This document shows, piece by piece, positions 1 to 64,000 of a stretch of 64,000 bases of DNA. The stretch's first letter is position 1. Every line of letters begins with the position of its first letter. The notes beneath the pieces were generated by a model. It was not told the DNA's origin. It searched no databases and saw only the letters and a list, made by a program, of their open reading frames with translations. The position numbers and the translations under genes were made by a program. The stretch is from positions 1,070,624 through 1,134,623 of the forward strand of contig JBFLYH010000002.1 in NCBI GenBank assembly GCA_040756875.1. The letters are read 5' to 3'. This DNA comes from a candidate division FCPU426 bacterium. GTDB lineage: Bacteria > Oederibacteriota > JAAXVQ01 > JAUVAV01.

Positions 1-441
1 GGGCGTGAAAATGAAGATCTGCCGCCGGGCCGGGTCCGCAACGAACAGCGTTCCATCCGCGCGCAAGGCGACGCCGGTGGGGGCGCCGGGCGGCTGACTG
101 CCGCCGATGACTTCCAGATGGAACAGGTCGGGATTGTATATCAGGTTGCCGCGGCCGGTGTTGGCGCCCGCGATGGTCAACAGGAATTCCGGCCCGGCTT
201 CCTGGTCCGAACCGCGCGTAAGCAGCAGTTGGCAGGCCAAATCCTCGGGATGATCAAGAACGGTCCGCTGGCCGATGAACAAGGCGAGAAGTTCGGGCGT
301 GCCGCGGTGAATGCCGAAAGGCGTGTGCCAAAAGGGCGGATAGACCAGGGTGGTGGGCTTGGATTCGATGAGTTCGGGTTCCGCCCAGGCCGGGGTGAGG
401 CAGAGGCAGCAGCACAGGGCTGACCAGGCAAGGAGACGCAT
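1..441 (-). CDS. Secreted NHL-repeat / beta-propeller-like protein, 5' part (runs off the left edge)
   Basis: Not in the ORF track (no stop in the window). Manual translation from ATG at 441: MRLLAWSALCCCLCLTPAWA-EPELIESKPTTLVYPPFWHTPFGIHRG...PTGVALRADGTLFVADPARRQIFIFTP. It has a Sec-type signal peptide (AWA site) and an NHL-type motif (PxGVA..DG.LFVAD...RxIxIF). Confidence 0.75.
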   Translation of the reverse strand, partial: MRLLAWSALCCCLCLTPAWAEPELIESKPTTLVYPPFWHTPFGIHRGTPELLALFIGQRTVLDHPEDLACQLLLTRGSDQEAGPEFLLTIAGANTGRGNLIYNPDLFHLEVIGGSQPPGAPTGVALRADGTLFVADPARRQIFIFTP

Positions 442-447
442 GGTTCT

Positions 448-476
448 GTGGTAACATGCGGGGCTGCGGCTGTCAA
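448..476 (-). promoter_or_regulatory. Putative sigma70 promoter of the NHL gene, leaderless layout
   Basis: Minus strand: TTGACA (476-471), 17-nt spacer ending TGT, TACCAC (453-448), 6 nt, ATG (441). No Shine-Dalgarno. Confidence 0.45.
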
Positions 477-512
477 TCCCTTGACTGGATATGCAAAGGG
501 GTGCAAAAGACG

Positions 513-1319
513 ATGCTCAGACAACCCGCGGTAGCGGGAATGTTTTATGAGCAAAACCCGGAAATGCTGCGCGACAATTTGGCGGAGCTGTGGCCCTCCC
601 CCCGGCCGGAGACGGTCGCGGCCATTGGGGCCATGACGCCCCATGCCGGCTACATGTATTCAGGCCGCACGGCGGCCAAGGTGTATGCGCGGCTGAATCC
701 GGCCGAGGTGGTGATCCTGCTGGGGCCCAACCATACCGGCCGGGGCTGGCCGATGGCCGTGTCCCACGCCGAAGCCTGGGCCACGCCGCTCGGCCGGGTG
801 CCGGTGGACCGCGACCTGACCGGTGGCTTGTTGCGCGAATGCCGTCTGGTGAAGGCCGATGATGCGGCGCACGAACGCGAACATGCGTTGGAAGTCCAGC
901 TGCCGTTTCTGCAACAAGCGTTTGGACGTTTCTCGATTGTGGCCGTGGCTCTCGGCACCGATGAATTTGCTCCACTCCAGGAATTGGGGCTGGTTTTGGC
1001 GCAACTGATCCGGTCGGACGCCAGACGCTGTCTGCTGCTGGCGTCGTCGGACATGAATCATTTTGCCACTCTGACGCGGACCAAGGACCTGGACCACAAG
1101 GCGCTGCAGCAGGTGCTGAGCCGCAATCCGCAGGGGCTGCTGGAAACCGTGGCCCGGGAGCGGATTTCGATGTGCGGTGCGATTGCCGCTGCGGTGATGC
1201 TGGTCGCCGCCGCGGAACTGGGGGCGGACAAGGCCGAACTGGTGGATTACACCACCTCGGCGGAAACGTCGGGGGACGCGCACAGAGTGGTCGGCTATGC
1301 CGGCGTCATCGTGCGTTAG
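513..1319 (+). CDS. amrB: AmmeMemoRadiSam system protein B (MEMO1 family)
   Basis: Motifs RQPAVAGMFY, PHAGYMYSG, LLGPNHTG, TPLG, HEREHALEVQLPFLQ, ASSDMNHF, ISMCG, VVGYAG. The family N-terminus fits ATG 513 better than the ORF-track start at 456. Confidence 0.93.
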   Translation: MLRQPAVAGMFYEQNPEMLRDNLAELWPSPRPETVAAIGAMTPHAGYMYSGRTAAKVYARLNPAEVVILLGPNHTGRGWPMAVSHAEAWATPLGRVPVDRDLTGGLLRECRLVKADDAAHEREHALEVQLPFLQQAFGRFSIVAVALGTDEFAPLQELGLVLAQLIRSDARRCLLLASSDMNHFATLTRTKDLDHKALQQVLSRNPQGLLETVARERISMCGAIAAAVMLVAAAELGADKAELVDYTTSAETSGDAHRVVGYAGVIVR

Positions 1320-1336
1320 GAGGGAAGGAGGCGCCA

Positions 1337-1675
1337 ATGGAGTTGTGCGTGCTATTCATCACGGTTCCGAATGCCGAGGTCGGGGAGCGCGTGGCCCGCG
1401 CCCTGGTTGAGGAGCGGCTGGCCGCCTGCGTGAACCGCGTTCCCGGCCTGACCTCGATCTACCGCTGGCAGGGCAAAATCGAATGCGATCCCGAGGAGTT
1501 GCTGGTGGTGAAGACCCGCCAGTCCTTGGTGCCGGAGCTGGCGGCGCGCGTGCAGGCATTGCATCCCTACCAAGTACCCGAAGTCATCGCCCTGCCGATC
1601 GTGGCCGGCCTCCCTTCCTACCTGGACTGGGTCGCCGCTGAAACCCGCGACGGCAGCCAGAGGCCATCCGCGTGA
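1337..1675 (+). CDS. cutA: Divalent-cation tolerance protein CutA
   Basis: LVEERLAACVN, SIYRWQGKIE, LLVVKT, HPYQVPEVIALPI, YLDWV. RBS AAGGAGG just before ATG 1337. Confidence 0.95.
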   Translation: MELCVLFITVPNAEVGERVARALVEERLAACVNRVPGLTSIYRWQGKIECDPEELLVVKTRQSLVPELAARVQALHPYQVPEVIALPIVAGLPSYLDWVAAETRDGSQRPSA

Positions 1676-3771
1676 GCAAGCGCCGAACCGCTTCTATGCG
1701 GCATTCATCGTTTGTCCGGGCGCTGCAGACTGCACCCGATCTGCCACAGTTGGGAAAGGCGCTGGCAGCCGAGTGCCGGCAGCTTTCAGGCGCGCGGGCG
1801 GCCTGGTGCCTGCTGTTGTCCGAAGATGAACAGGCGCCCGTACTGCTTGGCGGTCCCGGCCGATCTACGGTTCCTCCCATTCTCCCGGAGGGGATAGCTG
1901 CCTGGGTCCTGGAACGGCAGCAAAGCCTTAAACTTCAGCCCCGGCCGGTGCCGGTATTTCAGGTTCAACCGCAAGGCCGGCTAGCCGGGTTCCGTGCCTG
2001 CCGCGAATCACGATCGCTCCATAAACGCCTGCAGCAAGACCTGGCCTGGATGGCTCCCGCCTGTCTTTCGCAGGCGTTGTTGTGGCTGCCGCTGACGGCG
2101 AACGCGCTTTTGATTCTATGCCGCCCCGCCTGGACCGAGGCCAGCCTGGAGGCACTGGGGCCGGCGCTGGAATTGGGGCGCCTGGCCTGGACCATGCTGG
2201 AGCGGCGGCATCAGCTAGAGCAACATGCACGGCAGACCGCGGCTGCCTCCGAAATCGCGCAAAACTTGAGCGCCACCCTGGAGCTGGACATCCTGTTGCG
2301 GTTGATCATCCTGGAAATAACGAAGACCATGCGCTGCCAAGCCGGTGACATTTGGCTCAAACCCGACAAACGGCCACAGCCGGTTTTCCGCACCGGCTTG
2401 GGAATCAGCACGGCCGCCCGGGGCAGGCTGATGGCCGGCAACCGGACCCAACAGGCGCTTGAATCCGGGGAGCCGGTTTGGATTGAAGATGTTGCCGCGC
2501 GCACGGACCTTGACCAGCGGATGCTTAACCAGGAAGGGATCGCCGGCCTGGCTGTAATCCCGCTGAAGGTGAAAAGCAGGGCCATCGGCGTCCTGCATCT
2601 CTTCGCCAAGCGGCCGCGTTTTTTTTCGCAGGCCGAACGCCAGCTGATCAAGACTCTTGCCAGCCAGGCTGCGCTGGCCATCGAAAACGCGCGACTGTTC
2701 GAGGAGACCAAGCGCCGGGCGCAGGAACTGCTGGCATTGTACGAAGTAGCCCAGTTGCTGAGCGAAATCTCCAATGTCAACCTGGCGCTGAAGCAAATCA
2801 TCGAGCGGGTGAGCGAACTGTTGAACGTGGAAAAATGCTGGTTCTTGTTATGGAACGAAGCCTCCGGTGTTTTGACCGCCCACCCGTCCGCCGTCGGCCT
2901 GGACGAGGAGCAGATTGCGGACCTGCGGCTGCGAGCCGATACGCAGGGCGTTTCCGCCCAGGTTTTCCGCACCGGCCAAACCGCGGTTTACAATACCGCG
3001 CAGGAGGAAGCGTCGGTCCGGGAGGAATTCGGCCGCCGGTTTCAATTGCGCACGCTCCTAGCCGTCGGTCTGCGGCATCAGGACGCCAATCTGGGCGTGT
3101 TTCTGGCGGCCAACAAGCGGGGCGAGGCCGTGTTCGACGGCAATGATGTGCGGCTGTTCCGGACCCTGGCTTCGGAGGCGGCGGTGGTGATCCAGAACGC
3201 GCGGCTGTATGCGCGGTTGCGGCGAAGTTATTTTTCCATGGTGCAGATGATCGCCGAACTGGTGGACGCCCACGAACCATATCCGGCGGGCCATTCCGAA
3301 AGAGTGGCCAACTATGCGGCGGCCATGGCCCTGCAAATGGGCCTGGGGAACGAAGAAGTCGAGAAAATCCGCATGGCCGGCCGTTTGCACGACTTGGGCA
3401 AACTCAAGCTGGCCGCGGTTTCCAAGTCGGAAATGGACCGCCATCCCGAAGTCGGCGTAGGAATGCTGGAGCATGTGGAATTTCCCTGGGAGATTACCCC
3501 GCTGATCCGCCATCACCATGAGACCTATGACGGCCAGGGATATCCGGACAGATTGCGGGGCGAAGCCATTCCTTTGGGGGCGCGCATCATCGCGGTGGCT
3601 GACGCGCTGGACATCCTCACCAATGGCGCCGACGACCAGCCGGGGCAGCGCACGCCTGCGCAGTCGTATCAGGAGATCACCGCTCAGGCGGGTTCGCGTT
3701 TTGACCCTGAGGTGGTCAAAGCCTTGGGTGAGATTTGGCCGGGATTATTCAGGTTGGAAGAAAAGGGTTGA
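1672..3771 (+). CDS. Multi-GAF sensor with C-terminal HD-GYP domain (putative cyclic-dinucleotide phosphodiesterase)
   Basis: Two clear GAF domains ending LASQAALAIENARLF and LASEAAVVIQNARLY. HD-GYP motifs HSERVA, LHDLGK, HHHETYDGQGYP, ARIIAVAD, FDPEVV. GTG start overlaps the cutA stop (GTGA). Confidence 0.88.
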   Translation: MSKRRTASMRHSSFVRALQTAPDLPQLGKALAAECRQLSGARAAWCLLLSEDEQAPVLLGGPGRSTVPPILPEGIAAWVLERQQSLKLQPRPVPVFQVQPQGRLAGFRACRESRSLHKRLQQDLAWMAPACLSQALLWLPLTANALLILCRPAWTEASLEALGPALELGRLAWTMLERRHQLEQHARQTAAASEIAQNLSATLELDILLRLIILEITKTMRCQAGDIWLKPDKRPQPVFRTGLGISTAARGRLMAGNRTQQALESGEPVWIEDVAARTDLDQRMLNQEGIAGLAVIPLKVKSRAIGVLHLFAKRPRFFSQAERQLIKTLASQAALAIENARLFEETKRRAQELLALYEVAQLLSEISNVNLALKQIIERVSELLNVEKCWFLLWNEASGVLTAHPSAVGLDEEQIADLRLRADTQGVSAQVFRTGQTAVYNTAQEEASVREEFGRRFQLRTLLAVGLRHQDANLGVFLAANKRGEAVFDGNDVRLFRTLASEAAVVIQNARLYARLRRSYFSMVQMIAELVDAHEPYPAGHSERVANYAAAMALQMGLGNEEVEKIRMAGRLHDLGKLKLAAVSKSEMDRHPEVGVGMLEHVEFPWEITPLIRHHHETYDGQGYPDRLRGEAIPLGARIIAVADALDILTNGADDQPGQRTPAQSYQEITAQAGSRFDPEVVKALGEIWPGLFRLEEKG

Positions 3772-3776
3772 AAAAC

Positions 3777-4712
3777 CTATGTTTTCAAGAGCTGACGGAT
3801 AGCGGCCGCTACATGGGCGGCATCTATACCGTATTTCGCGAATAACTCTTCCGGTTCTCCGGATTCTCCGAACACATCCTGTACCCCGAGCCGGCGGAAA
3901 GGAACCGCTGCGCTCGCCTCGGCCAATACTTCGGCCACCGCGCTGCCCAAGCCGCCGATCACCGTGTGCTCCTCGACCGTAACCAGAGCCCTGGTTTCCT
4001 GGGCCGCCGACAGCACGGCCTCGCGGTCAATGGGCTTGACGGTATGCAGGTTGATGACCCGCGCGGAGATCCCGTCCCGGGCCAGCTGTTCGGCCGCCCG
4101 CAGGGCTTCCACCACCGTCGTGCCGCAGGCGATAATGGCCGCATCGCGGCCCGGTTTCAACACCTGGGCCCGGCCCAGCACGAAGGGCTGGTCGGAAATG
4201 ATGTCTTCGACTTTGGGGCGGCCCAGCCGCAGGTACGCCGGTCCCTCGTGCTGGTACAAGGCCTTGGTCGCTGCCGCGGCCTGAGGTCCGTCGGCCGGCA
4301 CCACCACGGTGAAGTTGGGCATAATGCGCATCAAGGCCATGTCTTCAATGGCCTGGTGGGAGGCGCCGTCAGGACCGACCGACAAGCCGGCATGGCTGGC
4401 CGCGATTTTGACGTTGAGGTTGGGGAAGGCGATGGAATTGCGGACCTGGTCGTAGGCCCGGGCGGTGGCAAAGACCGCAAAGGTCGATGCGAAAGGTTTT
4501 TTTCCGCACGTGGCGATGCCGGCCGCCCAGCCGATCAGATTTTGTTCGGCCACGCCCAGATTGTAGAAGCGTTCGGGATATTTGGCGGCGAATAAATTGG
4601 TCTTGGTCGAACAGGACAGATCCGCGTCCAGCACGATCAGGTCGTCGTGCTGGGCGCCCAGTTCAACCAGGGCCTTTCCGTAGGCCTCGCGGGTTGCGAT
4701 TTTCTCACCCAT
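3777..4712 (-). CDS. tkt: Transketolase, C-terminal subunit (pyrimidine-binding and C-terminal domains)
   Basis: ATREAYG, LDADLS, GVAEQN, RAYDQVR, GPDGASHQ, GPAYLRLGR, TVEEH..GGLGSAVAE. Confidence 0.95.
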   Translation of the reverse strand: MGEKIATREAYGKALVELGAQHDDLIVLDADLSCSTKTNLFAAKYPERFYNLGVAEQNLIGWAAGIATCGKKPFASTFAVFATARAYDQVRNSIAFPNLNVKIAASHAGLSVGPDGASHQAIEDMALMRIMPNFTVVVPADGPQAAAATKALYQHEGPAYLRLGRPKVEDIISDQPFVLGRAQVLKPGRDAAIIACGTTVVEALRAAEQLARDGISARVINLHTVKPIDREAVLSAAQETRALVTVEEHTVIGGLGSAVAEVLAEASAAVPFRRLGVQDVFGESGEPEELFAKYGIDAAHVAAAIRQLLKT

Positions 4713-4751
4713 GCGCCGGCTCCTTCGCTGCGCGAACGCCAGGATGACGGG

Positions 4752-5585
4752 TCATTTCAACTCGTCCAAGGCCTGGCAGACTTGTTCCTGGTCCGGCGCG
4801 ATGCCGTGCCAGCATGCTTGGTTTTCCGTGAACGACACGCCTTTGCCCTTTACGGTCTGTGCGATGATTACGCTGGGGCGTTGGGTTTCCGCGCGCGCGA
4901 CTTCCAGGGCGGCGAGCAGTTGCCGGTAATCATGGCCGTTGGCGGGAATAACATTCCAGCCGAACGCCCGCCATTTCTCGTCCAGGGGATCCGTGTTCAT
5001 CACCGAGCAGGTTTCACCGTCGATCTGCAGGCCGTTCCGGTCGATGACGGCGCAAAGGTTGCCCAGCCGGTGGTGCGCGGCGCTCATGGCCGCCTCCCAA
5101 ACCTGGCCTTCGTTCAACTCCCCGTCTCCGAGCAGGACGTACACCCGGTAGGCCGCCCGACGGGCGGCGTCGAAGGCCATGGCCGCCATACCGCAGCCCA
5201 CGGACAAACCCTGGCCGAGCGAACCAGTGGACATTTCCACGCCCGGCGTCTTATTCATGTCCGGATGCCCTTGCAGGATGGAATTCAGCTTGCGCAGCGT
5301 GCGCAGATGGTCGGGCGAGAAAAAACCGCTGCGCGCCAGCACGGCGTACAACGCCGGTGCCGCGTGTCCCTTGGAGAGGATGAAGCGGTCTCGTTGCGGC
5401 CATTTCGGATTGGCGGGATCATAACGCAGTTCGGCCGTAAACAGCGTGGCTAAAATATCCGCGCAGGACAGCGAGCCGCCCGTATGGCCGGAGCCGGCCG
5501 CGCCGAGCATCTCGACGATATCCCTTCGCAGGGTCAGGGCCAGTTTGGCGATGGCCGCGGGATCGCGTTGCAGGGTGGAAACCAA
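4752..5585 (-). CDS. tkt: Transketolase, N-terminal (TPP-binding) subunit
   Basis: SGHTGGSLS, DRFILSKGHAAP, LQGHP, STGSLGQG, TPP motif GDGELNEG...DRN, TVKGKGV. TTG start with AGGAGG RBS at 5598-5593. Confidence 0.95.
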   Translation of the reverse strand: MVSTLQRDPAAIAKLALTLRRDIVEMLGAAGSGHTGGSLSCADILATLFTAELRYDPANPKWPQRDRFILSKGHAAPALYAVLARSGFFSPDHLRTLRKLNSILQGHPDMNKTPGVEMSTGSLGQGLSVGCGMAAMAFDAARRAAYRVYVLLGDGELNEGQVWEAAMSAAHHRLGNLCAVIDRNGLQIDGETCSVMNTDPLDEKWRAFGWNVIPANGHDYRQLLAALEVARAETQRPSVIIAQTVKGKGVSFTENQACWHGIAPDQEQVCQALDELK

Positions 5586-5613
5586 CGAAAAACCTCCTGA
5601 AAATATGCGGTGA

Positions 5614-5643
5614 ATCGTACTAAACCCCTCGGGGCTTTGTCAA
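5614..5643 (-). promoter_or_regulatory. Putative sigma70 promoter of the transketolase operon
   Basis: Minus strand TTGACA (5643-5638), 18 nt, TACGAT (5619-5614). Confidence 0.45.
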
Positions 5644-5722
5644 GCTTTAAAACCCGTATTCAGGAAAAAGACCCGGCGCAGGACCGGAGTATGTTGATAA
5701 CTACGATAAAAAACGGACCGCA

Positions 5723-5731
5723 TGCTATAAT
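5723..5731 (+). promoter_or_regulatory. Extended -10 promoter of lnt-1, leaderless layout
   Basis: TGCTATAAT (consensus TGnTATAAT) ends 6 nt before ATG 5738. No SD and no good -35. Confidence 0.55.
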
Positions 5732-5737
5732 CCAAAA

Positions 5738-7408
5738 ATGACGTTGCCCATGCCACGGACATTTTGGACCCAGGTGGCCGCAGCCGCCTTGGCCGGAGGC
5801 CTCTTGGCCCTTTCCTTTCCCAACGGCCTTTGGCCGCGGCTGGGCCAGGCTCCAGGCTGGCTGGCTTGGGTGGCGTTGGTGCCTTTTCTGCTGGCATGGC
5901 GCGATGCCAACTGGCCCCGGTGCTTTGCGCTGGGCTGGCTGCTCGGATTCGTTTATTTCTACACGATGATTTCCTGGCTGCCTCTCATCAACCGCGATAC
6001 CAATGTTGATAACGCCATTGGCAGGATCATATTCGCTTTTTTAGGAGGCCTCTACTTCGGCCTGTTCAGTTTTTCGGCCAAGGCGGTGACAGACCGTTTG
6101 CAGTGGCCTTCAGCGGTCGTCGTACCTTTGGCTTGGGTGGCATGGGAATATGTGAGGGGCCAAATCATTATTGGAGGCTGGCCCTGGGGCAGTCTGGGCC
6201 ATACCCAGTACGGCACTCCGCTGGTCCGTCAAGTGGCGGCTGTTGCTGGCGTCAGCGGAGTCTCCTATTGGGTCATGGCCGCGAATGCTGTTTTGGCGAG
6301 CGGCTGGTCGAGGAATTGGGCCGAACCGCTGCGGTGTTCAGTCAAGGATGCATTCCGGCGTCCGGGGTTGGCCGCCATGGTTCTGTTGCTGGCAGCGGGC
6401 TGGCTTTATCTTCTGGCACGCTGCACAGTGGAAGCGAGGGCATTTGCCCGGCAACCCGCCCCGCCGTTGCACCTGGCGCTCCTGCAGGGCAACCTCAATA
6501 CGGACCAGCGCTGGGATCAAGCCTACAAGGAAAACGTCTTCGCCCGCATGGAACCGCTGCATCGGCAGGCAGCGGCTACGCATCCGGACCTCGTCATTTG
6601 GGCGGAGTCCTGTTTTCCGGGCATCTTGGAATACGAACCGGAAAAGGCCTGGGAGGACCGGCTGCGGTCGTTGATCAGGGAAGCGGGCGTACCGACGCTT
6701 CTGACCAGCAATGAATATCAGCCGACGCATCTGCTCGAAGGCCCGCGCTTTCATCACTACAACAGCGCCTTTCTGCTCGGCGCCCAAGGCGAGACCCTGG
6801 GGCGTTACCGCAAGATCAGGCTGGTGCCGGGCGGCGAATACATCCCCTGGGAATGGATGAAGCGCTTTTTAAAGAGCGTAGTGCGCGAACCTATCCCTGT
6901 GGATTTCGAATCCGGCGAAGAATATGAACCGCTGCAGCTGGGCGGCCCAAACGGCACTTGGCGGTTTTCGCCGTTGATCTGTTATGAGGACCAGTTCGAG
7001 GAACTGGGATATCAGCTGGCCAAAAACGGCGCGCGGTTTTTCTGCTCTATGTCCAACGATGCCTGGGCAGGGCACTCGGCCATGAGCAGCCAACGCACGG
7101 CCATGGCGGTTTTTTTAGCCATCGAACACAGGGCGTATATGCCCAGGGCATCCATGACCGGCCCAACGACGGTGATTGATCCCTGGGGTAAAATAAGCTC
7201 TGCTTTGCCTTTCTTCACATCTGGTATGAAAACCGCCACCATCCACCCCGCGGACTTCACTACCTTTTTTTCCCGGTATGGCAATTTGATTCCCTTCATC
7301 ATAACCATCGTGTTTGGGTTCCTGATGATCATCAGCTGTTTGCCCAGGCGATTGGGCGCAGGAAATTTACCCCGCGCGGAAAATTCTCACCACCAACGAC
7401 CGGTTTGA
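5738..7408 (+). CDS. lnt: Apolipoprotein N-acyltransferase family protein, paralogue 1
   Basis: N-terminal TM bundle, WEYVRG..GGWPWGSLG, LLQGN, and the nitrilase-fold triad E (VIWAES), K (YRKIRLVPGGEY), C (PLICYE). Also VIDPWG and a C-terminal TM. Confidence 0.92.
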   Translation: MTLPMPRTFWTQVAAAALAGGLLALSFPNGLWPRLGQAPGWLAWVALVPFLLAWRDANWPRCFALGWLLGFVYFYTMISWLPLINRDTNVDNAIGRIIFAFLGGLYFGLFSFSAKAVTDRLQWPSAVVVPLAWVAWEYVRGQIIIGGWPWGSLGHTQYGTPLVRQVAAVAGVSGVSYWVMAANAVLASGWSRNWAEPLRCSVKDAFRRPGLAAMVLLLAAGWLYLLARCTVEARAFARQPAPPLHLALLQGNLNTDQRWDQAYKENVFARMEPLHRQAAATHPDLVIWAESCFPGILEYEPEKAWEDRLRSLIREAGVPTLLTSNEYQPTHLLEGPRFHHYNSAFLLGAQGETLGRYRKIRLVPGGEYIPWEWMKRFLKSVVREPIPVDFESGEEYEPLQLGGPNGTWRFSPLICYEDQFEELGYQLAKNGARFFCSMSNDAWAGHSAMSSQRTAMAVFLAIEHRAYMPRASMTGPTTVIDPWGKISSALPFFTSGMKTATIHPADFTTFFSRYGNLIPFIITIVFGFLMIISCLPRRLGAGNLPRAENSHHQRPV

Positions 7409-7491
7409 AAGATTATCCTTGTTTTTAAGGTATTTTTTTCATTAGCTGGATTATAAGCAGGTTTTTTTACCAAACCGCAGGACATTCAAAG

Positions 7492-7560
7492 AAAACCCTT
7501 GTAAATCAAAGGTAAAAACCAGGTCGCTTTTTTGACTCGGTCAAAAACCGGTGATATACT
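7492..7560 (+). promoter_or_regulatory. Giant A promoter: upstream box plus sigma70 -35 and extended -10
   Basis: AAAACCCTTGTAAAT (7492-7506); TTGACT (7532-7537); 17 nt; TGaTATACT (hexamer 7555-7560). Confidence 0.75.
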
Positions 7561-7730
7561 TAAGCTGAAATTTATTAAACTGGCATTTAATGTGCCGAAA
7601 AAGAAAGTTGTTACATATATGTCTGCGTCATTGAACAAATGCCAGCATCACCCGGCATGGTCCGGGTTGAAAGATAGATCGAATAGCCAAGAAGGTCGGG
7701 CGGACCGCTTGGTTTAATGAGGTGAGGACA

Positions 7731-10700
7731 ATGAAAACCATTACCCAGTTCTGGTCACAAGCAGCCATCCTGAGCCGGCAATTATGGCGTGTGGCACGGG
7801 AACGGCACCGAAAAGTCATTTCCCTGGTGCTGGCCATGATCTTCGTCTTTACCATGACCGGTATGGATACGATCCTCGCCTATGGTTTCGACAACAACCG
7901 CCACGAAAACTACGATCAGCAAAACGACCTGCTTCCGCCCGCCAATCCCTTGGAACAAGCCCAACCGGACGCTTTCATTTCCGTCAATGCGCCCACGGAT
8001 AAAAAGGCCGATGTGGCGGACACCCGCCTCAACGTGCTCAAAGCCGAATACGGCGACCTGCTTTCCACAGTGTCCCTGCAAACCGTAGCCGAAAAAACGC
8101 TCGCCGGTGTAAGCGTGGACACGGCTTTGAAATGGGTGGCTGAAGTCGTGGCGCCCAAAGGCGAGCAACCGGCCGGCACCCAACCTGAGGAGGAGACGAC
8201 CGAACAACCGGCTGTGGATCCCTCGCTGCTGGCGGATGTAGCCACCACCAGCCAGGGGCCGTTGAGTCTCAGTCTTAATCTGGACGGATTGAGCGGCAAA
8301 GGACGCCTGAGCGACGAGACCGATCTGGCACAACTGCCGATTCCGGCTGAAATGTTACCCAAGGAAATAACGCCAAGCGAACAGCCCGAAACCGTGGAAC
8401 CGGCAGCTGTAGCCCAGGAGACGCAGCCGTCCGCGCAGCCGCTGGAGGCCGGGCTGCCAAAGGTCGACGAGAGCGCGAAACCGGAGCAGCCGGTCGAGGG
8501 CGGCCAGTTGCCTGAAATTCAAGTGGTGGAGCAACCGAAGGATCAAGGCGGGGAAACGAAGGTTACGGAGACCGAGGAGACGGAGAAAAAGAACAATGCC
8601 GAAACGTCTCTGGCGGACCTGACCAAGCAGTTTCTGGCGCTTTTGGGCATGAACGACAAGTTGAAAGAGGACACCGCGGCCAAGACCGAAGAGACCAAGC
8701 TGCCCGAGGAAACAACGGAAACGGGAAGCAAGGAAACCGTTCTGCCGGAAGACGCCCAGGCGAAGAAAGACGGAACCGAGACCCTTGCCGAAGGGGAAGA
8801 GAAGCCTAAGACCGAGGTCGAACAGCCGGCGGCGGAGGAAAAACCCGAGGGCGAAGAAAAGGTGGCCAAGGAGGAAAAGGAGGAGGACGGCGAACAGCCG
8901 GCCGAGGACAAGGACAACGAAGGGGATGAAAAACGGGCCGAATTGCCTGACCAGGTGCTGCGTCTGCTGGGCTTGGGGGAGAAGGATAAAGAGACGGAGA
9001 AGGACACGGAAGTCGAGGGACCGGACAGCCTGGAAGATTTCTTCGCCTTGCTGGGCGACGAAGAACGCAAAGAAGACGGGGAGACGTCCTCGAAGGAAGT
9101 GGACCTGGATGTGGATGCCTTGCTTGACGAACTCAATGCCCAGGGCATCGAGCCGCCCAAAGAAATCGATGAGCCGGCATCCATGCTGGCGGATTTGGTA
9201 GACCGCCCCCAGACCGAAGAAAAACCCGAAGAGACCTTGCTGCCTGAGACCGAGCAGCCAGTGGAAAACACGGATACCGTGCTTACGGATGATACGGAAA
9301 TCGCCCTGGTGGGTCCGGAAGCCGGAATGGTGGAGGAAGAGAAAGAACCCAAAGAAACCGAGGGGACCGCGCCCACCGAAAACAAACCGGAAGAGACCGA
9401 TGGCGTGGAAGCTGCGAGCATCCATGCCCTGCCGGATGTGACACAACTGCGCCAGGAAGCGCTGTTGGTGAACATCCTGGGCACGGATGCGACCCAACAA
9501 CCGGAAACGAATCTGGCGGCCGAGGTCAGCGACGCCTTCAAGCGCGGCGCATCCATGATCTTGGGCCCGGACGCCAATTTGCCGGAGTCTTTATCGCCTG
9601 CAACCACCCAGCTGGAGCCGGCAGGCGTTTCAGAGGCGACGCTGCCTGCCACGGTGGGTACCATCCCGCAGGTTTTCATCGAACAAATCAGCGCCAACCT
9701 GACCGCTGCCGACGAACAGGGGGCGGCAGCCACCCAGGCGGGTCCAGAGGACATTCGCGGCACCCGTTCGAGCGCCCTGGCGGATCTCTTGAATGTATCC
9801 GAGGATGAATCACGAGTTCCCACGGCGCCCGGCGTCATCATCAACCAACAGAGCACAGACAGGACTCCGGATTATTGGGCCGGCGGTTCGGCCTGGGACA
9901 TCGCGCGCATTTACGGCCACCCCGAACAGCCGGAACAGGAAAACCCGGATCCCGAATGTACGGATTTCCTGGGCCTGGCCATTGTCATGTTCATTTTCCA
10001 GGGCCCAAAAGCTATGATGGACTTCTTCCAGAACCCCAGCCTGGAAACCTTCATGGAAATGTTCATGATTCTTACTGATCCGGTGTATTACATCTACAAG
10101 ATCGTGGATGCCTTGATCAATTTCAGCTGGGATACCATGCAGGAGTTCGGTGAATTCGCCAATTCGCCGTTCGGCAAGCTCTTCATGTTCATCATATCCG
10201 TGGTCCTGACGATTTTCACGTGCGGGTCAGCGGCCCCGATCCTCATCGCGCTCATCATCCTGATTGAACTCATTCAGACATTCGTGCCTTTGCCTAAATG
10301 GCTGGATATTGCGCTCTCAATCGTCAAAGCGGCCTTGGGCGGATGGGCCAGCGCCATTAAAGATACTTTCAAGCAAGCCATCACGGAAGTGGTGAAAAAT
10401 GTCATCCAAGCTATATCCGATTTGATTAAAACCTTAACCAAGGATGTTTTGAAAGCGATTATCAAAGCGGTTTTGAAAGAAACCATCGTTCAAATTTTAC
10501 AGGAAGTCCTGCCCGAGGACCTTTTGTTCTATATGCCTTTGATCAGCATTATGGCCGATTGGCTGGCCGCCGGCTTGACGGAAATGTTCATGGGTGAGGA
10601 CGGCAAAGGCTTTACGGATGGTTTTGTCAAAGCCTTCAAGCAGTCATTCAATATTACGCCGGAAACGTTCTCGACCTTTACAGGATTTGTAAAATTCATG

Positions 10701-13700
10701 ACTTCCCCGGCCATGCGGGCCGGGTTGGCTTTCTTGATACAGTCTTTGTTTGTTAACAGTGGAGAGGAAAACGGTGCCAAGGCCGCCCAGGACCGCCGGG
10801 CTGGCGCGATTTGGGGCGCGATGGCCAGCGGGTTCTTGGGGTGGGTGGATGCCAGCGTCAGCACGCGCATTCCGCTGACGTTTATGCAGCAGGTCGGCAT
10901 GTTCCTGTTCAATTTTGTTCGTCCGGTGGTGGCCAAGACCGTATCCACCATTGTCAGCCAGTATGCTCCATCCGATTCGAACGGTGGCGCCAAATGGGGA
11001 GACAACCAGAAGTATTTCGTGGCCAATACCTGGGGTACCATCGCCGAACGGATGGTTCCCGGCTATCAAGTTGATCAGAGCGGAGCCCGTTGGTCCTGGC
11101 TGCCCACGGAAATAGCGTCCGTTTTTTCCAGTGATTCCATGTCCTCTGGCAATGCTTCCACAGCGGCAGGAAGCATGGGCGACAGCAAAGGGATTCAGGG
11201 CGCTTCTGCAGGTCAAGCGGGATTCCTGAACGGCGTCCAGGCGGCCGAGCAACTGGGGCCGGCAAACAGCGAGGTTCAGCAAGCTGAGATGCCGGCTAAA
11301 GTCGAAGCCCAATCGCCTATTTCAACGGACAGCCATGCAGTAAAAGAGGAATCCGAGATTACCGAGAGCGAATCGCCTTTCAACGAGATGGAACAGCAAC
11401 TCAATTTGGGCCAGGAAATCCAAAATCCGAATCAAAATGCTCCGCAACAACAGCAACAAAATCTGGAACAGCAGCGCTCGGCCAGCGGCCTGCCTAAGCA
11501 GACCGAAGAGAAAAAGGCTGAAGCGCCTTCCCGTAGCGAACAGCAAATACAGCAGCAGCAACCCAAGCAACAGCCGGAGAAACAGCCTGAAAAATTGGAA
11601 ACACCCTATGAGCAGCCGCAATACAACCAGCAGGAATCCCTTCCCGACAACAATAATAATGAGCGTGAGGAATTAAACAGCCCCAGCTTGGATAACAGCA
11701 ACCGGGACAACGAGATGGAAGTCCCGCAGGACCCGATGCAGGAAGTCAAGGACTTGAAACTGCCCGGGGCGCACATGCCTCAAAAGGGAGAGCTTAAGCA
11801 AGGCGACGAGCTCGAGCGCCTGGATGAAATTAAAACGCCGAAGGGGAGCACCGTGGAGAAGACGGCTTCCGAGGCATTGAACGACGGCAATGGACAGGGA
11901 GACGGAAACGGGCAAGGCGGAGGCAACGGCGCGGGTCAAGGGGATAATGGGGTGGAAGCTTACCAGGGTGTGACTCAAAATATGCAAATGAACCTGAGCC
12001 AGCACCGCGAGCAATTGGAAACCATGAAACAGACCGGTGAATTGCCGGCCAAATTTGCTCCGGCTGAGAATTCGACGGTGCGAACCGCCACTTTAGCGTC
12101 GGACAGCATCCCCACGGATTCGGCGTTGGGGCAGGTGGTGGAAAACCTAACCCGCGAGGGCAGCTTGCCCTATGGCGGCGACTTCAATTTGAAAGTTGAG
12201 ACCTTCCAAAATCAAGCCGGCAATCAAATCATGGCTGTGAGCAGCATCGACGCGTCCACCGGACAAACTCAGCTTCTGGCTCTGACCGAAAAAATCGGAA
12301 ATGAGCACATTACCACCACTTTCCGCGAGAACACGGAAGGGCCGGGGGCCGTGGCAAACGTGTATGCCGGCGACCAGAAGGGCGATGCGCTGATGGCCAA
12401 TGATTTCGCCATCCCGGATTTGGATGTTAAACGGGGATTGGGCGAATTGACCAAAGGGAGCGGACTAAGCGGCCGGGAACAAGCCAAAGCCGGCGGCGAG
12501 CGCCTTCTGGAAGGTGATCAATTGGAAGAAACCGGAGAGACGTCGCGAGGTTCTGACCGCAACCGTCCGGGCGAGAACAAGGACCAAGACGCCATGGCAG
12601 CCGGGGCGTTTAAAGGTGGAAAAGGTTCGGGTCCTGGGGGAGAGAACAGCGGAAAGGCGGAGGGATGGAACCAGGGTTCGGACGCTACATTATATAAAGG
12701 CGAGAATGGCGGGTTGGAAGTGAAAGGTAGCATGGATGCCCTCAAGCAGGTCATGGATGCCAGCGGTCAGGTGGACCTGAGCAAACTCTCGGGCCGGCAA
12801 AATGCGGATGGCACTATGACATACGAAGCGCCGGGTGTTCAGATCACGGCCACGCCGGCGGCATTGAATGAGGCCACTGCCGGGGGGAGCAGTCTGGATA
12901 TGAGCCGGCTGCAGCCGGTGGCAGGTGAGCAGCTTCCTGCAACGCTCACAAACAACGACGGATTGGATATCCGGGGCAGCCCGCAAGCATTGGACAAGCT
13001 GAAGGACGCCAACGGCCAGTTGGATCTCAAGCAATTCTCAGCTCAGACCATGAAGGACGGCACGGTGAAACTGCAGGGGCCGGAAGGCGTGGAAATTTCA
13101 GGCACGCCGGATGCCCTGGCCAAGGCTGCTGGCAAGGAAAACCAGTTGGACCTGGGAAAATTCCAACCGAAGTCATCAGAGGCCCAAGCAGGGAAAACCA
13201 CGGTGACCGAACCGCCCAAGAACTTCGAGGCGCCTCCGGCCGAGCAGAACGATAAAGCTGTAGGCGAAGGCACCAGCCTGATCAGTTCGAACAAGGAGAT
13301 CGACCCCTCGCGCCGCGATGTCAAAATGAGCGAACAGGAAGGGCCGCGTCCTGCCACTCCGGACAAGCCCCAGGAAATAACCTCGGGCCAGGTGGAAGTT
13401 CCCAAAAAGTACAATTTGTTCCAAACCGCCATGGCCAAGCTTTTCACCTTGGGCAGTTGGGAACCGGGGACCACAATGGCCACGACCTACACCTTCGAGG
13501 TGGACGGCCGCACTGTCTCTATGCAGTTTGTTCCCGAAAGAACGGGATCAGGCAATGCGGTAGGCAGCATGGATGTTAAAGGAAGCGACGGCGAAACGTA
13601 TAAAGTCACCCTGGGGAGCAATGGCGAGGTAACGGGTGTCATGCAATACGTGGTGGCTGGCGGCTTCTGGAAAGGCACGCTGGCCCTACGGCCCGTGGGC

Positions 13701-16700
13701 GGCAACGAGGCGTTTGCGTTCAATGAATGGGGCGAAATGGACCGCCTCTACACTAAAAATGCGGACGGATCGTGGACCCTTTCCAAGGAGCGCAAATACA
13801 CGCAGGATGCACAGGGGCGCTGGGTCGGCGCCATGATCGATGCGAACGTGGCCGGCCAGTTGAGCAAGGATGAATTGCGGAACCTGATTCTGGCCATGAA
13901 TGCGGATCCCGCGGTGTTGGCGCAAAACCGCAGTTACCAGGATTACCTGAAGGACCTGAAACTCACCCCCGGCACAGCTGAATACGATGCCAAATTGAAG
14001 GAACTGGCTTTGCCGCTCGGTCTTTCCGCCATCCAGCAGGCCCAATCGTACGTGAACCAACTGCTTTCGCAGGGCGCGACTGGATCGAAACTGGAGTCGG
14101 CTTACCGCACCCTGGCGTTGGCCGAGCAGAAGGTATATTCCCTGGATCAAACGAAGGTGAACTTCGCATCGCTGGTCGAGCATGCCCGTTTGAGCCAGGA
14201 CGCGCCTCTAATGTTGAAAGCCGCGGATTACCAGTTGTCCCAGGGCGATAAATCCGGGGCGGTTGTCACGCTTCAAGCTGCGCTGACATCGCTGCGGAAT
14301 TTGCCTCCGACGCCGCTGACGATGGACCAGGCCTTGCGGGGGCTGGAGCTGCTGCAACAAGCGGGGCAGACTGAGACTCAGGTCTATCAAACCACGCTGA
14401 CGTTTGTCGAAAACCAGCTCAAAGTGTCTGCCTTGACGCCCCTGACCCTGTCCCAATCACTGCGGCTGAACGAGGTGGCGGGCAGTGCCGTGGTGTCGGA
14501 CGAACGCCTTATGCAATTGCGGAACGCGGTGGAGTCCGTGGTCAACGACAACCAGGCGAAAATCAAGGCAGGCAGCAGCTATACGGTGCAGGGATTCGGT
14601 GTGATCAGCAAAAGTGCGACCGGCGACGTGACGGTGCAGACGCAGGTGTCCGAAGACACGGCGGCCTCGATCACCTTTAAGGCGGTGAAAGAGGAGCGGC
14701 CGTTTGAGCCGGCCGGGCGGTTGGAAATGGAGCAGGTAGTAGTGGTCGACAACCTGGGAGTGCTGCAGATGTTCGCCGCGCAGCCCGAGGGATTTGCCCT
14801 GACCACGGTCGGCTTGACAAAGACCGTTACCATCGGCAACAAAACCTTCACCACCAGGATTCTCAGCGATATCAATAACACCACCGGCCAGGCTGCCGGT
14901 ACGATCAAAGTGGACGACAAGATCTATTCCGTGCGGGTCAATCTGGAAACCGGGGACGTGCAGGTGAAGCTGGAAGCGGAAAAGCCCGCGGGCAAACTGG
15001 ACTTGTCCGCCTGGAATCGTGCGCGCCTGACGTTTGTCAATGGCGAGGCGTATTTTACGATCAACGGAAAGACGGAAAAAGCACAGGTGATTAATCAGGT
15101 TACAGCCGAACAGCTGCAGCAACTGAATGTTCCGGCCAACCAGGCCAAGGTCATTGCCGACCTGCTGAAGGGCCGGAGCGGATACCTGGCCTCGGACGGA
15201 ACGATATTCGTCGGAACGCAGCAGGAAATTGAAGCGGGAAATTATTTTGTCGCAGGCCGCAACCAATTCGGCACCAATCAAAACGACCTGGGATATTTGG
15301 CGAAATTTGTGGATGGCAATTTGCAGCGCGTTGATTTGTCGGACGGGAAAATCATCTCGGTTCTGAGCAAAGACCTGAGCCGATACACGGTGACGCAATA
15401 CAGCGAGGACGGGAAACGGGTGGCGGTTTCGCTGTATGAAAAAAGTGCGCTGGTGGGGACCAAACTGATCCTGCGTGATATCAATAACGTCGCGCTTCTC
15501 TATGATGCCAAAGGCCAATTGACGCAGGCCAGCCGGGAGAGCCTGCGGCATCTCCAGGCCCAAGGGGTGCAGTTCAACGAGGTTCAGGGCGGCTTTACCC
15601 TGCGGTACAAGGACCAGGAGTCGGCGTTCACGGCGAACGGGCGGCCGCTGGCGACCGGCAACAAGGAACAGGGGGCGGGCGAAGGCGGGAGCAAAGAAGG
15701 CACCTCGGAGCAGCAGAAGAGCGGGACAAGTTCGCAGCAGACGCTGGAATTCTTCGACCAGCAGGCAATAACCTTGAACATCGCCAGTTACAAGGATCCG
15801 GATGGCATCCGGATCAAGACCAACAACTTTGAGTATACCACGATCACGGTGCAGGCCTCGACCAACGGAGAAGTGACCAAGGTCGTGCTAAAAAGCACGG
15901 TTACGGCCCAGGTCACACAGCGCATTGTGTCGAATGACAGCCAAACCATGACCGAGACCGGGCGATTCCGGAACTCAGGCGAGCTGGAAAAGGGCACGCG
16001 GCATTTGGTGGCCTCCAAACTCACCCAGACGGACGATAAAACCGGCCAGACAATAACGCGTACCAATGTGGATAGCTTGAGTGAGATAGAGGATGGCAAA
16101 GAGAAAAGCAATCGCATGACGTTTGAGCTGGAAGAACTCAGGAATCAGGCGGGTAATCTCATCCGCATGGTGGAACGCGGCGAGTATATCAGCAAGATGG
16201 TCGGCGGAAAACTCGAAACACATCTGGAAAACGGCCGCGTACAGGAATGGGGCAGCGGGACCATCAATGGCGTTCAATACACAAATTACCACACCACGAC
16301 AAACATCGTAAACGGCGAGCAGAGACTAGAATCGATGACGTTCGCCCGCGCGGAAAGCATGGAAAACGGCGTCAAGCGCGTCATCACCAACGGACGGTAC
16401 CAGGGATTCTACAACGAAGCCGCGAAAAAATGGGACGTCAAGCTGCAAAGCGGGCGGGTGGAGGAGTGGGGCGGCAGCCAAACGATGAATGGGACGACGT
16501 ATACCAATTATCATACGGTGACGAACGTGGTGAACGGCAACCAGCGACTGCAATCCATGTCGTTTGCGAGCGCCACGAGCATGGAAAACGGCGTCAAGCG
16601 CGTCATCACCAACGGGCTGTACCAGGGATTCTACAACGAGGCCGCGAAAAAATGGGATATCAAGCTGCAAAGCGGGCGGGTGGAGGAGTGGGGCGGCGAA

Positions 16701-19700
16701 CAAACGATCAATGGAACTGTCTACAAGAATTATCATACCATCACGAACGTACTGAACGGCAACCAGCAGCTCCAATCCATGACATTTGCCAGCGCCACGA
16801 GCATGGAAAACGGCGTCAAACGCGTGATTACAAACGGCGAATATGTCGGTTTTACGAATGCTGATACCAAGAAATGGGACGTCAGGCTGCAAAGCGGGCG
16901 GGTAGAGGAGTGGGGCGGCGAACAAACGATCAATGGGACTGTCTACAAGAATTATCATACCATCACGAACGTACTGAACGGAAACCAGCAGCTCCAATCC
17001 ATGACATTTGCCAGCGCCACGAGCATGGAAAACGGCATCAAACGCGTGATTACAAACGGCGAATATATCGGCTTCGAGAACGCCGACACTAAGAAATGGG
17101 ACGTCAAGCTGCAAAGCGGGCGGGTGGAGGAGTGGGGCGGCAGCCAAACGATGAATGGCGTTACGTACAAAGATTATCATACCATCACGAACGTGGTGAG
17201 TGGCGATCAGCAATTGCAATCTATGACCTTCGCCCGCGCCGAAAGCATGGAGAACGGCGTCAAACGCGTGATCACGAATGGGGAATATAAAGGATTCTAC
17301 AACCAGACTGATAAAAAATGGGATATCAGGCTGGAAAACGGGCTGGTAGATGAGTCGGTGGCGCAAAAGGTTGAAAATCAAACTGATCCGAAACTTGGGA
17401 CACTCACCATCACCAATTCCGATGTCCATACCATCACCCGGATTGAAAGCGGAAAGGCCGTGGAAGTCACGACAACCATCGGCCACTCGGTATCCAAGGA
17501 TTCGAGCGGAAGAGTCGTTACTGATGAAAAGGGCATCTCTAAAGTGCTGACCAATCCGCAGTTCAACGAAAAGGGTGTGCTGATCAGCGGCACGCAAAAA
17601 ATGACCGTCGAGGAACGCAAGGAATACAACGTTAAATTCGACGACCAAACCCAACGTTATATTGTTGCCGACGATAAAGTGACAAAGAGCTATAAAGTTG
17701 AATCAACCGCTGAAATCGAACAAGGCCGCGTTATAAGCAATCGGACTGAGATTCAAAGGATGACCACGTTGAACGAAAGCGGGCGGGTAGTGGCTGAGGA
17801 TTTCAACATCGTTCAATCGATGGCCATCTTGAAGACCTATACCAAAGGAGTATTCGGTTCGGATCGCGAAGTGGTGGTTAACATCACCGAGGGCAAATCC
17901 GGCAGCCAGGTCATCCTCAACGGTGACCGTGAGCATGCCATTGCCATGGGGGCAGGCGTCAAGGTCAGCGCGGATGGCGACAAGATCATCGTGCAGGATG
18001 CGCGCGGGGTCTTGCGGGAATTCACTGCCGGTGGCAAGGAGACGACAGGCTGGTTCCAGGCCCGGGCGAATGACTGGAATGCCTATTCGGCCAAGATCGA
18101 TGCGTTGGTTAATAAAGTAGAAACCGCCTGGAACGAAGGCAGGTATGGCATGGCGATTCTGCATGCCGGAAATTACTTGCTGTCCGGGACCTTGGACGCC
18201 CTGGTCTATGTTCTGCAGACCGCCTGGGCGGTAGTGGAAGGCGCGGTCGTGCTCTCGGTTAATGTGACGACGGCACCGTTTACAGGACTTTATACCATAG
18301 GCAGCAACCTGATTAACGGACGCGATTGGAATGAGGGTTTGTGGGATGCCATGACCCGGCCTGGCCAGGCGGTATTGGACGGCTTCAAAGGCGCGCTTAA
18401 TTTCGTCTTCAGCCCGCTGGATAAGGCATTGAATTGGGCGTCGGAAAAAGTGCTGGGCTGGGCTGAGGCGCTTACTGACACGGCGGAATGGGCCGCGGAT
18501 CATAATGATATAATTGGGGCCGTGATATTGTCAGCCGCAGCCATCGTCCTTAAAGTGGTTGGAGAAAACCTGCCGACCTTGGTCATCATCGCGGTCAGCT
18601 TTATTCCGGTGGTCGGCGGGGCCATTGCGACCATCATGCTGGCCCGCGATGCACTCACCCGGGGCTTGGGCAGCATGTTCGAATCTTTCTTCATCGAGCC
18701 CTTCATTAAGATCGGCACCGGCATCTACCAGTTGGCTACCATCTCGACCAATAAAACCGAGGTCTCGGTTACTCGACAGATCATCAATGCCACTTCACTG
18801 ATTGGAGGGGGCATCGTCGGTCTGGCGCTGGCCAAGATGATGTTAAAAGGCGCGATCGAGCAATTCAAGGCAGCGCGTGGCGAGATATCGTTGGCTCAAG
18901 TAAAAGGATATCTGCAGGAATTGGCGCAAGCCGGAGAACTGCATAAGGTTATGGGAAAGACGCTGGGCGAAATCGTCAAAGATGCCGGGATGAAGATGAA
19001 AGGCGAGCCAGCGTGGGCCAAATTCAAGTTCGATGATCTGACAGTTCCCCAGCTGCGGGGCGAAACGCTTGGCAATCTGATGTCCAAGCCCGGCGGCGCC
19101 GAGCTCCTGAAGAGTCTCTTCACCTATGGTGCAGAAGGCGGCGGATTCCGTATGAATGACCTTGCCCTGCCCAAAGCCAAGGAAATCGAAGTAGGCCGGG
19201 TTCAGAAGGCTATTGAGTTCCTATCTGAAAAAGCGGCGGAGAAAGTGGGCCTGGAGCTTCCGAAACAAACCCGGGTGATTGATCAACCTCTGGCTGAAGC
19301 GGTGAGGCCGGCTGATGTAGGTCTTTCCCGTCTGACCGGCATGGGGTCCGGATTGGCGACCTTTGCCGTGGAGACGATCAAGAGCCAGTTCCAGATGATG
19401 GCGCATGCCTTTGGTACCATACGCTCCATTATGACCACCACCTTCAAGGCCGGGTTGAACTTGGCCAGCAACCTGGTGGTGGAAAAAGCGGGCCTCGGAT
19501 ATACGGCCGGTTATCAAAAGGCCAGTGAAACAGTGCGGTCAGCGGTCAAGGATTTCGCCAAGACGAGCACGGGAGAATTCCTGCAAAAGTTCAGTTCCGA
19601 AGGCCTCTCTAATACGTTCAGCCGCGTTGCGGATTCGGTCCGGTCCGTGTCCAACCAATTGGCCAATTCCATGGCATCGGCCTTCAGCCGGCTGACAGGC

Positions 19701-22700
19701 AGTTCTGTCCGGTTGGCTTCGAATTTCAACCAGCCATTGGGAGAAGGGACCTATGCCAGAAAGGGCATGAGCGAACGGCCGGGCGCCGGCGTGGACGCTA
19801 ATGGAGTCAAGACCGAAGCTGGTCAGCAACGGTCGGCTATGCAGGACACGCAGGCCATGCTCAAAGGCGCACGCGAAGAATTGTCGACAGCACGTTCGAA
19901 TAAAGCGTCTGCGGAAGTAATCGGCCGCCTGGAAGCGAATGTACGGACCATAGAAGCGGCTGCCAAGAACTTGGAAACAGCCCTGAAAATCAAGGATCTG
20001 GAAGTAAGCCGCAGCACAGAGGGCAAAGCGCCTGAAACTGAACAAACCGCTCTGGAACGGCAGCAGCTGTCTTTGGCCAAAGACGCGATTGAAGGCAGAA
20101 ACACAGCCGAAAGCATACAAAAAGAAATAGCCAAGACAGAGGCGGACATCAGCAAATTGCAGGCCGAGGCCAAAACCGAAGCCGGTAAAACTGAAATCGA
20201 AAGCCTGACCGGCAAACTGAAAGGGTTGCAGGAGCAGCAGAAGCAGGCTGAACAGCAAATGAAAAATGCCGAACAGCAGTTGTCGCTTACCGACCAGATC
20301 CATCAGGCTCAACAAGATACCGGCCGTCTCAAGGGAGAATTGGACGAAGCCCGCAGCCAGAGAGACGCGGGTTCGCCCGAGGAGAGTTCGGCCAATGCCG
20401 CTTCGGTGCGCCGGCTGGAACAGGAAATATCCAAAACCCAGGCTGATGAAAAAGTCGGCCGGGAGCAGCAAAAGGTGCTTGATCTGCAAACCGAATTGTC
20501 CAAGGCCCATGCCCGGGGCGACTTGGCGGATTACGCTCAAATCGCGAAAGATCTGACTGCGGCCGAGCAGGGATTGCATCGATCCTTGACCGAGCAGAGT
20601 AATGCGCAGAAACAGTTCAATTCCTCGGTGGCCAAGGAAAGCCAGATGACTGTGTCCGGCAAACTGGAGGCCATGGCCCAGGCTTCTGGCATGAGTCGGG
20701 CGGTGCTGGAAACCAAAGTGGAGCAGGTCGTCGACAAGATAGGCGATCATACCCGGAGCCGGGCCGTAAAATCGGCTTTAGTGGACTTAATGAGCGGTAA
20801 CAGCCGTAACCCAGGCGAAGCCATGAAAGTATTGGAGCAAAACAGCCTCGGATTGAAAGCTTGCATGGAAGCCCTGGTGGCGAACGGTCTGGAAGCGCAG
20901 GCCATGAATTTCCTCGACCAGGTGGGAAAAACCAAGGGCGCGACTACGGCGGAACGCAACGCGGCGGCCGAATCCTTCGGGCTGCAGCCGCGGGGGTTGG
21001 AAGTGGAGTTGAACCGACAGTTGGGGGCCCAGCTTAAGGCGGAGAATCCGCTCGGCCTGGAAGGTGGATCTCGCCGCGGCATGACCAGGGAAGAGCGGAG
21101 TCAGCTGCTGAAGGACGTGGCTAAAAGTCTCACCTTGGAACAGTATAACCGTCTGATGCAGGCGCAGCTGAACGGCGAAAATATCACGAACCTGTTGAAA
21201 TCCATGCGGACCGAAGGCGCGGGAAAGAGCCTGAATGAAGTTCTCAAGGGAGATGTCGCAGGAAAAACCCAGGCGTTCGCGGAGCAATTGAGCAAGACCT
21301 TGAGCGAGGCCGGAGTGGAGATGAACGCCAGCCGGCGGCAGATGGTCAACGAAATTGCCGAGAAACTGACGCTGGAAAGCTATCGGCAATTGAGGTCGGA
21401 ATTGCTGACATCGCCTGATCCGGTGAAATCCTTGGAAACAGCTCTCCGGTCTGAGGAAAGCGTTATGCCGACGAAATCCGGGCAGAATGCAGCGGCTGAA
21501 CGTCTGTTGGGCGGGGAAAATAACCGGCTGGAGTCAAGCTACTCACCTGAGTTTGCCGAAACCCTTCAAGCATTCAGGGGTGAACTCGCGAAAAGCAACT
21601 CCGTGGATGAGGCGCTGCGTACAAAAGAAAACGTAGCCAAGGCGCTGGAGAAACTGACAAATGAAGTAGGGCAGCGTGAAGTGCAAAAACTGACTTCCAG
21701 CCTCAACGAGGCCCAAGTCAAGAACCTCTTGAAGGCCGAAACCGTTGAGATGGCCGAAGCCAGGCTTAAAGCGATGATGCAGGAATCGGCTGTTCAGCAA
21801 GCCGGCACGGAAGGAGCGGTCAATAGCCTCCAGCATGAAGTCAATACTCAAATGTCGCGGGTCGAAGGGCGTCTGGAACGACTGCAACAGGTGGAAGCGG
21901 CCAAACAAAAATTACACGACGCCAAACAGGACTATAACAACGCTAAAACGTTTGCGGACAAAGTGGCTGCGGAGAAAGCGGTCCAAAATGCTCAACAAAA
22001 CCTGCGCGTTACGGAGCTTCTGGCCGAGCGGAACCCTGCGGTCGGCAATGCCCTTGCCGAAGCCTGGGCCCGCTGGCAGGCGGAGCGGGGTCTGGCCAGC
22101 GCAGACCAGGTGCAATTGCGCATCCAGGTGGAGCAGGCGATCAGCTCCATTACCGATCCGGCCCTGAAGCAGTCCGTCAAAATGGAATTGGAACGCTTTA
22201 ATAAATTGCAGGAGTCGATCGAAAAGGATCAGGCGGCGCTGGGCCGTGCTAGCCGCTTTGGCAGCAGTAAGGGGCAGATCGAAGCACGGATGCTGGAAAA
22301 TATAAAGCAGCGGCAGAATCTGCTCGCCGAGTTGAACAAGTCCGGGCATGCAGACCGGTTGTTGGAATCCATGGAACTGCAAGGCATGACTTCGAGGAAA
22401 TTATTGGAACCGGCCGCAGGCCAGGCGGATGCGTTGGGGGCCACGATTAGAGATATACTAGGCAATTTGCGTGCAGAGCTGCTTCAGCCCAAAGCCTTAT
22501 CTGAAGCCCTAGGAGTGGACGTGACTAAGCTATGCCTAGAATTGGGACGCACCAGCGAAATATTCAATGAGAATGTAGTGCGCGAAACGATCGAGAAGAG
22601 TTTCCCTGAATTGGCTTCCAAGAGCGGTGCGATTATTGATGCCATGTCCAAGCAATTGCTTGCCGCAAATCTCCAGCCCGGGATATTGGCAAATGCGCTA

Positions 22701-25700
22701 GGCATAGCGGATGCATCTGCCTTGACCGGCTTGGTTGGGAAAGTTATGGAAAGCAATAAAACACTTTCCAAAACGGAAGTGGAAAACATTATTAAAGATA
22801 GTTTCCCGGAATTAATGGGCCGAAGCGCTGAAATAGCGGAGTTAGTAAGTAAACAGATGAAGTTCAGCTTCCCCACGATGGATGCCCTGCTGACCCAGGC
22901 CAACATTGCCAAGCAGCGCACAGAAATAGAAAAGCAGCTCGTTAAATCTGAAGCGCTTAAAGAAACCGGCATTGAAATAAACGGACAAACTCTGAAAATC
23001 ATCACTGAATTGATCGTGAGTTTCCAGCTGGATATAAATTACCGCAATTTTGCTCCCGAGTTGCCTATGCTGAGGTTCTTAGTGCGTCAAACAGAACTGC
23101 ATTATATGAATATGGAATTGCAAACGAAGAATCCGGCAATGAAAGTGGTTATCGGCGAGGCATTGCAACTGGCCATGGGCGGCGGCAAATCCTGTTCGCC
23201 CTTGGCTATGAAAATCGCAATGGATCTTTTCGCCCGAAACCACTCGGGAGTAGAGCCTCCGGCTATGTTATATATGACCGCGAACCCGACGTTGGTTAAG
23301 CAAATATTAGGCGAACATACTTTCATTAAGATGAGAAATGAAGGAAGGTTAGTAGAGCTTTCCAAGGAAGGAACGGAGGCTGAATTCAAAAAAGTTGTGG
23401 AAAGCGGATTCGAAAAAGGAAAGATGTACGTAACAGATAACGAAACGCTGAAACAAATCGTGCTTGATATGAGGAGTGAAGGCAAAACCGACCAGCAAAT
23501 CGCCAAACTGTTGCAAAAAGACCTTGGCTCCATCGGCTGGGACGAATTCCACGCGGCTTTCCACACCACGGATACCATCATCGGCGCCTCGGGCATTGCA
23601 CCGCTTTTAAGTCAGAAAGCCTTGAGCCAGCTCATGCCCATGACGATGAATCTGCTTAAAAATTACGCCGCGGTGCGGGAGTGGTTCAAGAGCAACGAAC
23701 TGGTCCGGCAAGGTAAAGAAAGCAAGCTGTTTGAAAATGTTGAGCAGGGGATGGGTAAAGAAGTCCGCGGCCAATTCCAGTTTACGCAGGAAGCGAAAGC
23801 GGAAATATTAGAACGGACCGGTCTGGATTACCGCAAAGCCAGCGACGCTTTCATTCTGGACAAAATTGCACAAACCTTGTCCATGAAGAACGGCAGGGAA
23901 TATTCGGGCCGATACAATGAAATCACTGGCCGAACCGAGTACGGCACCATGGAAGGTGGCGTAGGCAAACCGAACACTATTTTCGGCGACCAGATGCTGG
24001 CAACGTTTACCAATGCCGAGATCTTTCTCGAAGCCACCGGGCTAAAAGCCGAGCAGATCAGCCGCGAAGGATTTGCCGACACTTATCGTCCTTTCATGGA
24101 GTCCATGATCGAAGCTTTTGTGCATACGACGACCGAACGAGTGACCATGATGGAAGCCATGCACCTAGTCGGTTCGCAGAACATCGTAGGATTCTCCGGG
24201 ACGTTCGAAGGCATCCAGAATGTATTGCAAATGTGGGGTAAACAGCTGGTGCGTATCAACACCGAACCAGTGATTGACCTCATGCAAGTGGTTGGGAACG
24301 AAGCGTACTTCAGAGTGAAGATCGGGACAGATGTGCTGACCCTGGCCCGCGACATGCGGACCGGCGAAGTCAAGCTGACCCTGGGGCAGGAAGCCATTCA
24401 GGCCAATAAAGCCCTGGTGAATGACATTGTTTCGCTGATGGGCAAAAGGCTGGAAGTAAAGGGACTCGAGGCCGGGCAGACAATCAAAGTGGATGGCGTC
24501 CAGCGGAGCGTGAGCAGGGAGTGGCTCAATCGCGAAGGCGGACTGGATATTAAGAAATTGCAGGCGCGTTTTGGAGAAGGCGTGATTGTGCGCGAATTTA
24601 CCGGCGGCCGCCTCGTTTTGGATAACGTGTCCGTGAAAGTCACCGAAAAAATGGTCGATAAACCCATCCAGGGTGCGGAGAAATTCATCCGCCAACAGAT
24701 CGTGACCGGTGACTACAATGCGGCGCTCGGGGAATTGATGGGTGAAGTCAAGACGGCGTTGGGCCGGCAGGGCCGGACGGCGGAAATTAAAGACATCACC
24801 CGGGAAAGCGTAAGACGGTATCTCATGGAAAAAAATATCCAGGTGCCGCGTGAGACCGGTGCGGATATCGTTGAAGCCTTATTTAAAAACGGAGAATTGG
24901 CTACAAAGGTGTTGAAGGAAATGCTGCTACACCCAGGCGAAGGCAAAGTCCAATTGATACGGATCGACGGCATTGCACCGGAATTATGGACATATGCCAT
25001 GAAAGGCTTGGAATCACTAATTAAAACACCCGAGGGAGCTATGCAGGAGCGCGTGATTTTCGCCCCCAAGATCGGTGAAGGCTTGAATACCGTGGCGATC
25101 AAGGGCGATTTCATGAAGCGCATGGGTGCTGCCCTACACCAACTGGATATGCGCCCCCTGGATGTTTATCGTCAGACCATGAAGCGTTTGAACGTATATG
25201 AAGCCCGGGAGAACGGTCTGGACTTCAAACGCGCCCAGGGCCTGACCGGTATGTCCCTGGACTTCAACCGGCTGAAGAACGTCACCGGCAAGGAATACGG
25301 GGAGATGGAAGCGTTCGTCCAGGAAGTCAAGACGACGTTGGCCGGCGAAACCAGTCTGGGGGTTAAGGTGGAAAAGGGCGAATTGGCGGTGAACGATGCG
25401 GTTTCAGGCCGCAATGCCGAGCTGATCAAACGGTTCAATGACCTTCTGATCGGCGAAGGAAAAGTGGAGGAATTCCAGCAGGAAAGTGGAAAAACGGAGC
25501 TGGTTAATAAAAATTACAGCAGCCGGACTGAAGCGGGCGTGGCGAAAAGCATTCTGACCGAAGTGGATATGCAAAAAACCCGCGCGGCCCAGCAGACCCA
25601 AGCTGGAATCCAGTCGGAGACGACAGTGGATGTGGGCGTGGCCAAGGCCTCGCCCGAATACATGTCCAAGTTGGCCCGGAAAGTAGAGAGTAATCTGCCA

Positions 25701-28562
25701 GAAATCATGCGCAAACTCCAGGGCATCAATGATCTGGAAGCCCGTCTCAATGGTAGCAGCGAAGCACAGGGCAGGATATTGAAGGATGCGGCCTTGCCGC
25801 CTTCAGCCCTGCAAACGTATGGTTCCTGGACCAGGCTGGGCTGGATCGAGAACTTCGTGGACAGCCGCATCAGCGCGCTGAAGTTATCCAGTTCCAAGAT
25901 TCAACTGGTTAACGAGTACGCTAAAGCCTGGCAGGATCCGCAGTGGCAGCAACAGCATGCCGAGCAGGTGGCTGCGCTGCAAAGCCAGTACGGGTCGGAT
26001 TGGTTTGAGCCGGCCATGGCGGATAAGTTTGGAGCGGATTGGAAACTATATGAGAAACTGGGGACGGCGTTAGCCATTCAAACTCAAGGCTTGCCGTTGA
26101 TCGGACGGATACCCTTGGTCGGCAATGGTATGAGCAATTTAGTGGCGGCGCTGCTGACGAATAGGCAGATTAAAAACCTGCCCAGGCAGGAATACCAGGC
26201 CGTATTACAAAATGTGGCCAGTGTCAGCGAGAAACTGCCTGAATTGGCAGCTGACCCCGAAAATACCACGCTAACCTATCAAGGCCGGACCATGGATTTG
26301 CAGGGTGCAGAGCAGTACGTGCGCAGTCAAGTGAACGCTGCCAGCTATTATACGGCGGTCAACGGATTCAAGGTGGCAGATACGGTTTTGACTACGCCGA
26401 TCAAACCTCAGGATAAAGTGCAACCCACGCTAGTGCAGGCAGCGGCAGAGACGGCCTTGCAGCAGCGACAGTTGCCTGTCAGGATGGCGGAATGGGTCAA
26501 GGGTCAGTGGAGTGACCTCTTACGCGGCCTGCAGCAGTCCAAATTTGTCATACCATTCTTTAAAATTCAGGATGGTTGGATTGTACCTACAAAAGTGACT
26601 ACGTTGTTGGTCGGCGCCGCAATGGTAGGGCTGCTTAGCATGACCGGCTTGCCCATTCTCGGATTAGCGGGCGGACTTCTGCTTATGCCCATGTTGCAGC
26701 CGCTTTTGCAGCAGGCAACCAGGTTCCTGCCTGGGGCACAGGCCCAGGTTGGCCGCAAAGAAGCGTCGTTGATGGTACGCTTGGTTGCTCCAGTGGTTCT
26801 TTCCTTGTTGGTGGGCACGTTGCTGGGTTCGCCTGCCACGGGTGTGTGCGGTGCGATTTCGGCGGCTACCGGGACATTGACTGAAGGCACGTTGCGTACT
26901 TTGTCGGAGTCCAAATTCCGGGCTACAGTGAACCGCATCAGCGATTCCCGGCTGGGAGCCGGGGAGATGAAGGCGGATTCCCTGAGATTGGTGGAACGTT
27001 TCAAAGCCGAGGCCAAAGGAAAAGAGCAAGATGGCAAAGCGGTATATGGCATTCTGAAAGGACTGCTGTCCAAACCGGAATTTGGCGATATAACCTTGGA
27101 GGCGAGCGACTCCGCCCAATACTACGGCTATATGCATCTCGTCGCTGCGGTTTTGAGTCTGGTGCCGCGGGCCACGGAGAGCCTGGACCGGGTGGAACTG
27201 GGGCAGAACACGTCCAAGTCGGCGGCTGCCGAGCGAACCGGGGTTAGGGTAGACCAGCAGTCCATAAAATTCCTTAACCAACAATTCTCGGATATTTTGA
27301 TAACCCAGACATTGCTGGCGGTCAAGGGGCGGCTGTTCAGTGATGCACAGTCGTACTCCTTGAACGAAATGCTGCGGCAGCACCGGCTGTTCAAGGAATT
27401 CGGGAGCAACGCGCTGGTGGAATTCATGCGGCAGTATCTGGTGGACGGTGAAAATATGAAAGCCTTGGCCAGCCAGGATGAAACCCTGCGCGGTGTGTAT
27501 CAACAGGTAAAAGAGCGATTGGGCCGCGAATATGGGGAAAGGGATCTGCGGGATCTAACCGAGGCGGCCGGGGAGCTGGAGAATACCGCCTTTGGCCTTA
27601 TGAAAGGGAAGGCGGCGGATATCCGGCGCGAATCTGATCCGGAACAACGTCGCGGGCTGGAAGTGGCGTTCGAGGCGACTTTCGGGATCAATTATGTTGA
27701 TTATTTGAAACTGCAGAAATCGCCCTGGCAGCAGCAGTTATTGGGTTGGATTGCGGGCAAAGACCGTTTACAACGGACCGAGCAGCCGGTAATGACCGTG
27801 CGCAGCATGGCTCAGCAGTTGGTCGGTCTGGGCATGGTAGTGGCCGTGGCCGGCGGGTTGTTGTTCGGTCTGTTGAGCGGAGCTTTGCCAGTCCTCGTCG
27901 CGTCAGCTGGATTGCTGATCGCTGTAACCGGCGCGGCGGTGTGGCTGCAGGCCAGGTCTATTGCCTTTGGCCTGAACCCTGCGGCAGCGGTGGAAGAGTT
28001 GCTGGCAAGCACGCCGTTCATTTCGCGCCACCCGCGGATGGAGGCGGATGCGCAGCGGATCGCGCAACTGGCCGGAAAGGAAGAATTCGAACAGCGGAAA
28101 GTGTTCGCGGCGCAATACGGGATCAGTCACGAGACCTACCAGAAAATCGCACTAGCGACATTGATATCCGATCCGTATTTCACGAAAGCGGTGAATGGGT
28201 TGAGGATCGCGGGCACGGAGATGGTGTCGGAAACCATGCGCAATCGTGCCATCCGGGCCACCTTGGAGCACCTGCTGGCCGTGGCCGAATCCGATGCCAG
28301 CATGGAAACGAAGCTGGATTTAACCAGGGATTTGGCCCAAGTGCTTGGATTCCTTGGTTTCAACATCAGCTTGACGTACAAGAAGTATGCGGATGAACTG
28401 GCCGTGACCCTGACGCCGGAGGTAGTGCCGCGGACCCTGACGCAGGACTACAAGCTTGGACGGATCATCAAACGGCTGGAAGGGCTGGGCATCGGGTTGA
28501 AATTGGATGTGGCGCCGTTGCAGAAGCAGCCGAAGCTCAAGACTACGGGCAGCGCAGCTTAA
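7731..28562 (+). CDS. Giant protein A (~6,943 aa): signal peptide, acidic stalk, hydrophobic hairpin domain, TPR-like and beta-rich region with 74-aa repeats, second TM cluster, coiled coils, SecA-like ATPase module, C-terminal TM helices
   Basis: Uninterrupted 20.8-kb ORF (track 7722..28562). ATG 7731 follows the SD GAGGTGA. It has an upstream promoter and a downstream terminator and is homologous to the ORF at 49603. Domain calls come from motifs read by eye. Confidence 0.9.
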   Translation: MKTITQFWSQAAILSRQLWRVARERHRKVISLVLAMIFVFTMTGMDTILAYGFDNNRHENYDQQNDLLPPANPLEQAQPDAFISVNAPTDKKADVADTRLNVLKAEYGDLLSTVSLQTVAEKTLAGVSVDTALKWVAEVVAPKGEQPAGTQPEEETTEQPAVDPSLLADVATTSQGPLSLSLNLDGLSGKGRLSDETDLAQLPIPAEMLPKEITPSEQPETVEPAAVAQETQPSAQPLEAGLPKVDESAKPEQPVEGGQLPEIQVVEQPKDQGGETKVTETEETEKKNNAETSLADLTKQFLALLGMNDKLKEDTAAKTEETKLPEETTETGSKETVLPEDAQAKKDGTETLAEGEEKPKTEVEQPAAEEKPEGEEKVAKEEKEEDGEQPAEDKDNEGDEKRAELPDQVLRLLGLGEKDKETEKDTEVEGPDSLEDFFALLGDEERKEDGETSSKEVDLDVDALLDELNAQGIEPPKEIDEPASMLADLVDRPQTEEKPEETLLPETEQPVENTDTVLTDDTEIALVGPEAGMVEEEKEPKETEGTAPTENKPEETDGVEAASIHALPDVTQLRQEALLVNILGTDATQQPETNLAAEVSDAFKRGASMILGPDANLPESLSPATTQLEPAGVSEATLPATVGTIPQVFIEQISANLTAADEQGAAATQAGPEDIRGTRSSALADLLNVSEDESRVPTAPGVIINQQSTDRTPDYWAGGSAWDIARIYGHPEQPEQENPDPECTDFLGLAIVMFIFQGPKAMMDFFQNPSLETFMEMFMILTDPVYYIYKIVDALINFSWDTMQEFGEFANSPFGKLFMFIISVVLTIFTCGSAAPILIALIILIELIQTFVPLPKWLDIALSIVKAALGGWASAIKDTFKQAITEVVKNVIQAISDLIKTLTKDVLKAIIKAVLKETIVQILQEVLPEDLLFYMPLISIMADWLAAGLTEMFMGEDGKGFTDGFVKAFKQSFNITPETFSTFTGFVKFMTSPAMRAGLAFLIQSLFVNSGEENGAKAAQDRRAGAIWGAMASGFLGWVDASVSTRIPLTFMQQVGMFLFNFVRPVVAKTVSTIVSQYAPSDSNGGAKWGDNQKYFVANTWGTIAERMVPGYQVDQSGARWSWLPTEIASVFSSDSMSSGNASTAAGSMGDSKGIQGASAGQAGFLNGVQAAEQLGPANSEVQQAEMPAKVEAQSPISTDSHAVKEESEITESESPFNEMEQQLNLGQEIQNPNQNAPQQQQQNLEQQRSASGLPKQTEEKKAEAPSRSEQQIQQQQPKQQPEKQPEKLETPYEQPQYNQQESLPDNNNNEREELNSPSLDNSNRDNEMEVPQDPMQEVKDLKLPGAHMPQKGELKQGDELERLDEIKTPKGSTVEKTASEALNDGNGQGDGNGQGGGNGAGQGDNGVEAYQGVTQNMQMNLSQHREQLETMKQTGELPAKFAPAENSTVRTATLASDSIPTDSALGQVVENLTREGSLPYGGDFNLKVETFQNQAGNQIMAVSSIDASTGQTQLLALTEKIGNEHITTTFRENTEGPGAVANVYAGDQKGDALMANDFAIPDLDVKRGLGELTKGSGLSGREQAKAGGERLLEGDQLEETGETSRGSDRNRPGENKDQDAMAAGAFKGGKGSGPGGENSGKAEGWNQGSDATLYKGENGGLEVKGSMDALKQVMDASGQVDLSKLSGRQNADGTMTYEAPGVQITATPAALNEATAGGSSLDMSRLQPVAGEQLPATLTNNDGLDIRGSPQALDKLKDANGQLDLKQFSAQTMKDGTVKLQGPEGVEISGTPDALAKAAGKENQLDLGKFQPKSSEAQAGKTTVTEPPKNFEAPPAEQNDKAVGEGTSLISSNKEIDPSRRDVKMSEQEGPRPATPDKPQEITSGQVEVPKKYNLFQTAMAKLFTLGSWEPGTTMATTYTFEVDGRTVSMQFVPERTGSGNAVGSMDVKGSDGETYKVTLGSNGEVTGVMQYVVAGGFWKGTLALRPVGGNEAFAFNEWGEMDRLYTKNADGSWTLSKERKYTQDAQGRWVGAMIDANVAGQLSKDELRNLILAMNADPAVLAQNRSYQDYLKDLKLTPGTAEYDAKLKELALPLGLSAIQQAQSYVNQLLSQGATGSKLESAYRTLALAEQKVYSLDQTKVNFASLVEHARLSQDAPLMLKAADYQLSQGDKSGAVVTLQAALTSLRNLPPTPLTMDQALRGLELLQQAGQTETQVYQTTLTFVENQLKVSALTPLTLSQSLRLNEVAGSAVVSDERLMQLRNAVESVVNDNQAKIKAGSSYTVQGFGVISKSATGDVTVQTQVSEDTAASITFKAVKEERPFEPAGRLEMEQVVVVDNLGVLQMFAAQPEGFALTTVGLTKTVTIGNKTFTTRILSDINNTTGQAAGTIKVDDKIYSVRVNLETGDVQVKLEAEKPAGKLDLSAWNRARLTFVNGEAYFTINGKTEKAQVINQVTAEQLQQLNVPANQAKVIADLLKGRSGYLASDGTIFVGTQQEIEAGNYFVAGRNQFGTNQNDLGYLAKFVDGNLQRVDLSDGKIISVLSKDLSRYTVTQYSEDGKRVAVSLYEKSALVGTKLILRDINNVALLYDAKGQLTQASRESLRHLQAQGVQFNEVQGGFTLRYKDQESAFTANGRPLATGNKEQGAGEGGSKEGTSEQQKSGTSSQQTLEFFDQQAITLNIASYKDPDGIRIKTNNFEYTTITVQASTNGEVTKVVLKSTVTAQVTQRIVSNDSQTMTETGRFRNSGELEKGTRHLVASKLTQTDDKTGQTITRTNVDSLSEIEDGKEKSNRMTFELEELRNQAGNLIRMVERGEYISKMVGGKLETHLENGRVQEWGSGTINGVQYTNYHTTTNIVNGEQRLESMTFARAESMENGVKRVITNGRYQGFYNEAAKKWDVKLQSGRVEEWGGSQTMNGTTYTNYHTVTNVVNGNQRLQSMSFASATSMENGVKRVITNGLYQGFYNEAAKKWDIKLQSGRVEEWGGEQTINGTVYKNYHTITNVLNGNQQLQSMTFASATSMENGVKRVITNGEYVGFTNADTKKWDVRLQSGRVEEWGGEQTINGTVYKNYHTITNVLNGNQQLQSMTFASATSMENGIKRVITNGEYIGFENADTKKWDVKLQSGRVEEWGGSQTMNGVTYKDYHTITNVVSGDQQLQSMTFARAESMENGVKRVITNGEYKGFYNQTDKKWDIRLENGLVDESVAQKVENQTDPKLGTLTITNSDVHTITRIESGKAVEVTTTIGHSVSKDSSGRVVTDEKGISKVLTNPQFNEKGVLISGTQKMTVEERKEYNVKFDDQTQRYIVADDKVTKSYKVESTAEIEQGRVISNRTEIQRMTTLNESGRVVAEDFNIVQSMAILKTYTKGVFGSDREVVVNITEGKSGSQVILNGDREHAIAMGAGVKVSADGDKIIVQDARGVLREFTAGGKETTGWFQARANDWNAYSAKIDALVNKVETAWNEGRYGMAILHAGNYLLSGTLDALVYVLQTAWAVVEGAVVLSVNVTTAPFTGLYTIGSNLINGRDWNEGLWDAMTRPGQAVLDGFKGALNFVFSPLDKALNWASEKVLGWAEALTDTAEWAADHNDIIGAVILSAAAIVLKVVGENLPTLVIIAVSFIPVVGGAIATIMLARDALTRGLGSMFESFFIEPFIKIGTGIYQLATISTNKTEVSVTRQIINATSLIGGGIVGLALAKMMLKGAIEQFKAARGEISLAQVKGYLQELAQAGELHKVMGKTLGEIVKDAGMKMKGEPAWAKFKFDDLTVPQLRGETLGNLMSKPGGAELLKSLFTYGAEGGGFRMNDLALPKAKEIEVGRVQKAIEFLSEKAAEKVGLELPKQTRVIDQPLAEAVRPADVGLSRLTGMGSGLATFAVETIKSQFQMMAHAFGTIRSIMTTTFKAGLNLASNLVVEKAGLGYTAGYQKASETVRSAVKDFAKTSTGEFLQKFSSEGLSNTFSRVADSVRSVSNQLANSMASAFSRLTGSSVRLASNFNQPLGEGTYARKGMSERPGAGVDANGVKTEAGQQRSAMQDTQAMLKGAREELSTARSNKASAEVIGRLEANVRTIEAAAKNLETALKIKDLEVSRSTEGKAPETEQTALERQQLSLAKDAIEGRNTAESIQKEIAKTEADISKLQAEAKTEAGKTEIESLTGKLKGLQEQQKQAEQQMKNAEQQLSLTDQIHQAQQDTGRLKGELDEARSQRDAGSPEESSANAASVRRLEQEISKTQADEKVGREQQKVLDLQTELSKAHARGDLADYAQIAKDLTAAEQGLHRSLTEQSNAQKQFNSSVAKESQMTVSGKLEAMAQASGMSRAVLETKVEQVVDKIGDHTRSRAVKSALVDLMSGNSRNPGEAMKVLEQNSLGLKACMEALVANGLEAQAMNFLDQVGKTKGATTAERNAAAESFGLQPRGLEVELNRQLGAQLKAENPLGLEGGSRRGMTREERSQLLKDVAKSLTLEQYNRLMQAQLNGENITNLLKSMRTEGAGKSLNEVLKGDVAGKTQAFAEQLSKTLSEAGVEMNASRRQMVNEIAEKLTLESYRQLRSELLTSPDPVKSLETALRSEESVMPTKSGQNAAAERLLGGENNRLESSYSPEFAETLQAFRGELAKSNSVDEALRTKENVAKALEKLTNEVGQREVQKLTSSLNEAQVKNLLKAETVEMAEARLKAMMQESAVQQAGTEGAVNSLQHEVNTQMSRVEGRLERLQQVEAAKQKLHDAKQDYNNAKTFADKVAAEKAVQNAQQNLRVTELLAERNPAVGNALAEAWARWQAERGLASADQVQLRIQVEQAISSITDPALKQSVKMELERFNKLQESIEKDQAALGRASRFGSSKGQIEARMLENIKQRQNLLAELNKSGHADRLLESMELQGMTSRKLLEPAAGQADALGATIRDILGNLRAELLQPKALSEALGVDVTKLCLELGRTSEIFNENVVRETIEKSFPELASKSGAIIDAMSKQLLAANLQPGILANALGIADASALTGLVGKVMESNKTLSKTEVENIIKDSFPELMGRSAEIAELVSKQMKFSFPTMDALLTQANIAKQRTEIEKQLVKSEALKETGIEINGQTLKIITELIVSFQLDINYRNFAPELPMLRFLVRQTELHYMNMELQTKNPAMKVVIGEALQLAMGGGKSCSPLAMKIAMDLFARNHSGVEPPAMLYMTANPTLVKQILGEHTFIKMRNEGRLVELSKEGTEAEFKKVVESGFEKGKMYVTDNETLKQIVLDMRSEGKTDQQIAKLLQKDLGSIGWDEFHAAFHTTDTIIGASGIAPLLSQKALSQLMPMTMNLLKNYAAVREWFKSNELVRQGKESKLFENVEQGMGKEVRGQFQFTQEAKAEILERTGLDYRKASDAFILDKIAQTLSMKNGREYSGRYNEITGRTEYGTMEGGVGKPNTIFGDQMLATFTNAEIFLEATGLKAEQISREGFADTYRPFMESMIEAFVHTTTERVTMMEAMHLVGSQNIVGFSGTFEGIQNVLQMWGKQLVRINTEPVIDLMQVVGNEAYFRVKIGTDVLTLARDMRTGEVKLTLGQEAIQANKALVNDIVSLMGKRLEVKGLEAGQTIKVDGVQRSVSREWLNREGGLDIKKLQARFGEGVIVREFTGGRLVLDNVSVKVTEKMVDKPIQGAEKFIRQQIVTGDYNAALGELMGEVKTALGRQGRTAEIKDITRESVRRYLMEKNIQVPRETGADIVEALFKNGELATKVLKEMLLHPGEGKVQLIRIDGIAPELWTYAMKGLESLIKTPEGAMQERVIFAPKIGEGLNTVAIKGDFMKRMGAALHQLDMRPLDVYRQTMKRLNVYEARENGLDFKRAQGLTGMSLDFNRLKNVTGKEYGEMEAFVQEVKTTLAGETSLGVKVEKGELAVNDAVSGRNAELIKRFNDLLIGEGKVEEFQQESGKTELVNKNYSSRTEAGVAKSILTEVDMQKTRAAQQTQAGIQSETTVDVGVAKASPEYMSKLARKVESNLPEIMRKLQGINDLEARLNGSSEAQGRILKDAALPPSALQTYGSWTRLGWIENFVDSRISALKLSSSKIQLVNEYAKAWQDPQWQQQHAEQVAALQSQYGSDWFEPAMADKFGADWKLYEKLGTALAIQTQGLPLIGRIPLVGNGMSNLVAALLTNRQIKNLPRQEYQAVLQNVASVSEKLPELAADPENTTLTYQGRTMDLQGAEQYVRSQVNAASYYTAVNGFKVADTVLTTPIKPQDKVQPTLVQAAAETALQQRQLPVRMAEWVKGQWSDLLRGLQQSKFVIPFFKIQDGWIVPTKVTTLLVGAAMVGLLSMTGLPILGLAGGLLLMPMLQPLLQQATRFLPGAQAQVGRKEASLMVRLVAPVVLSLLVGTLLGSPATGVCGAISAATGTLTEGTLRTLSESKFRATVNRISDSRLGAGEMKADSLRLVERFKAEAKGKEQDGKAVYGILKGLLSKPEFGDITLEASDSAQYYGYMHLVAAVLSLVPRATESLDRVELGQNTSKSAAAERTGVRVDQQSIKFLNQQFSDILITQTLLAVKGRLFSDAQSYSLNEMLRQHRLFKEFGSNALVEFMRQYLVDGENMKALASQDETLRGVYQQVKERLGREYGERDLRDLTEAAGELENTAFGLMKGKAADIRRESDPEQRRGLEVAFEATFGINYVDYLKLQKSPWQQQLLGWIAGKDRLQRTEQPVMTVRSMAQQLVGLGMVVAVAGGLLFGLLSGALPVLVASAGLLIAVTGAAVWLQARSIAFGLNPAAAVEELLASTPFISRHPRMEADAQRIAQLAGKEEFEQRKVFAAQYGISHETYQKIALATLISDPYFTKAVNGLRIAGTEMVSETMRNRAIRATLEHLLAVAESDASMETKLDLTRDLAQVLGFLGFNISLTYKKYADELAVTLTPEVVPRTLTQDYKLGRIIKRLEGLGIGLKLDVAPLQKQPKLKTTGSAA
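12711..13169 (+). repeat. Four degenerate ~40-aa coding repeats in giant A
   Basis: GLEVKGSMDAL..QVDLSKL / GVQITATPAAL..SLDMSRL / GLDIRGSPQAL..QLDLKQF / GVEISGTPDAL..QLDLGKF. Confidence 0.6.
16224..17330 (+). repeat. Five tandem 222-bp (74-aa) coding repeats in giant A
   Basis: The ATG of MENG recurs at 16359, 16581, 16803, 17025 and 17247. Unit: MENGVKRVITNG.Y.GF.N...KKWD(V/I)KLQSGRVEEWGG.QT.NG..Y.NYHT.TNV.NG.Q.LQSM.FA.A.S. Confidence 0.95.
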
Positions 28563-28587
28563 CCCTATCACCGGAGGGTTTGAAAGC

Positions 28588-28626
28588 AATCCCGGTTCCC
28601 CGGAAAACGGGGAACCGGGATTTTTT
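28588..28626 (+). terminator. Rho-independent terminator after giant A, between convergent giant A and lnt-2
   Basis: Perfect 15-bp stem AATCCCGGTTCCCCG / CGGGGAACCGGGATT, loop GAAAA, followed by a T run. Confidence 0.9.
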
Positions 28627-28627
28627 A

Positions 28628-30310
28628 TTAACGTGCCGGTGGAATGAACCGTGCGGGGATAAATGAAGCAGCGCAAAGCAGGAAAAATAAAACCGTAAAC
28701 CCGAACGGAATCAAATTGCCGAAACGGGTGAAAAAAGTCCTGAATTTGGCGGGATAGATGGTTTCCCATTTAACTGCAGGTTCGAAGAAGGGCAGTGCCG
28801 GCCCAATGTGGCCCCAGGGATCGATCACGACCGTGGGGCCGGTCATATCAGCTTTGGCGATATAAGCTCGGTGCTCTACCGCCAGAAAGACCGACATGGC
28901 ATTGTGCTGATAACTCATTTCCGAACGGCCTGACCAGCTGTTGTTGGCCACGCTGAGAAAGAAATCCGCGCCGGCTTTTGCCAGTTGATATCCCAATTCC
29001 TCGAACATATCTTCGTAACAAATGAGTATTGAAAAGCCCCATTTTCCCAACTCGAAAACTGTGGTGTCATCGCCGGGTTCGAAATCCACGGGAATGGGTT
29101 GCTGAACCACGGTTTGCAGGTAACGCTTGAGAAATTCGTAGGGAATGTATTCCCCAAAAGGCACTAAATGAAGTTTTCGGTAGCGCCCCAATGTTTGGCC
29201 TTGGCCGCCCAGATAAAAGGCACTGTTATAGTGGTGCCAGGACAGGGGTTTATCAAGGTCTTGTTCGCGCTCGTACTCATTGCTGGTCAGAACCGTGGGA
29301 ATGCCCGCTTCGCTGACCAGCTCGCGCAAGCGTTGTTCCCATTCCCGCAGGGGAGGATATTCCATTATGCCAGGGAAACAGGATTCGGCCCAAACGATTA
29401 GCTCGGGTTTTTTGACTGTCGCTCCCAGGTGCAAAGTACGCATACGGTCCAAGGCTGCCGTCCGATAGGCTCGATCCCAGCGTTGCCGGGTGTTGATATT
29501 CCCCTGCAGTAATGCCAATGAAATCTGACCGCGCGGGCTGCGGGCAAACCCCACGGTTTCGATGAAGGCAATTATCAATACGCTGATCCACAGAAGCGTT
29601 AGAATCGCGACCACGCCCGTCACGACCGGCCTGCGTCGCCAGACCGACCACCATTCTTCGAGAAGACGGGAAGAAGATGCCGGAAGGGCGGATTTTGGCC
29701 GGCGCCAGCGATTCCAGACGGCCCGAAGTCCGTCCAGAAGAAAAATATTGCCTAAGATGACGAGAAACGAAATACCGCCAACTCCGACGACAGTGGAAAG
29801 CTGTCGAATGGGCCAATTCGCATACTGGGTGGCGCCCAGGCTGCCCCACGGCCAGCCGCCCGTCAGAATATGACCGCGCAAATATTCCCAAGCCACGAAT
29901 GAAAGCGGTAACAGGATCGAATCCGGCCAGTGTAAACGATGCTTGATTAAACGGGCGGAGAGCCCAAAAAGCCCAAAATAGATTCCTCCGCAAACAGCGA
30001 AAAAGAGCCAAGCCACGGCGTTATCAATGTTGGTATTGCGTCCGACGAGACGGACCCAGGTCAAGGTGCCGGTAAAATATAAAAAGCCCATCAGCCAGGC
30101 ATATCCAAAAGTGCCGAAAGTAGTACACCTGCGCCAAATATATATATAAGGAATGAAACTGACCCACGCCAAGGCACTGTGCCATGGGGAATAACCGGCA
30201 TAGAGGAAGTTAGGAAAGGAAAGTGCCTGCAAGAGTCCGGCGCTGGCAGCCAGCCAGATCCCATGCACAGGTTTCCAGGTTGGTTGGGATAGGGTAGTGG
30301 ATTGGGTCAT
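28628..30310 (-). CDS. lnt: Apolipoprotein N-acyltransferase family protein, paralogue 2
   Basis: WEYLRG..GGWPWGSLG, LLQGN, IVWAES (E), YRKLHLVPFGEY (K), ILICYE (C), VIDPWG. Collinear with lnt-1. Confidence 0.92.
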   Translation of the reverse strand: MTQSTTLSQPTWKPVHGIWLAASAGLLQALSFPNFLYAGYSPWHSALAWVSFIPYIYIWRRCTTFGTFGYAWLMGFLYFTGTLTWVRLVGRNTNIDNAVAWLFFAVCGGIYFGLFGLSARLIKHRLHWPDSILLPLSFVAWEYLRGHILTGGWPWGSLGATQYANWPIRQLSTVVGVGGISFLVILGNIFLLDGLRAVWNRWRRPKSALPASSSRLLEEWWSVWRRRPVVTGVVAILTLLWISVLIIAFIETVGFARSPRGQISLALLQGNINTRQRWDRAYRTAALDRMRTLHLGATVKKPELIVWAESCFPGIMEYPPLREWEQRLRELVSEAGIPTVLTSNEYEREQDLDKPLSWHHYNSAFYLGGQGQTLGRYRKLHLVPFGEYIPYEFLKRYLQTVVQQPIPVDFEPGDDTTVFELGKWGFSILICYEDMFEELGYQLAKAGADFFLSVANNSWSGRSEMSYQHNAMSVFLAVEHRAYIAKADMTGPTVVIDPWGHIGPALPFFEPAVKWETIYPAKFRTFFTRFGNLIPFGFTVLFFLLCAASFIPARFIPPAR

Positions 30311-30328
30311 ATTATTTATCTCGAAGCA

Positions 30329-30337
30329 AGTATATCA
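30329..30337 (-). promoter_or_regulatory. Extended -10 element upstream of lnt-2
   Basis: Minus strand TGATATACT, 18 nt before ATG 30310. Same -10 hexamer as the three giant genes. Confidence 0.5.
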
Positions 30338-30734
30338 TAGAACGCCGTGGCGATGAACAATCCTGCAAAAAGCTGGAAGTGACAGGAGGAAACAAGAATA
30401 TCATGCTTTGAAACCCCACCTCCGTCATCATCATCACCCCCCCTAGGTCCCTGCATGGAATACAGAGCATAAAGTTTGGCTCCAACGATGACTGTTGGGT
30501 ATGTTTTCTATAAGGATTGATACCTGACATTGCAGGAATTTTTTTACAAGTTACGAAAAATTTTACCCAGGCAAAAATAACGATAGTTTGTTGAAATCAG
30601 TTTGGTAAAATCGCCATTATTTAGGGATTTAGGGCTCATGGGTATCTGAAAATCCAGGAATTCTGCCTCGAATTTTAGACGAATTTCCAAAGTTGCTTTT
30701 TTTGCAATTTCCACTTCTTTTGTGGGTCTCTGGA

Positions 30735-30802
30735 AAAACCCTTTAAAATAAGAGTATTATCGAGGACCGTAATTTGTAAAGCCCATTTTCCTGTGATATA
30801 CT
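30735..30802 (+). promoter_or_regulatory. Giant B promoter: upstream box plus sigma70 -35 and extended -10
   Basis: AAAACCCTTTAAAAT (30735-30749); TTGTAA (30774-30779); 17 nt; TGaTATACT (hexamer 30797-30802). Confidence 0.7.
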
Positions 30803-30875
30803 TTAGGCAAATAGAAAAATACGCCTAATTGGCGCCTTGCTCTATATATTTTTCAGGTTAAAGGGGGTTTTGGCC

Positions 30876-33800
30876 ATGACTACCATCACTGGTCAACAGA
30901 GACTGCACTACGGATTCTGGAATCGAACCGCGTGGTTGGGGACACTCGCCTTACTGGGGACTCTGCTCCTCTTTGTAGGGGTATCTATGTCCTCGGCGGC
31001 CAGCAGCGCTGAGGAGCGCCTCCTGCCTCAGATCCTGGCCCAACTAGACGAGCAAGGTAAGAAAGTCAAAAGCTCCACGGTCCTGGATGTCAATGGCCAA
31101 CCCCACATCACGGTCATGTTGCTCAACGGCGAAGTGCGCAAGTACAACGAGAAGGGCCAACTGACCGAAGTCCGAGATCCTTATGGCAAAATCACTCTGT
31201 ACGAAGACGGCATGCCGATCGAAGAGCGGGATGCCAACGGCGGCGTGATGGCGCGTTACCAATATTTCCGCTCCGTAAGCGGCAAAATGCAAAAAATGGT
31301 CAAGCGCAGCGCGGCTGGCGTGGTGACGAAGATCTTCGACGACGACGGCAATCCTGTTCAAGCTACGGATTCGCAGGGCACCAAGGTTTTCACCAATTAC
31401 GTTAAAAACGAAAAAGGTAAGACGGTCGGATATACGGAGACGGATCTGGCAACGAGCAAGACCAACCGCATGATTCTCGATCCCAAGAACGGGGAAGTGA
31501 TCGCTCGGATCGACGAGAACAACATCCGTACGGATATCGAAACCCTGTATAACCAGCAGGGCGAAAAAATGCAGACCATCGAACGTGATACAGCTGGCAA
31601 TGTCACGATCAAGAAATTTGAAAACGAACAGATGGTGGAGCAGGTCGAAAACGGCATTAAAACCACCTATGAAAACATTTTAAACGACAAAGGCGTTCTG
31701 GTTCAGAAGAAGGAAGTCAAGTTCATCGCCACCAACGGCGGAATGATCGAAGAGGTGACGGTGAAGGATTACGACGATCAGGGCCGCGTCATACGGGTGA
31801 AGGACAAGGAAGGCGAGCACGAATATACCTACGAAGTCAATCTGGACGGCCGGATCACGGCCCGACATGAACTTCTCAAACCGGCGACCGGCGCTAGGGC
31901 CAAGGAGAAAGTAACATACTATGACGAGGCCGGCCGGGTAATCGGGCTGGATGAAGAAGGCCGCAAGACCAAAATCGTCAATGTTTTGGATGAAAACGGC
32001 AACATTGTCTCGGCAACCGAGTACATCACCTATGACTTTAACGGCAAGTTGTTCACGGATATGGTGAAAAAGACATTCGATGGCAAAGGTCACCTGTTGA
32101 GCAAAATCGACCAAAATGGGCAGCGGACGGATTACAGCTACGACGGCAAAGGCAACAGGATTCGGAGTCAGGTTGGGGATGAAATCACGACTTATACATA
32201 TGATGGCAACAACAATATGGTTTCCAGTTTCACTCAGGATTATAAAAGCCGGACCTTGACCGAATACGATCAAAAGACCAAATTGGCAGAACGCAAGATT
32301 TTGATTAAAAACAGCGGTGTGGTAGAAGTGACTGCCTATGGCCTTACCCAAGATGGCCGCCGGATGAATTTTACGGTGACTGCATTTGGAGTTAAAACCA
32401 ACATCTGCAAGGATTCCGAGAGCGACCAGCCCGAAAAAACCATCTTCAGCAAATACAACGGTAAAGTTATTGTCACCAATTATCGCTATACGGGCGAACA
32501 TTTGGTGTCCAGCACCGAGGAAGGGCCTATGGGAGCGACCGAGACCCGCTATAACGTCGGCGGTAAGCCGCTTCACTCTTTGCAGACAGATAAATGGGGC
32601 CGTACGCAGGAAACCGATTACCGGTACGAAAAAGGTGTGCTGGCGGAATCACTGATGGTGGACAAGAAGGGCCGCACCAGCACTTATTACAACAACCATG
32701 GCGATGCGGAAAAGATCGTCAGAGTCAACACTATTGGATTCCCGCGCCGGGCCGATGAAGAACGGAGCTATAAGGATGGGATTTTGGTCCGCAGCGTGTC
32801 CCGCGATGTTAAGGGCGAAACCGTCACGGATTATGATCAAAACGAACAGGCTGCTAAAGTGCACCGCACCAACAAACACGGATTCCCGCGCCAAAACTGG
32901 GTGGAGAATATTTACGATGCGGGCGGCGATATCACCGAGAGCCGGCAGACGGACAGCAGGGGTTATACGGTCAACAAATTCGACCACGATGGTCTCATGA
33001 CCGACAGCGAACGGGTGGATATACACGGGTATCCCAAACGGAAACAGACTGCATACGACTATATCAACGGTGAGCTTGTCAGCAGCATCACTGACGATGA
33101 CCGGGGGACGACCTTCAATAGCTTTGATAAAGACGGACTGATGAGAGATAGCCGGCGGGTGAAGAAGTTCGGGTTCCCGCGCGAAGAGCGTACGTCCTAC
33201 GAGTACGACGGCAATGCCTACATGATCTACAGCAAAACCGAGGATGAGAACGGCACGACCCAGAATTGGTTCAATATCGACGAGCTGGTGGCCGTTTCCT
33301 TCCGGAAAAATCTCTATGGGCATGCCCGCGACCAATGGACTGTGAACGAGTATGACGGCGAAGGGTTCCTGACCACAAGCAAGGAGACCGATCTGAGGGG
33401 GTCGACAGTAACCGAGTTTAATATTGATGGGCTACCGATCAAGTCGTTCCGTGTTGACCACTACGGCGTAGAATATTCCCGTGAAACATTAACGGTCAAC
33501 GAGTTCGACGACCAGGGGTTCATGACCATCTCGAAGAGCAAGAATCTTCTAACCACAGTCGAGAAGGAAATGGACAAGGATGCTTTGGTGCAGGTGCAGA
33601 GGCAAAATGACAATTATGGCGTGGTCTTCGGCCGTTATAAAGTGACGGACGAATACGTTTATGACGGGCATGGACGGCTGCAGACAAACGTCACAACCGA
33701 TAAACTCGGGCAGACGACCAGCAAGTATGATATCCATGGCGACGCGGTCGAGACCCTGAGGATTGCGACCATCGGTCTGGGCGCTTCGCGGGAGTCGTTT

Positions 33801-36800
33801 ACGATTTCTACATATCACGCTGATACAGGCATGACTACGGACCGTTTGTCCAAGAGCAATTACGGCACAACGCACAGCACCAATTTCGACGCTGTGACTG
33901 GGCTGGAACAATTGCAGCAAATCAACAACAATTATGGTTTGGGTGCGACGAGATATACAGTCAATCAAGTTACATTGGACAGGCGGCACGGTCTGACTCG
34001 TTATACCCTTGCGACCAATGAATACGGAAAAACAGAAACTCATTATGATGCCGAACAAAACGGCGCTTACGGCATTGCAGTTTCAAGCCGGGCGATCACG
34101 AATTATGGCCTGGGCTTCGCACGGGACACCGCCTCGGCCATCGAGGCGGATATCAACACCGGACTGAACCAACGTACCAAGGCGGTGAACAAGTACGGGA
34201 CGACCATCACGGAATATGATTCCTTGATCGGCGGGACCTATGGTGTCTCCATCAGTTCGGTGACAGAGAATTATTTCGGGCTGGGGGCGACCCGGCAGAG
34301 CCGGATCCAGCGGGGCGACCTCGAAGTAAACCTTTGGAACGGCCTGAACAAACGCACGTTGTCGAGGAGCGAATACGGCACGACTGAAACTTGGTATGAG
34401 GACGGCCAATTTGGCGTTGCCAGGGCCTCGGATACCAATTGCAATTTTGGACTGGGGGCCACGCGGCACAGTTGGATCAAAGAAGGCAATATGGAAGTTA
34501 ACACGTTCAATGGCCTGAACATCCGCACGTTCTCGGAGAGCGCGTTTGGGACCACTGAAACCCGGTATGACGATAAAACGTTTGGCGTGGCGGTCAGTTC
34601 CGACACAAAAAATAATTTCGGCCTGGGTGCTTCGCGCCATAGCTGGGTGGCTGCGGGCAATATGGAGGTCAATACTGACAACGGCTTGAACAAGCGCACC
34701 TTGTCAGAAAGCGCTTACGGCAAGACCGAAACGCTGTATGACGATGCCCAATACGGTGTGGCCAAATCTTCGGACACGAACAACAATTTCGGCCTGGGTG
34801 CCGCGCGCCACAGTTGGATCAGCAACGGGAACATGGAAGTCAATACGTGGAACGGATTAACTAAACGCACACTGTCGGAAAGTGCTTACGGCACGGTTGA
34901 AACCCAGTACGAGGACACTCAATATGGCGTGGCCAAGTCATCGGATACGAATAACAACTTTGGACTGGGCGCCACTCGCCACAGTTGGATCGCCGAAGGC
35001 AATATGGATGTCAACACTTTCAACGGCCTGAATATCCGGACGCTTTCCCAAAGCGAATATGGGACCACCGAAACCTGGTACGAAGAGGAACAGTACGGCG
35101 TGGCCAAGTCGTCGGACACGAAAAACAATTTCGGCCTGGGTGCCACTCGCCACAGCTGGATCAAGGAAGGCAATCTGGAAGTCAACACCTTCAATGGCCT
35201 GAATATTCGCACTCTCTCGGAAAGTGCTTATGGAATAACGGAAACCTGGTATGAAGACGGGAAATATGGCGTGGCCAAGTCGTCGGATACAAACAACAGT
35301 TTTGGTTTGATGGCCACGCGGCACAGTTGGATCAAGGACGGCAACATGGAGGTCAACAACTGGAACGGGCTGAATATCCGCACGTTCTCGGAAAGTGAAT
35401 ATGGCACCACCGAAACCTGGTATGAAGACGCTAAATACGGCGTGGCCAGGGCTTCGGACACCAATAACAAATTTGGATTGGGTGCAACCCGGCATAGCTG
35501 GATCAGCGACGGCAACATGGAAGTCAACACCTGGAACGGGCTGAACATTCGCACGTTCTCGGAAAGCGCCTACGGCACCACGGAAACCTGGTATGAAGAC
35601 GGCAAATACGGCGTGGCCAAGGCTTCGGATACGAAAAATAATTTCGGATTGGGCGCATCGCGGCACAGCTGGATCAATGAAGGCAACATGGATGTCAATA
35701 CCTGGAACGGCTTGAATATCCGGACGTTCTCCGAAAGCGCTTATGGCACGACCGAAACGAAATACGATGATCAAAAGTATGGCGTGGCCAAATCGTCGGA
35801 TACGAACAACAATTTCGGTTTGGGCGCCACACGCCATAGTTGGATTAAAGAAGGCAATATGGAAGTCAACGTTTTCAACGGCTTGAATATACGCACTTTA
35901 TCTGAGAGCGCCTATGGCAATACCGAGACATGGTACGAGGAAGGACAATTCGGCGTAGCCAAAGCTTCGGACACCAAGAACAACTTTGGCCTGGTTGCCA
36001 CACGGCACAGCTGGATCAAAGAAGGCAACATGGAAGTCAACACCTGGAACGGGCTGAACATCCGCACGTTCTCGGAAAGCGCCTACGGCACCACCGAAAC
36101 CCGGTACGATCAAGACCATTATGGGGTTGCGCGTTCATCGGATACGAACAACAACTTTGGATTGGGCGCGACGCGGCACAGCTGGATTAAAGACGGCAAT
36201 ATGGAAGTGAACACCTGGAACGGCCTGAATATCCGCACCTTGTCGGAAAGCGCTTACGGCACCACCGAAACCTGGTATGAAGACGAGCAGTTCGGCGTTG
36301 CCCAGGCTTCGGATACGAAGAACAATTTCGGGTTGGGCGCGACACGGCACAGCTGGATCAAAGAAGGCAACATGGAAGTCAACACCTGGAACGGGCTGAA
36401 CATTCGCACGTTCTCGGAAAGCGCCTATGGCACCACCGAAACCTGGTATGAAGACGGGCAGTACGGTGTGGCCAAAGCCTCGGATACGAAGAACAATTTC
36501 GGATTGGGCGCGACGCGGCACAGCTGGATCAAAGAAGGCAACATGGAAGTTAATACCTTCAACGGTCTGAACATCCGAACGTTCTCGGAGAGCGCCTATG
36601 GCACGACCGAAACCTGGTATGACGACGATAAATTCGGCGTGGCGAAAGCTTCGGATACGAAGAACAATTTCGGATTGGGCGCCACGCGGCACAGCTGGAT
36701 CAAAGAAGGCAATATGGAAGTCAACACCTACAATGGCCTGAACATCCGCACATTTTCGGAAAGTGCTTATGGTACGACTGAGACTAAATACGACGATAAA

Positions 36801-39800
36801 ACGTTTGGGGTGGCCCGTTCTTCGGATACGAACAACAATTTCGGGTTGATCGCCACGCGGCACAGCTGGATCAAAGACGGCAACATGGAAGTCAATACCT
36901 GGAACGGCTTGAATATCCGCACGTTCTCGGAAAGCGCCTACGGAACGACCGAGACGTGGTATGAAGACGGCCAGTATGGCGTGGCGCATTCTTCGGATAC
37001 GCATAATAATTTCGGCTTGGGTGCCACTCAACACAGCTGGATTAAAAAAGGCAACATGCAAGTGAACACCTGGAACGGTCTGAATCAACACACCTTCTCG
37101 GAAAGCGCGTACGGCACCACTGAAACGTGGTATGAGGATGGCCAATATGGCATTGCTGAAGCATCGGATACAAATAATAATTTCGGCCTGGGCGCGACGC
37201 GGCATAGCTGGATTTCGAAGGGAAAAATGGAGGTCAATACTTACAACGGGCTGAACATCAGGACTTTTTCCGAGAGCGCCTATGGCACGACCGAAACGTG
37301 GTACGACGACAGTCAGTATGGGATTGCCAAGGCTTCGGACACGCATAATAACTTTGGCTTGGGTGCGACCCGGCATAGCCAAATCAAAGAAGGGGAGATG
37401 GATATCGATCCCTTCAACGGTTTGAATAAACGCACCTTGTCCGAAAGCGCATATGGAACCACGGAAACGTGGTATGAAGATGAAACGTACGGCGTGGCCA
37501 AGGCTTCGGACACGAACAATAATTTCGGTCTAGGCGCAACGCGGCATAGCTGGATTGAAGAAGGCAACATGGAAGTCAATACGTGGAACGGTCTGAACCA
37601 GCATACTTTTTCGGAAAGTGCTTATGGCACCACCGAAACCTGGTATGACGATAAGGCGTATGGAGTGGCCCGTTCTTCGGATACGAACAACAATTTCGGG
37701 TTGGGCGCGACGCGGCACAGCTGGATTAAAGACGGGAACTTGGAAGTCAATACCTGGAACGGGCTGAACATCCGCACGTTCTCGGAAAGCGCCTATGGCA
37801 CCACGGAAACTTGGTATGAGGACAGCCAGTATGGCATTGCCACTTCTTCGGACACGAACAATAATTTCGGGTTGGGCGCGACGAGGCACAGCTGGATCAA
37901 GAAAGGTAATATGGAAGTCAATACCTGGAACGGGTTGAACATCCGCACGTTCTCGGAAAGCGCCTATGGCACCACCGAAACTTGGTACGACGACAAGGAA
38001 TTCGGCGTAGCCAAAGCTTCGGATACGAAGAACAATTTTGGGTTGGGCGCGACGCGGCACAGCTGGATCAAAGAAGGCAATATGGAAGTCAACACCTTCA
38101 ACGGGCTGAACATCCGCACGTTCTCGGAAAGCATTTATGGCACAACCGAAACCTGGTATGACGACAAGGAATTCGGCGTGGCCAAGGCTTCGGATACAAA
38201 CAACAATTTCGGCCTGGGCGCGACGCGGCACAGCTGGATTAAAGAAGGCAACATAGAAGTCAATACCTATAACGGCTTGAATATTCGCACCTTCTCGGAA
38301 AGCGCCTACGGCACCACCGAAACCTGGTATTCCGACGACAGTTACGGCGTTGCGGAACGGTCTCATTCTCTGAATAATTTCGGCATTGGCGCGACCCGCG
38401 ACACGACAACGCAGATCGATGCGAATCGCTGGAATGGTTTGAACATCTATACACAAGCCAAAAACGAATATGGCATGACCGAGACCTGGTACACCGATGA
38501 CTCCTATGGTGTGGCTAAACGTTCGCACAGCTTAAATAATTACGGGCTGGGGGCGTCGAGGGATACCACGACTGAAATTACCACGGATACATGGGACGGT
38601 CTGACGGAATACACCTTCGCCCGTAATGCCTATGGCACCACCGAAACTTGGTACAAGGATGACTCCTACGGCGTGGCGGAAAGATCTCACAGCCTGAACA
38701 ATTACGGTTTGGGCGCAAGCCGTGACACCAATACGACGATTCAGGTGGACACGTGGAACGGGCTGAATGAATACACTCGCGCCATCAATGCCTACGGCAT
38801 GACCGAAACCTGGTATACGGACGACACCTACGGTATTGCCGAACGTTCTCACAGCGTCAACAATTATGGGTTGGGCGCAACGCGCGATTCGAACACCACC
38901 ATTCAGGCCAGTCAATGGGATGGTTTGAATGATTATACTTTCGCCACCAACGCCTACGGCACTACGGAAACGTGGTTCTCCGATGACAGCTACGGCGTGG
39001 CGGTGCGGTCGCACAACCTGAATAATTATGGGCTCGGCGCCTGCCGGGATACCAATACCGAAATCCAGGCGGACCGGTGGGATGGTTTGAATGACTACAC
39101 GTATGCCGTCAATGTATACGGCACCACGGAGACTTGGTATTCGCAAGACACCTATGGCGTCGCGGAGCGGTCCCATGCCCTGAATAATTACGGCATCGGC
39201 GCCAGCCGGGATACGACGACTGACATCCAGGCCGATCGTTGGGATGGGCTGAATGAGTACACCTATGCGGTCAATGCCTATGGCATGACGGAAACCTGGT
39301 TCTCGGATGACACCTACGGTGTGGCAGAGCAGTCTCATTCGTTGAACAACTATGGATTGGGCGCCACGCGTGATACCCACACCACCATTCAAGCCGACCA
39401 GTGGGACGGTTTGAACGAATATACTTTTGCAACCAATGCCTACGGTACAACCGAAACGTGGTTCTCGGATGACACCTATGGTGTGGCGGTGCGCTCGCAC
39501 AGCTTGAATAATTTCGGGTTGGGCGCGACCCGCGATACCAATACGACCATCACCGCCGATCGTTGGGATGGGCTGAATGAATACACCTATGCGGTCAATG
39601 CCTATGGAATGACGGAGACCTGGTATTCGGATGACACCTACGGCGTAGCCGAACGCTCGCATGCTTTGAACAATTATGGCATCGGCGCGACCCGCGACAC
39701 CAATACGGTTATCCAAGCCGGACGTTGGGATGGTCTGAACGACTATACCCAGGGTGTGAACGCTTATGGCATGACGGAGACCTGGTATTCAAATGATACC

Positions 39801-42800
39801 TACGGCGTGGCGGAGCGCTCGCATGCCCTGAACAATTATGGGATCGGTGCCTCGCGCGACACCATGACGACCATCTCGGCTGACCGGTGGGATGGGTTGA
39901 ATGAATACACGCTGGCCACAAACGATTACGGCATGACCGAAACATGGTATTCGGACGACACCTATGGCGTGGCAGTACGTTCGCATGCCCTGAATAATTA
40001 CGGCATTGGCGCGACCCGGGACAACTCGACGACCATCCAAGCAGACCGTTGGGATGGGTTGAATGAATACACGTTCGCAACCAATGCATATGGAACGACG
40101 GAAACGTGGTATTCGGAAGATACGTATGGCGTGGCGGAGCGTTCGCATTCGCTAAACAATTACGGCCTGGGTGCCACGCGTGACAACCGCACCACCATCC
40201 AAGCTGACCGTTGGGACGGGTTGAATGAATATACCTATGCCACTAACGCCTATGGGATCACGGAAACGTGGTATTCGGACGACACCTACGGTGTGGCGGA
40301 ACGGTCACACGCCTTGAACAATTATGGTCTAGGCGCGACGCGCGACACCAACACAACGATTACGGCGGATCGGTGGAATGGAATGAACGACTACACCATG
40401 TCCACCAATGCCTACGGAATGACTGAAACCTGGTATTCGCAAGACACATACGGCGTGGCCGAACGCTCGCATGCGGTAAACAACTATGGAATCGGCGCCA
40501 CCCGCGATACGAATACCACTATTACGGCCGACCGTTGGGATGGGTTGAATGAATACACCCTCGCGACCAATGTGTACGGGATGACGGAAACCTGGTATTC
40601 GGAGGACACTTACGGCGTTGCGGAACGTTCGCATGCGGTCAACAATTACGGCATTGGCGCCACCCGCGATACGAACACAACCATCACGGCCGATCGCTGG
40701 GACGGTTTGAACGAATTCACTTTCGCTACTAACGCGTATGGCACGACCGAGACTTGGTATTCCGCAGATACCTACGGCGTGGCGGAACGGTCCCATAGTT
40801 TGAATAATTTCGGGCTGGGTGCGACGCGGGACACCAATACAACCATTACAGCGGATCGTTGGGATGGACTGAATGAATATACCTATGCCAGCAATGCCTA
40901 TGGCATTACTGAAACCTGGTATACAGATGATACCTATGGCGTTGCGGAACGGTCGCATTCGCTGAATAATTTTGGTATCGGCGCCACCCGTGATACCAAT
41001 ACGACGATCACGGCAGATCGTTGGGACGGTTTGAACGAATATACCAATGCTGTAAACGCCTATGGTATGACGGAGACCTGGTTCTCGGATGACACATACG
41101 GTGTGGCCGAACGGTCGCATAGCGTGAATAATTTTGGCATTGGCGCAACTCGCGACACCAATACCACCGTGACCGCAGACCGGTGGAATGGGTTGAATGA
41201 TTATACCATCGGCATCAATGCTTATGGCGTGACCGAAACCTGGTATACCCAGGATTCTTATGGGGTGTCTGAACGGACGCATACGATGAATAATTACGGC
41301 ATTGGCGCCACCCGCGACACCAACACCCAGGTTACGGCTGACACCTGGAACGGCCTTAATATCCATACCATGGCGAACAATGCCTACGGCATGACCGAAA
41401 CCTGGTATGCGCGGGACACGTATGGGATTCCGGAACGTTCTCACAGCTTGAATAATTTTGGTTTGGGAGCCACGCGCGACACCAACACCACGATTACAGC
41501 AGACCGTTGGAATGGTCTGAACATCGGCACCTTTGCCACCAATGCCTACGGCACGACTGAAACGTGGTTTACCCGGGATTCGTATGGACTGGCTGAACGG
41601 TCTCATAGCGTCAATAACTTTGGTTTGGGCGCGACGCGTGATACCAACACAGCCATCACTGCCGATCCCTGGAGCGGCTTGAATACCTATACCAATGCAG
41701 TCAATGCCTATGGCAGGACGGAAACTTGGTATTCGCAAGATACATATGGCGTAGCGGATCATTCGCGCAGTCAAAATAATTACGGTTTGGGCGCGACCCG
41801 AGACACCAATACCACGATTACCGCGGATCGCTGGGATGGGTTGAATGATTATACGCTTGCCATCAATGCTTATGGTCGGACGGAAACTTGGTTCACGCAG
41901 GATACCTACGGCGTAGCCCAGCGTTCGCATTCAGTAAACAACTATGGCGTAGGCGCCAGCCGCGACACCAATACGACTATCACCGCGGACCATTGGAACG
42001 GCTTGAATACCTACACCAATGCCATCAACGCATACGGCCGGACGGAAACGTGGTATTCGCAGGATACTTATGGTGTGGCGACGCGGTCGCACAGCGTAAA
42101 CAATTTCGGGCTGGGCGCCACCCGTGACACCAACACCACGATTACAGCGGATCGCTGGAACGGGTTGAATACCAATACCGTGGCTACTAACGATTACGGC
42201 AGGACCGAAACATGGTTCTCTCAGGATTCCTACGGCGTGGCGACGCGGTCGCATAGCGTGAATAATTACGGACTGGGCGCCACCCGTGACACCAACACCA
42301 CGATAACCGCGGATCGCTGGAATGGGTTGAATACAAATACCGTTGCCGTAAATGATTATGGCAGGACCGAAACGTGGTATTCGCAGGATACCTACGGCGT
42401 GGCGACGCGATCGCATAGCGTGAATAATTACGGATTGGGTGCCACCCGCAACACCAATACTACGATCACGGTGGACCACTGGAGTGGGTTGAATACCCAT
42501 ACCGTTGCCACCAATGCCTACGGCACGACCGAGACGTGGTATTCACAGGACACCTACGGCGTGGCAACGCGGTCGCACAGCGCAAATAACTACGGACTGG
42601 GCGCCACCCGCGATACCAACACCACCATCACGGCCGACCGGTGGAATGGCTTAAACGTCACTACGGTGGCAACGAATGCCTATGGCCGAACGGAGACGTG
42701 GTATTCACAGGACACGTACGGCGTGGCAACGCGTTCCCATAGCGTGAATCATTACGGGTTGGGTTCTACTCGCGATACCAATAGCACGATCACGGCGGAT

Positions 42801-45800
42801 CGATGGAACGGTTTAAATACTAATACAATTGCCATCAATGCCTACGGCACGACCGAAACCTGGTATTCCCAAGACACCTATGGCGTGGCTGAACGGTCGC
42901 ACAGCCTGAATAATTACGGGTTGGGCGCTAGCCGCGATACCAATACCACGATTACAGCAAGCCGCTGGAGCGGACTGAACACGAATACCGTTGCCACCAA
43001 CGCCTATGGCACGACCGAAACCTGGTATACCCAGGACACCTACGGGGTCGCCCAGCGTTCGCACAGCGTGAACAATTACGGGTTGGGCGCCACGCGTGAC
43101 TCCAATACCACTGTTACGGTTGATCGCTGGAGCGGATTGAACACCTATACCAACGCCGTAAGTGCCTACAGCACTACCGAGACCTGGTACAAGCAGGACA
43201 CCTATGGCACGGCGGAACGTTCACACAGCGTGAACAAATTCGGGCTGGGTGCGACCCGCGACACGAACAGCACGGTTACAGCCAGCAATTGGAACGGTTT
43301 GAATCAGCATACGACCGGGACCAATGCGTACGGAACCACTGATACCTGGTATTCGAACGACTCTTATGGCGTAGCCGTCCGGTCGGAAAGCCAAAATAAT
43401 TATGGATTAGGCGCCACTCGCGATGCATCCACGACCATCGCGGCGGATCGTTGGAATGGGTTGAATACCCATACCAAAGGCGTGACAGCCTATGGTACTA
43501 CCGATACTTGGTATTCTCAGGACACCTATGGTGTGGCAGAACGGTCGCACAGCGTCAATAAATACGGTTTGGGTGCAACCCGCGATACTACGACGCCGAC
43601 TATTCAGGCGAACCGGTGGAATGGGTTGAACGAATACACTTTAGCAAACAACGCCTACAGCAGGACCGAGACGTGGTATTCGAACGATTCCTATGGATTG
43701 CCTGAAAGATCTCACAGCGTAAATAATTATGGATTGGGCGCAACCAGGGATTCGCAAACCACCATCACCTCGAACCGCTGGAGCGGGCTCAATACGTATA
43801 CCACTTCGACCAACAATTATGGCACCACGGAGACTTGGTATACCTCGGACACCTACGGTGTGGCCCGGAGATCGCATAGTGTGAATAACTATGGCTTAGG
43901 TGCCACCCGCAACACCCATACCGACGTAATCGACGTGGATAATTGGAGTGGCCTCAATACCTATACGCATTCCTTTAACAACTATGGCACTACTGAGACG
44001 TGGTTCAAACAGGACACCTTTGGTACAGCTAGTCGATCTCATTCTGTGAATAATTACGGCCTGGGCTGGACACGCGATACGTCCACCACGCTGGTAGCCA
44101 GCAACTGGAGTGGTTTGAATCTGCGTTCGTCGGCCATTAATATGTATGGTTCTACGGACACCTGGTACTCCAACGACAGCTACGGTGTGGCCGAACGCTC
44201 GCATAGCCTGAATAATGTCGGTTTGGGCTATACACGGGACACCATGACAACAATTGAAGTGAATCGCCAGAATGGTCTTAATGTGCATTCGTTTGCAAAT
44301 AATCGCTATGGCACAACCGATACTTATTACAGCAACGACAGCTACGGTGTGGCCGAACGGTCGGTGGCGCATAATGATTGGGGCGTCTACGGGGAACGCG
44401 ATGTCAGAACCACGCTTACCGTCAACCGCCAGACTGGTGTGAACATCAGCACCGTGGCGGTTACCTCGCACCGTACCACGACGACTTATTTCGACAATAG
44501 CTTCGGAATTGCCACGCGTTCTGTGAGTGTGACCGATTTCCTGCCTTCGCTGGCCCAGACAACGCGTACGGACATCACGGCCAGCCAAGATACGGGGTTA
44601 AACTTCCGAACCGTTGCGGAAAACGGGTTGTCCACCACAACCACAGATGCCTTTGATCCCGATTATGGCGTGGCTGAGCACATCATGACCTATAATAAAT
44701 ATTGCAGCGGCGAGGGCAACCGCAACGTGGAAACCACTGTCGATGCCAATTTGAATACCGGCCTGAACCAAGAAACATACAGCCGCTCCTTCGGCGGCGG
44801 CGGGACGCTCTCTGAAACGTGGACTAATTATAGGAACGATACCGGCACACAAACGGATGCTGTGACTGTTATGAATGCGAATTGGACCCTAGGCTATTCG
44901 GTCAATAATCAGATCACCTATGTAGCAAATCAAACAACGGGCAAGCTCATTCAATCCACTTCGGTATGCAGTAATGGCCGGACGATCACCAATTATGACG
45001 GGCACGGTCTGCCGAAGAGCAGCGAAAATTATTCGGCCTATGGGCTTTCGGATCATACTTCATCCACTATCAACTACTACACAACGACGGGTATGACCAA
45101 GAAGTCGGTGGCTAGATCCTATTCGCGTTTGGGCGGGCATTATTTATCCACCACTACGACCGACCATGATGAAAATGGAACCGCGAAAACCATGGTCACG
45201 GATACAGCGTATGGCGCCACTCGCGCCCGCGTTTCCACAACGACCGTAAGTTCAACGTACAGCTTCACTGGCGCGAAAAAGCGGACCTCGACCACCACCG
45301 GGTTGGGCAGCAGCATTTCGGATTTCAACCAAAAAGGCGTGGAGATGTATTCGGACAGCCATGGCAACATCGGGCCCTCGCTTGGCCGCCACAGCGAAAC
45401 CTGGACGAAGGATTGGGACGAGAACACGGGCATCCGGCGGTCAAAGTATACAAGCAGCGGCCTATCCCACACCTGGACTTTCTCGGATGAAAACGGTTTA
45501 CCGGCAGCAGGATTGCATAAAATGAACCAAAATTTCTACGGTTCTGCCGCGGGATCCCGGTATTCGGAAATTTATCGCACCGGCGCGGTTCATTGGTCGG
45601 GCAACGCGGCTGAGACGCGTTCGTTGAGCCCGGGCCATTCCACGACCATGTCGCAGTATGACGAGGACGGATTCACGACTTACGCGGTGACGGACAGCAT
45701 TTACGGCGCCAATGGCATGCAGCATACGGATACAACGTATCAAACCGACAGCTCGACCGGCCTGACACGTTCTTCCCATCTGATTAAATGTAATGGCCGC

Positions 45801-48800
45801 GGCAGCACGAAAAATTATTTTGATTCAACGTATGGCTGCGTGTCAAGCAGCGACGATTGGGACAAGGATGGGAATAAAACCCATACCACGTATGGATTCA
45901 ATCATTCCACGGGCATGACGACCAGCACGGTCAGCACGGGTGAGGGCAATTACAAGGAAAGCAACACCACCTACGACGAACACGGACGCAAGCTATCTTC
46001 GCGGACCCAGCGCGACAAGCAAGACGGTAAAAAGAAAAAGACGGAGGTTTACACGAGTACTTTCGAAAACAACGACTGGACAGGGTTTAAGCAGACCGAG
46101 TGGAGGGTTAATGTCCAGAATTCGCAGACCAAGACCATCCATTATGACAGGCACGGGGTTGAATACAAGAATTGGACGCAGGATTACAAGTACCCGACGG
46201 GTGAAGTCATCAATGTAGTCGAATATACCGGCCGTGATGCGGACGGCAACCCGACAGATGCGATTCGGGAAGTCGGCGGAGACCGCCAGACCCAGACGAT
46301 CCGCGAGGCTGGTTTTGTGCAGGCCCCTGGGCCGGACAAGTATAATTATTTGCCGACTCAAACCCAGGTAACTTTCCATCAGGCGAACTACATCACCTCG
46401 GCTACCATCACCTATACCGTGAATTCCAGAGGGCCGGTGGCTGCCACAGTGGTTGACAACCAGGGTACTGAGTCCTGGACTATGGATGAAGGATATGAAA
46501 ATTCGGCCATCTTCACGCGTACCCGCAGGAACAACGGCGGCTCGACTATTTCTTGGAATTACACCGACAATCCCGAAGGGCCGTTCCATACTTCGGCGAA
46601 CGTGACTTATACCGATTATATGGGAGTTCATACCGGGTCAGGCACTGAAACGTACACGACAACAGGCATTCTGAGCAGAAAAGTCATGACTAACAGCGAT
46701 ACCATGAATCAAACCCTCACTTACCAGAATGACGGACAATATGTTACGACAGCTACCGGTGTCCGCGAAGACGGAGTCAGCGTGAGCTACGCTTTCACGG
46801 GCGTCAATGAGTTTGCCTCCTTCCAGGATGACAAAGGGATAACAACCTGGAATCCGGCCTCGCAGAAGATGCTCACCAGCGCCGGCGGGGTGGGCACATT
46901 CAACTACACCTATTCAGGAGACCGCGTGACCAAAATCGAAGGAACTTCGGCACGCGACGGCCAAATGTCAATGGATAAGTGGTGGAACGTCAAGACCTGG
47001 ACGGATAGCAAAGGTGTGGTTCACACATACACCGGAACCGCGACGAACAAAGGCTACTGGACCAAAGCCAACGAGACGTTCACAGACAAAGGCGGAGGAA
47101 AGTGGCAGGGCACGATGAATTATGATAATTTCGGTTTCTATTTCAAAGGTGGCGAACTGAAAGGCACCAAAGCCAAGGTGGACGCTACGGGTGCGGTAAA
47201 CACGGTGGACATGGATGATGCGAAGGCCACCGACAGCATTAAAACCATGCTGAAGAAGTACAACACGCAAAAAGAAACCTGGACCTGGACTGCACCGGAT
47301 GATGTGGGCAAGCGCACATTGGGTGACTGGCAGGCTGCATACATGAACTCCGGCGATTTGACCCAGTTGGCTGATGTGAGCATTACCATTGCCGAGGACG
47401 GCTCCACGCAATCGATTTTCTCCAATATAAGGTTCAATAAATCCAATTTTACCCAGAAAAACCGCTTTAAACCGACGAGTTCGTCCCACAGTTGGACGAC
47501 GATATCTGATTCGGCGCCCAGTACCTATGATACGCGCAATGACACGAAAAAGAACGACAAGTTCTTCAGCGGACATTGGGGCGACCGGCAGGTAATTACC
47601 GGTTCAGAAACAGTACAAGTGGGAACCACGACAGTGAAGAAGACCCGAAAGGTGACCGTATGCGATGAAGAGGACGAGGAAGGAAATTGCACGGCCAGCC
47701 ATGAGGAAGACGAAGAGTATGAGGAAGAGGAACCTGTTTACAGTACGAAATGGTACGTAACAACCACCTCCTACGATAAGGAAAGCGACGGCTGGATGTG
47801 GGTAAGCGCTGGCAGCAAGAGCGAACAATTCTATGCCGACACTATGACGCAAAATACCGGCACCATTATTGCCGGCGGCGCTGGCAGCAAGAGCCAGGTG
47901 TCTGGCTCCAGTATGATGGTTTATCGCTTCTCGCATGGCAATAAAGCAGGCGGCGTGCTCCTGGCTGGCGGCATGGAGGGACAGCAGGAACAAAGCGGCA
48001 AGGCGAGGTCGGAACAGACGGAAACCGTGGCCCCGCAAACCGAGACCGAAGTCACGGCTGCGGCGGTGGAGAAAACGGAAACCGAAACGACCGCCAAGGC
48101 TCGCGGCGAAGTGGCGACGGTGACCGAAGCCAAGACCGAAGAAACGGCAGAAGCGGCGAAGTCGAAAGACAATCTGCAGGCCGCCTTTGCAGGGATCAAG
48201 TCTCTGGCAGATGTGGCGGACTTCCTGAAACTCGCAATGGCCAAGTTCAGCCAGGAAGCGGTGGCAGCGGGACTGAAGAATTCCGGCGCCGCCCAATTGC
48301 TGGAGCAACTGGTACAAGCCAGCCGGCTGGTCTTTGGTGATGCGGCCAAAGAGTCGGTCTTGGGCAAACTCACGACCTTGTTGCTGAACAACCAGCAGAT
48401 GGTCGAGGAAGTGCGCCTGGCCATCACGGGCGGCGAACTTGTCAGCGACGACGTCAAGCAGGCGGTAAAGATCGCCGAAAACATGAAATACGCCGATGTC
48501 GTGAGCCGGGATGAAAAGGGCCGTGTCATTGAAGCCGTCGATCACAATGGCGGCGTCCACACCTTTAAATATGAAGCCGAAGGATTCACCGAGACGGTCA
48601 AGGATTCGTCAGGCCGCATGCAAGTCGCACAGTACGATCAGGCAGGGCGTCTGGTAGCTGTTAATGAAGGCGGCACCAACCGCACGTATGCCTATGCGGA
48701 CGGAAAAACCGTGGTCACGGAGCGGACCCAGTCTGGCGAAGTCACGATGGAATACGGTTCCGACGGACGCCTGATCAGTCTAGAGGCAGACGGCCAGAAA

Positions 48801-49208
48801 ACAACCTTCCAGTATTCCGGACAGGGTACGGGCAGCTATACCGCCATTGTTGTCGGGCAAAACGGCAAAGCACTCGAGCAAAAAACCTACCGCGACGGAC
48901 GTTTGGTGGCAAAGATGCTCAAGGATGGAACTAAAGTTTCCTATGACTACCAGATTAGTGATGCTGGCGAAGTGCAATCTGTGACACGGTTGGAGACCGA
49001 TGCCAAGGGGAACCAGACCGTGATGAAATTCGATAAAAACGGCCGTCTGATTTCTGTCAAGGACAAGAGCGGAGAGAAAAAGATGGCCGAGGCCGAAGAG
49101 ATGTCCGGGAAAGCGCTGGAGTTTGTTGAATTCGAACTCTTCGGAGATCCCAGAGTGGATAGCATGAGAATTGACAACAAGGTGTTGCAGGGATTTGAGC
49201 AAAAGTAA
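30876..49208 (+). CDS. Giant protein B (~6,110 aa): secreted YD/Rhs-like beta-repeat protein
   Basis: 18.3-kb ORF (track 30837..49208). ATG 30876 follows the SD AAGGGGG. N-terminal hydrophobic signal (WLGTLALLGTLLLFVGVSMSSA). YD-type motifs at both ends (YDDQGRVI, YDEAGRVI, YSYDGKGNR; YDQAGRLV, YGSDGRLI, FDKNGRLI) and a very large central repeat array. Confidence 0.9.
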   Translation: MTTITGQQRLHYGFWNRTAWLGTLALLGTLLLFVGVSMSSAASSAEERLLPQILAQLDEQGKKVKSSTVLDVNGQPHITVMLLNGEVRKYNEKGQLTEVRDPYGKITLYEDGMPIEERDANGGVMARYQYFRSVSGKMQKMVKRSAAGVVTKIFDDDGNPVQATDSQGTKVFTNYVKNEKGKTVGYTETDLATSKTNRMILDPKNGEVIARIDENNIRTDIETLYNQQGEKMQTIERDTAGNVTIKKFENEQMVEQVENGIKTTYENILNDKGVLVQKKEVKFIATNGGMIEEVTVKDYDDQGRVIRVKDKEGEHEYTYEVNLDGRITARHELLKPATGARAKEKVTYYDEAGRVIGLDEEGRKTKIVNVLDENGNIVSATEYITYDFNGKLFTDMVKKTFDGKGHLLSKIDQNGQRTDYSYDGKGNRIRSQVGDEITTYTYDGNNNMVSSFTQDYKSRTLTEYDQKTKLAERKILIKNSGVVEVTAYGLTQDGRRMNFTVTAFGVKTNICKDSESDQPEKTIFSKYNGKVIVTNYRYTGEHLVSSTEEGPMGATETRYNVGGKPLHSLQTDKWGRTQETDYRYEKGVLAESLMVDKKGRTSTYYNNHGDAEKIVRVNTIGFPRRADEERSYKDGILVRSVSRDVKGETVTDYDQNEQAAKVHRTNKHGFPRQNWVENIYDAGGDITESRQTDSRGYTVNKFDHDGLMTDSERVDIHGYPKRKQTAYDYINGELVSSITDDDRGTTFNSFDKDGLMRDSRRVKKFGFPREERTSYEYDGNAYMIYSKTEDENGTTQNWFNIDELVAVSFRKNLYGHARDQWTVNEYDGEGFLTTSKETDLRGSTVTEFNIDGLPIKSFRVDHYGVEYSRETLTVNEFDDQGFMTISKSKNLLTTVEKEMDKDALVQVQRQNDNYGVVFGRYKVTDEYVYDGHGRLQTNVTTDKLGQTTSKYDIHGDAVETLRIATIGLGASRESFTISTYHADTGMTTDRLSKSNYGTTHSTNFDAVTGLEQLQQINNNYGLGATRYTVNQVTLDRRHGLTRYTLATNEYGKTETHYDAEQNGAYGIAVSSRAITNYGLGFARDTASAIEADINTGLNQRTKAVNKYGTTITEYDSLIGGTYGVSISSVTENYFGLGATRQSRIQRGDLEVNLWNGLNKRTLSRSEYGTTETWYEDGQFGVARASDTNCNFGLGATRHSWIKEGNMEVNTFNGLNIRTFSESAFGTTETRYDDKTFGVAVSSDTKNNFGLGASRHSWVAAGNMEVNTDNGLNKRTLSESAYGKTETLYDDAQYGVAKSSDTNNNFGLGAARHSWISNGNMEVNTWNGLTKRTLSESAYGTVETQYEDTQYGVAKSSDTNNNFGLGATRHSWIAEGNMDVNTFNGLNIRTLSQSEYGTTETWYEEEQYGVAKSSDTKNNFGLGATRHSWIKEGNLEVNTFNGLNIRTLSESAYGITETWYEDGKYGVAKSSDTNNSFGLMATRHSWIKDGNMEVNNWNGLNIRTFSESEYGTTETWYEDAKYGVARASDTNNKFGLGATRHSWISDGNMEVNTWNGLNIRTFSESAYGTTETWYEDGKYGVAKASDTKNNFGLGASRHSWINEGNMDVNTWNGLNIRTFSESAYGTTETKYDDQKYGVAKSSDTNNNFGLGATRHSWIKEGNMEVNVFNGLNIRTLSESAYGNTETWYEEGQFGVAKASDTKNNFGLVATRHSWIKEGNMEVNTWNGLNIRTFSESAYGTTETRYDQDHYGVARSSDTNNNFGLGATRHSWIKDGNMEVNTWNGLNIRTLSESAYGTTETWYEDEQFGVAQASDTKNNFGLGATRHSWIKEGNMEVNTWNGLNIRTFSESAYGTTETWYEDGQYGVAKASDTKNNFGLGATRHSWIKEGNMEVNTFNGLNIRTFSESAYGTTETWYDDDKFGVAKASDTKNNFGLGATRHSWIKEGNMEVNTYNGLNIRTFSESAYGTTETKYDDKTFGVARSSDTNNNFGLIATRHSWIKDGNMEVNTWNGLNIRTFSESAYGTTETWYEDGQYGVAHSSDTHNNFGLGATQHSWIKKGNMQVNTWNGLNQHTFSESAYGTTETWYEDGQYGIAEASDTNNNFGLGATRHSWISKGKMEVNTYNGLNIRTFSESAYGTTETWYDDSQYGIAKASDTHNNFGLGATRHSQIKEGEMDIDPFNGLNKRTLSESAYGTTETWYEDETYGVAKASDTNNNFGLGATRHSWIEEGNMEVNTWNGLNQHTFSESAYGTTETWYDDKAYGVARSSDTNNNFGLGATRHSWIKDGNLEVNTWNGLNIRTFSESAYGTTETWYEDSQYGIATSSDTNNNFGLGATRHSWIKKGNMEVNTWNGLNIRTFSESAYGTTETWYDDKEFGVAKASDTKNNFGLGATRHSWIKEGNMEVNTFNGLNIRTFSESIYGTTETWYDDKEFGVAKASDTNNNFGLGATRHSWIKEGNIEVNTYNGLNIRTFSESAYGTTETWYSDDSYGVAERSHSLNNFGIGATRDTTTQIDANRWNGLNIYTQAKNEYGMTETWYTDDSYGVAKRSHSLNNYGLGASRDTTTEITTDTWDGLTEYTFARNAYGTTETWYKDDSYGVAERSHSLNNYGLGASRDTNTTIQVDTWNGLNEYTRAINAYGMTETWYTDDTYGIAERSHSVNNYGLGATRDSNTTIQASQWDGLNDYTFATNAYGTTETWFSDDSYGVAVRSHNLNNYGLGACRDTNTEIQADRWDGLNDYTYAVNVYGTTETWYSQDTYGVAERSHALNNYGIGASRDTTTDIQADRWDGLNEYTYAVNAYGMTETWFSDDTYGVAEQSHSLNNYGLGATRDTHTTIQADQWDGLNEYTFATNAYGTTETWFSDDTYGVAVRSHSLNNFGLGATRDTNTTITADRWDGLNEYTYAVNAYGMTETWYSDDTYGVAERSHALNNYGIGATRDTNTVIQAGRWDGLNDYTQGVNAYGMTETWYSNDTYGVAERSHALNNYGIGASRDTMTTISADRWDGLNEYTLATNDYGMTETWYSDDTYGVAVRSHALNNYGIGATRDNSTTIQADRWDGLNEYTFATNAYGTTETWYSEDTYGVAERSHSLNNYGLGATRDNRTTIQADRWDGLNEYTYATNAYGITETWYSDDTYGVAERSHALNNYGLGATRDTNTTITADRWNGMNDYTMSTNAYGMTETWYSQDTYGVAERSHAVNNYGIGATRDTNTTITADRWDGLNEYTLATNVYGMTETWYSEDTYGVAERSHAVNNYGIGATRDTNTTITADRWDGLNEFTFATNAYGTTETWYSADTYGVAERSHSLNNFGLGATRDTNTTITADRWDGLNEYTYASNAYGITETWYTDDTYGVAERSHSLNNFGIGATRDTNTTITADRWDGLNEYTNAVNAYGMTETWFSDDTYGVAERSHSVNNFGIGATRDTNTTVTADRWNGLNDYTIGINAYGVTETWYTQDSYGVSERTHTMNNYGIGATRDTNTQVTADTWNGLNIHTMANNAYGMTETWYARDTYGIPERSHSLNNFGLGATRDTNTTITADRWNGLNIGTFATNAYGTTETWFTRDSYGLAERSHSVNNFGLGATRDTNTAITADPWSGLNTYTNAVNAYGRTETWYSQDTYGVADHSRSQNNYGLGATRDTNTTITADRWDGLNDYTLAINAYGRTETWFTQDTYGVAQRSHSVNNYGVGASRDTNTTITADHWNGLNTYTNAINAYGRTETWYSQDTYGVATRSHSVNNFGLGATRDTNTTITADRWNGLNTNTVATNDYGRTETWFSQDSYGVATRSHSVNNYGLGATRDTNTTITADRWNGLNTNTVAVNDYGRTETWYSQDTYGVATRSHSVNNYGLGATRNTNTTITVDHWSGLNTHTVATNAYGTTETWYSQDTYGVATRSHSANNYGLGATRDTNTTITADRWNGLNVTTVATNAYGRTETWYSQDTYGVATRSHSVNHYGLGSTRDTNSTITADRWNGLNTNTIAINAYGTTETWYSQDTYGVAERSHSLNNYGLGASRDTNTTITASRWSGLNTNTVATNAYGTTETWYTQDTYGVAQRSHSVNNYGLGATRDSNTTVTVDRWSGLNTYTNAVSAYSTTETWYKQDTYGTAERSHSVNKFGLGATRDTNSTVTASNWNGLNQHTTGTNAYGTTDTWYSNDSYGVAVRSESQNNYGLGATRDASTTIAADRWNGLNTHTKGVTAYGTTDTWYSQDTYGVAERSHSVNKYGLGATRDTTTPTIQANRWNGLNEYTLANNAYSRTETWYSNDSYGLPERSHSVNNYGLGATRDSQTTITSNRWSGLNTYTTSTNNYGTTETWYTSDTYGVARRSHSVNNYGLGATRNTHTDVIDVDNWSGLNTYTHSFNNYGTTETWFKQDTFGTASRSHSVNNYGLGWTRDTSTTLVASNWSGLNLRSSAINMYGSTDTWYSNDSYGVAERSHSLNNVGLGYTRDTMTTIEVNRQNGLNVHSFANNRYGTTDTYYSNDSYGVAERSVAHNDWGVYGERDVRTTLTVNRQTGVNISTVAVTSHRTTTTYFDNSFGIATRSVSVTDFLPSLAQTTRTDITASQDTGLNFRTVAENGLSTTTTDAFDPDYGVAEHIMTYNKYCSGEGNRNVETTVDANLNTGLNQETYSRSFGGGGTLSETWTNYRNDTGTQTDAVTVMNANWTLGYSVNNQITYVANQTTGKLIQSTSVCSNGRTITNYDGHGLPKSSENYSAYGLSDHTSSTINYYTTTGMTKKSVARSYSRLGGHYLSTTTTDHDENGTAKTMVTDTAYGATRARVSTTTVSSTYSFTGAKKRTSTTTGLGSSISDFNQKGVEMYSDSHGNIGPSLGRHSETWTKDWDENTGIRRSKYTSSGLSHTWTFSDENGLPAAGLHKMNQNFYGSAAGSRYSEIYRTGAVHWSGNAAETRSLSPGHSTTMSQYDEDGFTTYAVTDSIYGANGMQHTDTTYQTDSSTGLTRSSHLIKCNGRGSTKNYFDSTYGCVSSSDDWDKDGNKTHTTYGFNHSTGMTTSTVSTGEGNYKESNTTYDEHGRKLSSRTQRDKQDGKKKKTEVYTSTFENNDWTGFKQTEWRVNVQNSQTKTIHYDRHGVEYKNWTQDYKYPTGEVINVVEYTGRDADGNPTDAIREVGGDRQTQTIREAGFVQAPGPDKYNYLPTQTQVTFHQANYITSATITYTVNSRGPVAATVVDNQGTESWTMDEGYENSAIFTRTRRNNGGSTISWNYTDNPEGPFHTSANVTYTDYMGVHTGSGTETYTTTGILSRKVMTNSDTMNQTLTYQNDGQYVTTATGVREDGVSVSYAFTGVNEFASFQDDKGITTWNPASQKMLTSAGGVGTFNYTYSGDRVTKIEGTSARDGQMSMDKWWNVKTWTDSKGVVHTYTGTATNKGYWTKANETFTDKGGGKWQGTMNYDNFGFYFKGGELKGTKAKVDATGAVNTVDMDDAKATDSIKTMLKKYNTQKETWTWTAPDDVGKRTLGDWQAAYMNSGDLTQLADVSITIAEDGSTQSIFSNIRFNKSNFTQKNRFKPTSSSHSWTTISDSAPSTYDTRNDTKKNDKFFSGHWGDRQVITGSETVQVGTTTVKKTRKVTVCDEEDEEGNCTASHEEDEEYEEEEPVYSTKWYVTTTSYDKESDGWMWVSAGSKSEQFYADTMTQNTGTIIAGGAGSKSQVSGSSMMVYRFSHGNKAGGVLLAGGMEGQQEQSGKARSEQTETVAPQTETEVTAAAVEKTETETTAKARGEVATVTEAKTEETAEAAKSKDNLQAAFAGIKSLADVADFLKLAMAKFSQEAVAAGLKNSGAAQLLEQLVQASRLVFGDAAKESVLGKLTTLLLNNQQMVEEVRLAITGGELVSDDVKQAVKIAENMKYADVVSRDEKGRVIEAVDHNGGVHTFKYEAEGFTETVKDSSGRMQVAQYDQAGRLVAVNEGGTNRTYAYADGKTVVTERTQSGEVTMEYGSDGRLISLEADGQKTTFQYSGQGTGSYTAIVVGQNGKALEQKTYRDGRLVAKMLKDGTKVSYDYQISDAGEVQSVTRLETDAKGNQTVMKFDKNGRLISVKDKSGEKKMAEAEEMSGKALEFVEFELFGDPRVDSMRIDNKVLQGFEQK
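32736..34337 (+). repeat. Degenerate 48- to ~58-aa repeats (GFPR grading into GLGATR) leading into the main array of giant B
   Basis: GFPR at 32736 and 32880 (144 bp apart), then GYPK, GFPR, GHAR, GVEYSR, GVVFGR, GLGASR, GLGATR at similar spacing. Confidence 0.7.
34338..38270 (+). repeat. 23 tandem 171-bp (57-aa) coding repeats, type A
   Basis: Consensus NGLNIRTFSESAYGTTETWYEDGxYGVAKASDTxNNFGLGATRHSWIKEGNMEVNTW. The span is exactly 23 x 171 bp. Confidence 0.97.
38271..44432 (+). repeat. 38 tandem 162-bp (54-aa) coding repeats, type B (two units have one extra codon)
   Basis: Consensus (D/N/S)GLNxYTxAxNAYGxTETWYSxDTYGVAERSHSxNNYGLGATRDTNTTITADRW. The span is 38 x 162 + 6 bp. Confidence 0.97.
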
Positions 49209-49218
49209 TTCGTTCAGG

Positions 49219-49259
49219 AAAAAACCGCCCCTATGTTGTTCTGGGGGCGGTTTTTTTTT
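49219..49259 (+). terminator. Rho-independent terminator after giant B
   Basis: AAAAAACCGCCCC...GGGGCGGTTTTTT stem-loop with a 9-T tail, starting 11 nt after the stop. Confidence 0.9.
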
Positions 49260-49343
49260 GGAATATTTTTGCCTTATTTTACGTGCTTAAAAGGAAAATT
49301 TTTACTTTTTTTATGATTTGTGTAAATATTTGCACCAGGCATT

Positions 49344-49412
49344 AAAACCCTTATAAATAAAGCCTATTATAGGGTATGGTCTTTTGACTAGCCTGTTTTT
49401 GGGTGCTATACT
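49344..49412 (+). promoter_or_regulatory. Giant C promoter: upstream box plus sigma70 -35 and extended -10
   Basis: AAAACCCTTATAAAT (49344-49358); TTGACT (49384-49389); 17 nt; TGcTATACT (hexamer 49407-49412). Spacing is identical to the giant A promoter. Confidence 0.75.
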
Positions 49413-49602
49413 TATATTGAGGTAAAAAGGGGAAAAATATTTAAATATTGTATTTTATTTCGGTAAATATTTTATTCCGCTTTTGCGGATGTAAAAAAAT
49501 GGAAAGGTTTGTATAGAAATGGGTAAAAAAGTGGGAGTGCATATTTTCCAAAGCGGTTATAACACACCGGCGACAGGGAAGCCGGGCGGGCGGGGTGAGA
49601 CC

Positions 49603-52600
49603 ATGTCTACATTAGAGAAAATCGGTAAAACAATGCAAAGCGCACAACGCATATTGAGGCAGGAGTGGCGCCGAGTCGTAGCCTTCATGGTGACGTTTAC
49701 TTTTACCTTCTCCATGACAGGCTTGGATGCCATCGTCGCCCACGCCTTCGACGATTACAAGCAATATCAGGGAAGCAAATTAGAAGCCCAGCGTGATGCG
49801 TTGATGTCTGGCACCAACCCTGCGGAAAACAACCAGCCCGATGCCTTTGTGGATGTCGCCAATCCGGACAGCCTGAATGCCCCCGCTACCACGGCTTTGT
49901 CCGATACGTCCCTGAACGTTTTGAAATCGGAATACGGCGACCTCTTGGATACAGTCTCCCTGCAAACGCTTTCGGAACGAGCTGCCTCGGGCGCCAACCT
50001 GGATGCAATGATCAATGAAATAGTCGGACAGCCGGCGAACGGCACCCAGGGCGCCATGCTGACTCCCGAACAGCCGGGATCCTCGCTTCCCCAGGTTGAT
50101 CCATCGACCATGGCCGACATCGTCACCTTGCAGCAGGGCCCTTTGGGGATGTCGCTGGAGATGGATAACGCGGATCGTGCTCAAGTAAGAACGGGGGATG
50201 AGCAAGATTTGGCGCGCCTGCCCATGCCCGCCGCGGCCCTCAAGGATGAGACGCAGAATGGGCCGACAGAAACGGCTGAGATTCCGGAACAGGACGCCAA
50301 TCCGGTGGTCGAAACACCGCAGACGCCGGAAACCCAAACCGCCGCTCTCCCCACCAATCCCGATCTGTTGCCACAGAGCGACGTTCAAACCAATCAGGTC
50401 AATTCCAACGATCAGCAGTTGCAAGATCAGAACCAGGTTCAGCTGCCCGAGGAGAAACAGCCAGACCAGCAGGACGTAACCTTGCCTAAAGATCAGCAAC
50501 AGCCTGATCAGAAAACAGACACCTCCCAGAACGGCAATCTGACCCAGCAATTTCTGGCCTTGTTGGGTCTGAATCCCGACCATCGGACCGAAACCGTGAC
50601 TACTACCCAGGCAGCAGGCGAGAACAAAGAGCAATTGCTGCCTACCACAGCCACCCTTCCCGGAAATGAAACAGATGTCGCTCCAACTGATCAACCTACG
50701 CAGCAGCAAGATAGCGAACAGGTGGTTAAAAACCAAGGGGAACCGGTCGTATTGCCGGATGGGGAGCAGCCGGTTACCAAGAAAACTGACGAGCAGACTC
50801 AGACTGAACCCAAGACTGCCAAGAATCCCGACCAGCCTACGGAGCCTGAACAACCCGAAGAAGGCCAATCCGGCCAGGGCAAAAAACCTGGGAAAGATCA
50901 AGAAAAGCCTGGAACTGCCCAAACGTGGACTGATCAGTTAAAGGCTTTCTTCGGTATGGATGTAACCACACCGGATCGGGTCGAAAGCGAGGCAGTGGAA
51001 ACCACCGAAGTGGAAGACACCGCATTGCCTGAATTACCTGCGGATCAGGTTGACGCCCAACCGGTTAAGGAAGGGGTTACTGAAACCGAGGAAATCAAGG
51101 CGCCGGAAGTGGAAGTGGCCGAAGTGCCGGATACCCTGCCAGAGGAAGGGAAAAAGCCCACGGAAACCGAGCCTGGCGAGGGAGAGGATAAACCTGAAGG
51201 CGAAGGCCAGGGCAAGGACGATGAGCTTACCGACCAGGTTTTATCCATGCTAGGCATGCCCTCTGACGATGAAGGCGATACTGCGCCTGTTGACGACCCC
51301 GCGTTGGATCAGGATATTACAATTGTAGAGGGGGACTTGCCGCCGACGGATATTTCGGCCACGGCGGTGATGGGCCCGAATACGGTACAGATCGATGTGA
51401 ACGCATTGATGGTGGATCAGGTGCAAGTTCAAAATGATAATAATTTGCCGGTTGAAAATGAAACGCCATCTCCGGCGTTGGTAGAGACGCCGCGCGCCGA
51501 ACTCCAAACGAACAATCTGCCGGTAGAACAGAATCTCCCGCAAGGTGATCAACAACCGGTACAAAACACCCAGAACCAGCAAAGCGATCAGGTCGGAATT
51601 TGCATGGTGGGCCCGGACACCACTCTGCGTGATCCGAATCAAAATAACGTACAACCGGCTCCCGGAGAGAACGAAGTCAAGGCGGCCTCGTTGGTTGTAC
51701 AACCGGATTCCACGCTGCGTGATCCGTCCCAAGCCACAGTCAATCCCATGCTGGCCAACAGCCCGTTGAATACCAATGCCAACTACACGGCGATCAATAA
51801 TCAGCCCAACCTCGTCGCCAGCCTTCCGAATGCCGTCAATCAGGGTGGGGTAGTTATTGCATCAACTCAGCCGATCAACTCTACAGTACAGACAGCTTTT
51901 ACTGTTCCAACCATCCGCCAGCAAATCCAACCTGCTACCACGCCAACACAGCCGCAATTGGGCGTTGCGCCCCAAACCAATCCGCAAATGTACGACGTTA
52001 ATATGCAAGGTATGATGATGTCCAGCACTCCTGCGCCGGGCTCGACCGGCACTATTGTTCCGGCCGGAACGGCCAATAATATCGTCACTGTGGTCACTGC
52101 TGCCGTTCAAGCGGCCAGCAATCCCAACCATTCGATTCCTCCCCGGCCGACGTTTGAAGTAAGCACCTATGTCGCTCCCTGGACCGGCAATGCTCCTGCG
52201 GATGACGGCAGTTGGAATGCTTTGGCCAACGAATACCAGAACCGCTATGATCACCCCGATCCGCCTGAGGAAAAAGGCGGAGGCGGCAGCGGTTGCGCCA
52301 GTTTTATGGCTTCGCCCCTTGGGAAAATCCTTATGTTCGTCGTTACCGTGGTATTGACCATTTTTACGGTTGGCACCGCAGCCCCCATTCTGTTGGCAAT
52401 CATGATCATTCTCGAGGCCATTTTAGCTTTTGTGCCACTGCCGCCGGCCCTGGCCATGACCCTAGGCATTGTGTTAGCTTTTGTCGGCGGCTGGGCCAGC
52501 GCTTTGAACTCGTTGGGCACCACGGCTGCGGCTGCTGCAAACATAACCGTTACCCAGGCCGTTCAGCAGATCATAACCAATGCGGGTGGTTTAATGAACA

Positions 52601-55600
52601 CCCTCCTGTTGCCCGCCGTGACCAAAGCCATCATCAAAGCCGTTATTGCCAAGATTATCGTCGACTTGTTCCTGATGCTTTGCCCGGAAGCCAGCCCGAT
52701 TTTGACGGCTTTCGTATCCCTGGCTGCCGGATTGCTGGCCGGCGGCTTGGCAGAAATGATCGTGGATGGCAAAGGGTTCGTCGACGCCTTTAAAGCGTCT
52801 TTGAACGAATCGTTGGGGAATTTCTTTACGGATCCCAAAGCTACGGTGGGGACGTTACTCTCTTCTCCCATGGCGTTACAACTTTATCAAGTGCTGGTTG
52901 AAGCCGGCGTGGTGCAGATTATGAAGAGCGCCGGATATACCGACGCGTATGCGCAACTGGTTGGAAGCATGGTGTCCGCGTTCGCCGTAGGCGGATTGAC
53001 GTTTGCTTTAAAAGGGGATCAAGGCAATAAGTTCGTTAATTTCGTGACCATGGTAATGGTGCAGCCGATCGCCACGACTATATCCACTTGGTACAGTACG
53101 GAAGTGGCTCCGTTGTTAAAAGAGCAAGGTTATTCCAGTTTGCAAACCATGCATTTTGCCCAAAACTTGGCTGGATTTGTCAATTTATTTGCACCAGTCG
53201 CGACGCCCGTTGTCAATCAGGCAACAGGCGAAGTGAAATGGAAAGTCACGCTGACTATTATCGATAAATTCGAAAAAATGTTCAAAAAGGAGGAACCCGC
53301 CACCTCTTCGACGGGGACGACCTCTGCGAAATCAGACACCACGCCGCCGGTTCAGCAAAAACCCGTGTCAATCGAACCGGCGCTGGAGCCGAAAGTGGCA
53401 AACGCACTGCAATCGCCCGGGTTGACCGGCCCCACGCAAACGTTGGGAATACGGTTGGGATTCGATCAGATGTCGCAGTATTCGATGCCACAGCTGTCAA
53501 TGTCCAATGCCACCCAATCCGGTGTCATGTACAGCATGATGCCGCCGGAATCGACGCCGACCTTCATGATGGGCTCCAGCGGCAGCAATGGCAATACGTT
53601 TGGAATCGGAACAGGAGTGATGGGTGCAGGCGTAGGCAGCATAGGGTTGGGTTACCAGGGCGGCGTGATGGGCGCCTCGAACTATGGGTTTGCGCCCGGC
53701 CCCAGCCTGCTGTCAGCCCAGGGGCTCCAGGGATCGCCGTCTGCCCTCGGAACCATGAGCCTTAACTTGTATGACTCACCCCTGTCGCCTTTGCGCACGG
53801 ATGAAAGTATAACGCCGTTAAAAACGGCCGAAAACATTTCTCTGCCTTCGCCGGTTGAAGCCGCTAAAACCTCTACCTCGCCCGAGGTTAAAATATCGGA
53901 TGTTCAAAAAGCGGTTGAACAGCCTATCGACAAACCGATTGAGCAGGCAGCCAGTCCTAAACCCACCGCCCAGGATGTCTCGGGCGACAGCAGCCAGCAA
54001 ACCAAGGCTGAAACCAGCACGCGGCCTGAAGTGAACCAGGAGAGATCGGTTCAAAATCCGAACATGAATATCCAGCCGGACACGCAGTTGCCGCAGCCTG
54101 AAAGTATCGCCCAAAACAATCAAACAAGCGCACCCCAGGAGATCAAGGCTCCCCAGGCCGAAACAGCGCCAGAACAGCTCAAAGGCAATTCGACCGACAG
54201 GAATCCTGTGGACCAAACGCCGAAAATGGACGAAAGCAAACCAACAACCTCGCAGGCGCCGGAAATCAAAGACCTGAAGACCAGTGATCTGGTGAAATTC
54301 GAGGATCCCCGGGACAAAGCAGCCAAGGGCGGCTCGGAAACGAGCGCGGCTTCTACCGCTGCCCAAACCGAAGAGACGGCCAAGAACAACAACCGGGTTT
54401 TAGAGAATTCCGGGTCCTACTCCGATGCTTTTGTGCCTAAGCAAGATGCCGCCGGTCAGACGCCGGCGCTTACCCAGGCGACGAGTGGAAGTCCGCAACC
54501 AGCTGCGGTCCAAAGTTTGGTCAATAAACTCCAGGAAACGTTCGTCCTTCCTAAAGAGAGCACTTATTCTTATTCACAAACCCAGAATTCCCAGGGGCAG
54601 ACCCTTACCCAGGTGTTCAACCAGCAGGGCCAGGTGATTGGCGCGCAGGTTGATTTGGGCAATGGCACGCAAATTACCAAGACCTTCGATTACCAGCCAC
54701 TGGCTGCGGCCCAGGGGGCGGAAGGGGCCGCGTCGGCAGCCGGGACCCAGGTCCGTACCTTGACGATGGAGAACGGCGTTATTTCGGAAATGCAAGTTTC
54801 TAAAATCGAGGGTGACAAACTGCAAGTCATTGACAGGAAAACTCCCCAAACGATGGGCGGTTTGGACAAAACCCATGAAGATCGCAATGTCAAACCGAGC
54901 GGGGATACCGTCGAGCGCCGCAATGGCGATCCTCAAGCCACGGCTGCCACAGACGCGACCAAAGGCGCTTCGGTACAGACTCCGGGCGCCGCTGCCGAGG
55001 GATCGACCCAGACCCGGACGCCCCAAACAGGGGAGAAAATACAGGTCAATGTCGGCACCCAGGATCAGCCGGTTAATGTCGAAATGAAGTTTGATCCGAA
55101 GCAAGCCAATCAACCCATGGATATTGAAGCGCCGAATGGTAAAACCTATCGCGTCGGATACGACGCCGCAGGTAAAACCTCGGTGATGGGCGAAGTGAAG
55201 TACGAAGGTTCGTTCTGGAGTTTAAGCCCCAAAGAAGCTGTCTTCATTCCCCAGGGCCAAACCATGGGCTATGGTGACAAGGGGAACGTATATGATTGCT
55301 CCGGCGGCGGCATGAAAATGGTCAAAGGCAATGAATCCGCCACTTTTACGGACAGCCAGGGCAAAACCATCCATATGAACGCCGCCATTTCCACGAGCCT
55401 TAATAACTTGCCCAGTGATGTTAAAGACGCGTTGGTCATGCTTGAAAATCTCAACAGTTCCAACCCCTTGAAACTGACCGAACAGCAAAAGACCGAAATT
55501 GCGGTCTCGGCCACCAACACGCTGCAAAACTACGCCAGCAACCAAGCGCCGGGGTCCGTGGAGCAGCAGCAGGCCATGGGCATGACGTATCAGGCCGAGC

Positions 55601-58600
55601 AGAAGCTTTACTCCCAAAACCCGAATCCTCAACTGCTGGCCCAAATGAGCCAGCATGCCCTGCAAAGCTCCAATCCCCAGTTGATGATGAATGCCGCAGA
55701 CCTTCAGATAAAAAGCGGGCAGGTCGACGCGGCCATGAATACGATTCAGCAGGCCTTAAACAACAACTCGCAGCTTCCGGCCGACCAGAAAGCCTCTTTG
55801 CAATTGAACGCCGCGAACCTCATGCAGTCCACTGGGCAAACCGGCGAGATGTTCCAGCAAACCATGGGCGATGTGGCCAATTACTTCAAAGGGCTGGAAG
55901 GGAAACAAATCCCGCCCGAGGTTCTGACCCAGGCGCTGCAGTATCAATCCATGCTCGAAAAAGCTCCGACGGTTGATCCCGCCCTGGCCAAAGCCCTGCC
56001 GGAAATATCCACTTCGCTGGAGTCCATTTCCAAACAATTGGGGCAGCAGGTTGCCCAGGCTGGATCAAACTTGGCTGAAGGCCAGCAGCGCGCGGTTCCG
56101 GAATTGAACGGCATTGTCACCAAGACCAAGGATGGATTTGCGCTGACCCAGAGAGGCGCGAATGAGACCGCGGTTACGACCACCTTCTCCTCCCAAGGGC
56201 CGGATAATACCATGACCACCAGCAAGATCGAAATCAAACCCTTGTCCGGTGGAAACGCGCTGCAGGTTTACGAGCAGACTGGTGGGCATCTGCAGTTGAC
56301 CAGCCAGCAGACGACCGTCGAAACCACGATGACAGTGAATGGCCAAAAGCAAACCAAGATGGTCGACGCGTTGTTGCCGGTCAACCGAACGGGAGAGGTT
56401 CAGACAATCGCTGTGGTTGATGGCCAACCCTATGTCCTTACTGTCGGCCAAGACAACCGGGCTACAGCGGTTTTGGGTCATACTCCCGAAGCGAACAGCA
56501 GTCTCAATTACCAGCAAGAACTGCCGACGGGAATTAAAATGACCTTCAATCCCGCGGATAATACGGCCACGATTACGTTGCCGGATGGAAGCACTTCGGT
56601 TGTGTCCGGCAAGACGATCCAGACCATGGCGGATGTTGACGCTTTGGGGATCAAGGCAGGAAACACCGCTGATTTGATCGGCAAGATGGCCTTCACGCTC
56701 ACTATACCCGGCAAAGGCAGCGTGACTTTGATCGGGTCAGCCCAGGAGATCCAGGCTGGCAATTACTACGCCGCCGGCACCTGCAAGCCAATCAATCCCA
56801 AGCCTGGCCAGGAAGCGTCGGTATCTTATCTTGCCCAATACCGCGGCGGGAATTTATCCCAAGTCAATTTGGCGGATTCATTCAAAACCACGATTTCTTA
56901 TCAAGCAGCAGACCTTTCCAAATTCACAGTGACGCAAACCAGCGCCGATGGTCAGCGAGTTGCAACATTAAAATACGAAAACAATCAACTGCAAGGCTAT
57001 GGCGTAGAGTATAAGGCTTTCGGCTTGACGTTATTGTACGATGCCAAGGGCGTCATCACCCAGGAATGCCTGCAATACCTCAAGGAAAACAGCGGTAAAG
57101 GGTATACTTTCAAAGCCACCAGTCAGGGCTTCTCACTGACCAATAATAACACTAAATTTGAAGCATTTTTCAGCAATCAGGGCCGTGCTTTGCTCAACCC
57201 GGGCCAAGGCGGCACCAGTGGTGGCTTACAGGAAGTAATGGAATTTGACATCAAGCAAAATGTGAATTTCCAGGTGGCGAAATATGACAATGGGAGCCTG
57301 GGCACGCAAACAGTGCATTATGACCAGATTACCAGGGAACACGTGTTGCTCCAGACGTCATCGGATGGGATGGTCACGAAAACAACCATCACAAGCGACA
57401 TCTCCGGCAGCGTGAGCAGCCGGTTGGTTGAGAATTTGAACATGACCCAAACGGAAAAAGGAACTTTCTCGAAAGACGGGTTGGATACGGGAACGCGTGA
57501 TTTTCAAGCGAAGGTTCTGACGGGTACGGATGAAGGGACAGGAAACAAGGTTCGGCGGGAAAACGTCACCAGCCATGAACAACTGGAAGGCGGTAAAGTT
57601 ATCGAGAGCACCATGCATGTCGGAATGATGGAAATTACGAATCCGGCAGGCGAATTGGTGCAAAGGATGACGGACGTCAGTTACAAGAATGGCGAAATCC
57701 AGTCGGCGGCAAAGATGGAAGCCCCTAAGCAAACGATGACGGGAGTGAAATTTACCGACGGAAAGATATCCTACGCGGCGACGCTTGATTCCGGCGGGCA
57801 ACACATGACGGGTGTGACCTTCCGGCCAGACGGCAGTTTGGAAAAAGCCGTGACGATGACCATTGCAGGAGAAAAAGGCAAACCCGCCACAGAGATGAGA
57901 GGCGTTCGCTTCAACGCGGATGGAACTTTAAACAGGGCGGACTCGTATAAATCCGGCGGGCAGACGATGACCGGCGTGGTTTTCGGGAAGAACAACAGCA
58001 TTTCGTATGCGGCGACAATGACGATAGCCGGAGAGCAGGGCAAACCCGCAACGACGATGAAAGGCGTTACGTTCAACGCGGACGGAACGCTGAACAAAGC
58101 GGATTCCTACAAATCCGGCGGGCAGACGATGACCGGCGTGGTTTTCGGGAAGAACAACAGCATTTCGTATGCAGCGACGATGACGATAGCCGGAGAGCAG
58201 GGCAAACCCGCAACGACGATGAAAGGCGTTACGTTCAACGCGGACGGAACGCTGAACAAAGCGGATTCCTACAAATCCGGCGGGCAGACGATGACCGGCG
58301 TGGTTTTCGGGAAGAACAACAGCATTTCGTATGCAGCGACGATGACGATAGCCGAAGAGCAGGGCAAACCCGCAACGACGATGAAAGGCGTTACGTTCAA
58401 CGCGGATGGAACATTGAATAAAGCGGATTCCTACAAATCCGGCGGCCAAACAATGACTGGCGTAGAGTTTGGCGAAAACAATTCAATTAATTTCGCGAAA
58501 ACCATGACGATTGACGGAGAGCAGGGCAAACCTGCAACCGAGATGAAAGGCGTTCATTTTAATGCGGATGGCACTTTAAAGACCGCGGACAGTTACCAAG

Positions 58601-61600
58601 CCGGCGTGCAAACCATGACCGGCGTAGTCTTTGGAAAAAATAATTCTATTGACTATGCCCAAGGTATGACGGTTGAAGGCGAAAAAGGTAAGCCGGCCAC
58701 GGAAATGAAGGGGGTTCGCTTTAACGCGGATGGGACGCTGAAATCGGCTGACAGTTATGTATGCGGGGACCAGGCAATGACAGGCATACGCTTCGGGGCG
58801 AAAAACAGCATTGAGTTTGCCGCGACTGTGAAGACCCCGAACCGCATGATGTACGATGTTCTGTTTGGCGAAGGAGGAAAGATCAAGGAGGCGGGTCGAA
58901 TTGAGGAAACCATCGCCCGTCAGGACGTGAAAAACGACGCGGGCAAGGTGATCGGCGAAGAACGAGGGGTTCAACGGACGCTTTTGAATGCCAAATTCGA
59001 CGATGCCGGTAACTTGATCAGCGCTACGCAAAAAGCAAGTATTGCGGTCCGCACGGAATTCAACGCTGAAAACGGACGGACTACCGAAAGCCGGAATATC
59101 CGCTCGGAGACAAGGATTGAGGGCGGTAAGATCATCGAAAGCCGGACCGAAGTCGCAGTGGTGCAGACCCGCAACGCTAAAAATATTGTCGTGGACGAGC
59201 AACATAATATCGTAGAGTCGCTCTCCACGGTTTCGGTCAGCGGCAGGGACGTCAAGGTGCAAATCACCCAGACCAAAGACGGTTCGCAGGTGGTCATCAA
59301 CGGCAACAAGGAGCATCAGTTGTCCATGGGCACCGACGTGCGGGTGACGACAGACGGCAAGTCGCTGATCATCCAGGACGCGCGGGGGGTATTACGCGAG
59401 TTCTCGCCTGACGGCAAAGAAACCACGGGCTGGTTCCGTGAACGGGCGAACAATTGGCATGAGTTCACGAACAAGATCAGCGTGGCCTGGAATACCTATG
59501 TGGATCGTTTAGTAAGGCTGGATAACTGGGTGATGGACAGCAATAGCGTGCTGGAAGTTGTTGGGAAAAGCCTGGTGCAGGCCGTTGCAGGCGTGGGAGC
59601 CGCATTTGCCTTCCTCGGCAGCGTGGTGCTGGATGCCAGCCTCACGCTCGTTATACAGCAAGTCGGGGCGATTCTTGGACCTACGCTAGAATGGACAATC
59701 AATTTAGCCCTGTACCCGGTTGCAGCGGCCGTCTATTTGACCACCGGCGAATCGCTGGGCCGCATGACCCTGGATTCCATCAAGGGAGGCATTGCCGCGG
59801 CCTTCGCACCCATCGATCGGGGCATTCAGGCCATGCAAGCCAAGATCCTGGGCTGGGCTGAGTCGGCCCTGACCAACGCAGAACTCTCCAACAGCCAGTT
59901 TGGCAAATGGGGATACGGCGCCTTGGCTGCAGGATTGAAAGTGTTGGGTGAAAATTTGCCCATTATTCTCATCATGGCTCCAAAGCTGATTGATATTGTC
60001 GCGCCCGGAGTGGGAACGGCCATCAGCGCGGTTTTGGGGACTCTCTTGCTCGCCAAAGATGCCGTGATTCATGGATTGGCCCATATGTACCAGACGTTCT
60101 TTGTGGCTCCATTTAATAACATTTCAATGGGGCTTTCCCAACTGTCGAACGCCTTGTTCAATCCACAGGATAGCGGCCTTTCTCAGCTGCGGCAGGTCGT
60201 TAACGGAGTGGTTTCCATTGGCAACGGAATAGTAGGGCTGGTATTTGCCAGGCAAATGCTTAAAGAGGCTTTCACGGAAGCAAAAGCTGAGGTCACGGAA
60301 AAAGCCGCTACACCCGCCAAGGCGAACCTCGCCGCCTTTTTGGAAAAGGGAGGACTTGAAGCGCTTGGTAAAGTCATGGAGATGAATTTGGGCAAATTCT
60401 TGGAGACTTTCATGAAGTTGCCTGAAGGTTCTTTGAAAAACATGAGTTGGAGCAACTTAAACCTTAAAGAAGCCCTTTATAACCATAATGGGGCCAGAAT
60501 CAGTCTGGGTGAAATGCTGAAGAGTCCCAACGGCGCAGCTCAACTCATGATGATATTAAAGGGCGAGAATTTCCGGCTTGGCAGCTTGGAATTCCAGATG
60601 CCGGCACCCAAACCCTCATTCACCCAGCGAATGGCCATGGGGATACAGAAGGCGCTGGGACGGGAACCGCAGGCTTCCGGCCCGATCACCAAGCCACTGA
60701 CCCAGTTGGTCCGTCCGTCTCAAATCGGGCAGGCCATTTGCCCGGCTGCCATCCTGCCGGCGGCCCGGGTTTTTGTCTCTGCGTTCATTAATCACCAAAT
60801 ACAATCCCTGGCCAACGTTGGCCGGGTCATGGGAGCCTTTGGACGTTGGGTCGGCAGCTTTAGTTTCATGCAGCCGGTTACCCGGGGCATGTCTTCCATG
60901 GTGCAGGCCGTGCAAGGGGCGGTTTCAAAAGTGTGGAACAGCCCGGTTGCCAGGATGTTCTATCCAGAAGCGCTCCGCACCGCGGCTCCGGGCATTGCCC
61001 AGGCATTGCGCGCCGGGTCTTTCAAGGAGGCGGGCAGCCTGGCTGCCGCGGCTTTCAGGCAGGTCGGGACTAATTTGCAGAAAGCCCTGTTGGATCTGCC
61101 GCAAGCTGTAAAAGCACGCCTAAGCGCAGGTGTGACGCTTGCCGGCTCGGGTAATGCGCCAGTGCGCGCCGCGGAAATGATGGCAAGAACCGGCATGGCT
61201 GAAAACGTCGCCGAACCCCTGACCGAAGCCACAGCTAAGCAAAGGGCGTTGGATGTGCAGGCGTCGGAACGAGGCGAAACCGCGGAGATTGGCAAAACCT
61301 TAAGTGTGGTAGGAGACGGCCAGTCTTCGGGTGTCGGGGAGTCCGGGGTTGTGAAGCCGACGGTTTCATCGGAAACCACCGGCGCGAAATCCGAGGGCCC
61401 CGGCGCGGGAACGGAAAAATCCGCTTCGCAGGGAACGGGGACGAAAGGCGCCGGCGCCGGAGTGCCTTCCGAAGCCGTGGCGAAAATCCAGGGCCAAGTG
61501 GACCGGTTGCAGCAAACCGCTGGCCAGCAGCGCTCTCAGTTGGAAAGCGCTCAAAAGTCGAATCTGCCGCAAGGCGAGATTGCCAGGTTAGAACAGCAGC

Positions 61601-64000
61601 TTGGCAGAACGGAAAACGCCCTGCAAAAGGCACAGGCGAATCTGCATGAGCAGAAAATAGCTGATTTACAAGCACAAAAACAGCAAGCAGCCGAAATTGC
61701 GCAGAACCCCGAAGTTTCGCCGATAGATCGCCAAGCCGCGATGTCCGACCAGGTTAAACTGGACGGCGAGATTCAAATTCAGGCGACCAAGGCCCAAGCC
61801 GCGTCCGTGGAGGGCAATATCCGCAGTTTGGAAGCCAAAGCTGGAAGCGACCCGGCGGTCAAGGGGCAGGTCGAGTCCTTGAAAAAGCAGTTGCAGGAAT
61901 TGCGGACTGATGAGGCGAGATTGCAGCAGAGGCAAGATTCGGTATCGAGGATCGAAGAATCGAAAATGCAGCAGCTTAAGCTAGGAGAGCAGCTGGAACA
62001 GACCCGTACAGCAGAGACACAGGCTGCCCAGACACCCGAAGTCAGAAAGATGGAGGCAGCGAAAGGCCAGCGGATCGAGAAAGAAATTCAGCAGGCTAAA
62101 GCCGAGCAGCAGGTCACCGAAGCCAAGCAAAAGGTTTTGGATTTCCAGACCGACCTGGCCAAGGCCAAAACCACAGCGGACTTTAACCGCGCTTTGATCA
62201 AATTGGCCAGCGCCGAGAAGTTATTGCGCGCGGCACAATTGGACCTGATGAGTGCGCAAAAACAAGTTGTGCGCGCCACGCAAAGTGAAGGCCAGGCTGT
62301 TACAAATGCTCTATTGCAAGAAGCAGCCAGCCAATCCGGCTCCGGCATGACCGCCAAAGGCCTGCGGCAAGGAGTGGATACAGTAGCTAAGGAACAGGCG
62401 CCTAGAGCTACGCGCGAAGCGGTGGTCAAAGCCATGGCCGAGCTGCTCAGCGGCAAGGCGTCTGATCCGAAAAGGGCCCTGGAAACATTGGAGAGCGGCA
62501 CAGGCAGCCTGCAAAAAGTGCTGGAATCCATGGTTCGCAACGGCTTGAGCCAGCAGGCGCAGAAAATATTGGATCAGTTGTGCGAAACCAGGGGCATTAA
62601 GGATCAGGCAGGCCGTCAAGCCCTGGCCAGGGAACTGGGCATTACAACGGAAACCGCGGGTGGCGGCAAAGCGGCGAATCCCGGTGATACACAGGCCCTG
62701 ATGGAACAAGCTTTTGGCAATGCGCGGAGCTCGGATCCGCGATATTCGGCCGAAACCAGGGATGCGTTGCGGAGCCTGGGCGCGGATCTGAGGGAAGGAA
62801 CACCCTTGGACACCGCCATGCGACGGAGCGGCAGCCAGATGGAGCAGGCATTCCGGCAGCTCGAAAAAGCGGCGGGCAAAGACGCAGTTACTGAATTGAT
62901 AAAGAATATGACGGCAGAACAAGTGCGGGAAGCAATGACTTCGACCAACCCGCTGGAAACTCTGAGAAATATTCAAAAACAACAAGCCTCGCAAAGCGAG
63001 CAAGTGACAGGCGCTGCGGCCAAGGAAACTGCGGCCACGGGTGAAGTTCAAACCGCCAAAGAACAAGCGGCCGCGTCATTCACGGCAGCTCAAAAGCAGG
63101 CGGCTGCGGAAGTCGAGGCACGGGTCGAAGCCGCACGCAAGCAGGCTGTCGAGCAAAAATTGGGTGCGAAGGACGTCGAGACAGCGGTCGCCAGGGCGGA
63201 AGCCCAAGCTAAGGCCGAAGCTTCAGCTCGGGTGGCGGAAGTGAAAGCGCAAGGCGAGGAAACAGTGCGCAAGGCGGAAACAACGCTGACCGAAGCCAAA
63301 GCCAGGAGCGAGGCTTTGAGCCGGTCCGGAGAGCCGCTGAGCAAGCTGTTGACTGAGAATCCGGGCAAAGCCGAAGCCCTGTTGCAGCGGATGCAGCAGG
63401 TGCAGGAAGCCGGGGCAGCGGTGCGGCAGGCAGTGGATAAAGTGAACCAGGCCCGGACGTACGCAGAGCGGCAGGCTGCGCAGAAACAGCTGGCGCGGGC
63501 CGAGCAACGATTGACACAGATGGAACGGTTGGCGGGCATCAAACCCGAGGCCGGGCGGAGGATCCCCTTCACGTCCGAATGGCGGGCCAGCCGGCAGGCG
63601 GCGCAGGAATCGGTGAACGCGCAGCGGACGACGTATCTCAAACAGCAGCTCAATGCCGTGGACAACATGAGGAACCTGAGTCCCACCGAGCGAGCGACGC
63701 TGCGGGAGTTGATCCAGAACGAGCTGCAGATCCTCAAGCTCCAGGGCAAACAGGAAGGCTGGCTGGCGCGGCGGTTCGAGAGCTTCCGGAACCGGAATGC
63801 CTCGCAAATGACGTCATTGTACAAGGCGCGCACGCAGCTCGTGGAAGCGCTGACGACCCGGACGGAGAACGGGGAGAAGGTCTACAGCAACGAAACCGTG
63901 ATGAAACTGCTGGCAGCCGAAGGCGTGTCTCGGGGCATGATGGAGACGGCCGCGGTGATCGGCGAATCGTTCGGCAAGACGCTGGTCAGGATGCTGGAAA
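49603..64000 (+). CDS. Giant protein C (>4,799 aa, truncated by the window end), paralogue of giant A
   Basis: Absent from the ORF track, which lists no closed ORF in this frame, consistent with no stop before 64000. ATG 49603 follows GGGGTGA. Manual translation MSTLEKIGKTMQSAQRILRQEWRRVVAFMVTFTFTFSMTGLDAIVAHAFDDY...QPDAFVDV...LNVLKSEYGDLLDTVSLQT matches giant A (MTGMDTILAYGFD...QPDAFISV...LNVLKAEYGDLLSTVSLQT). Later shared blocks include QDARGVLREF and GKETTGWF. Confidence 0.9.
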   Translation, partial: MSTLEKIGKTMQSAQRILRQEWRRVVAFMVTFTFTFSMTGLDAIVAHAFDDYKQYQGSKLEAQRDALMSGTNPAENNQPDAFVDVANPDSLNAPATTALSDTSLNVLKSEYGDLLDTVSLQTLSERAASGANLDAMINEIVGQPANGTQGAMLTPEQPGSSLPQVDPSTMADIVTLQQGPLGMSLEMDNADRAQVRTGDEQDLARLPMPAAALKDETQNGPTETAEIPEQDANPVVETPQTPETQTAALPTNPDLLPQSDVQTNQVNSNDQQLQDQNQVQLPEEKQPDQQDVTLPKDQQQPDQKTDTSQNGNLTQQFLALLGLNPDHRTETVTTTQAAGENKEQLLPTTATLPGNETDVAPTDQPTQQQDSEQVVKNQGEPVVLPDGEQPVTKKTDEQTQTEPKTAKNPDQPTEPEQPEEGQSGQGKKPGKDQEKPGTAQTWTDQLKAFFGMDVTTPDRVESEAVETTEVEDTALPELPADQVDAQPVKEGVTETEEIKAPEVEVAEVPDTLPEEGKKPTETEPGEGEDKPEGEGQGKDDELTDQVLSMLGMPSDDEGDTAPVDDPALDQDITIVEGDLPPTDISATAVMGPNTVQIDVNALMVDQVQVQNDNNLPVENETPSPALVETPRAELQTNNLPVEQNLPQGDQQPVQNTQNQQSDQVGICMVGPDTTLRDPNQNNVQPAPGENEVKAASLVVQPDSTLRDPSQATVNPMLANSPLNTNANYTAINNQPNLVASLPNAVNQGGVVIASTQPINSTVQTAFTVPTIRQQIQPATTPTQPQLGVAPQTNPQMYDVNMQGMMMSSTPAPGSTGTIVPAGTANNIVTVVTAAVQAASNPNHSIPPRPTFEVSTYVAPWTGNAPADDGSWNALANEYQNRYDHPDPPEEKGGGGSGCASFMASPLGKILMFVVTVVLTIFTVGTAAPILLAIMIILEAILAFVPLPPALAMTLGIVLAFVGGWASALNSLGTTAAAAANITVTQAVQQIITNAGGLMNTLLLPAVTKAIIKAVIAKIIVDLFLMLCPEASPILTAFVSLAAGLLAGGLAEMIVDGKGFVDAFKASLNESLGNFFTDPKATVGTLLSSPMALQLYQVLVEAGVVQIMKSAGYTDAYAQLVGSMVSAFAVGGLTFALKGDQGNKFVNFVTMVMVQPIATTISTWYSTEVAPLLKEQGYSSLQTMHFAQNLAGFVNLFAPVATPVVNQATGEVKWKVTLTIIDKFEKMFKKEEPATSSTGTTSAKSDTTPPVQQKPVSIEPALEPKVANALQSPGLTGPTQTLGIRLGFDQMSQYSMPQLSMSNATQSGVMYSMMPPESTPTFMMGSSGSNGNTFGIGTGVMGAGVGSIGLGYQGGVMGASNYGFAPGPSLLSAQGLQGSPSALGTMSLNLYDSPLSPLRTDESITPLKTAENISLPSPVEAAKTSTSPEVKISDVQKAVEQPIDKPIEQAASPKPTAQDVSGDSSQQTKAETSTRPEVNQERSVQNPNMNIQPDTQLPQPESIAQNNQTSAPQEIKAPQAETAPEQLKGNSTDRNPVDQTPKMDESKPTTSQAPEIKDLKTSDLVKFEDPRDKAAKGGSETSAASTAAQTEETAKNNNRVLENSGSYSDAFVPKQDAAGQTPALTQATSGSPQPAAVQSLVNKLQETFVLPKESTYSYSQTQNSQGQTLTQVFNQQGQVIGAQVDLGNGTQITKTFDYQPLAAAQGAEGAASAAGTQVRTLTMENGVISEMQVSKIEGDKLQVIDRKTPQTMGGLDKTHEDRNVKPSGDTVERRNGDPQATAATDATKGASVQTPGAAAEGSTQTRTPQTGEKIQVNVGTQDQPVNVEMKFDPKQANQPMDIEAPNGKTYRVGYDAAGKTSVMGEVKYEGSFWSLSPKEAVFIPQGQTMGYGDKGNVYDCSGGGMKMVKGNESATFTDSQGKTIHMNAAISTSLNNLPSDVKDALVMLENLNSSNPLKLTEQQKTEIAVSATNTLQNYASNQAPGSVEQQQAMGMTYQAEQKLYSQNPNPQLLAQMSQHALQSSNPQLMMNAADLQIKSGQVDAAMNTIQQALNNNSQLPADQKASLQLNAANLMQSTGQTGEMFQQTMGDVANYFKGLEGKQIPPEVLTQALQYQSMLEKAPTVDPALAKALPEISTSLESISKQLGQQVAQAGSNLAEGQQRAVPELNGIVTKTKDGFALTQRGANETAVTTTFSSQGPDNTMTTSKIEIKPLSGGNALQVYEQTGGHLQLTSQQTTVETTMTVNGQKQTKMVDALLPVNRTGEVQTIAVVDGQPYVLTVGQDNRATAVLGHTPEANSSLNYQQELPTGIKMTFNPADNTATITLPDGSTSVVSGKTIQTMADVDALGIKAGNTADLIGKMAFTLTIPGKGSVTLIGSAQEIQAGNYYAAGTCKPINPKPGQEASVSYLAQYRGGNLSQVNLADSFKTTISYQAADLSKFTVTQTSADGQRVATLKYENNQLQGYGVEYKAFGLTLLYDAKGVITQECLQYLKENSGKGYTFKATSQGFSLTNNNTKFEAFFSNQGRALLNPGQGGTSGGLQEVMEFDIKQNVNFQVAKYDNGSLGTQTVHYDQITREHVLLQTSSDGMVTKTTITSDISGSVSSRLVENLNMTQTEKGTFSKDGLDTGTRDFQAKVLTGTDEGTGNKVRRENVTSHEQLEGGKVIESTMHVGMMEITNPAGELVQRMTDVSYKNGEIQSAAKMEAPKQTMTGVKFTDGKISYAATLDSGGQHMTGVTFRPDGSLEKAVTMTIAGEKGKPATEMRGVRFNADGTLNRADSYKSGGQTMTGVVFGKNNSISYAATMTIAGEQGKPATTMKGVTFNADGTLNKADSYKSGGQTMTGVVFGKNNSISYAATMTIAGEQGKPATTMKGVTFNADGTLNKADSYKSGGQTMTGVVFGKNNSISYAATMTIAEEQGKPATTMKGVTFNADGTLNKADSYKSGGQTMTGVEFGENNSINFAKTMTIDGEQGKPATEMKGVHFNADGTLKTADSYQAGVQTMTGVVFGKNNSIDYAQGMTVEGEKGKPATEMKGVRFNADGTLKSADSYVCGDQAMTGIRFGAKNSIEFAATVKTPNRMMYDVLFGEGGKIKEAGRIEETIARQDVKNDAGKVIGEERGVQRTLLNAKFDDAGNLISATQKASIAVRTEFNAENGRTTESRNIRSETRIEGGKIIESRTEVAVVQTRNAKNIVVDEQHNIVESLSTVSVSGRDVKVQITQTKDGSQVVINGNKEHQLSMGTDVRVTTDGKSLIIQDARGVLREFSPDGKETTGWFRERANNWHEFTNKISVAWNTYVDRLVRLDNWVMDSNSVLEVVGKSLVQAVAGVGAAFAFLGSVVLDASLTLVIQQVGAILGPTLEWTINLALYPVAAAVYLTTGESLGRMTLDSIKGGIAAAFAPIDRGIQAMQAKILGWAESALTNAELSNSQFGKWGYGALAAGLKVLGENLPIILIMAPKLIDIVAPGVGTAISAVLGTLLLAKDAVIHGLAHMYQTFFVAPFNNISMGLSQLSNALFNPQDSGLSQLRQVVNGVVSIGNGIVGLVFARQMLKEAFTEAKAEVTEKAATPAKANLAAFLEKGGLEALGKVMEMNLGKFLETFMKLPEGSLKNMSWSNLNLKEALYNHNGARISLGEMLKSPNGAAQLMMILKGENFRLGSLEFQMPAPKPSFTQRMAMGIQKALGREPQASGPITKPLTQLVRPSQIGQAICPAAILPAARVFVSAFINHQIQSLANVGRVMGAFGRWVGSFSFMQPVTRGMSSMVQAVQGAVSKVWNSPVARMFYPEALRTAAPGIAQALRAGSFKEAGSLAAAAFRQVGTNLQKALLDLPQAVKARLSAGVTLAGSGNAPVRAAEMMARTGMAENVAEPLTEATAKQRALDVQASERGETAEIGKTLSVVGDGQSSGVGESGVVKPTVSSETTGAKSEGPGAGTEKSASQGTGTKGAGAGVPSEAVAKIQGQVDRLQQTAGQQRSQLESAQKSNLPQGEIARLEQQLGRTENALQKAQANLHEQKIADLQAQKQQAAEIAQNPEVSPIDRQAAMSDQVKLDGEIQIQATKAQAASVEGNIRSLEAKAGSDPAVKGQVESLKKQLQELRTDEARLQQRQDSVSRIEESKMQQLKLGEQLEQTRTAETQAAQTPEVRKMEAAKGQRIEKEIQQAKAEQQVTEAKQKVLDFQTDLAKAKTTADFNRALIKLASAEKLLRAAQLDLMSAQKQVVRATQSEGQAVTNALLQEAASQSGSGMTAKGLRQGVDTVAKEQAPRATREAVVKAMAELLSGKASDPKRALETLESGTGSLQKVLESMVRNGLSQQAQKILDQLCETRGIKDQAGRQALARELGITTETAGGGKAANPGDTQALMEQAFGNARSSDPRYSAETRDALRSLGADLREGTPLDTAMRRSGSQMEQAFRQLEKAAGKDAVTELIKNMTAEQVREAMTSTNPLETLRNIQKQQASQSEQVTGAAAKETAATGEVQTAKEQAAASFTAAQKQAAAEVEARVEAARKQAVEQKLGAKDVETAVARAEAQAKAEASARVAEVKAQGEETVRKAETTLTEAKARSEALSRSGEPLSKLLTENPGKAEALLQRMQQVQEAGAAVRQAVDKVNQARTYAERQAAQKQLARAEQRLTQMERLAGIKPEAGRRIPFTSEWRASRQAAQESVNAQRTTYLKQQLNAVDNMRNLSPTERATLRELIQNELQILKLQGKQEGWLARRFESFRNRNASQMTSLYKARTQLVEALTTRTENGEKVYSNETVMKLLAAEGVSRGMMETAAVIGESFGKTLVRMLE
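57805..58776 (+). repeat. Six tandem 162-bp (54-aa) coding repeats in giant C
   Basis: The ATG of MTG recurs at 57805, 57967, 58129, 58291, 58453, 58615 and 58777. Unit MTGVVFGKNNSISYAATMTIAGEQGKPATTMKGVTFNADGTLNKADSYKSGGQT. Confidence 0.95.

Follow-up and report, generated by a model that had tools for sequence, protein, structure and literature searches.

The giant genes of uncultured lineages pose the question of how bacteria export and anchor proteins of many thousands of residues. The DNA stretch analyzed in this study (hereafter the window) comprises 64,000 nt of the forward strand of contig JBFLYH010000002.1 (positions 1,070,624–1,134,623; assembly GCA_040756875.1) and originates from an uncultured groundwater bacterium. 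Relatives are recorded as Candidatus Goldiibacteriota or Firestonebacteria. An earlier interpretation based on the letters alone (the sequence-only reading) had proposed that two genes for Lnt-family acyltransferases and three giant genes, in the order lnt1, A, lnt2, B and C, fill the locus with no further credible genes. The list of open reading frames (ORFs) bears out this content (Table 1), the remaining ORFs of at least 150 aa within the giants representing overlapping shadow frames. Neither tRNA genes nor Rfam families were detected in the window. The lnt1 gene is co-directional with A and located 323 nt upstream of it, while lnt2 converges with A and diverges from B, a minus-strand placement that the earlier interpretation did not include. 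The window ends with the contig, which cuts giant C.

Table 1. Features of the analyzed locus. Positions refer to the window.
Feature	Position	Strand	Basis
GAF-GAF-HD (HD_5 type) signalling protein	1672..3771	+	Pfam GAF_2 2.8e-35, HD_5 8.1e-29
lnt1, Lnt-family N-acyltransferase paralogue, 556 aa	5738..7408	+	LNT_N 1e-29, CN_hydrolase 3.3e-28
TTGACT-N17-TATACT, sigma-70-like promoter site preceding A	7532..7560	+	pattern match
Giant A, 6946 aa	ORF 7722-28562, likely ATG 7731	+	ORF scan
A, hydrophobic cluster 1, residues ~800-1000	10119..10721	+	hydropathy peaks 837-855, 934-952
A, 4.5 tandem copies of 74-aa unit	16356..17355	+	TRF period 222, 83% matches
A, hydrophobic cluster 2, residues ~3490-3710	18189..18851	+	four hydropathy peaks
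A, SecA-like two-lobed ATPase module, residues ~5091-5980	22992..25661	+	alignment and predicted fold
A, hydrophobic clusters 3 and 4, residues ~6287-6720	26580..27881	+	peaks 6287-6368, 6700-6718
A/C family conserved extreme C-terminus (...QPKLKxTGSAA-COOH)	28527..28559	+	C-terminus comparison
lnt2, second Lnt paralogue, 560 aa	28628..30310	-	CN_hydrolase 2.2e-26, LNT_N 1.8e-24
Promoter-like site TTGTAA-N17-TATACT, upstream of B	30774..30802	+	read from the sequence
Giant B, 6123 aa	ORF 30837-49208, likely ATG 30876	+	RHS_repeat 9.1e-12
B, tandem arrays, 23.4 copies of 57 aa followed by 34.7 copies of 54 aa	34335..43922	+	TRF
Intrinsic-terminator-like hairpin, after B	49214..49261	+	sequence
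Promoter site TTGACT-N17-TATACT, upstream of C	49384..49412	+	pattern match
Giant C, >4827 aa, open at contig end	ORF 49519-63999, likely ATG 49603	+	A paralogue

Giants A and C belong to a very rare protein family, for which an exhaustive phmmer search of 1.84 billion protein clusters recovered 11 representatives; four relatives of near-full length were found among 5.8 billion clusters. The family members have one common architecture. In A, a signal peptide precedes a conserved N-terminal block and a disordered acidic spacer. Variable beta modules then separate hydrophobic cluster 1 from hydrophobic cluster 2, after which the chain continues with a long helical region, a SecA-like motor, hydrophobic clusters 3 and 4, and a conserved C-terminus. 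At E <= 0.01, no Pfam family was assigned to A, except for two sub-threshold matches at chance level, and Pfam domains, including those of glycoside hydrolases, dockerins, peptidases, and metabolic enzymes, were absent from both A and C. Cluster 1 of A holds a hydrophobic hairpin-like stretch of 38 residues, and residues 801-900 are among the best-conserved parts of the family (mean identity of 0.47 to six relatives). For this cluster, the ESM Atlas returned a best score of 0.84 and only clusters without an assigned family. Identity to relatives amounts to 0.39 for residues 3601-3700 and is highest, with 0.58, for residues 6901-6946. In all 16 C-termini listed for the family, a short G/S/A-rich tail (e.g., ...TGSAA) comes after a KLK-like stretch. 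The 74-aa repeat module is variable, other members having different repeats at this place. Two hydrophobic clusters were also located in C (residues ~950-1070 and 3350-3510), and a simple hydropathy scan thus agrees with the hairpin-like hydrophobic clusters previously claimed for A and C.

Giant C is cut just before its own motor, which lies past the end of the window. Its C-terminal part is likely located on contig C5, since positions 2-4324 of this contig match the C-terminal part of A, and the 6706-aa orthologue of C from the congeneric genome G001 matches C as well as the C5 fragment. The presumed contig joins are C2-C5-C3. A further orthologue of C (P0006) is 7124 aa long. A third A/C-type copy, designated D, was also identified on C5 and combines canonical YD repeats with an A/C-type body in one protein. 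The signal peptides predicted earlier for A, B, and C were recovered, each N-terminus combining basic and hydrophobic stretches with a signal-peptidase-like site. In the A/C type, this site reads AxA|(F/Y/I)D and is kept in nine of the ten N-termini compared, with D being the exception, and the predicted mature proteins of the A/C type start with F, Y, or I. Proteins of the B type possess a signal peptide at every N-terminus; their +1 residue varies, without a conserved glycine.

The SecA-like module proposed for A is supported by its predicted fold, but was not recognized by Pfam or by profile comparison. Its motifs are MGGGKS, WDEFH...TTDTIIGASG, VGFSGTFEG, FAPKIGEGLN, and YRQTMKR, those of SecA for comparison being GEGKT, DEVDS...TPLIISG, and GMTGTA. 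The Walker A sequence GGGKS, the DE pair, and a motif VI-like arginine are invariant in 12 sequences. The AF2 model of the module (pLDDT 72.7, pTM 0.71) shows two alpha/beta lobes, and Foldseek ranks 1-19 were all occupied by SecA or SecA2 (E 7e-8 to 3e-4). In the VIA comparison of the module as a whole, SecA structures aligned to the motor over 501-524 residues, with 6itc_A reaching a Z-score of 17.8 (501 residues, rmsd 4.2). DEAD-box helicases achieved Z-scores of 14.8-15.5 over ~340 residues, the margin of SecA being only 2-3 Z units. The predicted fold is hence best matched by SecA and SecA2 (PDB 6itc, 3jv2, and 6t4h), with the motifs in the same order along the chain. Unlike SecA, however, the motor is embedded in a membrane protein of 6946 aa, at approximately residue 5100, and its sequence similarity to SecA is below detection. 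A PF07517 (SecA_DEAD) search of the whole genome retrieved the canonical SecA, which the genome also keeps, and one weak unrelated site only, leaving the motor unmatched. Alignment of the motor profile with the genome's own SecA by hhalign was not significant (probability 0.09%), and a profile search for longer motor relatives yielded only two fragments of the same family. The orthologue of A in G001 features a module with SecA-like motifs at the equivalent place, which is not alignable by BLAST and obtained only a chance-level match in Pfam. A motor of this kind can diverge past sequence recognition, even among species of one genus.

Giant B consists of a signal peptide and YD/Rhs-type repeats throughout, with a YD_repeat_2x match (1.3e-12) in the N-terminal part and weak RHS_core and YD matches in the C-terminal part. 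Domain, repeat, and motif searches all agree with its earlier description as a YD-like repeat protein without a toxin tip: neither Pfam nor NCBIfam identified a toxin domain, Pfam identified no SpvB or TcdB mid domains, and the cleavage motif DPxG[LWF] occurs nowhere in B. With Rhs/YD proteins, namely Rhs effectors of type VI secretion systems (T6SS), Tc BC components, and teneurins, B shares YD/RHS motifs and local beta-hairpin structure. It differs from them in lacking an N-terminal plug or propeller, the DPxGL autoproteolysis motif, and a C-terminal toxin, in carrying regular super-repeats of 57 and 54 aa as well as a Sec signal peptide, and in being ~5-9 times longer than the cocoon-forming core. 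In an AF2 model of 800 aa (pLDDT 63.8, pTM 0.32), the structure consists entirely of beta strands, with five of them in each unit. Of 47 Foldseek matches at E <= 0.001, the 45 listed represented Rhs, teneurin, or Tc BC structures, yet this likeness to Rhs shells is local, the TM-scores being only 0.13-0.24. In VIA, outer-membrane barrels, OspA-like sheets, and Rhs proteins scored alike (Z 8-10, with large rmsd). The model is accordingly described as a repetitive antiparallel beta sheet, and no closed cocoon was formed within the 800 aa.

A true Tc-like pair of BC and A genes is present ~220 kb away, and SpvB/TcdB domains were found in the Tc-like gene at C2:845 kb. Since the same Pfam library recognizes this pair, B is not merely too divergent for recognition. 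The assignment of B as a Tc BC component was rejected on this basis, as SpvB/TcdB domains are missing from B and were found in the Tc-like gene by the same library. B as a T6SS effector was likewise rejected because a search of the genome, which is 100% complete, revealed no member of the VipB sheath family.

These results bear on the proposal that the locus encodes a contact-dependent delivery machine, in which B would form an Rhs shell or tube for cargo and A and C would act as translocators into the membrane of a target cell. The local Rhs-likeness of the B repeats and the hairpin-like hydrophobic clusters of A and C are in line with such a role. Furthermore, A and C change fast (53% identity between congeners, compared to 80% for B and its G001 orthologue and 69-88% for flanking genes), which would fit a surface under selection from other cells, and a preprint connects the giants of Omnitrophota with a predatory or attached way of life (10.1101/2023.11.21.568195). 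However, no cargo was found, B offers neither toxin, cleavage motif, nor SpvB/TcdB domains, and the recognized Tc-like pair speaks against its having been overlooked; VipB was not found, and the 800-aa model of B shows no closed cocoon, VIA not separating Rhs proteins from open sheets and barrels. In addition, the ATP-dependent motor within A argues that this protein stays in the producer's own membrane. We therefore regard a delivery machine as improbable.

Both Lnt proteins consist of a multi-pass LNT_N domain (PF20154) followed by CN_hydrolase (PF00795), and scored 272.7 (lnt1) and 257.4 bits (lnt2) against TIGR00546, the cut-off being 132.9. They are 51% identical to each other. Residues E290, K359, and C415 of lnt1 are invariant in nine subfamily members, and the WAES, RYRK, and CYE motifs, which contain the catalytic Glu-Lys-Cys triad, align with E. 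coli Lnt. The triad is intact in both Lnts. The subfamily is discrete, comprising 30 clusters at 42-100% identity, after which identity falls to <=35%. A separate Lnt, which is likely the housekeeping enzyme, is encoded at C1:879 kb (27-30% identical), and three further Lnt-like genes occur in tandem; lnt1 and lnt2 are therefore paralogues. The giants carry neither a lipobox cysteine nor an N-terminal glycine and thus present neither of the known Lnt-type acceptors.

A precedent for an additional Lnt is given by AatD, a dedicated paralogue which acylates the secreted non-cysteine protein CexE/Aap (Icke et al. 2021, PMC7943197). As in the Aat/Cex system described there, an extra Lnt-family enzyme is encoded with a secreted protein as its putative substrate, and the acceptor would not be a lipobox cysteine. 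In contrast to that system, whose acceptor is a conserved N-terminal glycine, the predicted first residues are F, Y, or I in A/C-type proteins and variable in B. Moreover, the window contains no AatPABC-like transporter genes, and the putative substrates are ~50 times larger.

To evaluate the proposed co-occurrence of these genes, 15 genomes of the order and 46 other genomes of the phylum were considered. Within the order, homologues of the A/C motor were detected in 11 of 15 genomes, B repeats in 10, and the Lnt subfamily likewise in 10, while none of the three was found in any of the 46 other genomes. The ten Lnt-bearing genomes contain 14 subfamily Lnt genes, and all 13 with readable surroundings are located within 1.4 kb of a giant gene, being of the A/C type, the B type, or, in G013, another giant family. 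The Lnt genes are placed upstream of an A-type gene, upstream of a B-type gene (G004), upstream of the other giant family (G013), or on the opposite strand between giants (four genomes), and the opposite-strand placement of the lnt2 type recurs in G001, G003, and G005. Co-occurrence is imperfect: G013 and G007 harbor the Lnt without a motor match, yet in G007 an A/C-like giant adjoins it. The co-occurrence and synteny proposed earlier are supported in that A/C, B, and Lnt are confined to the order and the Lnts accompany giants. These data support the view that the genes behave as a linked set, and since the arrangement is common to related bacteria, they probably work together. Our preferred explanation, adopted tentatively and with less than even confidence, is that one order has long passed on these genes vertically as a cell-envelope set, whose products act jointly.

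Conserved neighborhood could also arise if the locus were a giant-gene island without a joint mechanism, i.e., independent adhesins or envelope proteins, with Lnts serving as spare lipoprotein or lipid-remodelling enzymes that lie nearby through inherited gene order. In accordance with this, the genome contains at least 28 non-overlapped open frames >1500 aa belonging to several families; synteny with G001 extends to the housekeeping-type neighbors Memo, transketolase, and GAF-HD; the flanking genes for GAF-HD and an outer-membrane protein are syntenic, lying upstream even in the sister family; and three genomes (G002, G006, and G008) encode motor giants without the Lnt subfamily. A, B, and C also have separate promoter-like sites, and a terminator-like hairpin follows B. 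The "same promoter signature" stated for all three giants applies to A and C, which show an identical pattern, but only in part to B, which has TTGTAA in place of TTGACT. The A/C pattern matched twice in the whole window (0.04 expected) and recurs in front of an A/C-type giant gene of G014 and, in G001, of the orthologues of A and C. As these sites are near-consensus sigma-70 sequences, they do not demonstrate co-regulation. On the other hand, the Lnts adjoin giants of different families in several arrangements, which is not predicted by inherited order alone; the subfamily exists only where giants exist; and YD repeats and an A/C body are joined in D. An island of unrelated functions is consequently considered rather unlikely.

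Cargo of a mobile element or phage (polyvalent giant proteins), or an assembly artefact, was also taken into account. The GC content drops from 0.63 upstream to 0.52-0.58 within the locus, the contig ends with the window, and repeats are hard to assemble. Against this stand the lack of integrase, transposase, and tRNA genes in the window, the equal chromosomal position and flanking genes in the congener and the sister family, and orthologous frames of 6179, 6706, and 8056 aa that are open in an independent genome. Such an origin is hence very improbable.

For the jointly acting envelope gene set, the following course can be envisaged. A, C, and D would be stitched into the cytoplasmic membrane after cleavage of the signal peptide at AxA|(F/Y/I)D, with the acidic spacer and the beta-repeat modules, which are variable, outside the cytoplasm and the helical region and SecA-like ATPase inside, a topology drawn from a simple hydropathy scan. 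The motor may thread very long polypeptides through the membrane in an ATP-driven manner, like a built-in accessory SecA, its cargo being possibly B, with its 6123 aa, and/or the outer parts of the giant itself. B would be exported via its own signal peptide and fold into a long Rhs-type beta sheet, presumably as a structural or adhesive surface element rather than a toxin container. The Lnts, with their active site facing the periplasm, might move an acyl chain from a phospholipid to an amine of an exported giant. The simplest acceptor would be the new N-terminus left by signal peptidase, which would thereby obtain a lipid anchor, as AatD provides for CexE. The most far-reaching version, which we consider unlikely, is that these Lnts N-acylate the aromatic N-terminus of the SecA-motor giants (AxA|(F/Y)D) and/or the Rhs giant. 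This would create a new lipoprotein class, and motor and lipidation would constitute a self-contained export and anchoring pathway for proteins of 6000-8000 residues that would not depend on any known type of secretion and whose principle might also apply to the unexplained giants of Omnitrophota.

The sequence-only reading had further stated that the machinery matches no recognized secretion type. This was too strong, given AatD (PMC7943197) and the SecA-bearing giants of Omnitrophota as precedents. In the latter, West-Roberts and colleagues (10.1101/2023.11.21.568195) described "Archaeovorins" and dockerin-type giants, which span the membrane many times and contain divergent SecA DEAD domains, as well as Rhs-like beta tubes; SecA-bearing giants as a class have thus been known since 2023. 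Like the giants of that preprint, the A/C proteins comprise thousands of residues with many membrane spans and a SecA-like motor near C-terminal membrane anchors. Both change rapidly in sequence, occur in genomes that also encode Rhs-like beta structures, and have a proposed role in their own export. They differ in belonging to another phylum and in lacking enzyme or dockerin domains and a Pfam SecA_DEAD match. No sequence relationship to the Omnitrophota giants was detected in the database searches by phmmer and by profile, which retrieved only 11 and two members of the own family, respectively. The terms "acyltransferase" and "lipoprotein" do not occur in the main text of the preprint, so a link to Lnt is not described there. 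In the literature searched, "Archaeovorin" appears only in two Omnitrophota preprints, the second of which (10.64898/2026.06.07.730766) mentions neither acyltransferases nor RHS in its main text. A term search of literature on Goldbacteria, including PMC7031533, returned nothing on giant genes in this lineage.

The gene content, the family membership of the Lnts and of B, the SecA-like predicted fold, the conserved linkage, and the common distribution are shown here, while membrane topology, the polypeptide moved by the motor, the acyl acceptor, and the function at the cell surface are inferred. The locus provides a compact, conserved set of parts, composed of a membrane giant with a motor, an Rhs giant without a toxin, and two catalytically intact Lnt paralogues, and extends the SecA-motor giants, as judged by the predicted fold, to another candidate phylum. 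Several questions are now simple to pose, namely whether a giant is acylated, by which Lnt, and whether the motor hydrolyses ATP.

Finally, orthologues of the GAF-HD protein (best matches, 39-44% identity) were also found ahead of the Lnt-giant pair in G003, G007, G009, and G014, as well as in G001. This signalling protein is a conserved neighbor upstream of the lnt1-giant unit and may be a regulator.

The window forms the terminal 64 kb of contig C2 of the source genome G000 (3.22 Mb, seven contigs). The open reading frames of the proposed gene set, namely two Lnt-family paralogues (lnt1 and lnt2) and three giant genes (A, B, and C), were borne out, with lnt2 lying on the opposite strand, a point on which the sequence-only reading had been silent. 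The likely true ATG codons of A, B, and C are each preceded by a purine-rich ribosome site, and a Memo-like gene, a GAF-GAF-HD gene, and a split transketolase gene are located 5' of the set. No tRNA or Rfam family was found within the window, and the numerous further ORFs of at least 150 aa inside the giants represent overlapping frames of GC-rich DNA. Of the promoter signature claimed for all three giants, the part concerning A and C was retained: the pattern TTGAC-N16-19-TATACT occurs twice in the window (0.04 expected), only 5' of these two genes. Furthermore, five distinct sites were detected in the loci examined, three of them directly 5' of A/C-type giants (G001, belonging to the same genus, and G014).

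Positions of the giant locus and related features (window coordinates unless a contig or extracted locus, L, is named; contigs of G000 unless stated otherwise)
Feature	Position	Strand	Description
GAF-GAF-HD gene	1672-3771		
lnt1	5738-7408	+	ORF of 556 aa
A	7722-28562	+	ORF of 6946 aa; likely start ATG 7731
Extreme C-terminus of A	28527-28559		
lnt2	28628-30310	-	ORF of 560 aa
B	30837-49208	+	ORF of 6123 aa; likely start ATG 30876
C	49519-63999	+	ORF of >4827 aa, open at contig end; likely start ATG 49603
D	L029:4713-10262		third A/C-type copy, contig C5
Tandem Lnt-like genes with adjoining pair	C2:736068-743885		three Lnt-like genes and two resembling beta-ketoacyl synthases
Tc-toxin-like pair	C2:845436-857200 (L038)		2353 and 1529 aa
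UPF0164(PorV-like)+OmpA gene and T9SS-sorted neighbour	C2:1066848-1069707 (L044)		605 and 339 aa
Giant on C3	C3:396737-415210 (L036:737-19210)	-	6158 aa
Secreted protein	C3:415379-418000 (L030:1379-4000)	-	866-906 aa
SecA-like region, G001 orthologue of A	L016:5923-9339	-	
Third-class Lnt in G003	G003 C27:22834-24525		

Three queries, namely the SecA-like ATPase module of A/C (the motor), the Lnt subfamily containing lnt1 and lnt2, and the B repeats, were run on G000 and 60 relatives, with 15 genomes, including G000, representing the window's order. Matches were restricted to the order (motor, 11 of 15 genomes; subfamily Lnt at E ≤ 1e-60, 10 of 15; B repeats, 10 of 15; 0 of 46 for each in the rest of the phylum), these counts being descriptive because the genomes are related to one another and often fragmented. 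All three occurred together in seven genomes; the motor was found without a subfamily Lnt in G002, G006, and G008, and a subfamily Lnt without a motor match in G007 and G013, the former featuring an A/C-like giant adjoining its Lnt. In total, 14 subfamily Lnt genes were identified in 10 genomes, and for all 13 with readable surroundings, a giant gene is found no more than 1.4 kb away (the 14th, on a 2.7-kb contig, was left out of this count). An lnt1-type gene precedes an A/C-type giant in G000, G001, G003 (contig C21), G007, G009, and G014, an lnt2-type gene is flanked by giants and encoded on the opposite strand in G000, G001, G003 (contig C27), and G005, and a Lnt gene is located 5' of a B-type giant in G004 and of a different giant family in G013. 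The association expected from the sequence is real, beyond chance. A mobile element or an assembly artefact is a very improbable explanation; the entire order lnt1-A-lnt2-B-C is retained in G001.

Synteny across the order also extends to the flanking GAF-HD gene and to a gene immediately beyond the window edge that encodes an outer-membrane protein with an OmpA domain, so part of the linkage is merely an old, stable neighbourhood. This favours the alternative that independent giants were gathered in an island, which we consider rather unlikely. Five genomes besides G000, one of them from the sister family, also have the GAF-GAF-HD protein 5' of the Lnt-giant unit; in at least two of the five (G003 and G014), the UPF0164+OmpA protein is found there as well. 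A 339-aa protein whose C-terminus carries a T9SS sorting domain adjoins the latter. All of these may represent a regulator and outer-membrane partners or merely stable neighbours. Since an 866-aa protein and then a 5843-aa giant, both matching genes at the C3 end of G000, follow C in G001, we infer that the locus of G000 runs from C2 via C5 into C3. The secreted 866-906-aa protein, for which no Pfam family was found, begins like B-type proteins and lies 3' of A/C-type giants in G001, G005, and, presumably, G000.

Both lnt1 and lnt2 (51% identity) contain LNT_N and CN_hydrolase domains (Pfam) and scored above the cut-off of the curated Lnt model (132.9 bits), at 272.7 and 257.4 bits. Their catalytic Glu, Lys, and Cys align with those of E. 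coli Lnt and show no variation among nine subfamily members. A search of lnt2 against 5.8 billion protein clusters yielded 30 clusters with 42-100% identity, followed by a sharp fall to ordinary Lnts (≤35%), indicating that the subfamily is discrete. Of four additional Lnt-like genes in G000, the one at C1:879 kb, which shares 27-30% identity with lnt1 and lnt2, is probably the housekeeping copy, and the other three, more divergent (23-25%), stand in tandem at C2:736-741 kb. Two genes beside this trio resemble beta-ketoacyl synthases, as judged by eye from their translations, and in G003 a member of this third class is flanked by an A-like giant and a B-like one.

A and C are paralogues (26% identity across about 1900-2800 residues) without a credible Pfam or NCBIfam match. 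Members of their family are very rare: 4 near-length relatives turned up among 5.8 billion clusters, and an exhaustive phmmer search of 1.84 billion clusters yielded 11 representatives. A third copy, D, is present on C5, and C-terminal A/C fragments were found at the C5 start and the C3 end. As deduced from full-length relatives and a seven-sequence alignment, the common plan comprises an N-terminus, both basic and hydrophobic, that closes with a conserved signal-peptidase-like site, FTFTMTG(L/M)D...A(H/Y/N)(A/G)|(F/Y/I)D; a conserved N-block (...LNVLKxEYGDLLxTVSLQT); an acidic, proline-rich spacer of about 600 residues; a first hydrophobic cluster; low-complexity and variable beta-repeat modules differing among members; a second hydrophobic cluster; about 1300 residues of helical sequence; the motor; two further hydrophobic clusters; and a strongly conserved C-terminus ending ...KLKxTGSAA. 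In this alignment, conservation peaks at the N-block, membrane clusters, ATPase, and C-terminus. The extreme end, ...PKLKxTGSAA-COOH, is the most conserved stretch of the family (ends of 15 relatives), and its small-residue Ala-Ala terminus is reminiscent of C-terminal recognition tags. D carries canonical YD repeats (residues about 560-690) inside an A/C-type body; D and the sister-family giant P0009 feature runs of short helical repeats (MKPEDAGK-type units in P0009) with weak MgtE_N/FliG-like Pfam matches.

In twelve aligned motor modules, GGGKS, a DE pair with TTDTIIGxSG behind it, and the motifs GxSGT, APxIGEGLN, and Q..(K/R)R are retained; we take these to resemble the motifs of SecA itself. 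When the AlphaFold model of the motor region (1000 residues; pLDDT 72.7, pTM 0.71) was searched against the PDB with Foldseek, ranks 1-19 (E 7e-8 to 3e-4) were all taken by SecA or SecA2, followed by MDA5, DinG, and XPD; the TM-scores, 0.26-0.39, were low, as would be anticipated for a model with several domains in flexible arrangement. VIA-align gave Z 17.8 for SecA (6itc_A; 501 residues, 4.2 Å) versus 14.8-15.5 for DEAD-box proteins (about 340 residues). The sole Pfam SecA_DEAD match across G000 was its normal SecA, and a profile comparison of the motor with the latter was not significant; the SecA likeness proposed for A is thus confined to predicted fold and motif order and does not denote family membership. 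The motor of C lies beyond the window end and is present in its orthologues. At the equivalent position, the G001 orthologue of A shows SecA-like motifs, yet BLAST cannot align this region with A's module, meaning either extreme divergence or module replacement within one genus. Identities between G000 and G001 amount to 69-88% for flanking genes, 70-75% for the Lnts, and 80% for B versus 53% for both C and the first 2730 residues of A, indicating that the motor-bearing giants evolve much faster than neighbouring genes.

B possesses a signal peptide, YD/RHS repeats at both ends, and, in its middle, arrays of a 57-aa unit (23.4 copies) and a 54-aa unit (34.7 copies). Its model (800 residues; pLDDT 63.8, pTM 0.32) consists of beta structure throughout, each unit contributing five strands. 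Foldseek returned 47 matches at E ≤ 0.001, and among the 45 listed, all were Rhs effectors, teneurins, or Tc BC proteins, at TM-scores of only 0.13-0.24; VIA did not separate Rhs shells from barrels or open OspA-like sheets. Neither a DPxG[LWF] motif nor a toxin domain was found in B, in agreement with its description as YD-like without a toxin tip. Moreover, Pfam recognises a Tc-like pair elsewhere in G000, about 220 kb away, and VipB was not found in this genome; B thus belongs with the Rhs-type repeat proteins without being a cocoon-with-cargo of known kind. This argues against the contact-dependent delivery machine suggested from the sequence, which appears improbable. The Tc-like pair, unlinked to the giant locus, consists of a protein with SpvB, TcdB mid-N and mid-C, FG-GAP, and RHS repeats and, downstream, one with a TcA C-terminal TcB-binding domain and a PKD domain.

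We tentatively favour a conserved envelope gene set, confined to one order, of motor-bearing membrane giants, an exported Rhs-type B, and Lnts lipidating an exported giant, with some probability left for a reading not yet conceived. In such a set, A, C, and D would be stitched into the membrane with a cytoplasmic motor threading very long chains, B would serve as an exported structural or adhesive element, and the Lnt paralogues may lipidate an exported giant, most simply at its signal-peptidase-generated N-terminus. Icke et al. 2021 (PMC7943197) show that the Lnt paralogue AatD acylates the N-terminal glycine of secreted CexE. Giants of the same kind as A/C are known from Omnitrophota; the preprint text of West-Roberts et al. 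(bioRxiv 10.1101/2023.11.21.568195), supplements aside, describes them as rich in transmembrane regions, with divergent SecA DEAD and preprotein-binding domains that lack scaffold and wing, as well as Rhs-like beta tubes, and proposes that the motor exports the giant itself; it contains neither 'acyltransferase' nor 'lipoprotein'. A 2026 Omnitrophota preprint (10.64898/2026.06.07.730766) reports a SecA_DEAD architecture cluster, with no acyltransferase mention in the available part. As far as our searches reach, the linkage to Lnt and Rhs genes is new, and no giant genes of this candidate phylum were found in the literature, as distinct from paper supplements, which possibly list gene neighbours.

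G000 encodes at least 28 open frames >1500 aa that are not overlapped by a longer frame (the largest with 12551 aa), seven of them featuring a common N-terminal domain of about 500 aa. The 6158-aa gene on C3, which probably continues the giant locus, contains two cytidylate-kinase domains (7e-21 and 4.5e-6).

Follow-up and report, generated by a model that had tools for sequence, protein, structure and literature searches.

The 64,000-nucleotide stretch of DNA analysed here (the window) comes from an uncultured groundwater bacterium and carries, on its forward strand, giants A, B and C (Table 1). The genes flanking giant A comprise two Lnt genes, a split transketolase, a GAF-HD protein and Memo. 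Giant B is a candidate cargo or partner of giant A. At 6 of 18 A-type places, the same strand carries an N-terminus like that of giant B within roughly 7 kb on the downstream side. The window ends where its contig ends, inside giant C.

Table 1. Features of giants A, B and C and of the SecA-like module of giant A (window coordinates; lettered residues and helices use module numbering)
Feature	Position	Strand	Details
Giant A	7722..28562	+	6,946-aa single ORF, stop-free frame; module = residues 5060-5993
N-terminal hydrophobic segment	7809..7883	+	giant A residues 30-54; basic stretch before; Kyte-Doolittle scan
Hydrophobic-segment cluster	18198..18845	+	giant A residues 3493-3708; Kyte-Doolittle scan; repeat-rich middle before, coiled-coil and motor part after
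Module, 934 aa	22899..25700	+	giant A residues 5060-5993
Helical lead	22899..23153	+	module residues 1-85; E66 invariant; AF2 model
NBD1, first part (first ATPase fold)	23154..23594	+	invariant G94 G96 K97 T127 Y177 D215 E216 G229; strand/helix order in model
Walker A QLAMGGGKS	23166-23192	+	NBD1
LYMTANPTL / YMTANPTLV	within 23259-23297	+	NBD1
MYVTDNE	23424-23444	+	NBD1
Walker B WDEFH	23538-23552	+	NBD1
TDTIIGASG	23568-23594	+	NBD1
PPXD-fold insert (preprotein cross-linking domain)	23601..24113	+	piece folded alone = 23562-24146
MKNGREY...NTIFGD	23883-23990	+	inserted domain
NBD1, second part	24114..24263	+	HTTTERVTMMEAM and motif III SGT (24195-24203); invariant H409 E419 G425 T435 G438
NBD2 (second ATPase fold)	24264..25268	+	INTEP junction; invariant E456 G691 R718 G726 G728 N730 Q759 R763 R778
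Lineage-specific insertion in NBD2, 72 aa	24459..24674	+	missing from the other 15 aligned homologues; pLDDT mostly <50
Motif V-like APKIGEGLN	25062-25088	+	NBD2
Motif VI-like RQTMKRLN	25170-25193	+	NBD2
Helical C-terminal part	25269..25700	+	conserved L-x-E-[IV]-D (25554-25568); invariant E888 D890; helices 797-814, 834-851, 881-901, 920-931
Hydrophobic segments past module	26580..26849	+	giant A residues 6287-6376; hydropathy scan; flanks and loop basic
Last hydrophobic stretch, 49 aa	27807..27953	+	giant A residues 6696-6744; hydropathy and charge
Giant B, 6,123 aa	30837..49208	+	signal-like N-terminus, RHS repeat, then tandem 57- and 54-aa units
Giant C, at least 4,827 aa	49519..64000	+	giant A paralogue; contig ends before its module

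The initial annotation described giant A as an exported giant protein. Crude hydropathy does give it an N-terminal segment resembling a signal peptide or anchor, but the protein is better called a polytopic membrane protein. Its residues 30-54 are a putative signal peptide or signal anchor, and the cluster at residues 3493-3708 has a net acidic upstream flank and a net basic downstream flank by charge count. A region of coiled coil and helical repeats, some 1,350 residues long, precedes the module, which begins roughly three quarters of the way along the 6,946-residue chain. Beyond it, the segments at residues 6287-6376 are predicted to form membrane hairpins entered from the cytoplasmic side, and residues 6696-6744 probably form a hairpin. 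On these crude hydropathy and charge counts, the C-terminal third of giant A, module included, is probably cytoplasmic. Pfam searches of the whole protein in four pieces found no glycosyl hydrolase, peptidase or dockerin domain, and Pfam gave no SecY match in giant A.

The module contains a series of short motifs that had been read as following the order found in SecA, and this reading was borne out: all lie in a single ORF, at the positions given for them. The Walker B motif had been placed at 23541, which is the Asp codon of WDEFH, and motif III at 24189, one codon inside VGFSGT and just ahead of SGT itself. As in housekeeping SecA (B. subtilis 1TF5, 3JV2 and 6ITC, and the genome's own protein), the order is NBD1, a PPXD within NBD1, NBD2 and helices, and the shared motifs are GxGK[ST], the Walker B DE, YxTxNE, T(D/P)xIIxxSG, SGT and the Q-x-x-x-R of motif VI. 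The two differ in that the module has no detectable sequence similarity to SecA, ends its Walker B in DEFH rather than DEVD, carries the 72-residue NBD2 insert (76% identical in the closest relative, P0004) and has no zinc-finger tail; the zinc-binding tail, CPCGSGKKYKKCHG in the genome's own SecA, is absent from giant A, whose 6 Cys include no C-x-C. Furthermore, SecA is a soluble protein of about 900 residues, whereas the module is a domain that begins 5,060 residues into a membrane giant.

Sequence-profile methods failed to connect the module to any known family. Neither SecA_DEAD (PF07517) nor SecA_PP_bind (PF01043) matched any of the 16 family members in Pfam at E up to 10, chance-level rows aside, and the resemblance to DUF3638 that had been suspected from the Walker A likewise found no match among the 16 at that threshold. 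Nothing relevant emerged from Pfam with all of giant A in four pieces and with the module, from NCBIfam with the module, or from HMMER against PDB sequences with either the single sequence or the profile. A search of the whole genome with PF07517 picked up the normal SecA plus an unrelated ORF with a weak match, but not giant A, and a search with the single module found no relative in a collection of genome contigs. Alignment of the family profile by hhalign to the genome's own SecA, to 13 SecAs of the order and to 39 diverse SecAs gave non-significant E-values of 0.27 to 0.74; the lone match to the 39-SecA profile (E 0.27, not significant) was colinear from Walker A to TPLIISG. No usable match in the ESM Atlas was obtained with the 431 residues that start at module residue 801. 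With language-model features, the nearest named clusters among the matches listed all carried SecA_DEAD (score 0.90, 177 of 256 features shared). It is structure prediction alone that recognises the predicted likeness of the module to SecA.

The fold was predicted from an alignment of 16 homologous sequences, with identity down to 20%, which was also used to assess conservation. The AF2 model of the 934-residue module (pLDDT 78, pTM 0.77) was searched against the PDB with Foldseek. The best match was 3jv2_B (E 3.1e-10), all 19 entries listed above rank 22 were SecA or SecA2, and the first match of another kind was DinG (E 1.2e-5), so that SecA ranked above nucleic-acid helicases in the comparison that the initial annotation had proposed. 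By VIA-align the model superposes best on SecY-bound SecA (6itc_A, Z 16.8, rmsd 4.4 A, 529 aligned), followed by 5eul_A (Z 16.1, 527 aligned). A Foldseek-independent search of 48,161 chains again placed SecA2 and SecA at ranks 1-3 (Z 15.8, 15.0 and 14.8, against 13.9 for DinG), a lead over DinG of only 1-2 Z units for the whole model. The top entry was 4uaq_A, the SecA2 of M. tuberculosis, and 3bxz_B, the isolated E. coli SecA motor, aligned with model residues 20-797 (Z 15.0, rmsd 3.9 A, 356 aligned). That last alignment reveals the tandem RecA-like folds on which the SecA reading depended.

Tandem RecA-like folds with accessory inserts are equally a property of superfamily 2 helicases, and the module could in principle be a nucleic-acid helicase or translocase of the DinG/XPD or RIG-I type that has acquired an accessory insert and acts on DNA or RNA at the membrane. 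The module's Walker B is of the DExH type, as in many helicases, and DinG, MDA5, RIG-I and Hel308 reach Z 12.8-14.1 over 350-365 residues of the core, 1-3 Z units below SecA (DinG, Z 14.1, 365 aligned; MDA5, Z 13.5, 358 aligned). Yet SecA came first in every structure search, with up to 534 residues aligned by VIA-align compared to about 365 for the helicases. Consistently, Pfam found no nucleic-acid-binding family in giant A at E up to 1 beyond chance-level rows, and the inserted domain, considered next, matches no helicase accessory domain, Fe-S, Arch and Hel2i included. We regard a helicase as a very improbable identity for this protein.

The insert sits in NBD1 between Walker B and motif III, as does the PPXD of SecA, a domain known to bind preproteins. 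Folded alone, it gave an AF2 model with pLDDT 84.4 that superposed on residues 227-349 of B. subtilis SecA (Z 8.1, rmsd 3.2 A, 116 aligned). A Z of at least 5 was reached by 8 entries, every one a SecA, SecA2 or PPXD chimera whose PPXD itself gave the alignment; the score then fell to 2.5. Against 48,161 representatives only 2 reached Z of at least 5, both on a PPXD (7.0, the match to 4uaq_A, and 6.7), the next scoring 3.9. Foldseek with the insert alone returned nothing at E of 0.001 or less, its top two rows being PPXD-containing entries (E 1.8 and 1.9). The decisive test was the predicted fold of the inserted domain by itself, which matches only the PPXD of SecA. The PPXD-like insert first proposed from motifs is therefore upheld as a fold, but one of those motifs is not: where giant A has EITGRT, the remaining 15 sequences of the alignment show gaps or other residues, and its likeness to the EFTGR of SecA is peculiar to giant A.

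These results also bear on the idea that the motifs are a chance resemblance in low-information sequence with no real ATPase domain behind it, as the want of a significant match by sequence-profile methods might suggest. Giant A contains the colinear pattern G.GK[ST] / DE.[HD] / [ST]GT, spaced as in SecA, just once, and giants B and C lack it; when the residues of giant A were shuffled 2000 times, the pattern arose in 1 shuffle. Together with a confident predicted fold, motifs kept in 16 homologues down to 20% identity, and structural matches specific to SecA and its PPXD, this makes chance so improbable that we rejected it.

Invariant residues across the 16 homologues are G94, G96, K97, T127, Y177, D215, E216, G229, T435, G438, G726, G728, N730, Q759 and R763, so that the Walker A lysine and both Walker B acidic residues are kept in 16/16. 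The Ser/Thr after the Walker A lysine is present in 13 of the 16, the remaining three having GKE or GKQ. NBD2 had been described as degenerate, and the alignment agrees. Where SecA has R497 in motif V and R531, R533 and R536 in motif VI, all invariant across 39 SecAs, the module has GEGLN in place of GRGTD and Q-T-M-K-R-L-N-V, in a register judged by eye from the order of motifs and strands. In that register the motif V arginine is replaced by Glu and two of the three motif VI arginines by Met and Val, so only the equivalent of R533 (R763) is kept. We infer that the module binds ATP and that, with most of these arginines lost, hydrolysis is probably slow or dependent on a partner.

Such losses raise the alternative of a SecA-derived pseudo-motor, in which the kept fold serves, in the cytoplasmic part of giant A, either as a rigid scaffold or as a switch that binds nucleotide, and threads no polypeptide; one conceivable task would be to link the state of the membrane segments to ATP level or to a partner. 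Three sequences without the Walker A Ser/Thr fit this idea, as does the position of the module behind its long run of coiled coil and helical repeats. In SecA, the two-helix finger and the wing engage SecY. The model, which covers the module up to residue 934, has four helices after NBD2 and in that span shows no scaffold, wing or two-helix finger; alignments to 6itc_A reach chain residue 726, and the helical C-terminal part is possibly the start of the scaffold helix. In the scaffold helix of the SecA that this genome encodes stands LLEYDD, a sequence resembling the L-x-E-[IV]-D of the module. Against a pseudo-motor, K97, D215, E216, Q759, R763 and SGT have stayed invariant down to 20% identity, which argues for retained nucleotide chemistry, and the fold of a known preprotein binder has been kept with high model confidence. 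We therefore consider a pseudo-motor rather unlikely. Translocation motor and switch are both putative functions of the module.

Our preferred reading, to which we assign a probability of about 60%, is that giant A, a polytopic membrane protein, incorporates a SecA-type motor that has diverged very far. The module would be cytoplasmic, with the hydrophobic hairpins of giant A itself anchoring it to the membrane. Its PPXD-like domain and NBD2 would hold unfolded polypeptide between them, and the motor would move this chain across the inner membrane. Likely cargoes would be the external portions of newly synthesised copies of such giants or the secreted repeat giants encoded by neighbouring genes. 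Since the motor is made some 5,000 residues after the parts that would have to cross, action in trans or after translation is likelier than strict self-threading.

The idea of a SecA motor embedded in a giant is already published. SecA DEAD and preprotein-binding domains have been described in giant transmembrane proteins of Omnitrophota and some Actinobacteria, and a role in exporting the giant itself or accessory proteins was proposed for the Omnitrophota modules (West-Roberts et al. 2023, bioRxiv 10.1101/2023.11.21.568195). As described there, those giants and giant A have in common a SecA-like motor with a PPXD, many membrane segments, a separate normal SecA and a fast-evolving sequence; by its description, the class joins a motor and PPXD, a giant membrane ORF and a separate SecA, all of which we find here. 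In contrast, the published domains were found by annotation as SecA_DEAD and preprotein-binding, whereas the present module escapes Pfam in 16 of 16 members; the phylum also differs, and the comparison is one of descriptions, not of sequences. Since motors of this kind were already known, the module adds a further case to them, one of unusual divergence. Secondary SecA_DEAD proteins of Planctomycetes, Verrucomicrobia and others (Kamneva, Poudel and Ward 2015, PMC4452313) and SecA2 are, as far as that account goes, likewise extra motors beside a housekeeping SecA, with the wing-scaffold region reduced or missing. The secondary proteins, however, are described as stand-alone, Pfam-detectable and accompanied by HlyD, M50 and TolC-type genes, none of which was seen adjoining giant A.

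The module family is very small, is confined to one order of a candidate phylum and always occurs within giant ORFs; phmmer over 1.84 billion representative proteins found 12 matches. Among named SecA records, the closest is from Candidatus Firestonebacteria, a group for which we found no literature on SecA. Elsewhere in the genome lie a normal SecA (884 aa, L031:1483-4134) and a normal SecY, its sole SecY. The same order also contains SecY-SecA fusion giants (loci L048-L052, ORFs of 9,000-14,000 aa), in which SecY (PF00344, E 1e-39 to 1e-47) precedes a Pfam-detectable SecA_DEAD by about 100 residues. Because giants of sister genomes hold SecY, SecA_DEAD and SecA_PP_bind in a single open frame by Pfam, this lineage does build translocon parts into giants. 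A literature search for a SecA-SecY fusion giant protein returned only papers unrelated by title and abstract.

The fusion giants and the module resemble each other in placing what appears to be a SecA-type motor with a PPXD inside a giant ORF of the same order, and they differ in that the former have a full SecY domain and a Pfam-detectable SecA_DEAD, and giant A has neither. An hhalign comparison of the module family with the SecY-SecA giant modules gave nothing (probability 1.8%), and hmmsearch with the family profile against those giants found the Walker A stretch only, at a few bits. Both kinds occur together in five genomes (G022, G025, G027, G030 and G031). A bolder proposal, which we hold to be unlikely, is that the order evolved two separate private Sec machines in giants. 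One would be the SecY-SecA fusion; the other would be the module, a stripped SecA lineage diverged beyond sequence recognition, held by hairpins, working without the classical NBD2 arginines and dedicated to giant cargo, either other giant copies or neighbouring YD/RHS-type repeat giants. Such a motor may use the membrane segments of its own giant, rather than SecYEG, as the path along which it pushes its cargo.

How bacteria move proteins of 5,000-85,000 residues into and across the membrane is an open question, to which recurrent SecA-like motors inside giant proteins are the main clue. If a motor can diverge past all sequence-based annotation, as the module would have done, Pfam counts of SecA domains in giants are too low. 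The survival of the PPXD and the ATP-binding residues, but not of the NBD2 arginines, marks the parts of SecA needed for the job. With both the module and the SecY-SecA fusions, one small lineage is a good place for comparing both designs, and the module, at about 930 residues, could be expressed and assayed alone.

Further copies are present in the genome under study. Later parts of such a module appear at two other contig ends, in open frames of 1,305 and 1,441 aa, and the N-terminus of giant C resembles that of giant A.

The module of giant A has the fold of a SecA-like ATPase by the outcome of structure searches (the coordinates are collected in the table below; residue labels follow module numbering). 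The initial annotation had set two outcomes against its SecA reading, a predicted structure lacking tandem RecA folds or one nearer to nucleic-acid helicases than to SecA; neither occurred, and the searches leave that reading standing.

Giant open reading frames of the window, the SecA-like module and the hydrophobic regions of giant A
Feature	Window position	Strand	Extent or basis
Giant A	7722-28562	+	6,946 aa
Giant B	30837-49208	+	6,123 aa
Giant C	49519 to contig end	+	at least 4,827 aa; paralogue of giant A
Module	22899-25700	+	934 aa; giant A residues 5060-5993
Motif stretch of the initial annotation			giant A residues 5149-5826
Insert of the module, as folded alone	23562-24146
Hydrophobic region 1			N-terminal signal-like segment of giant A; hydropathy scan
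Hydrophobic region 2			membrane cluster, giant A residues ~814-952; hydropathy scan
Hydrophobic region 3			giant A residues 3493-3708; hydropathy scan
Hydrophobic region 4, post-module			giant A residues 6287-6376 and 6696-6744; hydropathy scan

AlphaFold2, run on an alignment (A1) of the module with 15 homologues of 20-53% identity, modeled the whole module with a pLDDT of 78 and a pTM of 0.77. In a Foldseek search of the PDB, all 19 matches listed above rank 22 were SecA or SecA2 (E 3.1e-10 to 1.1e-5), followed by DinG at 1.2e-5 and then MDA5, Rad54 and XPD. VIA-align of the whole module to Foldseek's top chains gave Z 16.8 (rmsd 4.4 Å, 529 aligned) for SecY-bound SecA 6itc_A, 16.1 (527 aligned) for SecY-bound 5eul_A, about 15-16 (410-426 aligned) for free SecA structures, and 14.1 (365 aligned) and 13.5 (358 aligned) for the helicases DinG and MDA5. 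A search independent of Foldseek ranked SecA2/SecA first to third (Z 15.8, 15.0 and 14.8) and DinG next (13.9 and 13.8). With SecA ahead of DinG in both searches, by a margin that is small on Z alone in the second, it is very unlikely that the module is a nucleic-acid helicase. Protein-language-model features, an independent line, pointed to SecA_DEAD clusters (score 0.90, 177 of 256 features in common).

The approximately 110 extra residues that align with the closed SecA clamp suggested that an insert in the module superposes on the preprotein cross-linking domain (PPXD) of SecA. As a direct test, the insert was folded alone from 17 sequences (pLDDT 84.4). Foldseek returned no significant match for it, and among 48,161 PDB representatives only two chains reached Z 5, both of them PPXD: M. 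tuberculosis SecA2 residues 240-359 (Z 7.0, rmsd 3.2 Å, 103 aligned) and an MBP-PPXD chimera (Z 6.7), the following chain scoring 3.9. Among the 219 chains aligned by Foldseek, eight entries had Z of at least 5, all SecA, SecA2 or the MBP-PPXD chimera. The best was B. subtilis SecA residues 227-349 (Z 8.1, rmsd 3.2 Å, 116 aligned), and the next entry outside this group scored 2.5.

Sequence searches gave no such link. At E up to 10, Pfam matched none of the 16 family members to any SecA family, nor to DUF3638, a likeness once suspected from the Walker A. No significant SecA link was found for the module in NCBIfam or by HMMER against PDB sequences, nor for its family by hhalign against SecA profiles. 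The sole hhalign match to a 39-sequence SecA profile (E 0.27, not significant) aligns the Walker A, YMTANPTLV with VTVNDYLA, YVTDNE with YGTNNE, WDEFH with VDEVD and TDTIIGASG with TPLIISG, in the register of the initial annotation. Every motif of that annotation was located within three codons of its assigned position; "EITGRT" is unconserved in A1. Giant A contains a single instance of Walker A, DE.[HD] and [ST]GT in colinear order at SecA-like intervals; giants B and C contain none, and of 2000 shuffled versions of giant A just one shows the pattern. The motif pattern in giant A exceeds chance, and a coincidental resemblance to SecA is scarcely credible.

Among 1.84 billion representative proteins, phmmer found 12 relatives of the module, all giant proteins or fragments, two of them contig-end pieces of the window's own genome. 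Across 99 genomes of the phylum, 11 contain a match; they belong to two families within a single order (8 of 10 genomes in one, 2 of 4 in the other, plus the window's own genome), and 84 others have none. Without exception, the matches lie in open frames of 1,305 to 7,831 aa. Invariant in A1 are G94, G96 and K97 (Walker A), D215 and E216 (Walker B, WDExH), T127, Y177 and G229 in the region of the first ATPase fold (NBD1), the block Y348/G354/T360/G363/D364, then H409, E419, G425, T435, G438 (motif III) and E456, and later G691, R718, G726, G728, N730, Q759, R763, R778, E888 and D890. The three most distant homologues (L013, L014 and L020) have Glu or Gln for the Walker A Ser/Thr (GYGKED, GGGKQF) and still have the Walker B Asp-Glu.

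The module departs from SecA in its second ATPase fold (NBD2) and elsewhere. R497 (GRGTD) and the motif VI residues R531, R533 and R536 are invariant in 39 of 39 reference SecAs, whereas the module has GEGLN at motif V and Q759-T-M-K-R763-L-N-V at motif VI. Thus, in a register inferred from motif and strand order, a single arginine remains of the four, which agrees with the degenerate NBD2 proposed earlier. NBD2 also has a 72-aa insertion that the 15 other aligned sequences lack; its 76% conservation in the closest relative shows that it is real. The SecA zinc-finger tail is absent from giant A. Four helices are predicted after NBD2; one of them contains L-x-E-[IV]-D, which is invariant and reminiscent of SecA's LLEYDD, and this helical part may be the start of a scaffold helix. 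The loss of NBD2 arginines suggests the main rival explanation, a switch or scaffold of SecA origin with minimal or no turnover, which we consider less likely than a motor.

We favor, at a probability of about 0.6, a membrane-tethered, ATP-binding SecA-type motor. Such a motor would hold unfolded polypeptide clamped between the PPXD and NBD2 and assist the passage of giant-protein segments through the inner membrane. Because its translation comes some 5,000 residues later than that of the parts to be moved across, it more likely acts on other copies or neighboring giants than by strict self-threading. In a crude hydropathy scan of giant A, flanking charge is net acidic before residue 3594 and net basic from 3709, including all flanks and loops of the late segments. 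This crude picture would place the repeat-rich first half outside the cell and the last ~3,200 residues (coiled coil, helical repeats and module) in the cytoplasm, pinned by hairpins. Giants A (7722-7890) and C (49600-49740) have a common N-terminal pattern (basic stretch, hydrophobic segment, MTG(M/L)D..I.A..F) that may be a family-specific export signal.

The window is the terminal 64 kb of its contig, in a 3.22-Mb genome of seven contigs that also encodes a SecA (884 aa) and a SecY, both of the normal kind. Stop-to-stop frames of at least 1,500 aa number 41 in this genome, at least one being an antisense shadow; the longest is 12,551 aa, others reach 12,450, 10,037, 8,807 and 7,689 aa, and four of the seven contigs start or stop inside such frames. 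Two partial modules, C-terminal parts of relatives of giant A, lie at the end of contig C3 (L003, -) and the start of C5 (L004, +). They share 78% identity over 581 aa, and their identity to a giant of 6,706 aa, complete in a same-genus genome (G032), is 58-70%; evidently, the assembly broke inside paralogous modules. The G032 giant lies directly downstream of a relative of giant B, as giant C does in the window, so giant C very probably carries the module, which is very probably split between an unassembled gap and the L003 or L004 contig end. At 6 of 18 A-type places, a B-like N-terminus follows downstream within about 7 kb and in the same orientation; at the other 12, many on short contigs, this query found none.

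Several repeats and neighbors were also observed. Downstream of its signal-like N-terminus and a match to an RHS repeat, giant B has two long tandem arrays (34335-43922), the first repeating a 171-bp (57-aa) unit 23.4 times and the second a 162-bp (54-aa) unit 34.7 times. In giant A, a 222-bp (74-aa) unit is repeated 4.5 times at 16356-17355; in the corresponding place of giant C, a 162-bp unit is repeated 4.8 times (57852-58625). Apolipoprotein N-acyltransferase (Lnt) paralogues flank giant A (5738-7408, +; 28628-30310, -), the second lying between giants A and B on the opposite strand.

SecA-like domains within giant membrane proteins are already known. According to the accessible text of West-Roberts et al. 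2023 (bioRxiv 10.1101/2023.11.21.568195), divergent SecA DEAD and preprotein-binding domains are encoded by the majority of full-length giant genes in Omnitrophota and by some in Actinobacteria; they are accompanied by many membrane segments, lack scaffold and wing, coexist with normal SecA and are proposed to export the giant itself. As far as their accessible parts go, a 2026 preprint reports, among long proteins of Omnitrophota, a cluster of 20 with a SecA_DEAD architecture, and Kamneva et al. 2015 (PMC4452313) stand-alone secondary SecA_DEAD proteins. New here are a separate module family, invisible to sequence models and set apart from the Omnitrophota modules by their published description; its changed NBD2; its coexistence with SecY-SecA giants in sister genomes; and its occurrence in a different phylum, the closest named SecA record being from Candidatus Firestonebacteria (79% identity). 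Literature searches on SecA in Firestonebacteria and on SecA/SecY fusion giants found nothing relevant.

The SecY-SecA giants form a distinct class in the same order (L048-L052, in G031, G030, G022, G025 and G027), with open frames of 13,678, 11,265 and 9,337 aa plus fragments; none occurs in the window's genome. In each, a full SecY domain (PF00344, E 1e-39 to 1e-47) is followed in the same frame, about 100 residues later, by SecA_DEAD (5 of 5), with SecA_PP_bind above cut-off in three. The accessible parts of West-Roberts et al. 2023 and the 2026 Omnitrophota preprint do not mention such a fusion. In the window's genome, an 844-aa ORF adjoining the 10,037-aa giant (L032) has a weak, sub-threshold SecA_DEAD match (G000:C1:1086794-1086982, -; E 2.4e-4, model positions 99-161), and similar ORFs of 698-895 aa recur in related genomes.
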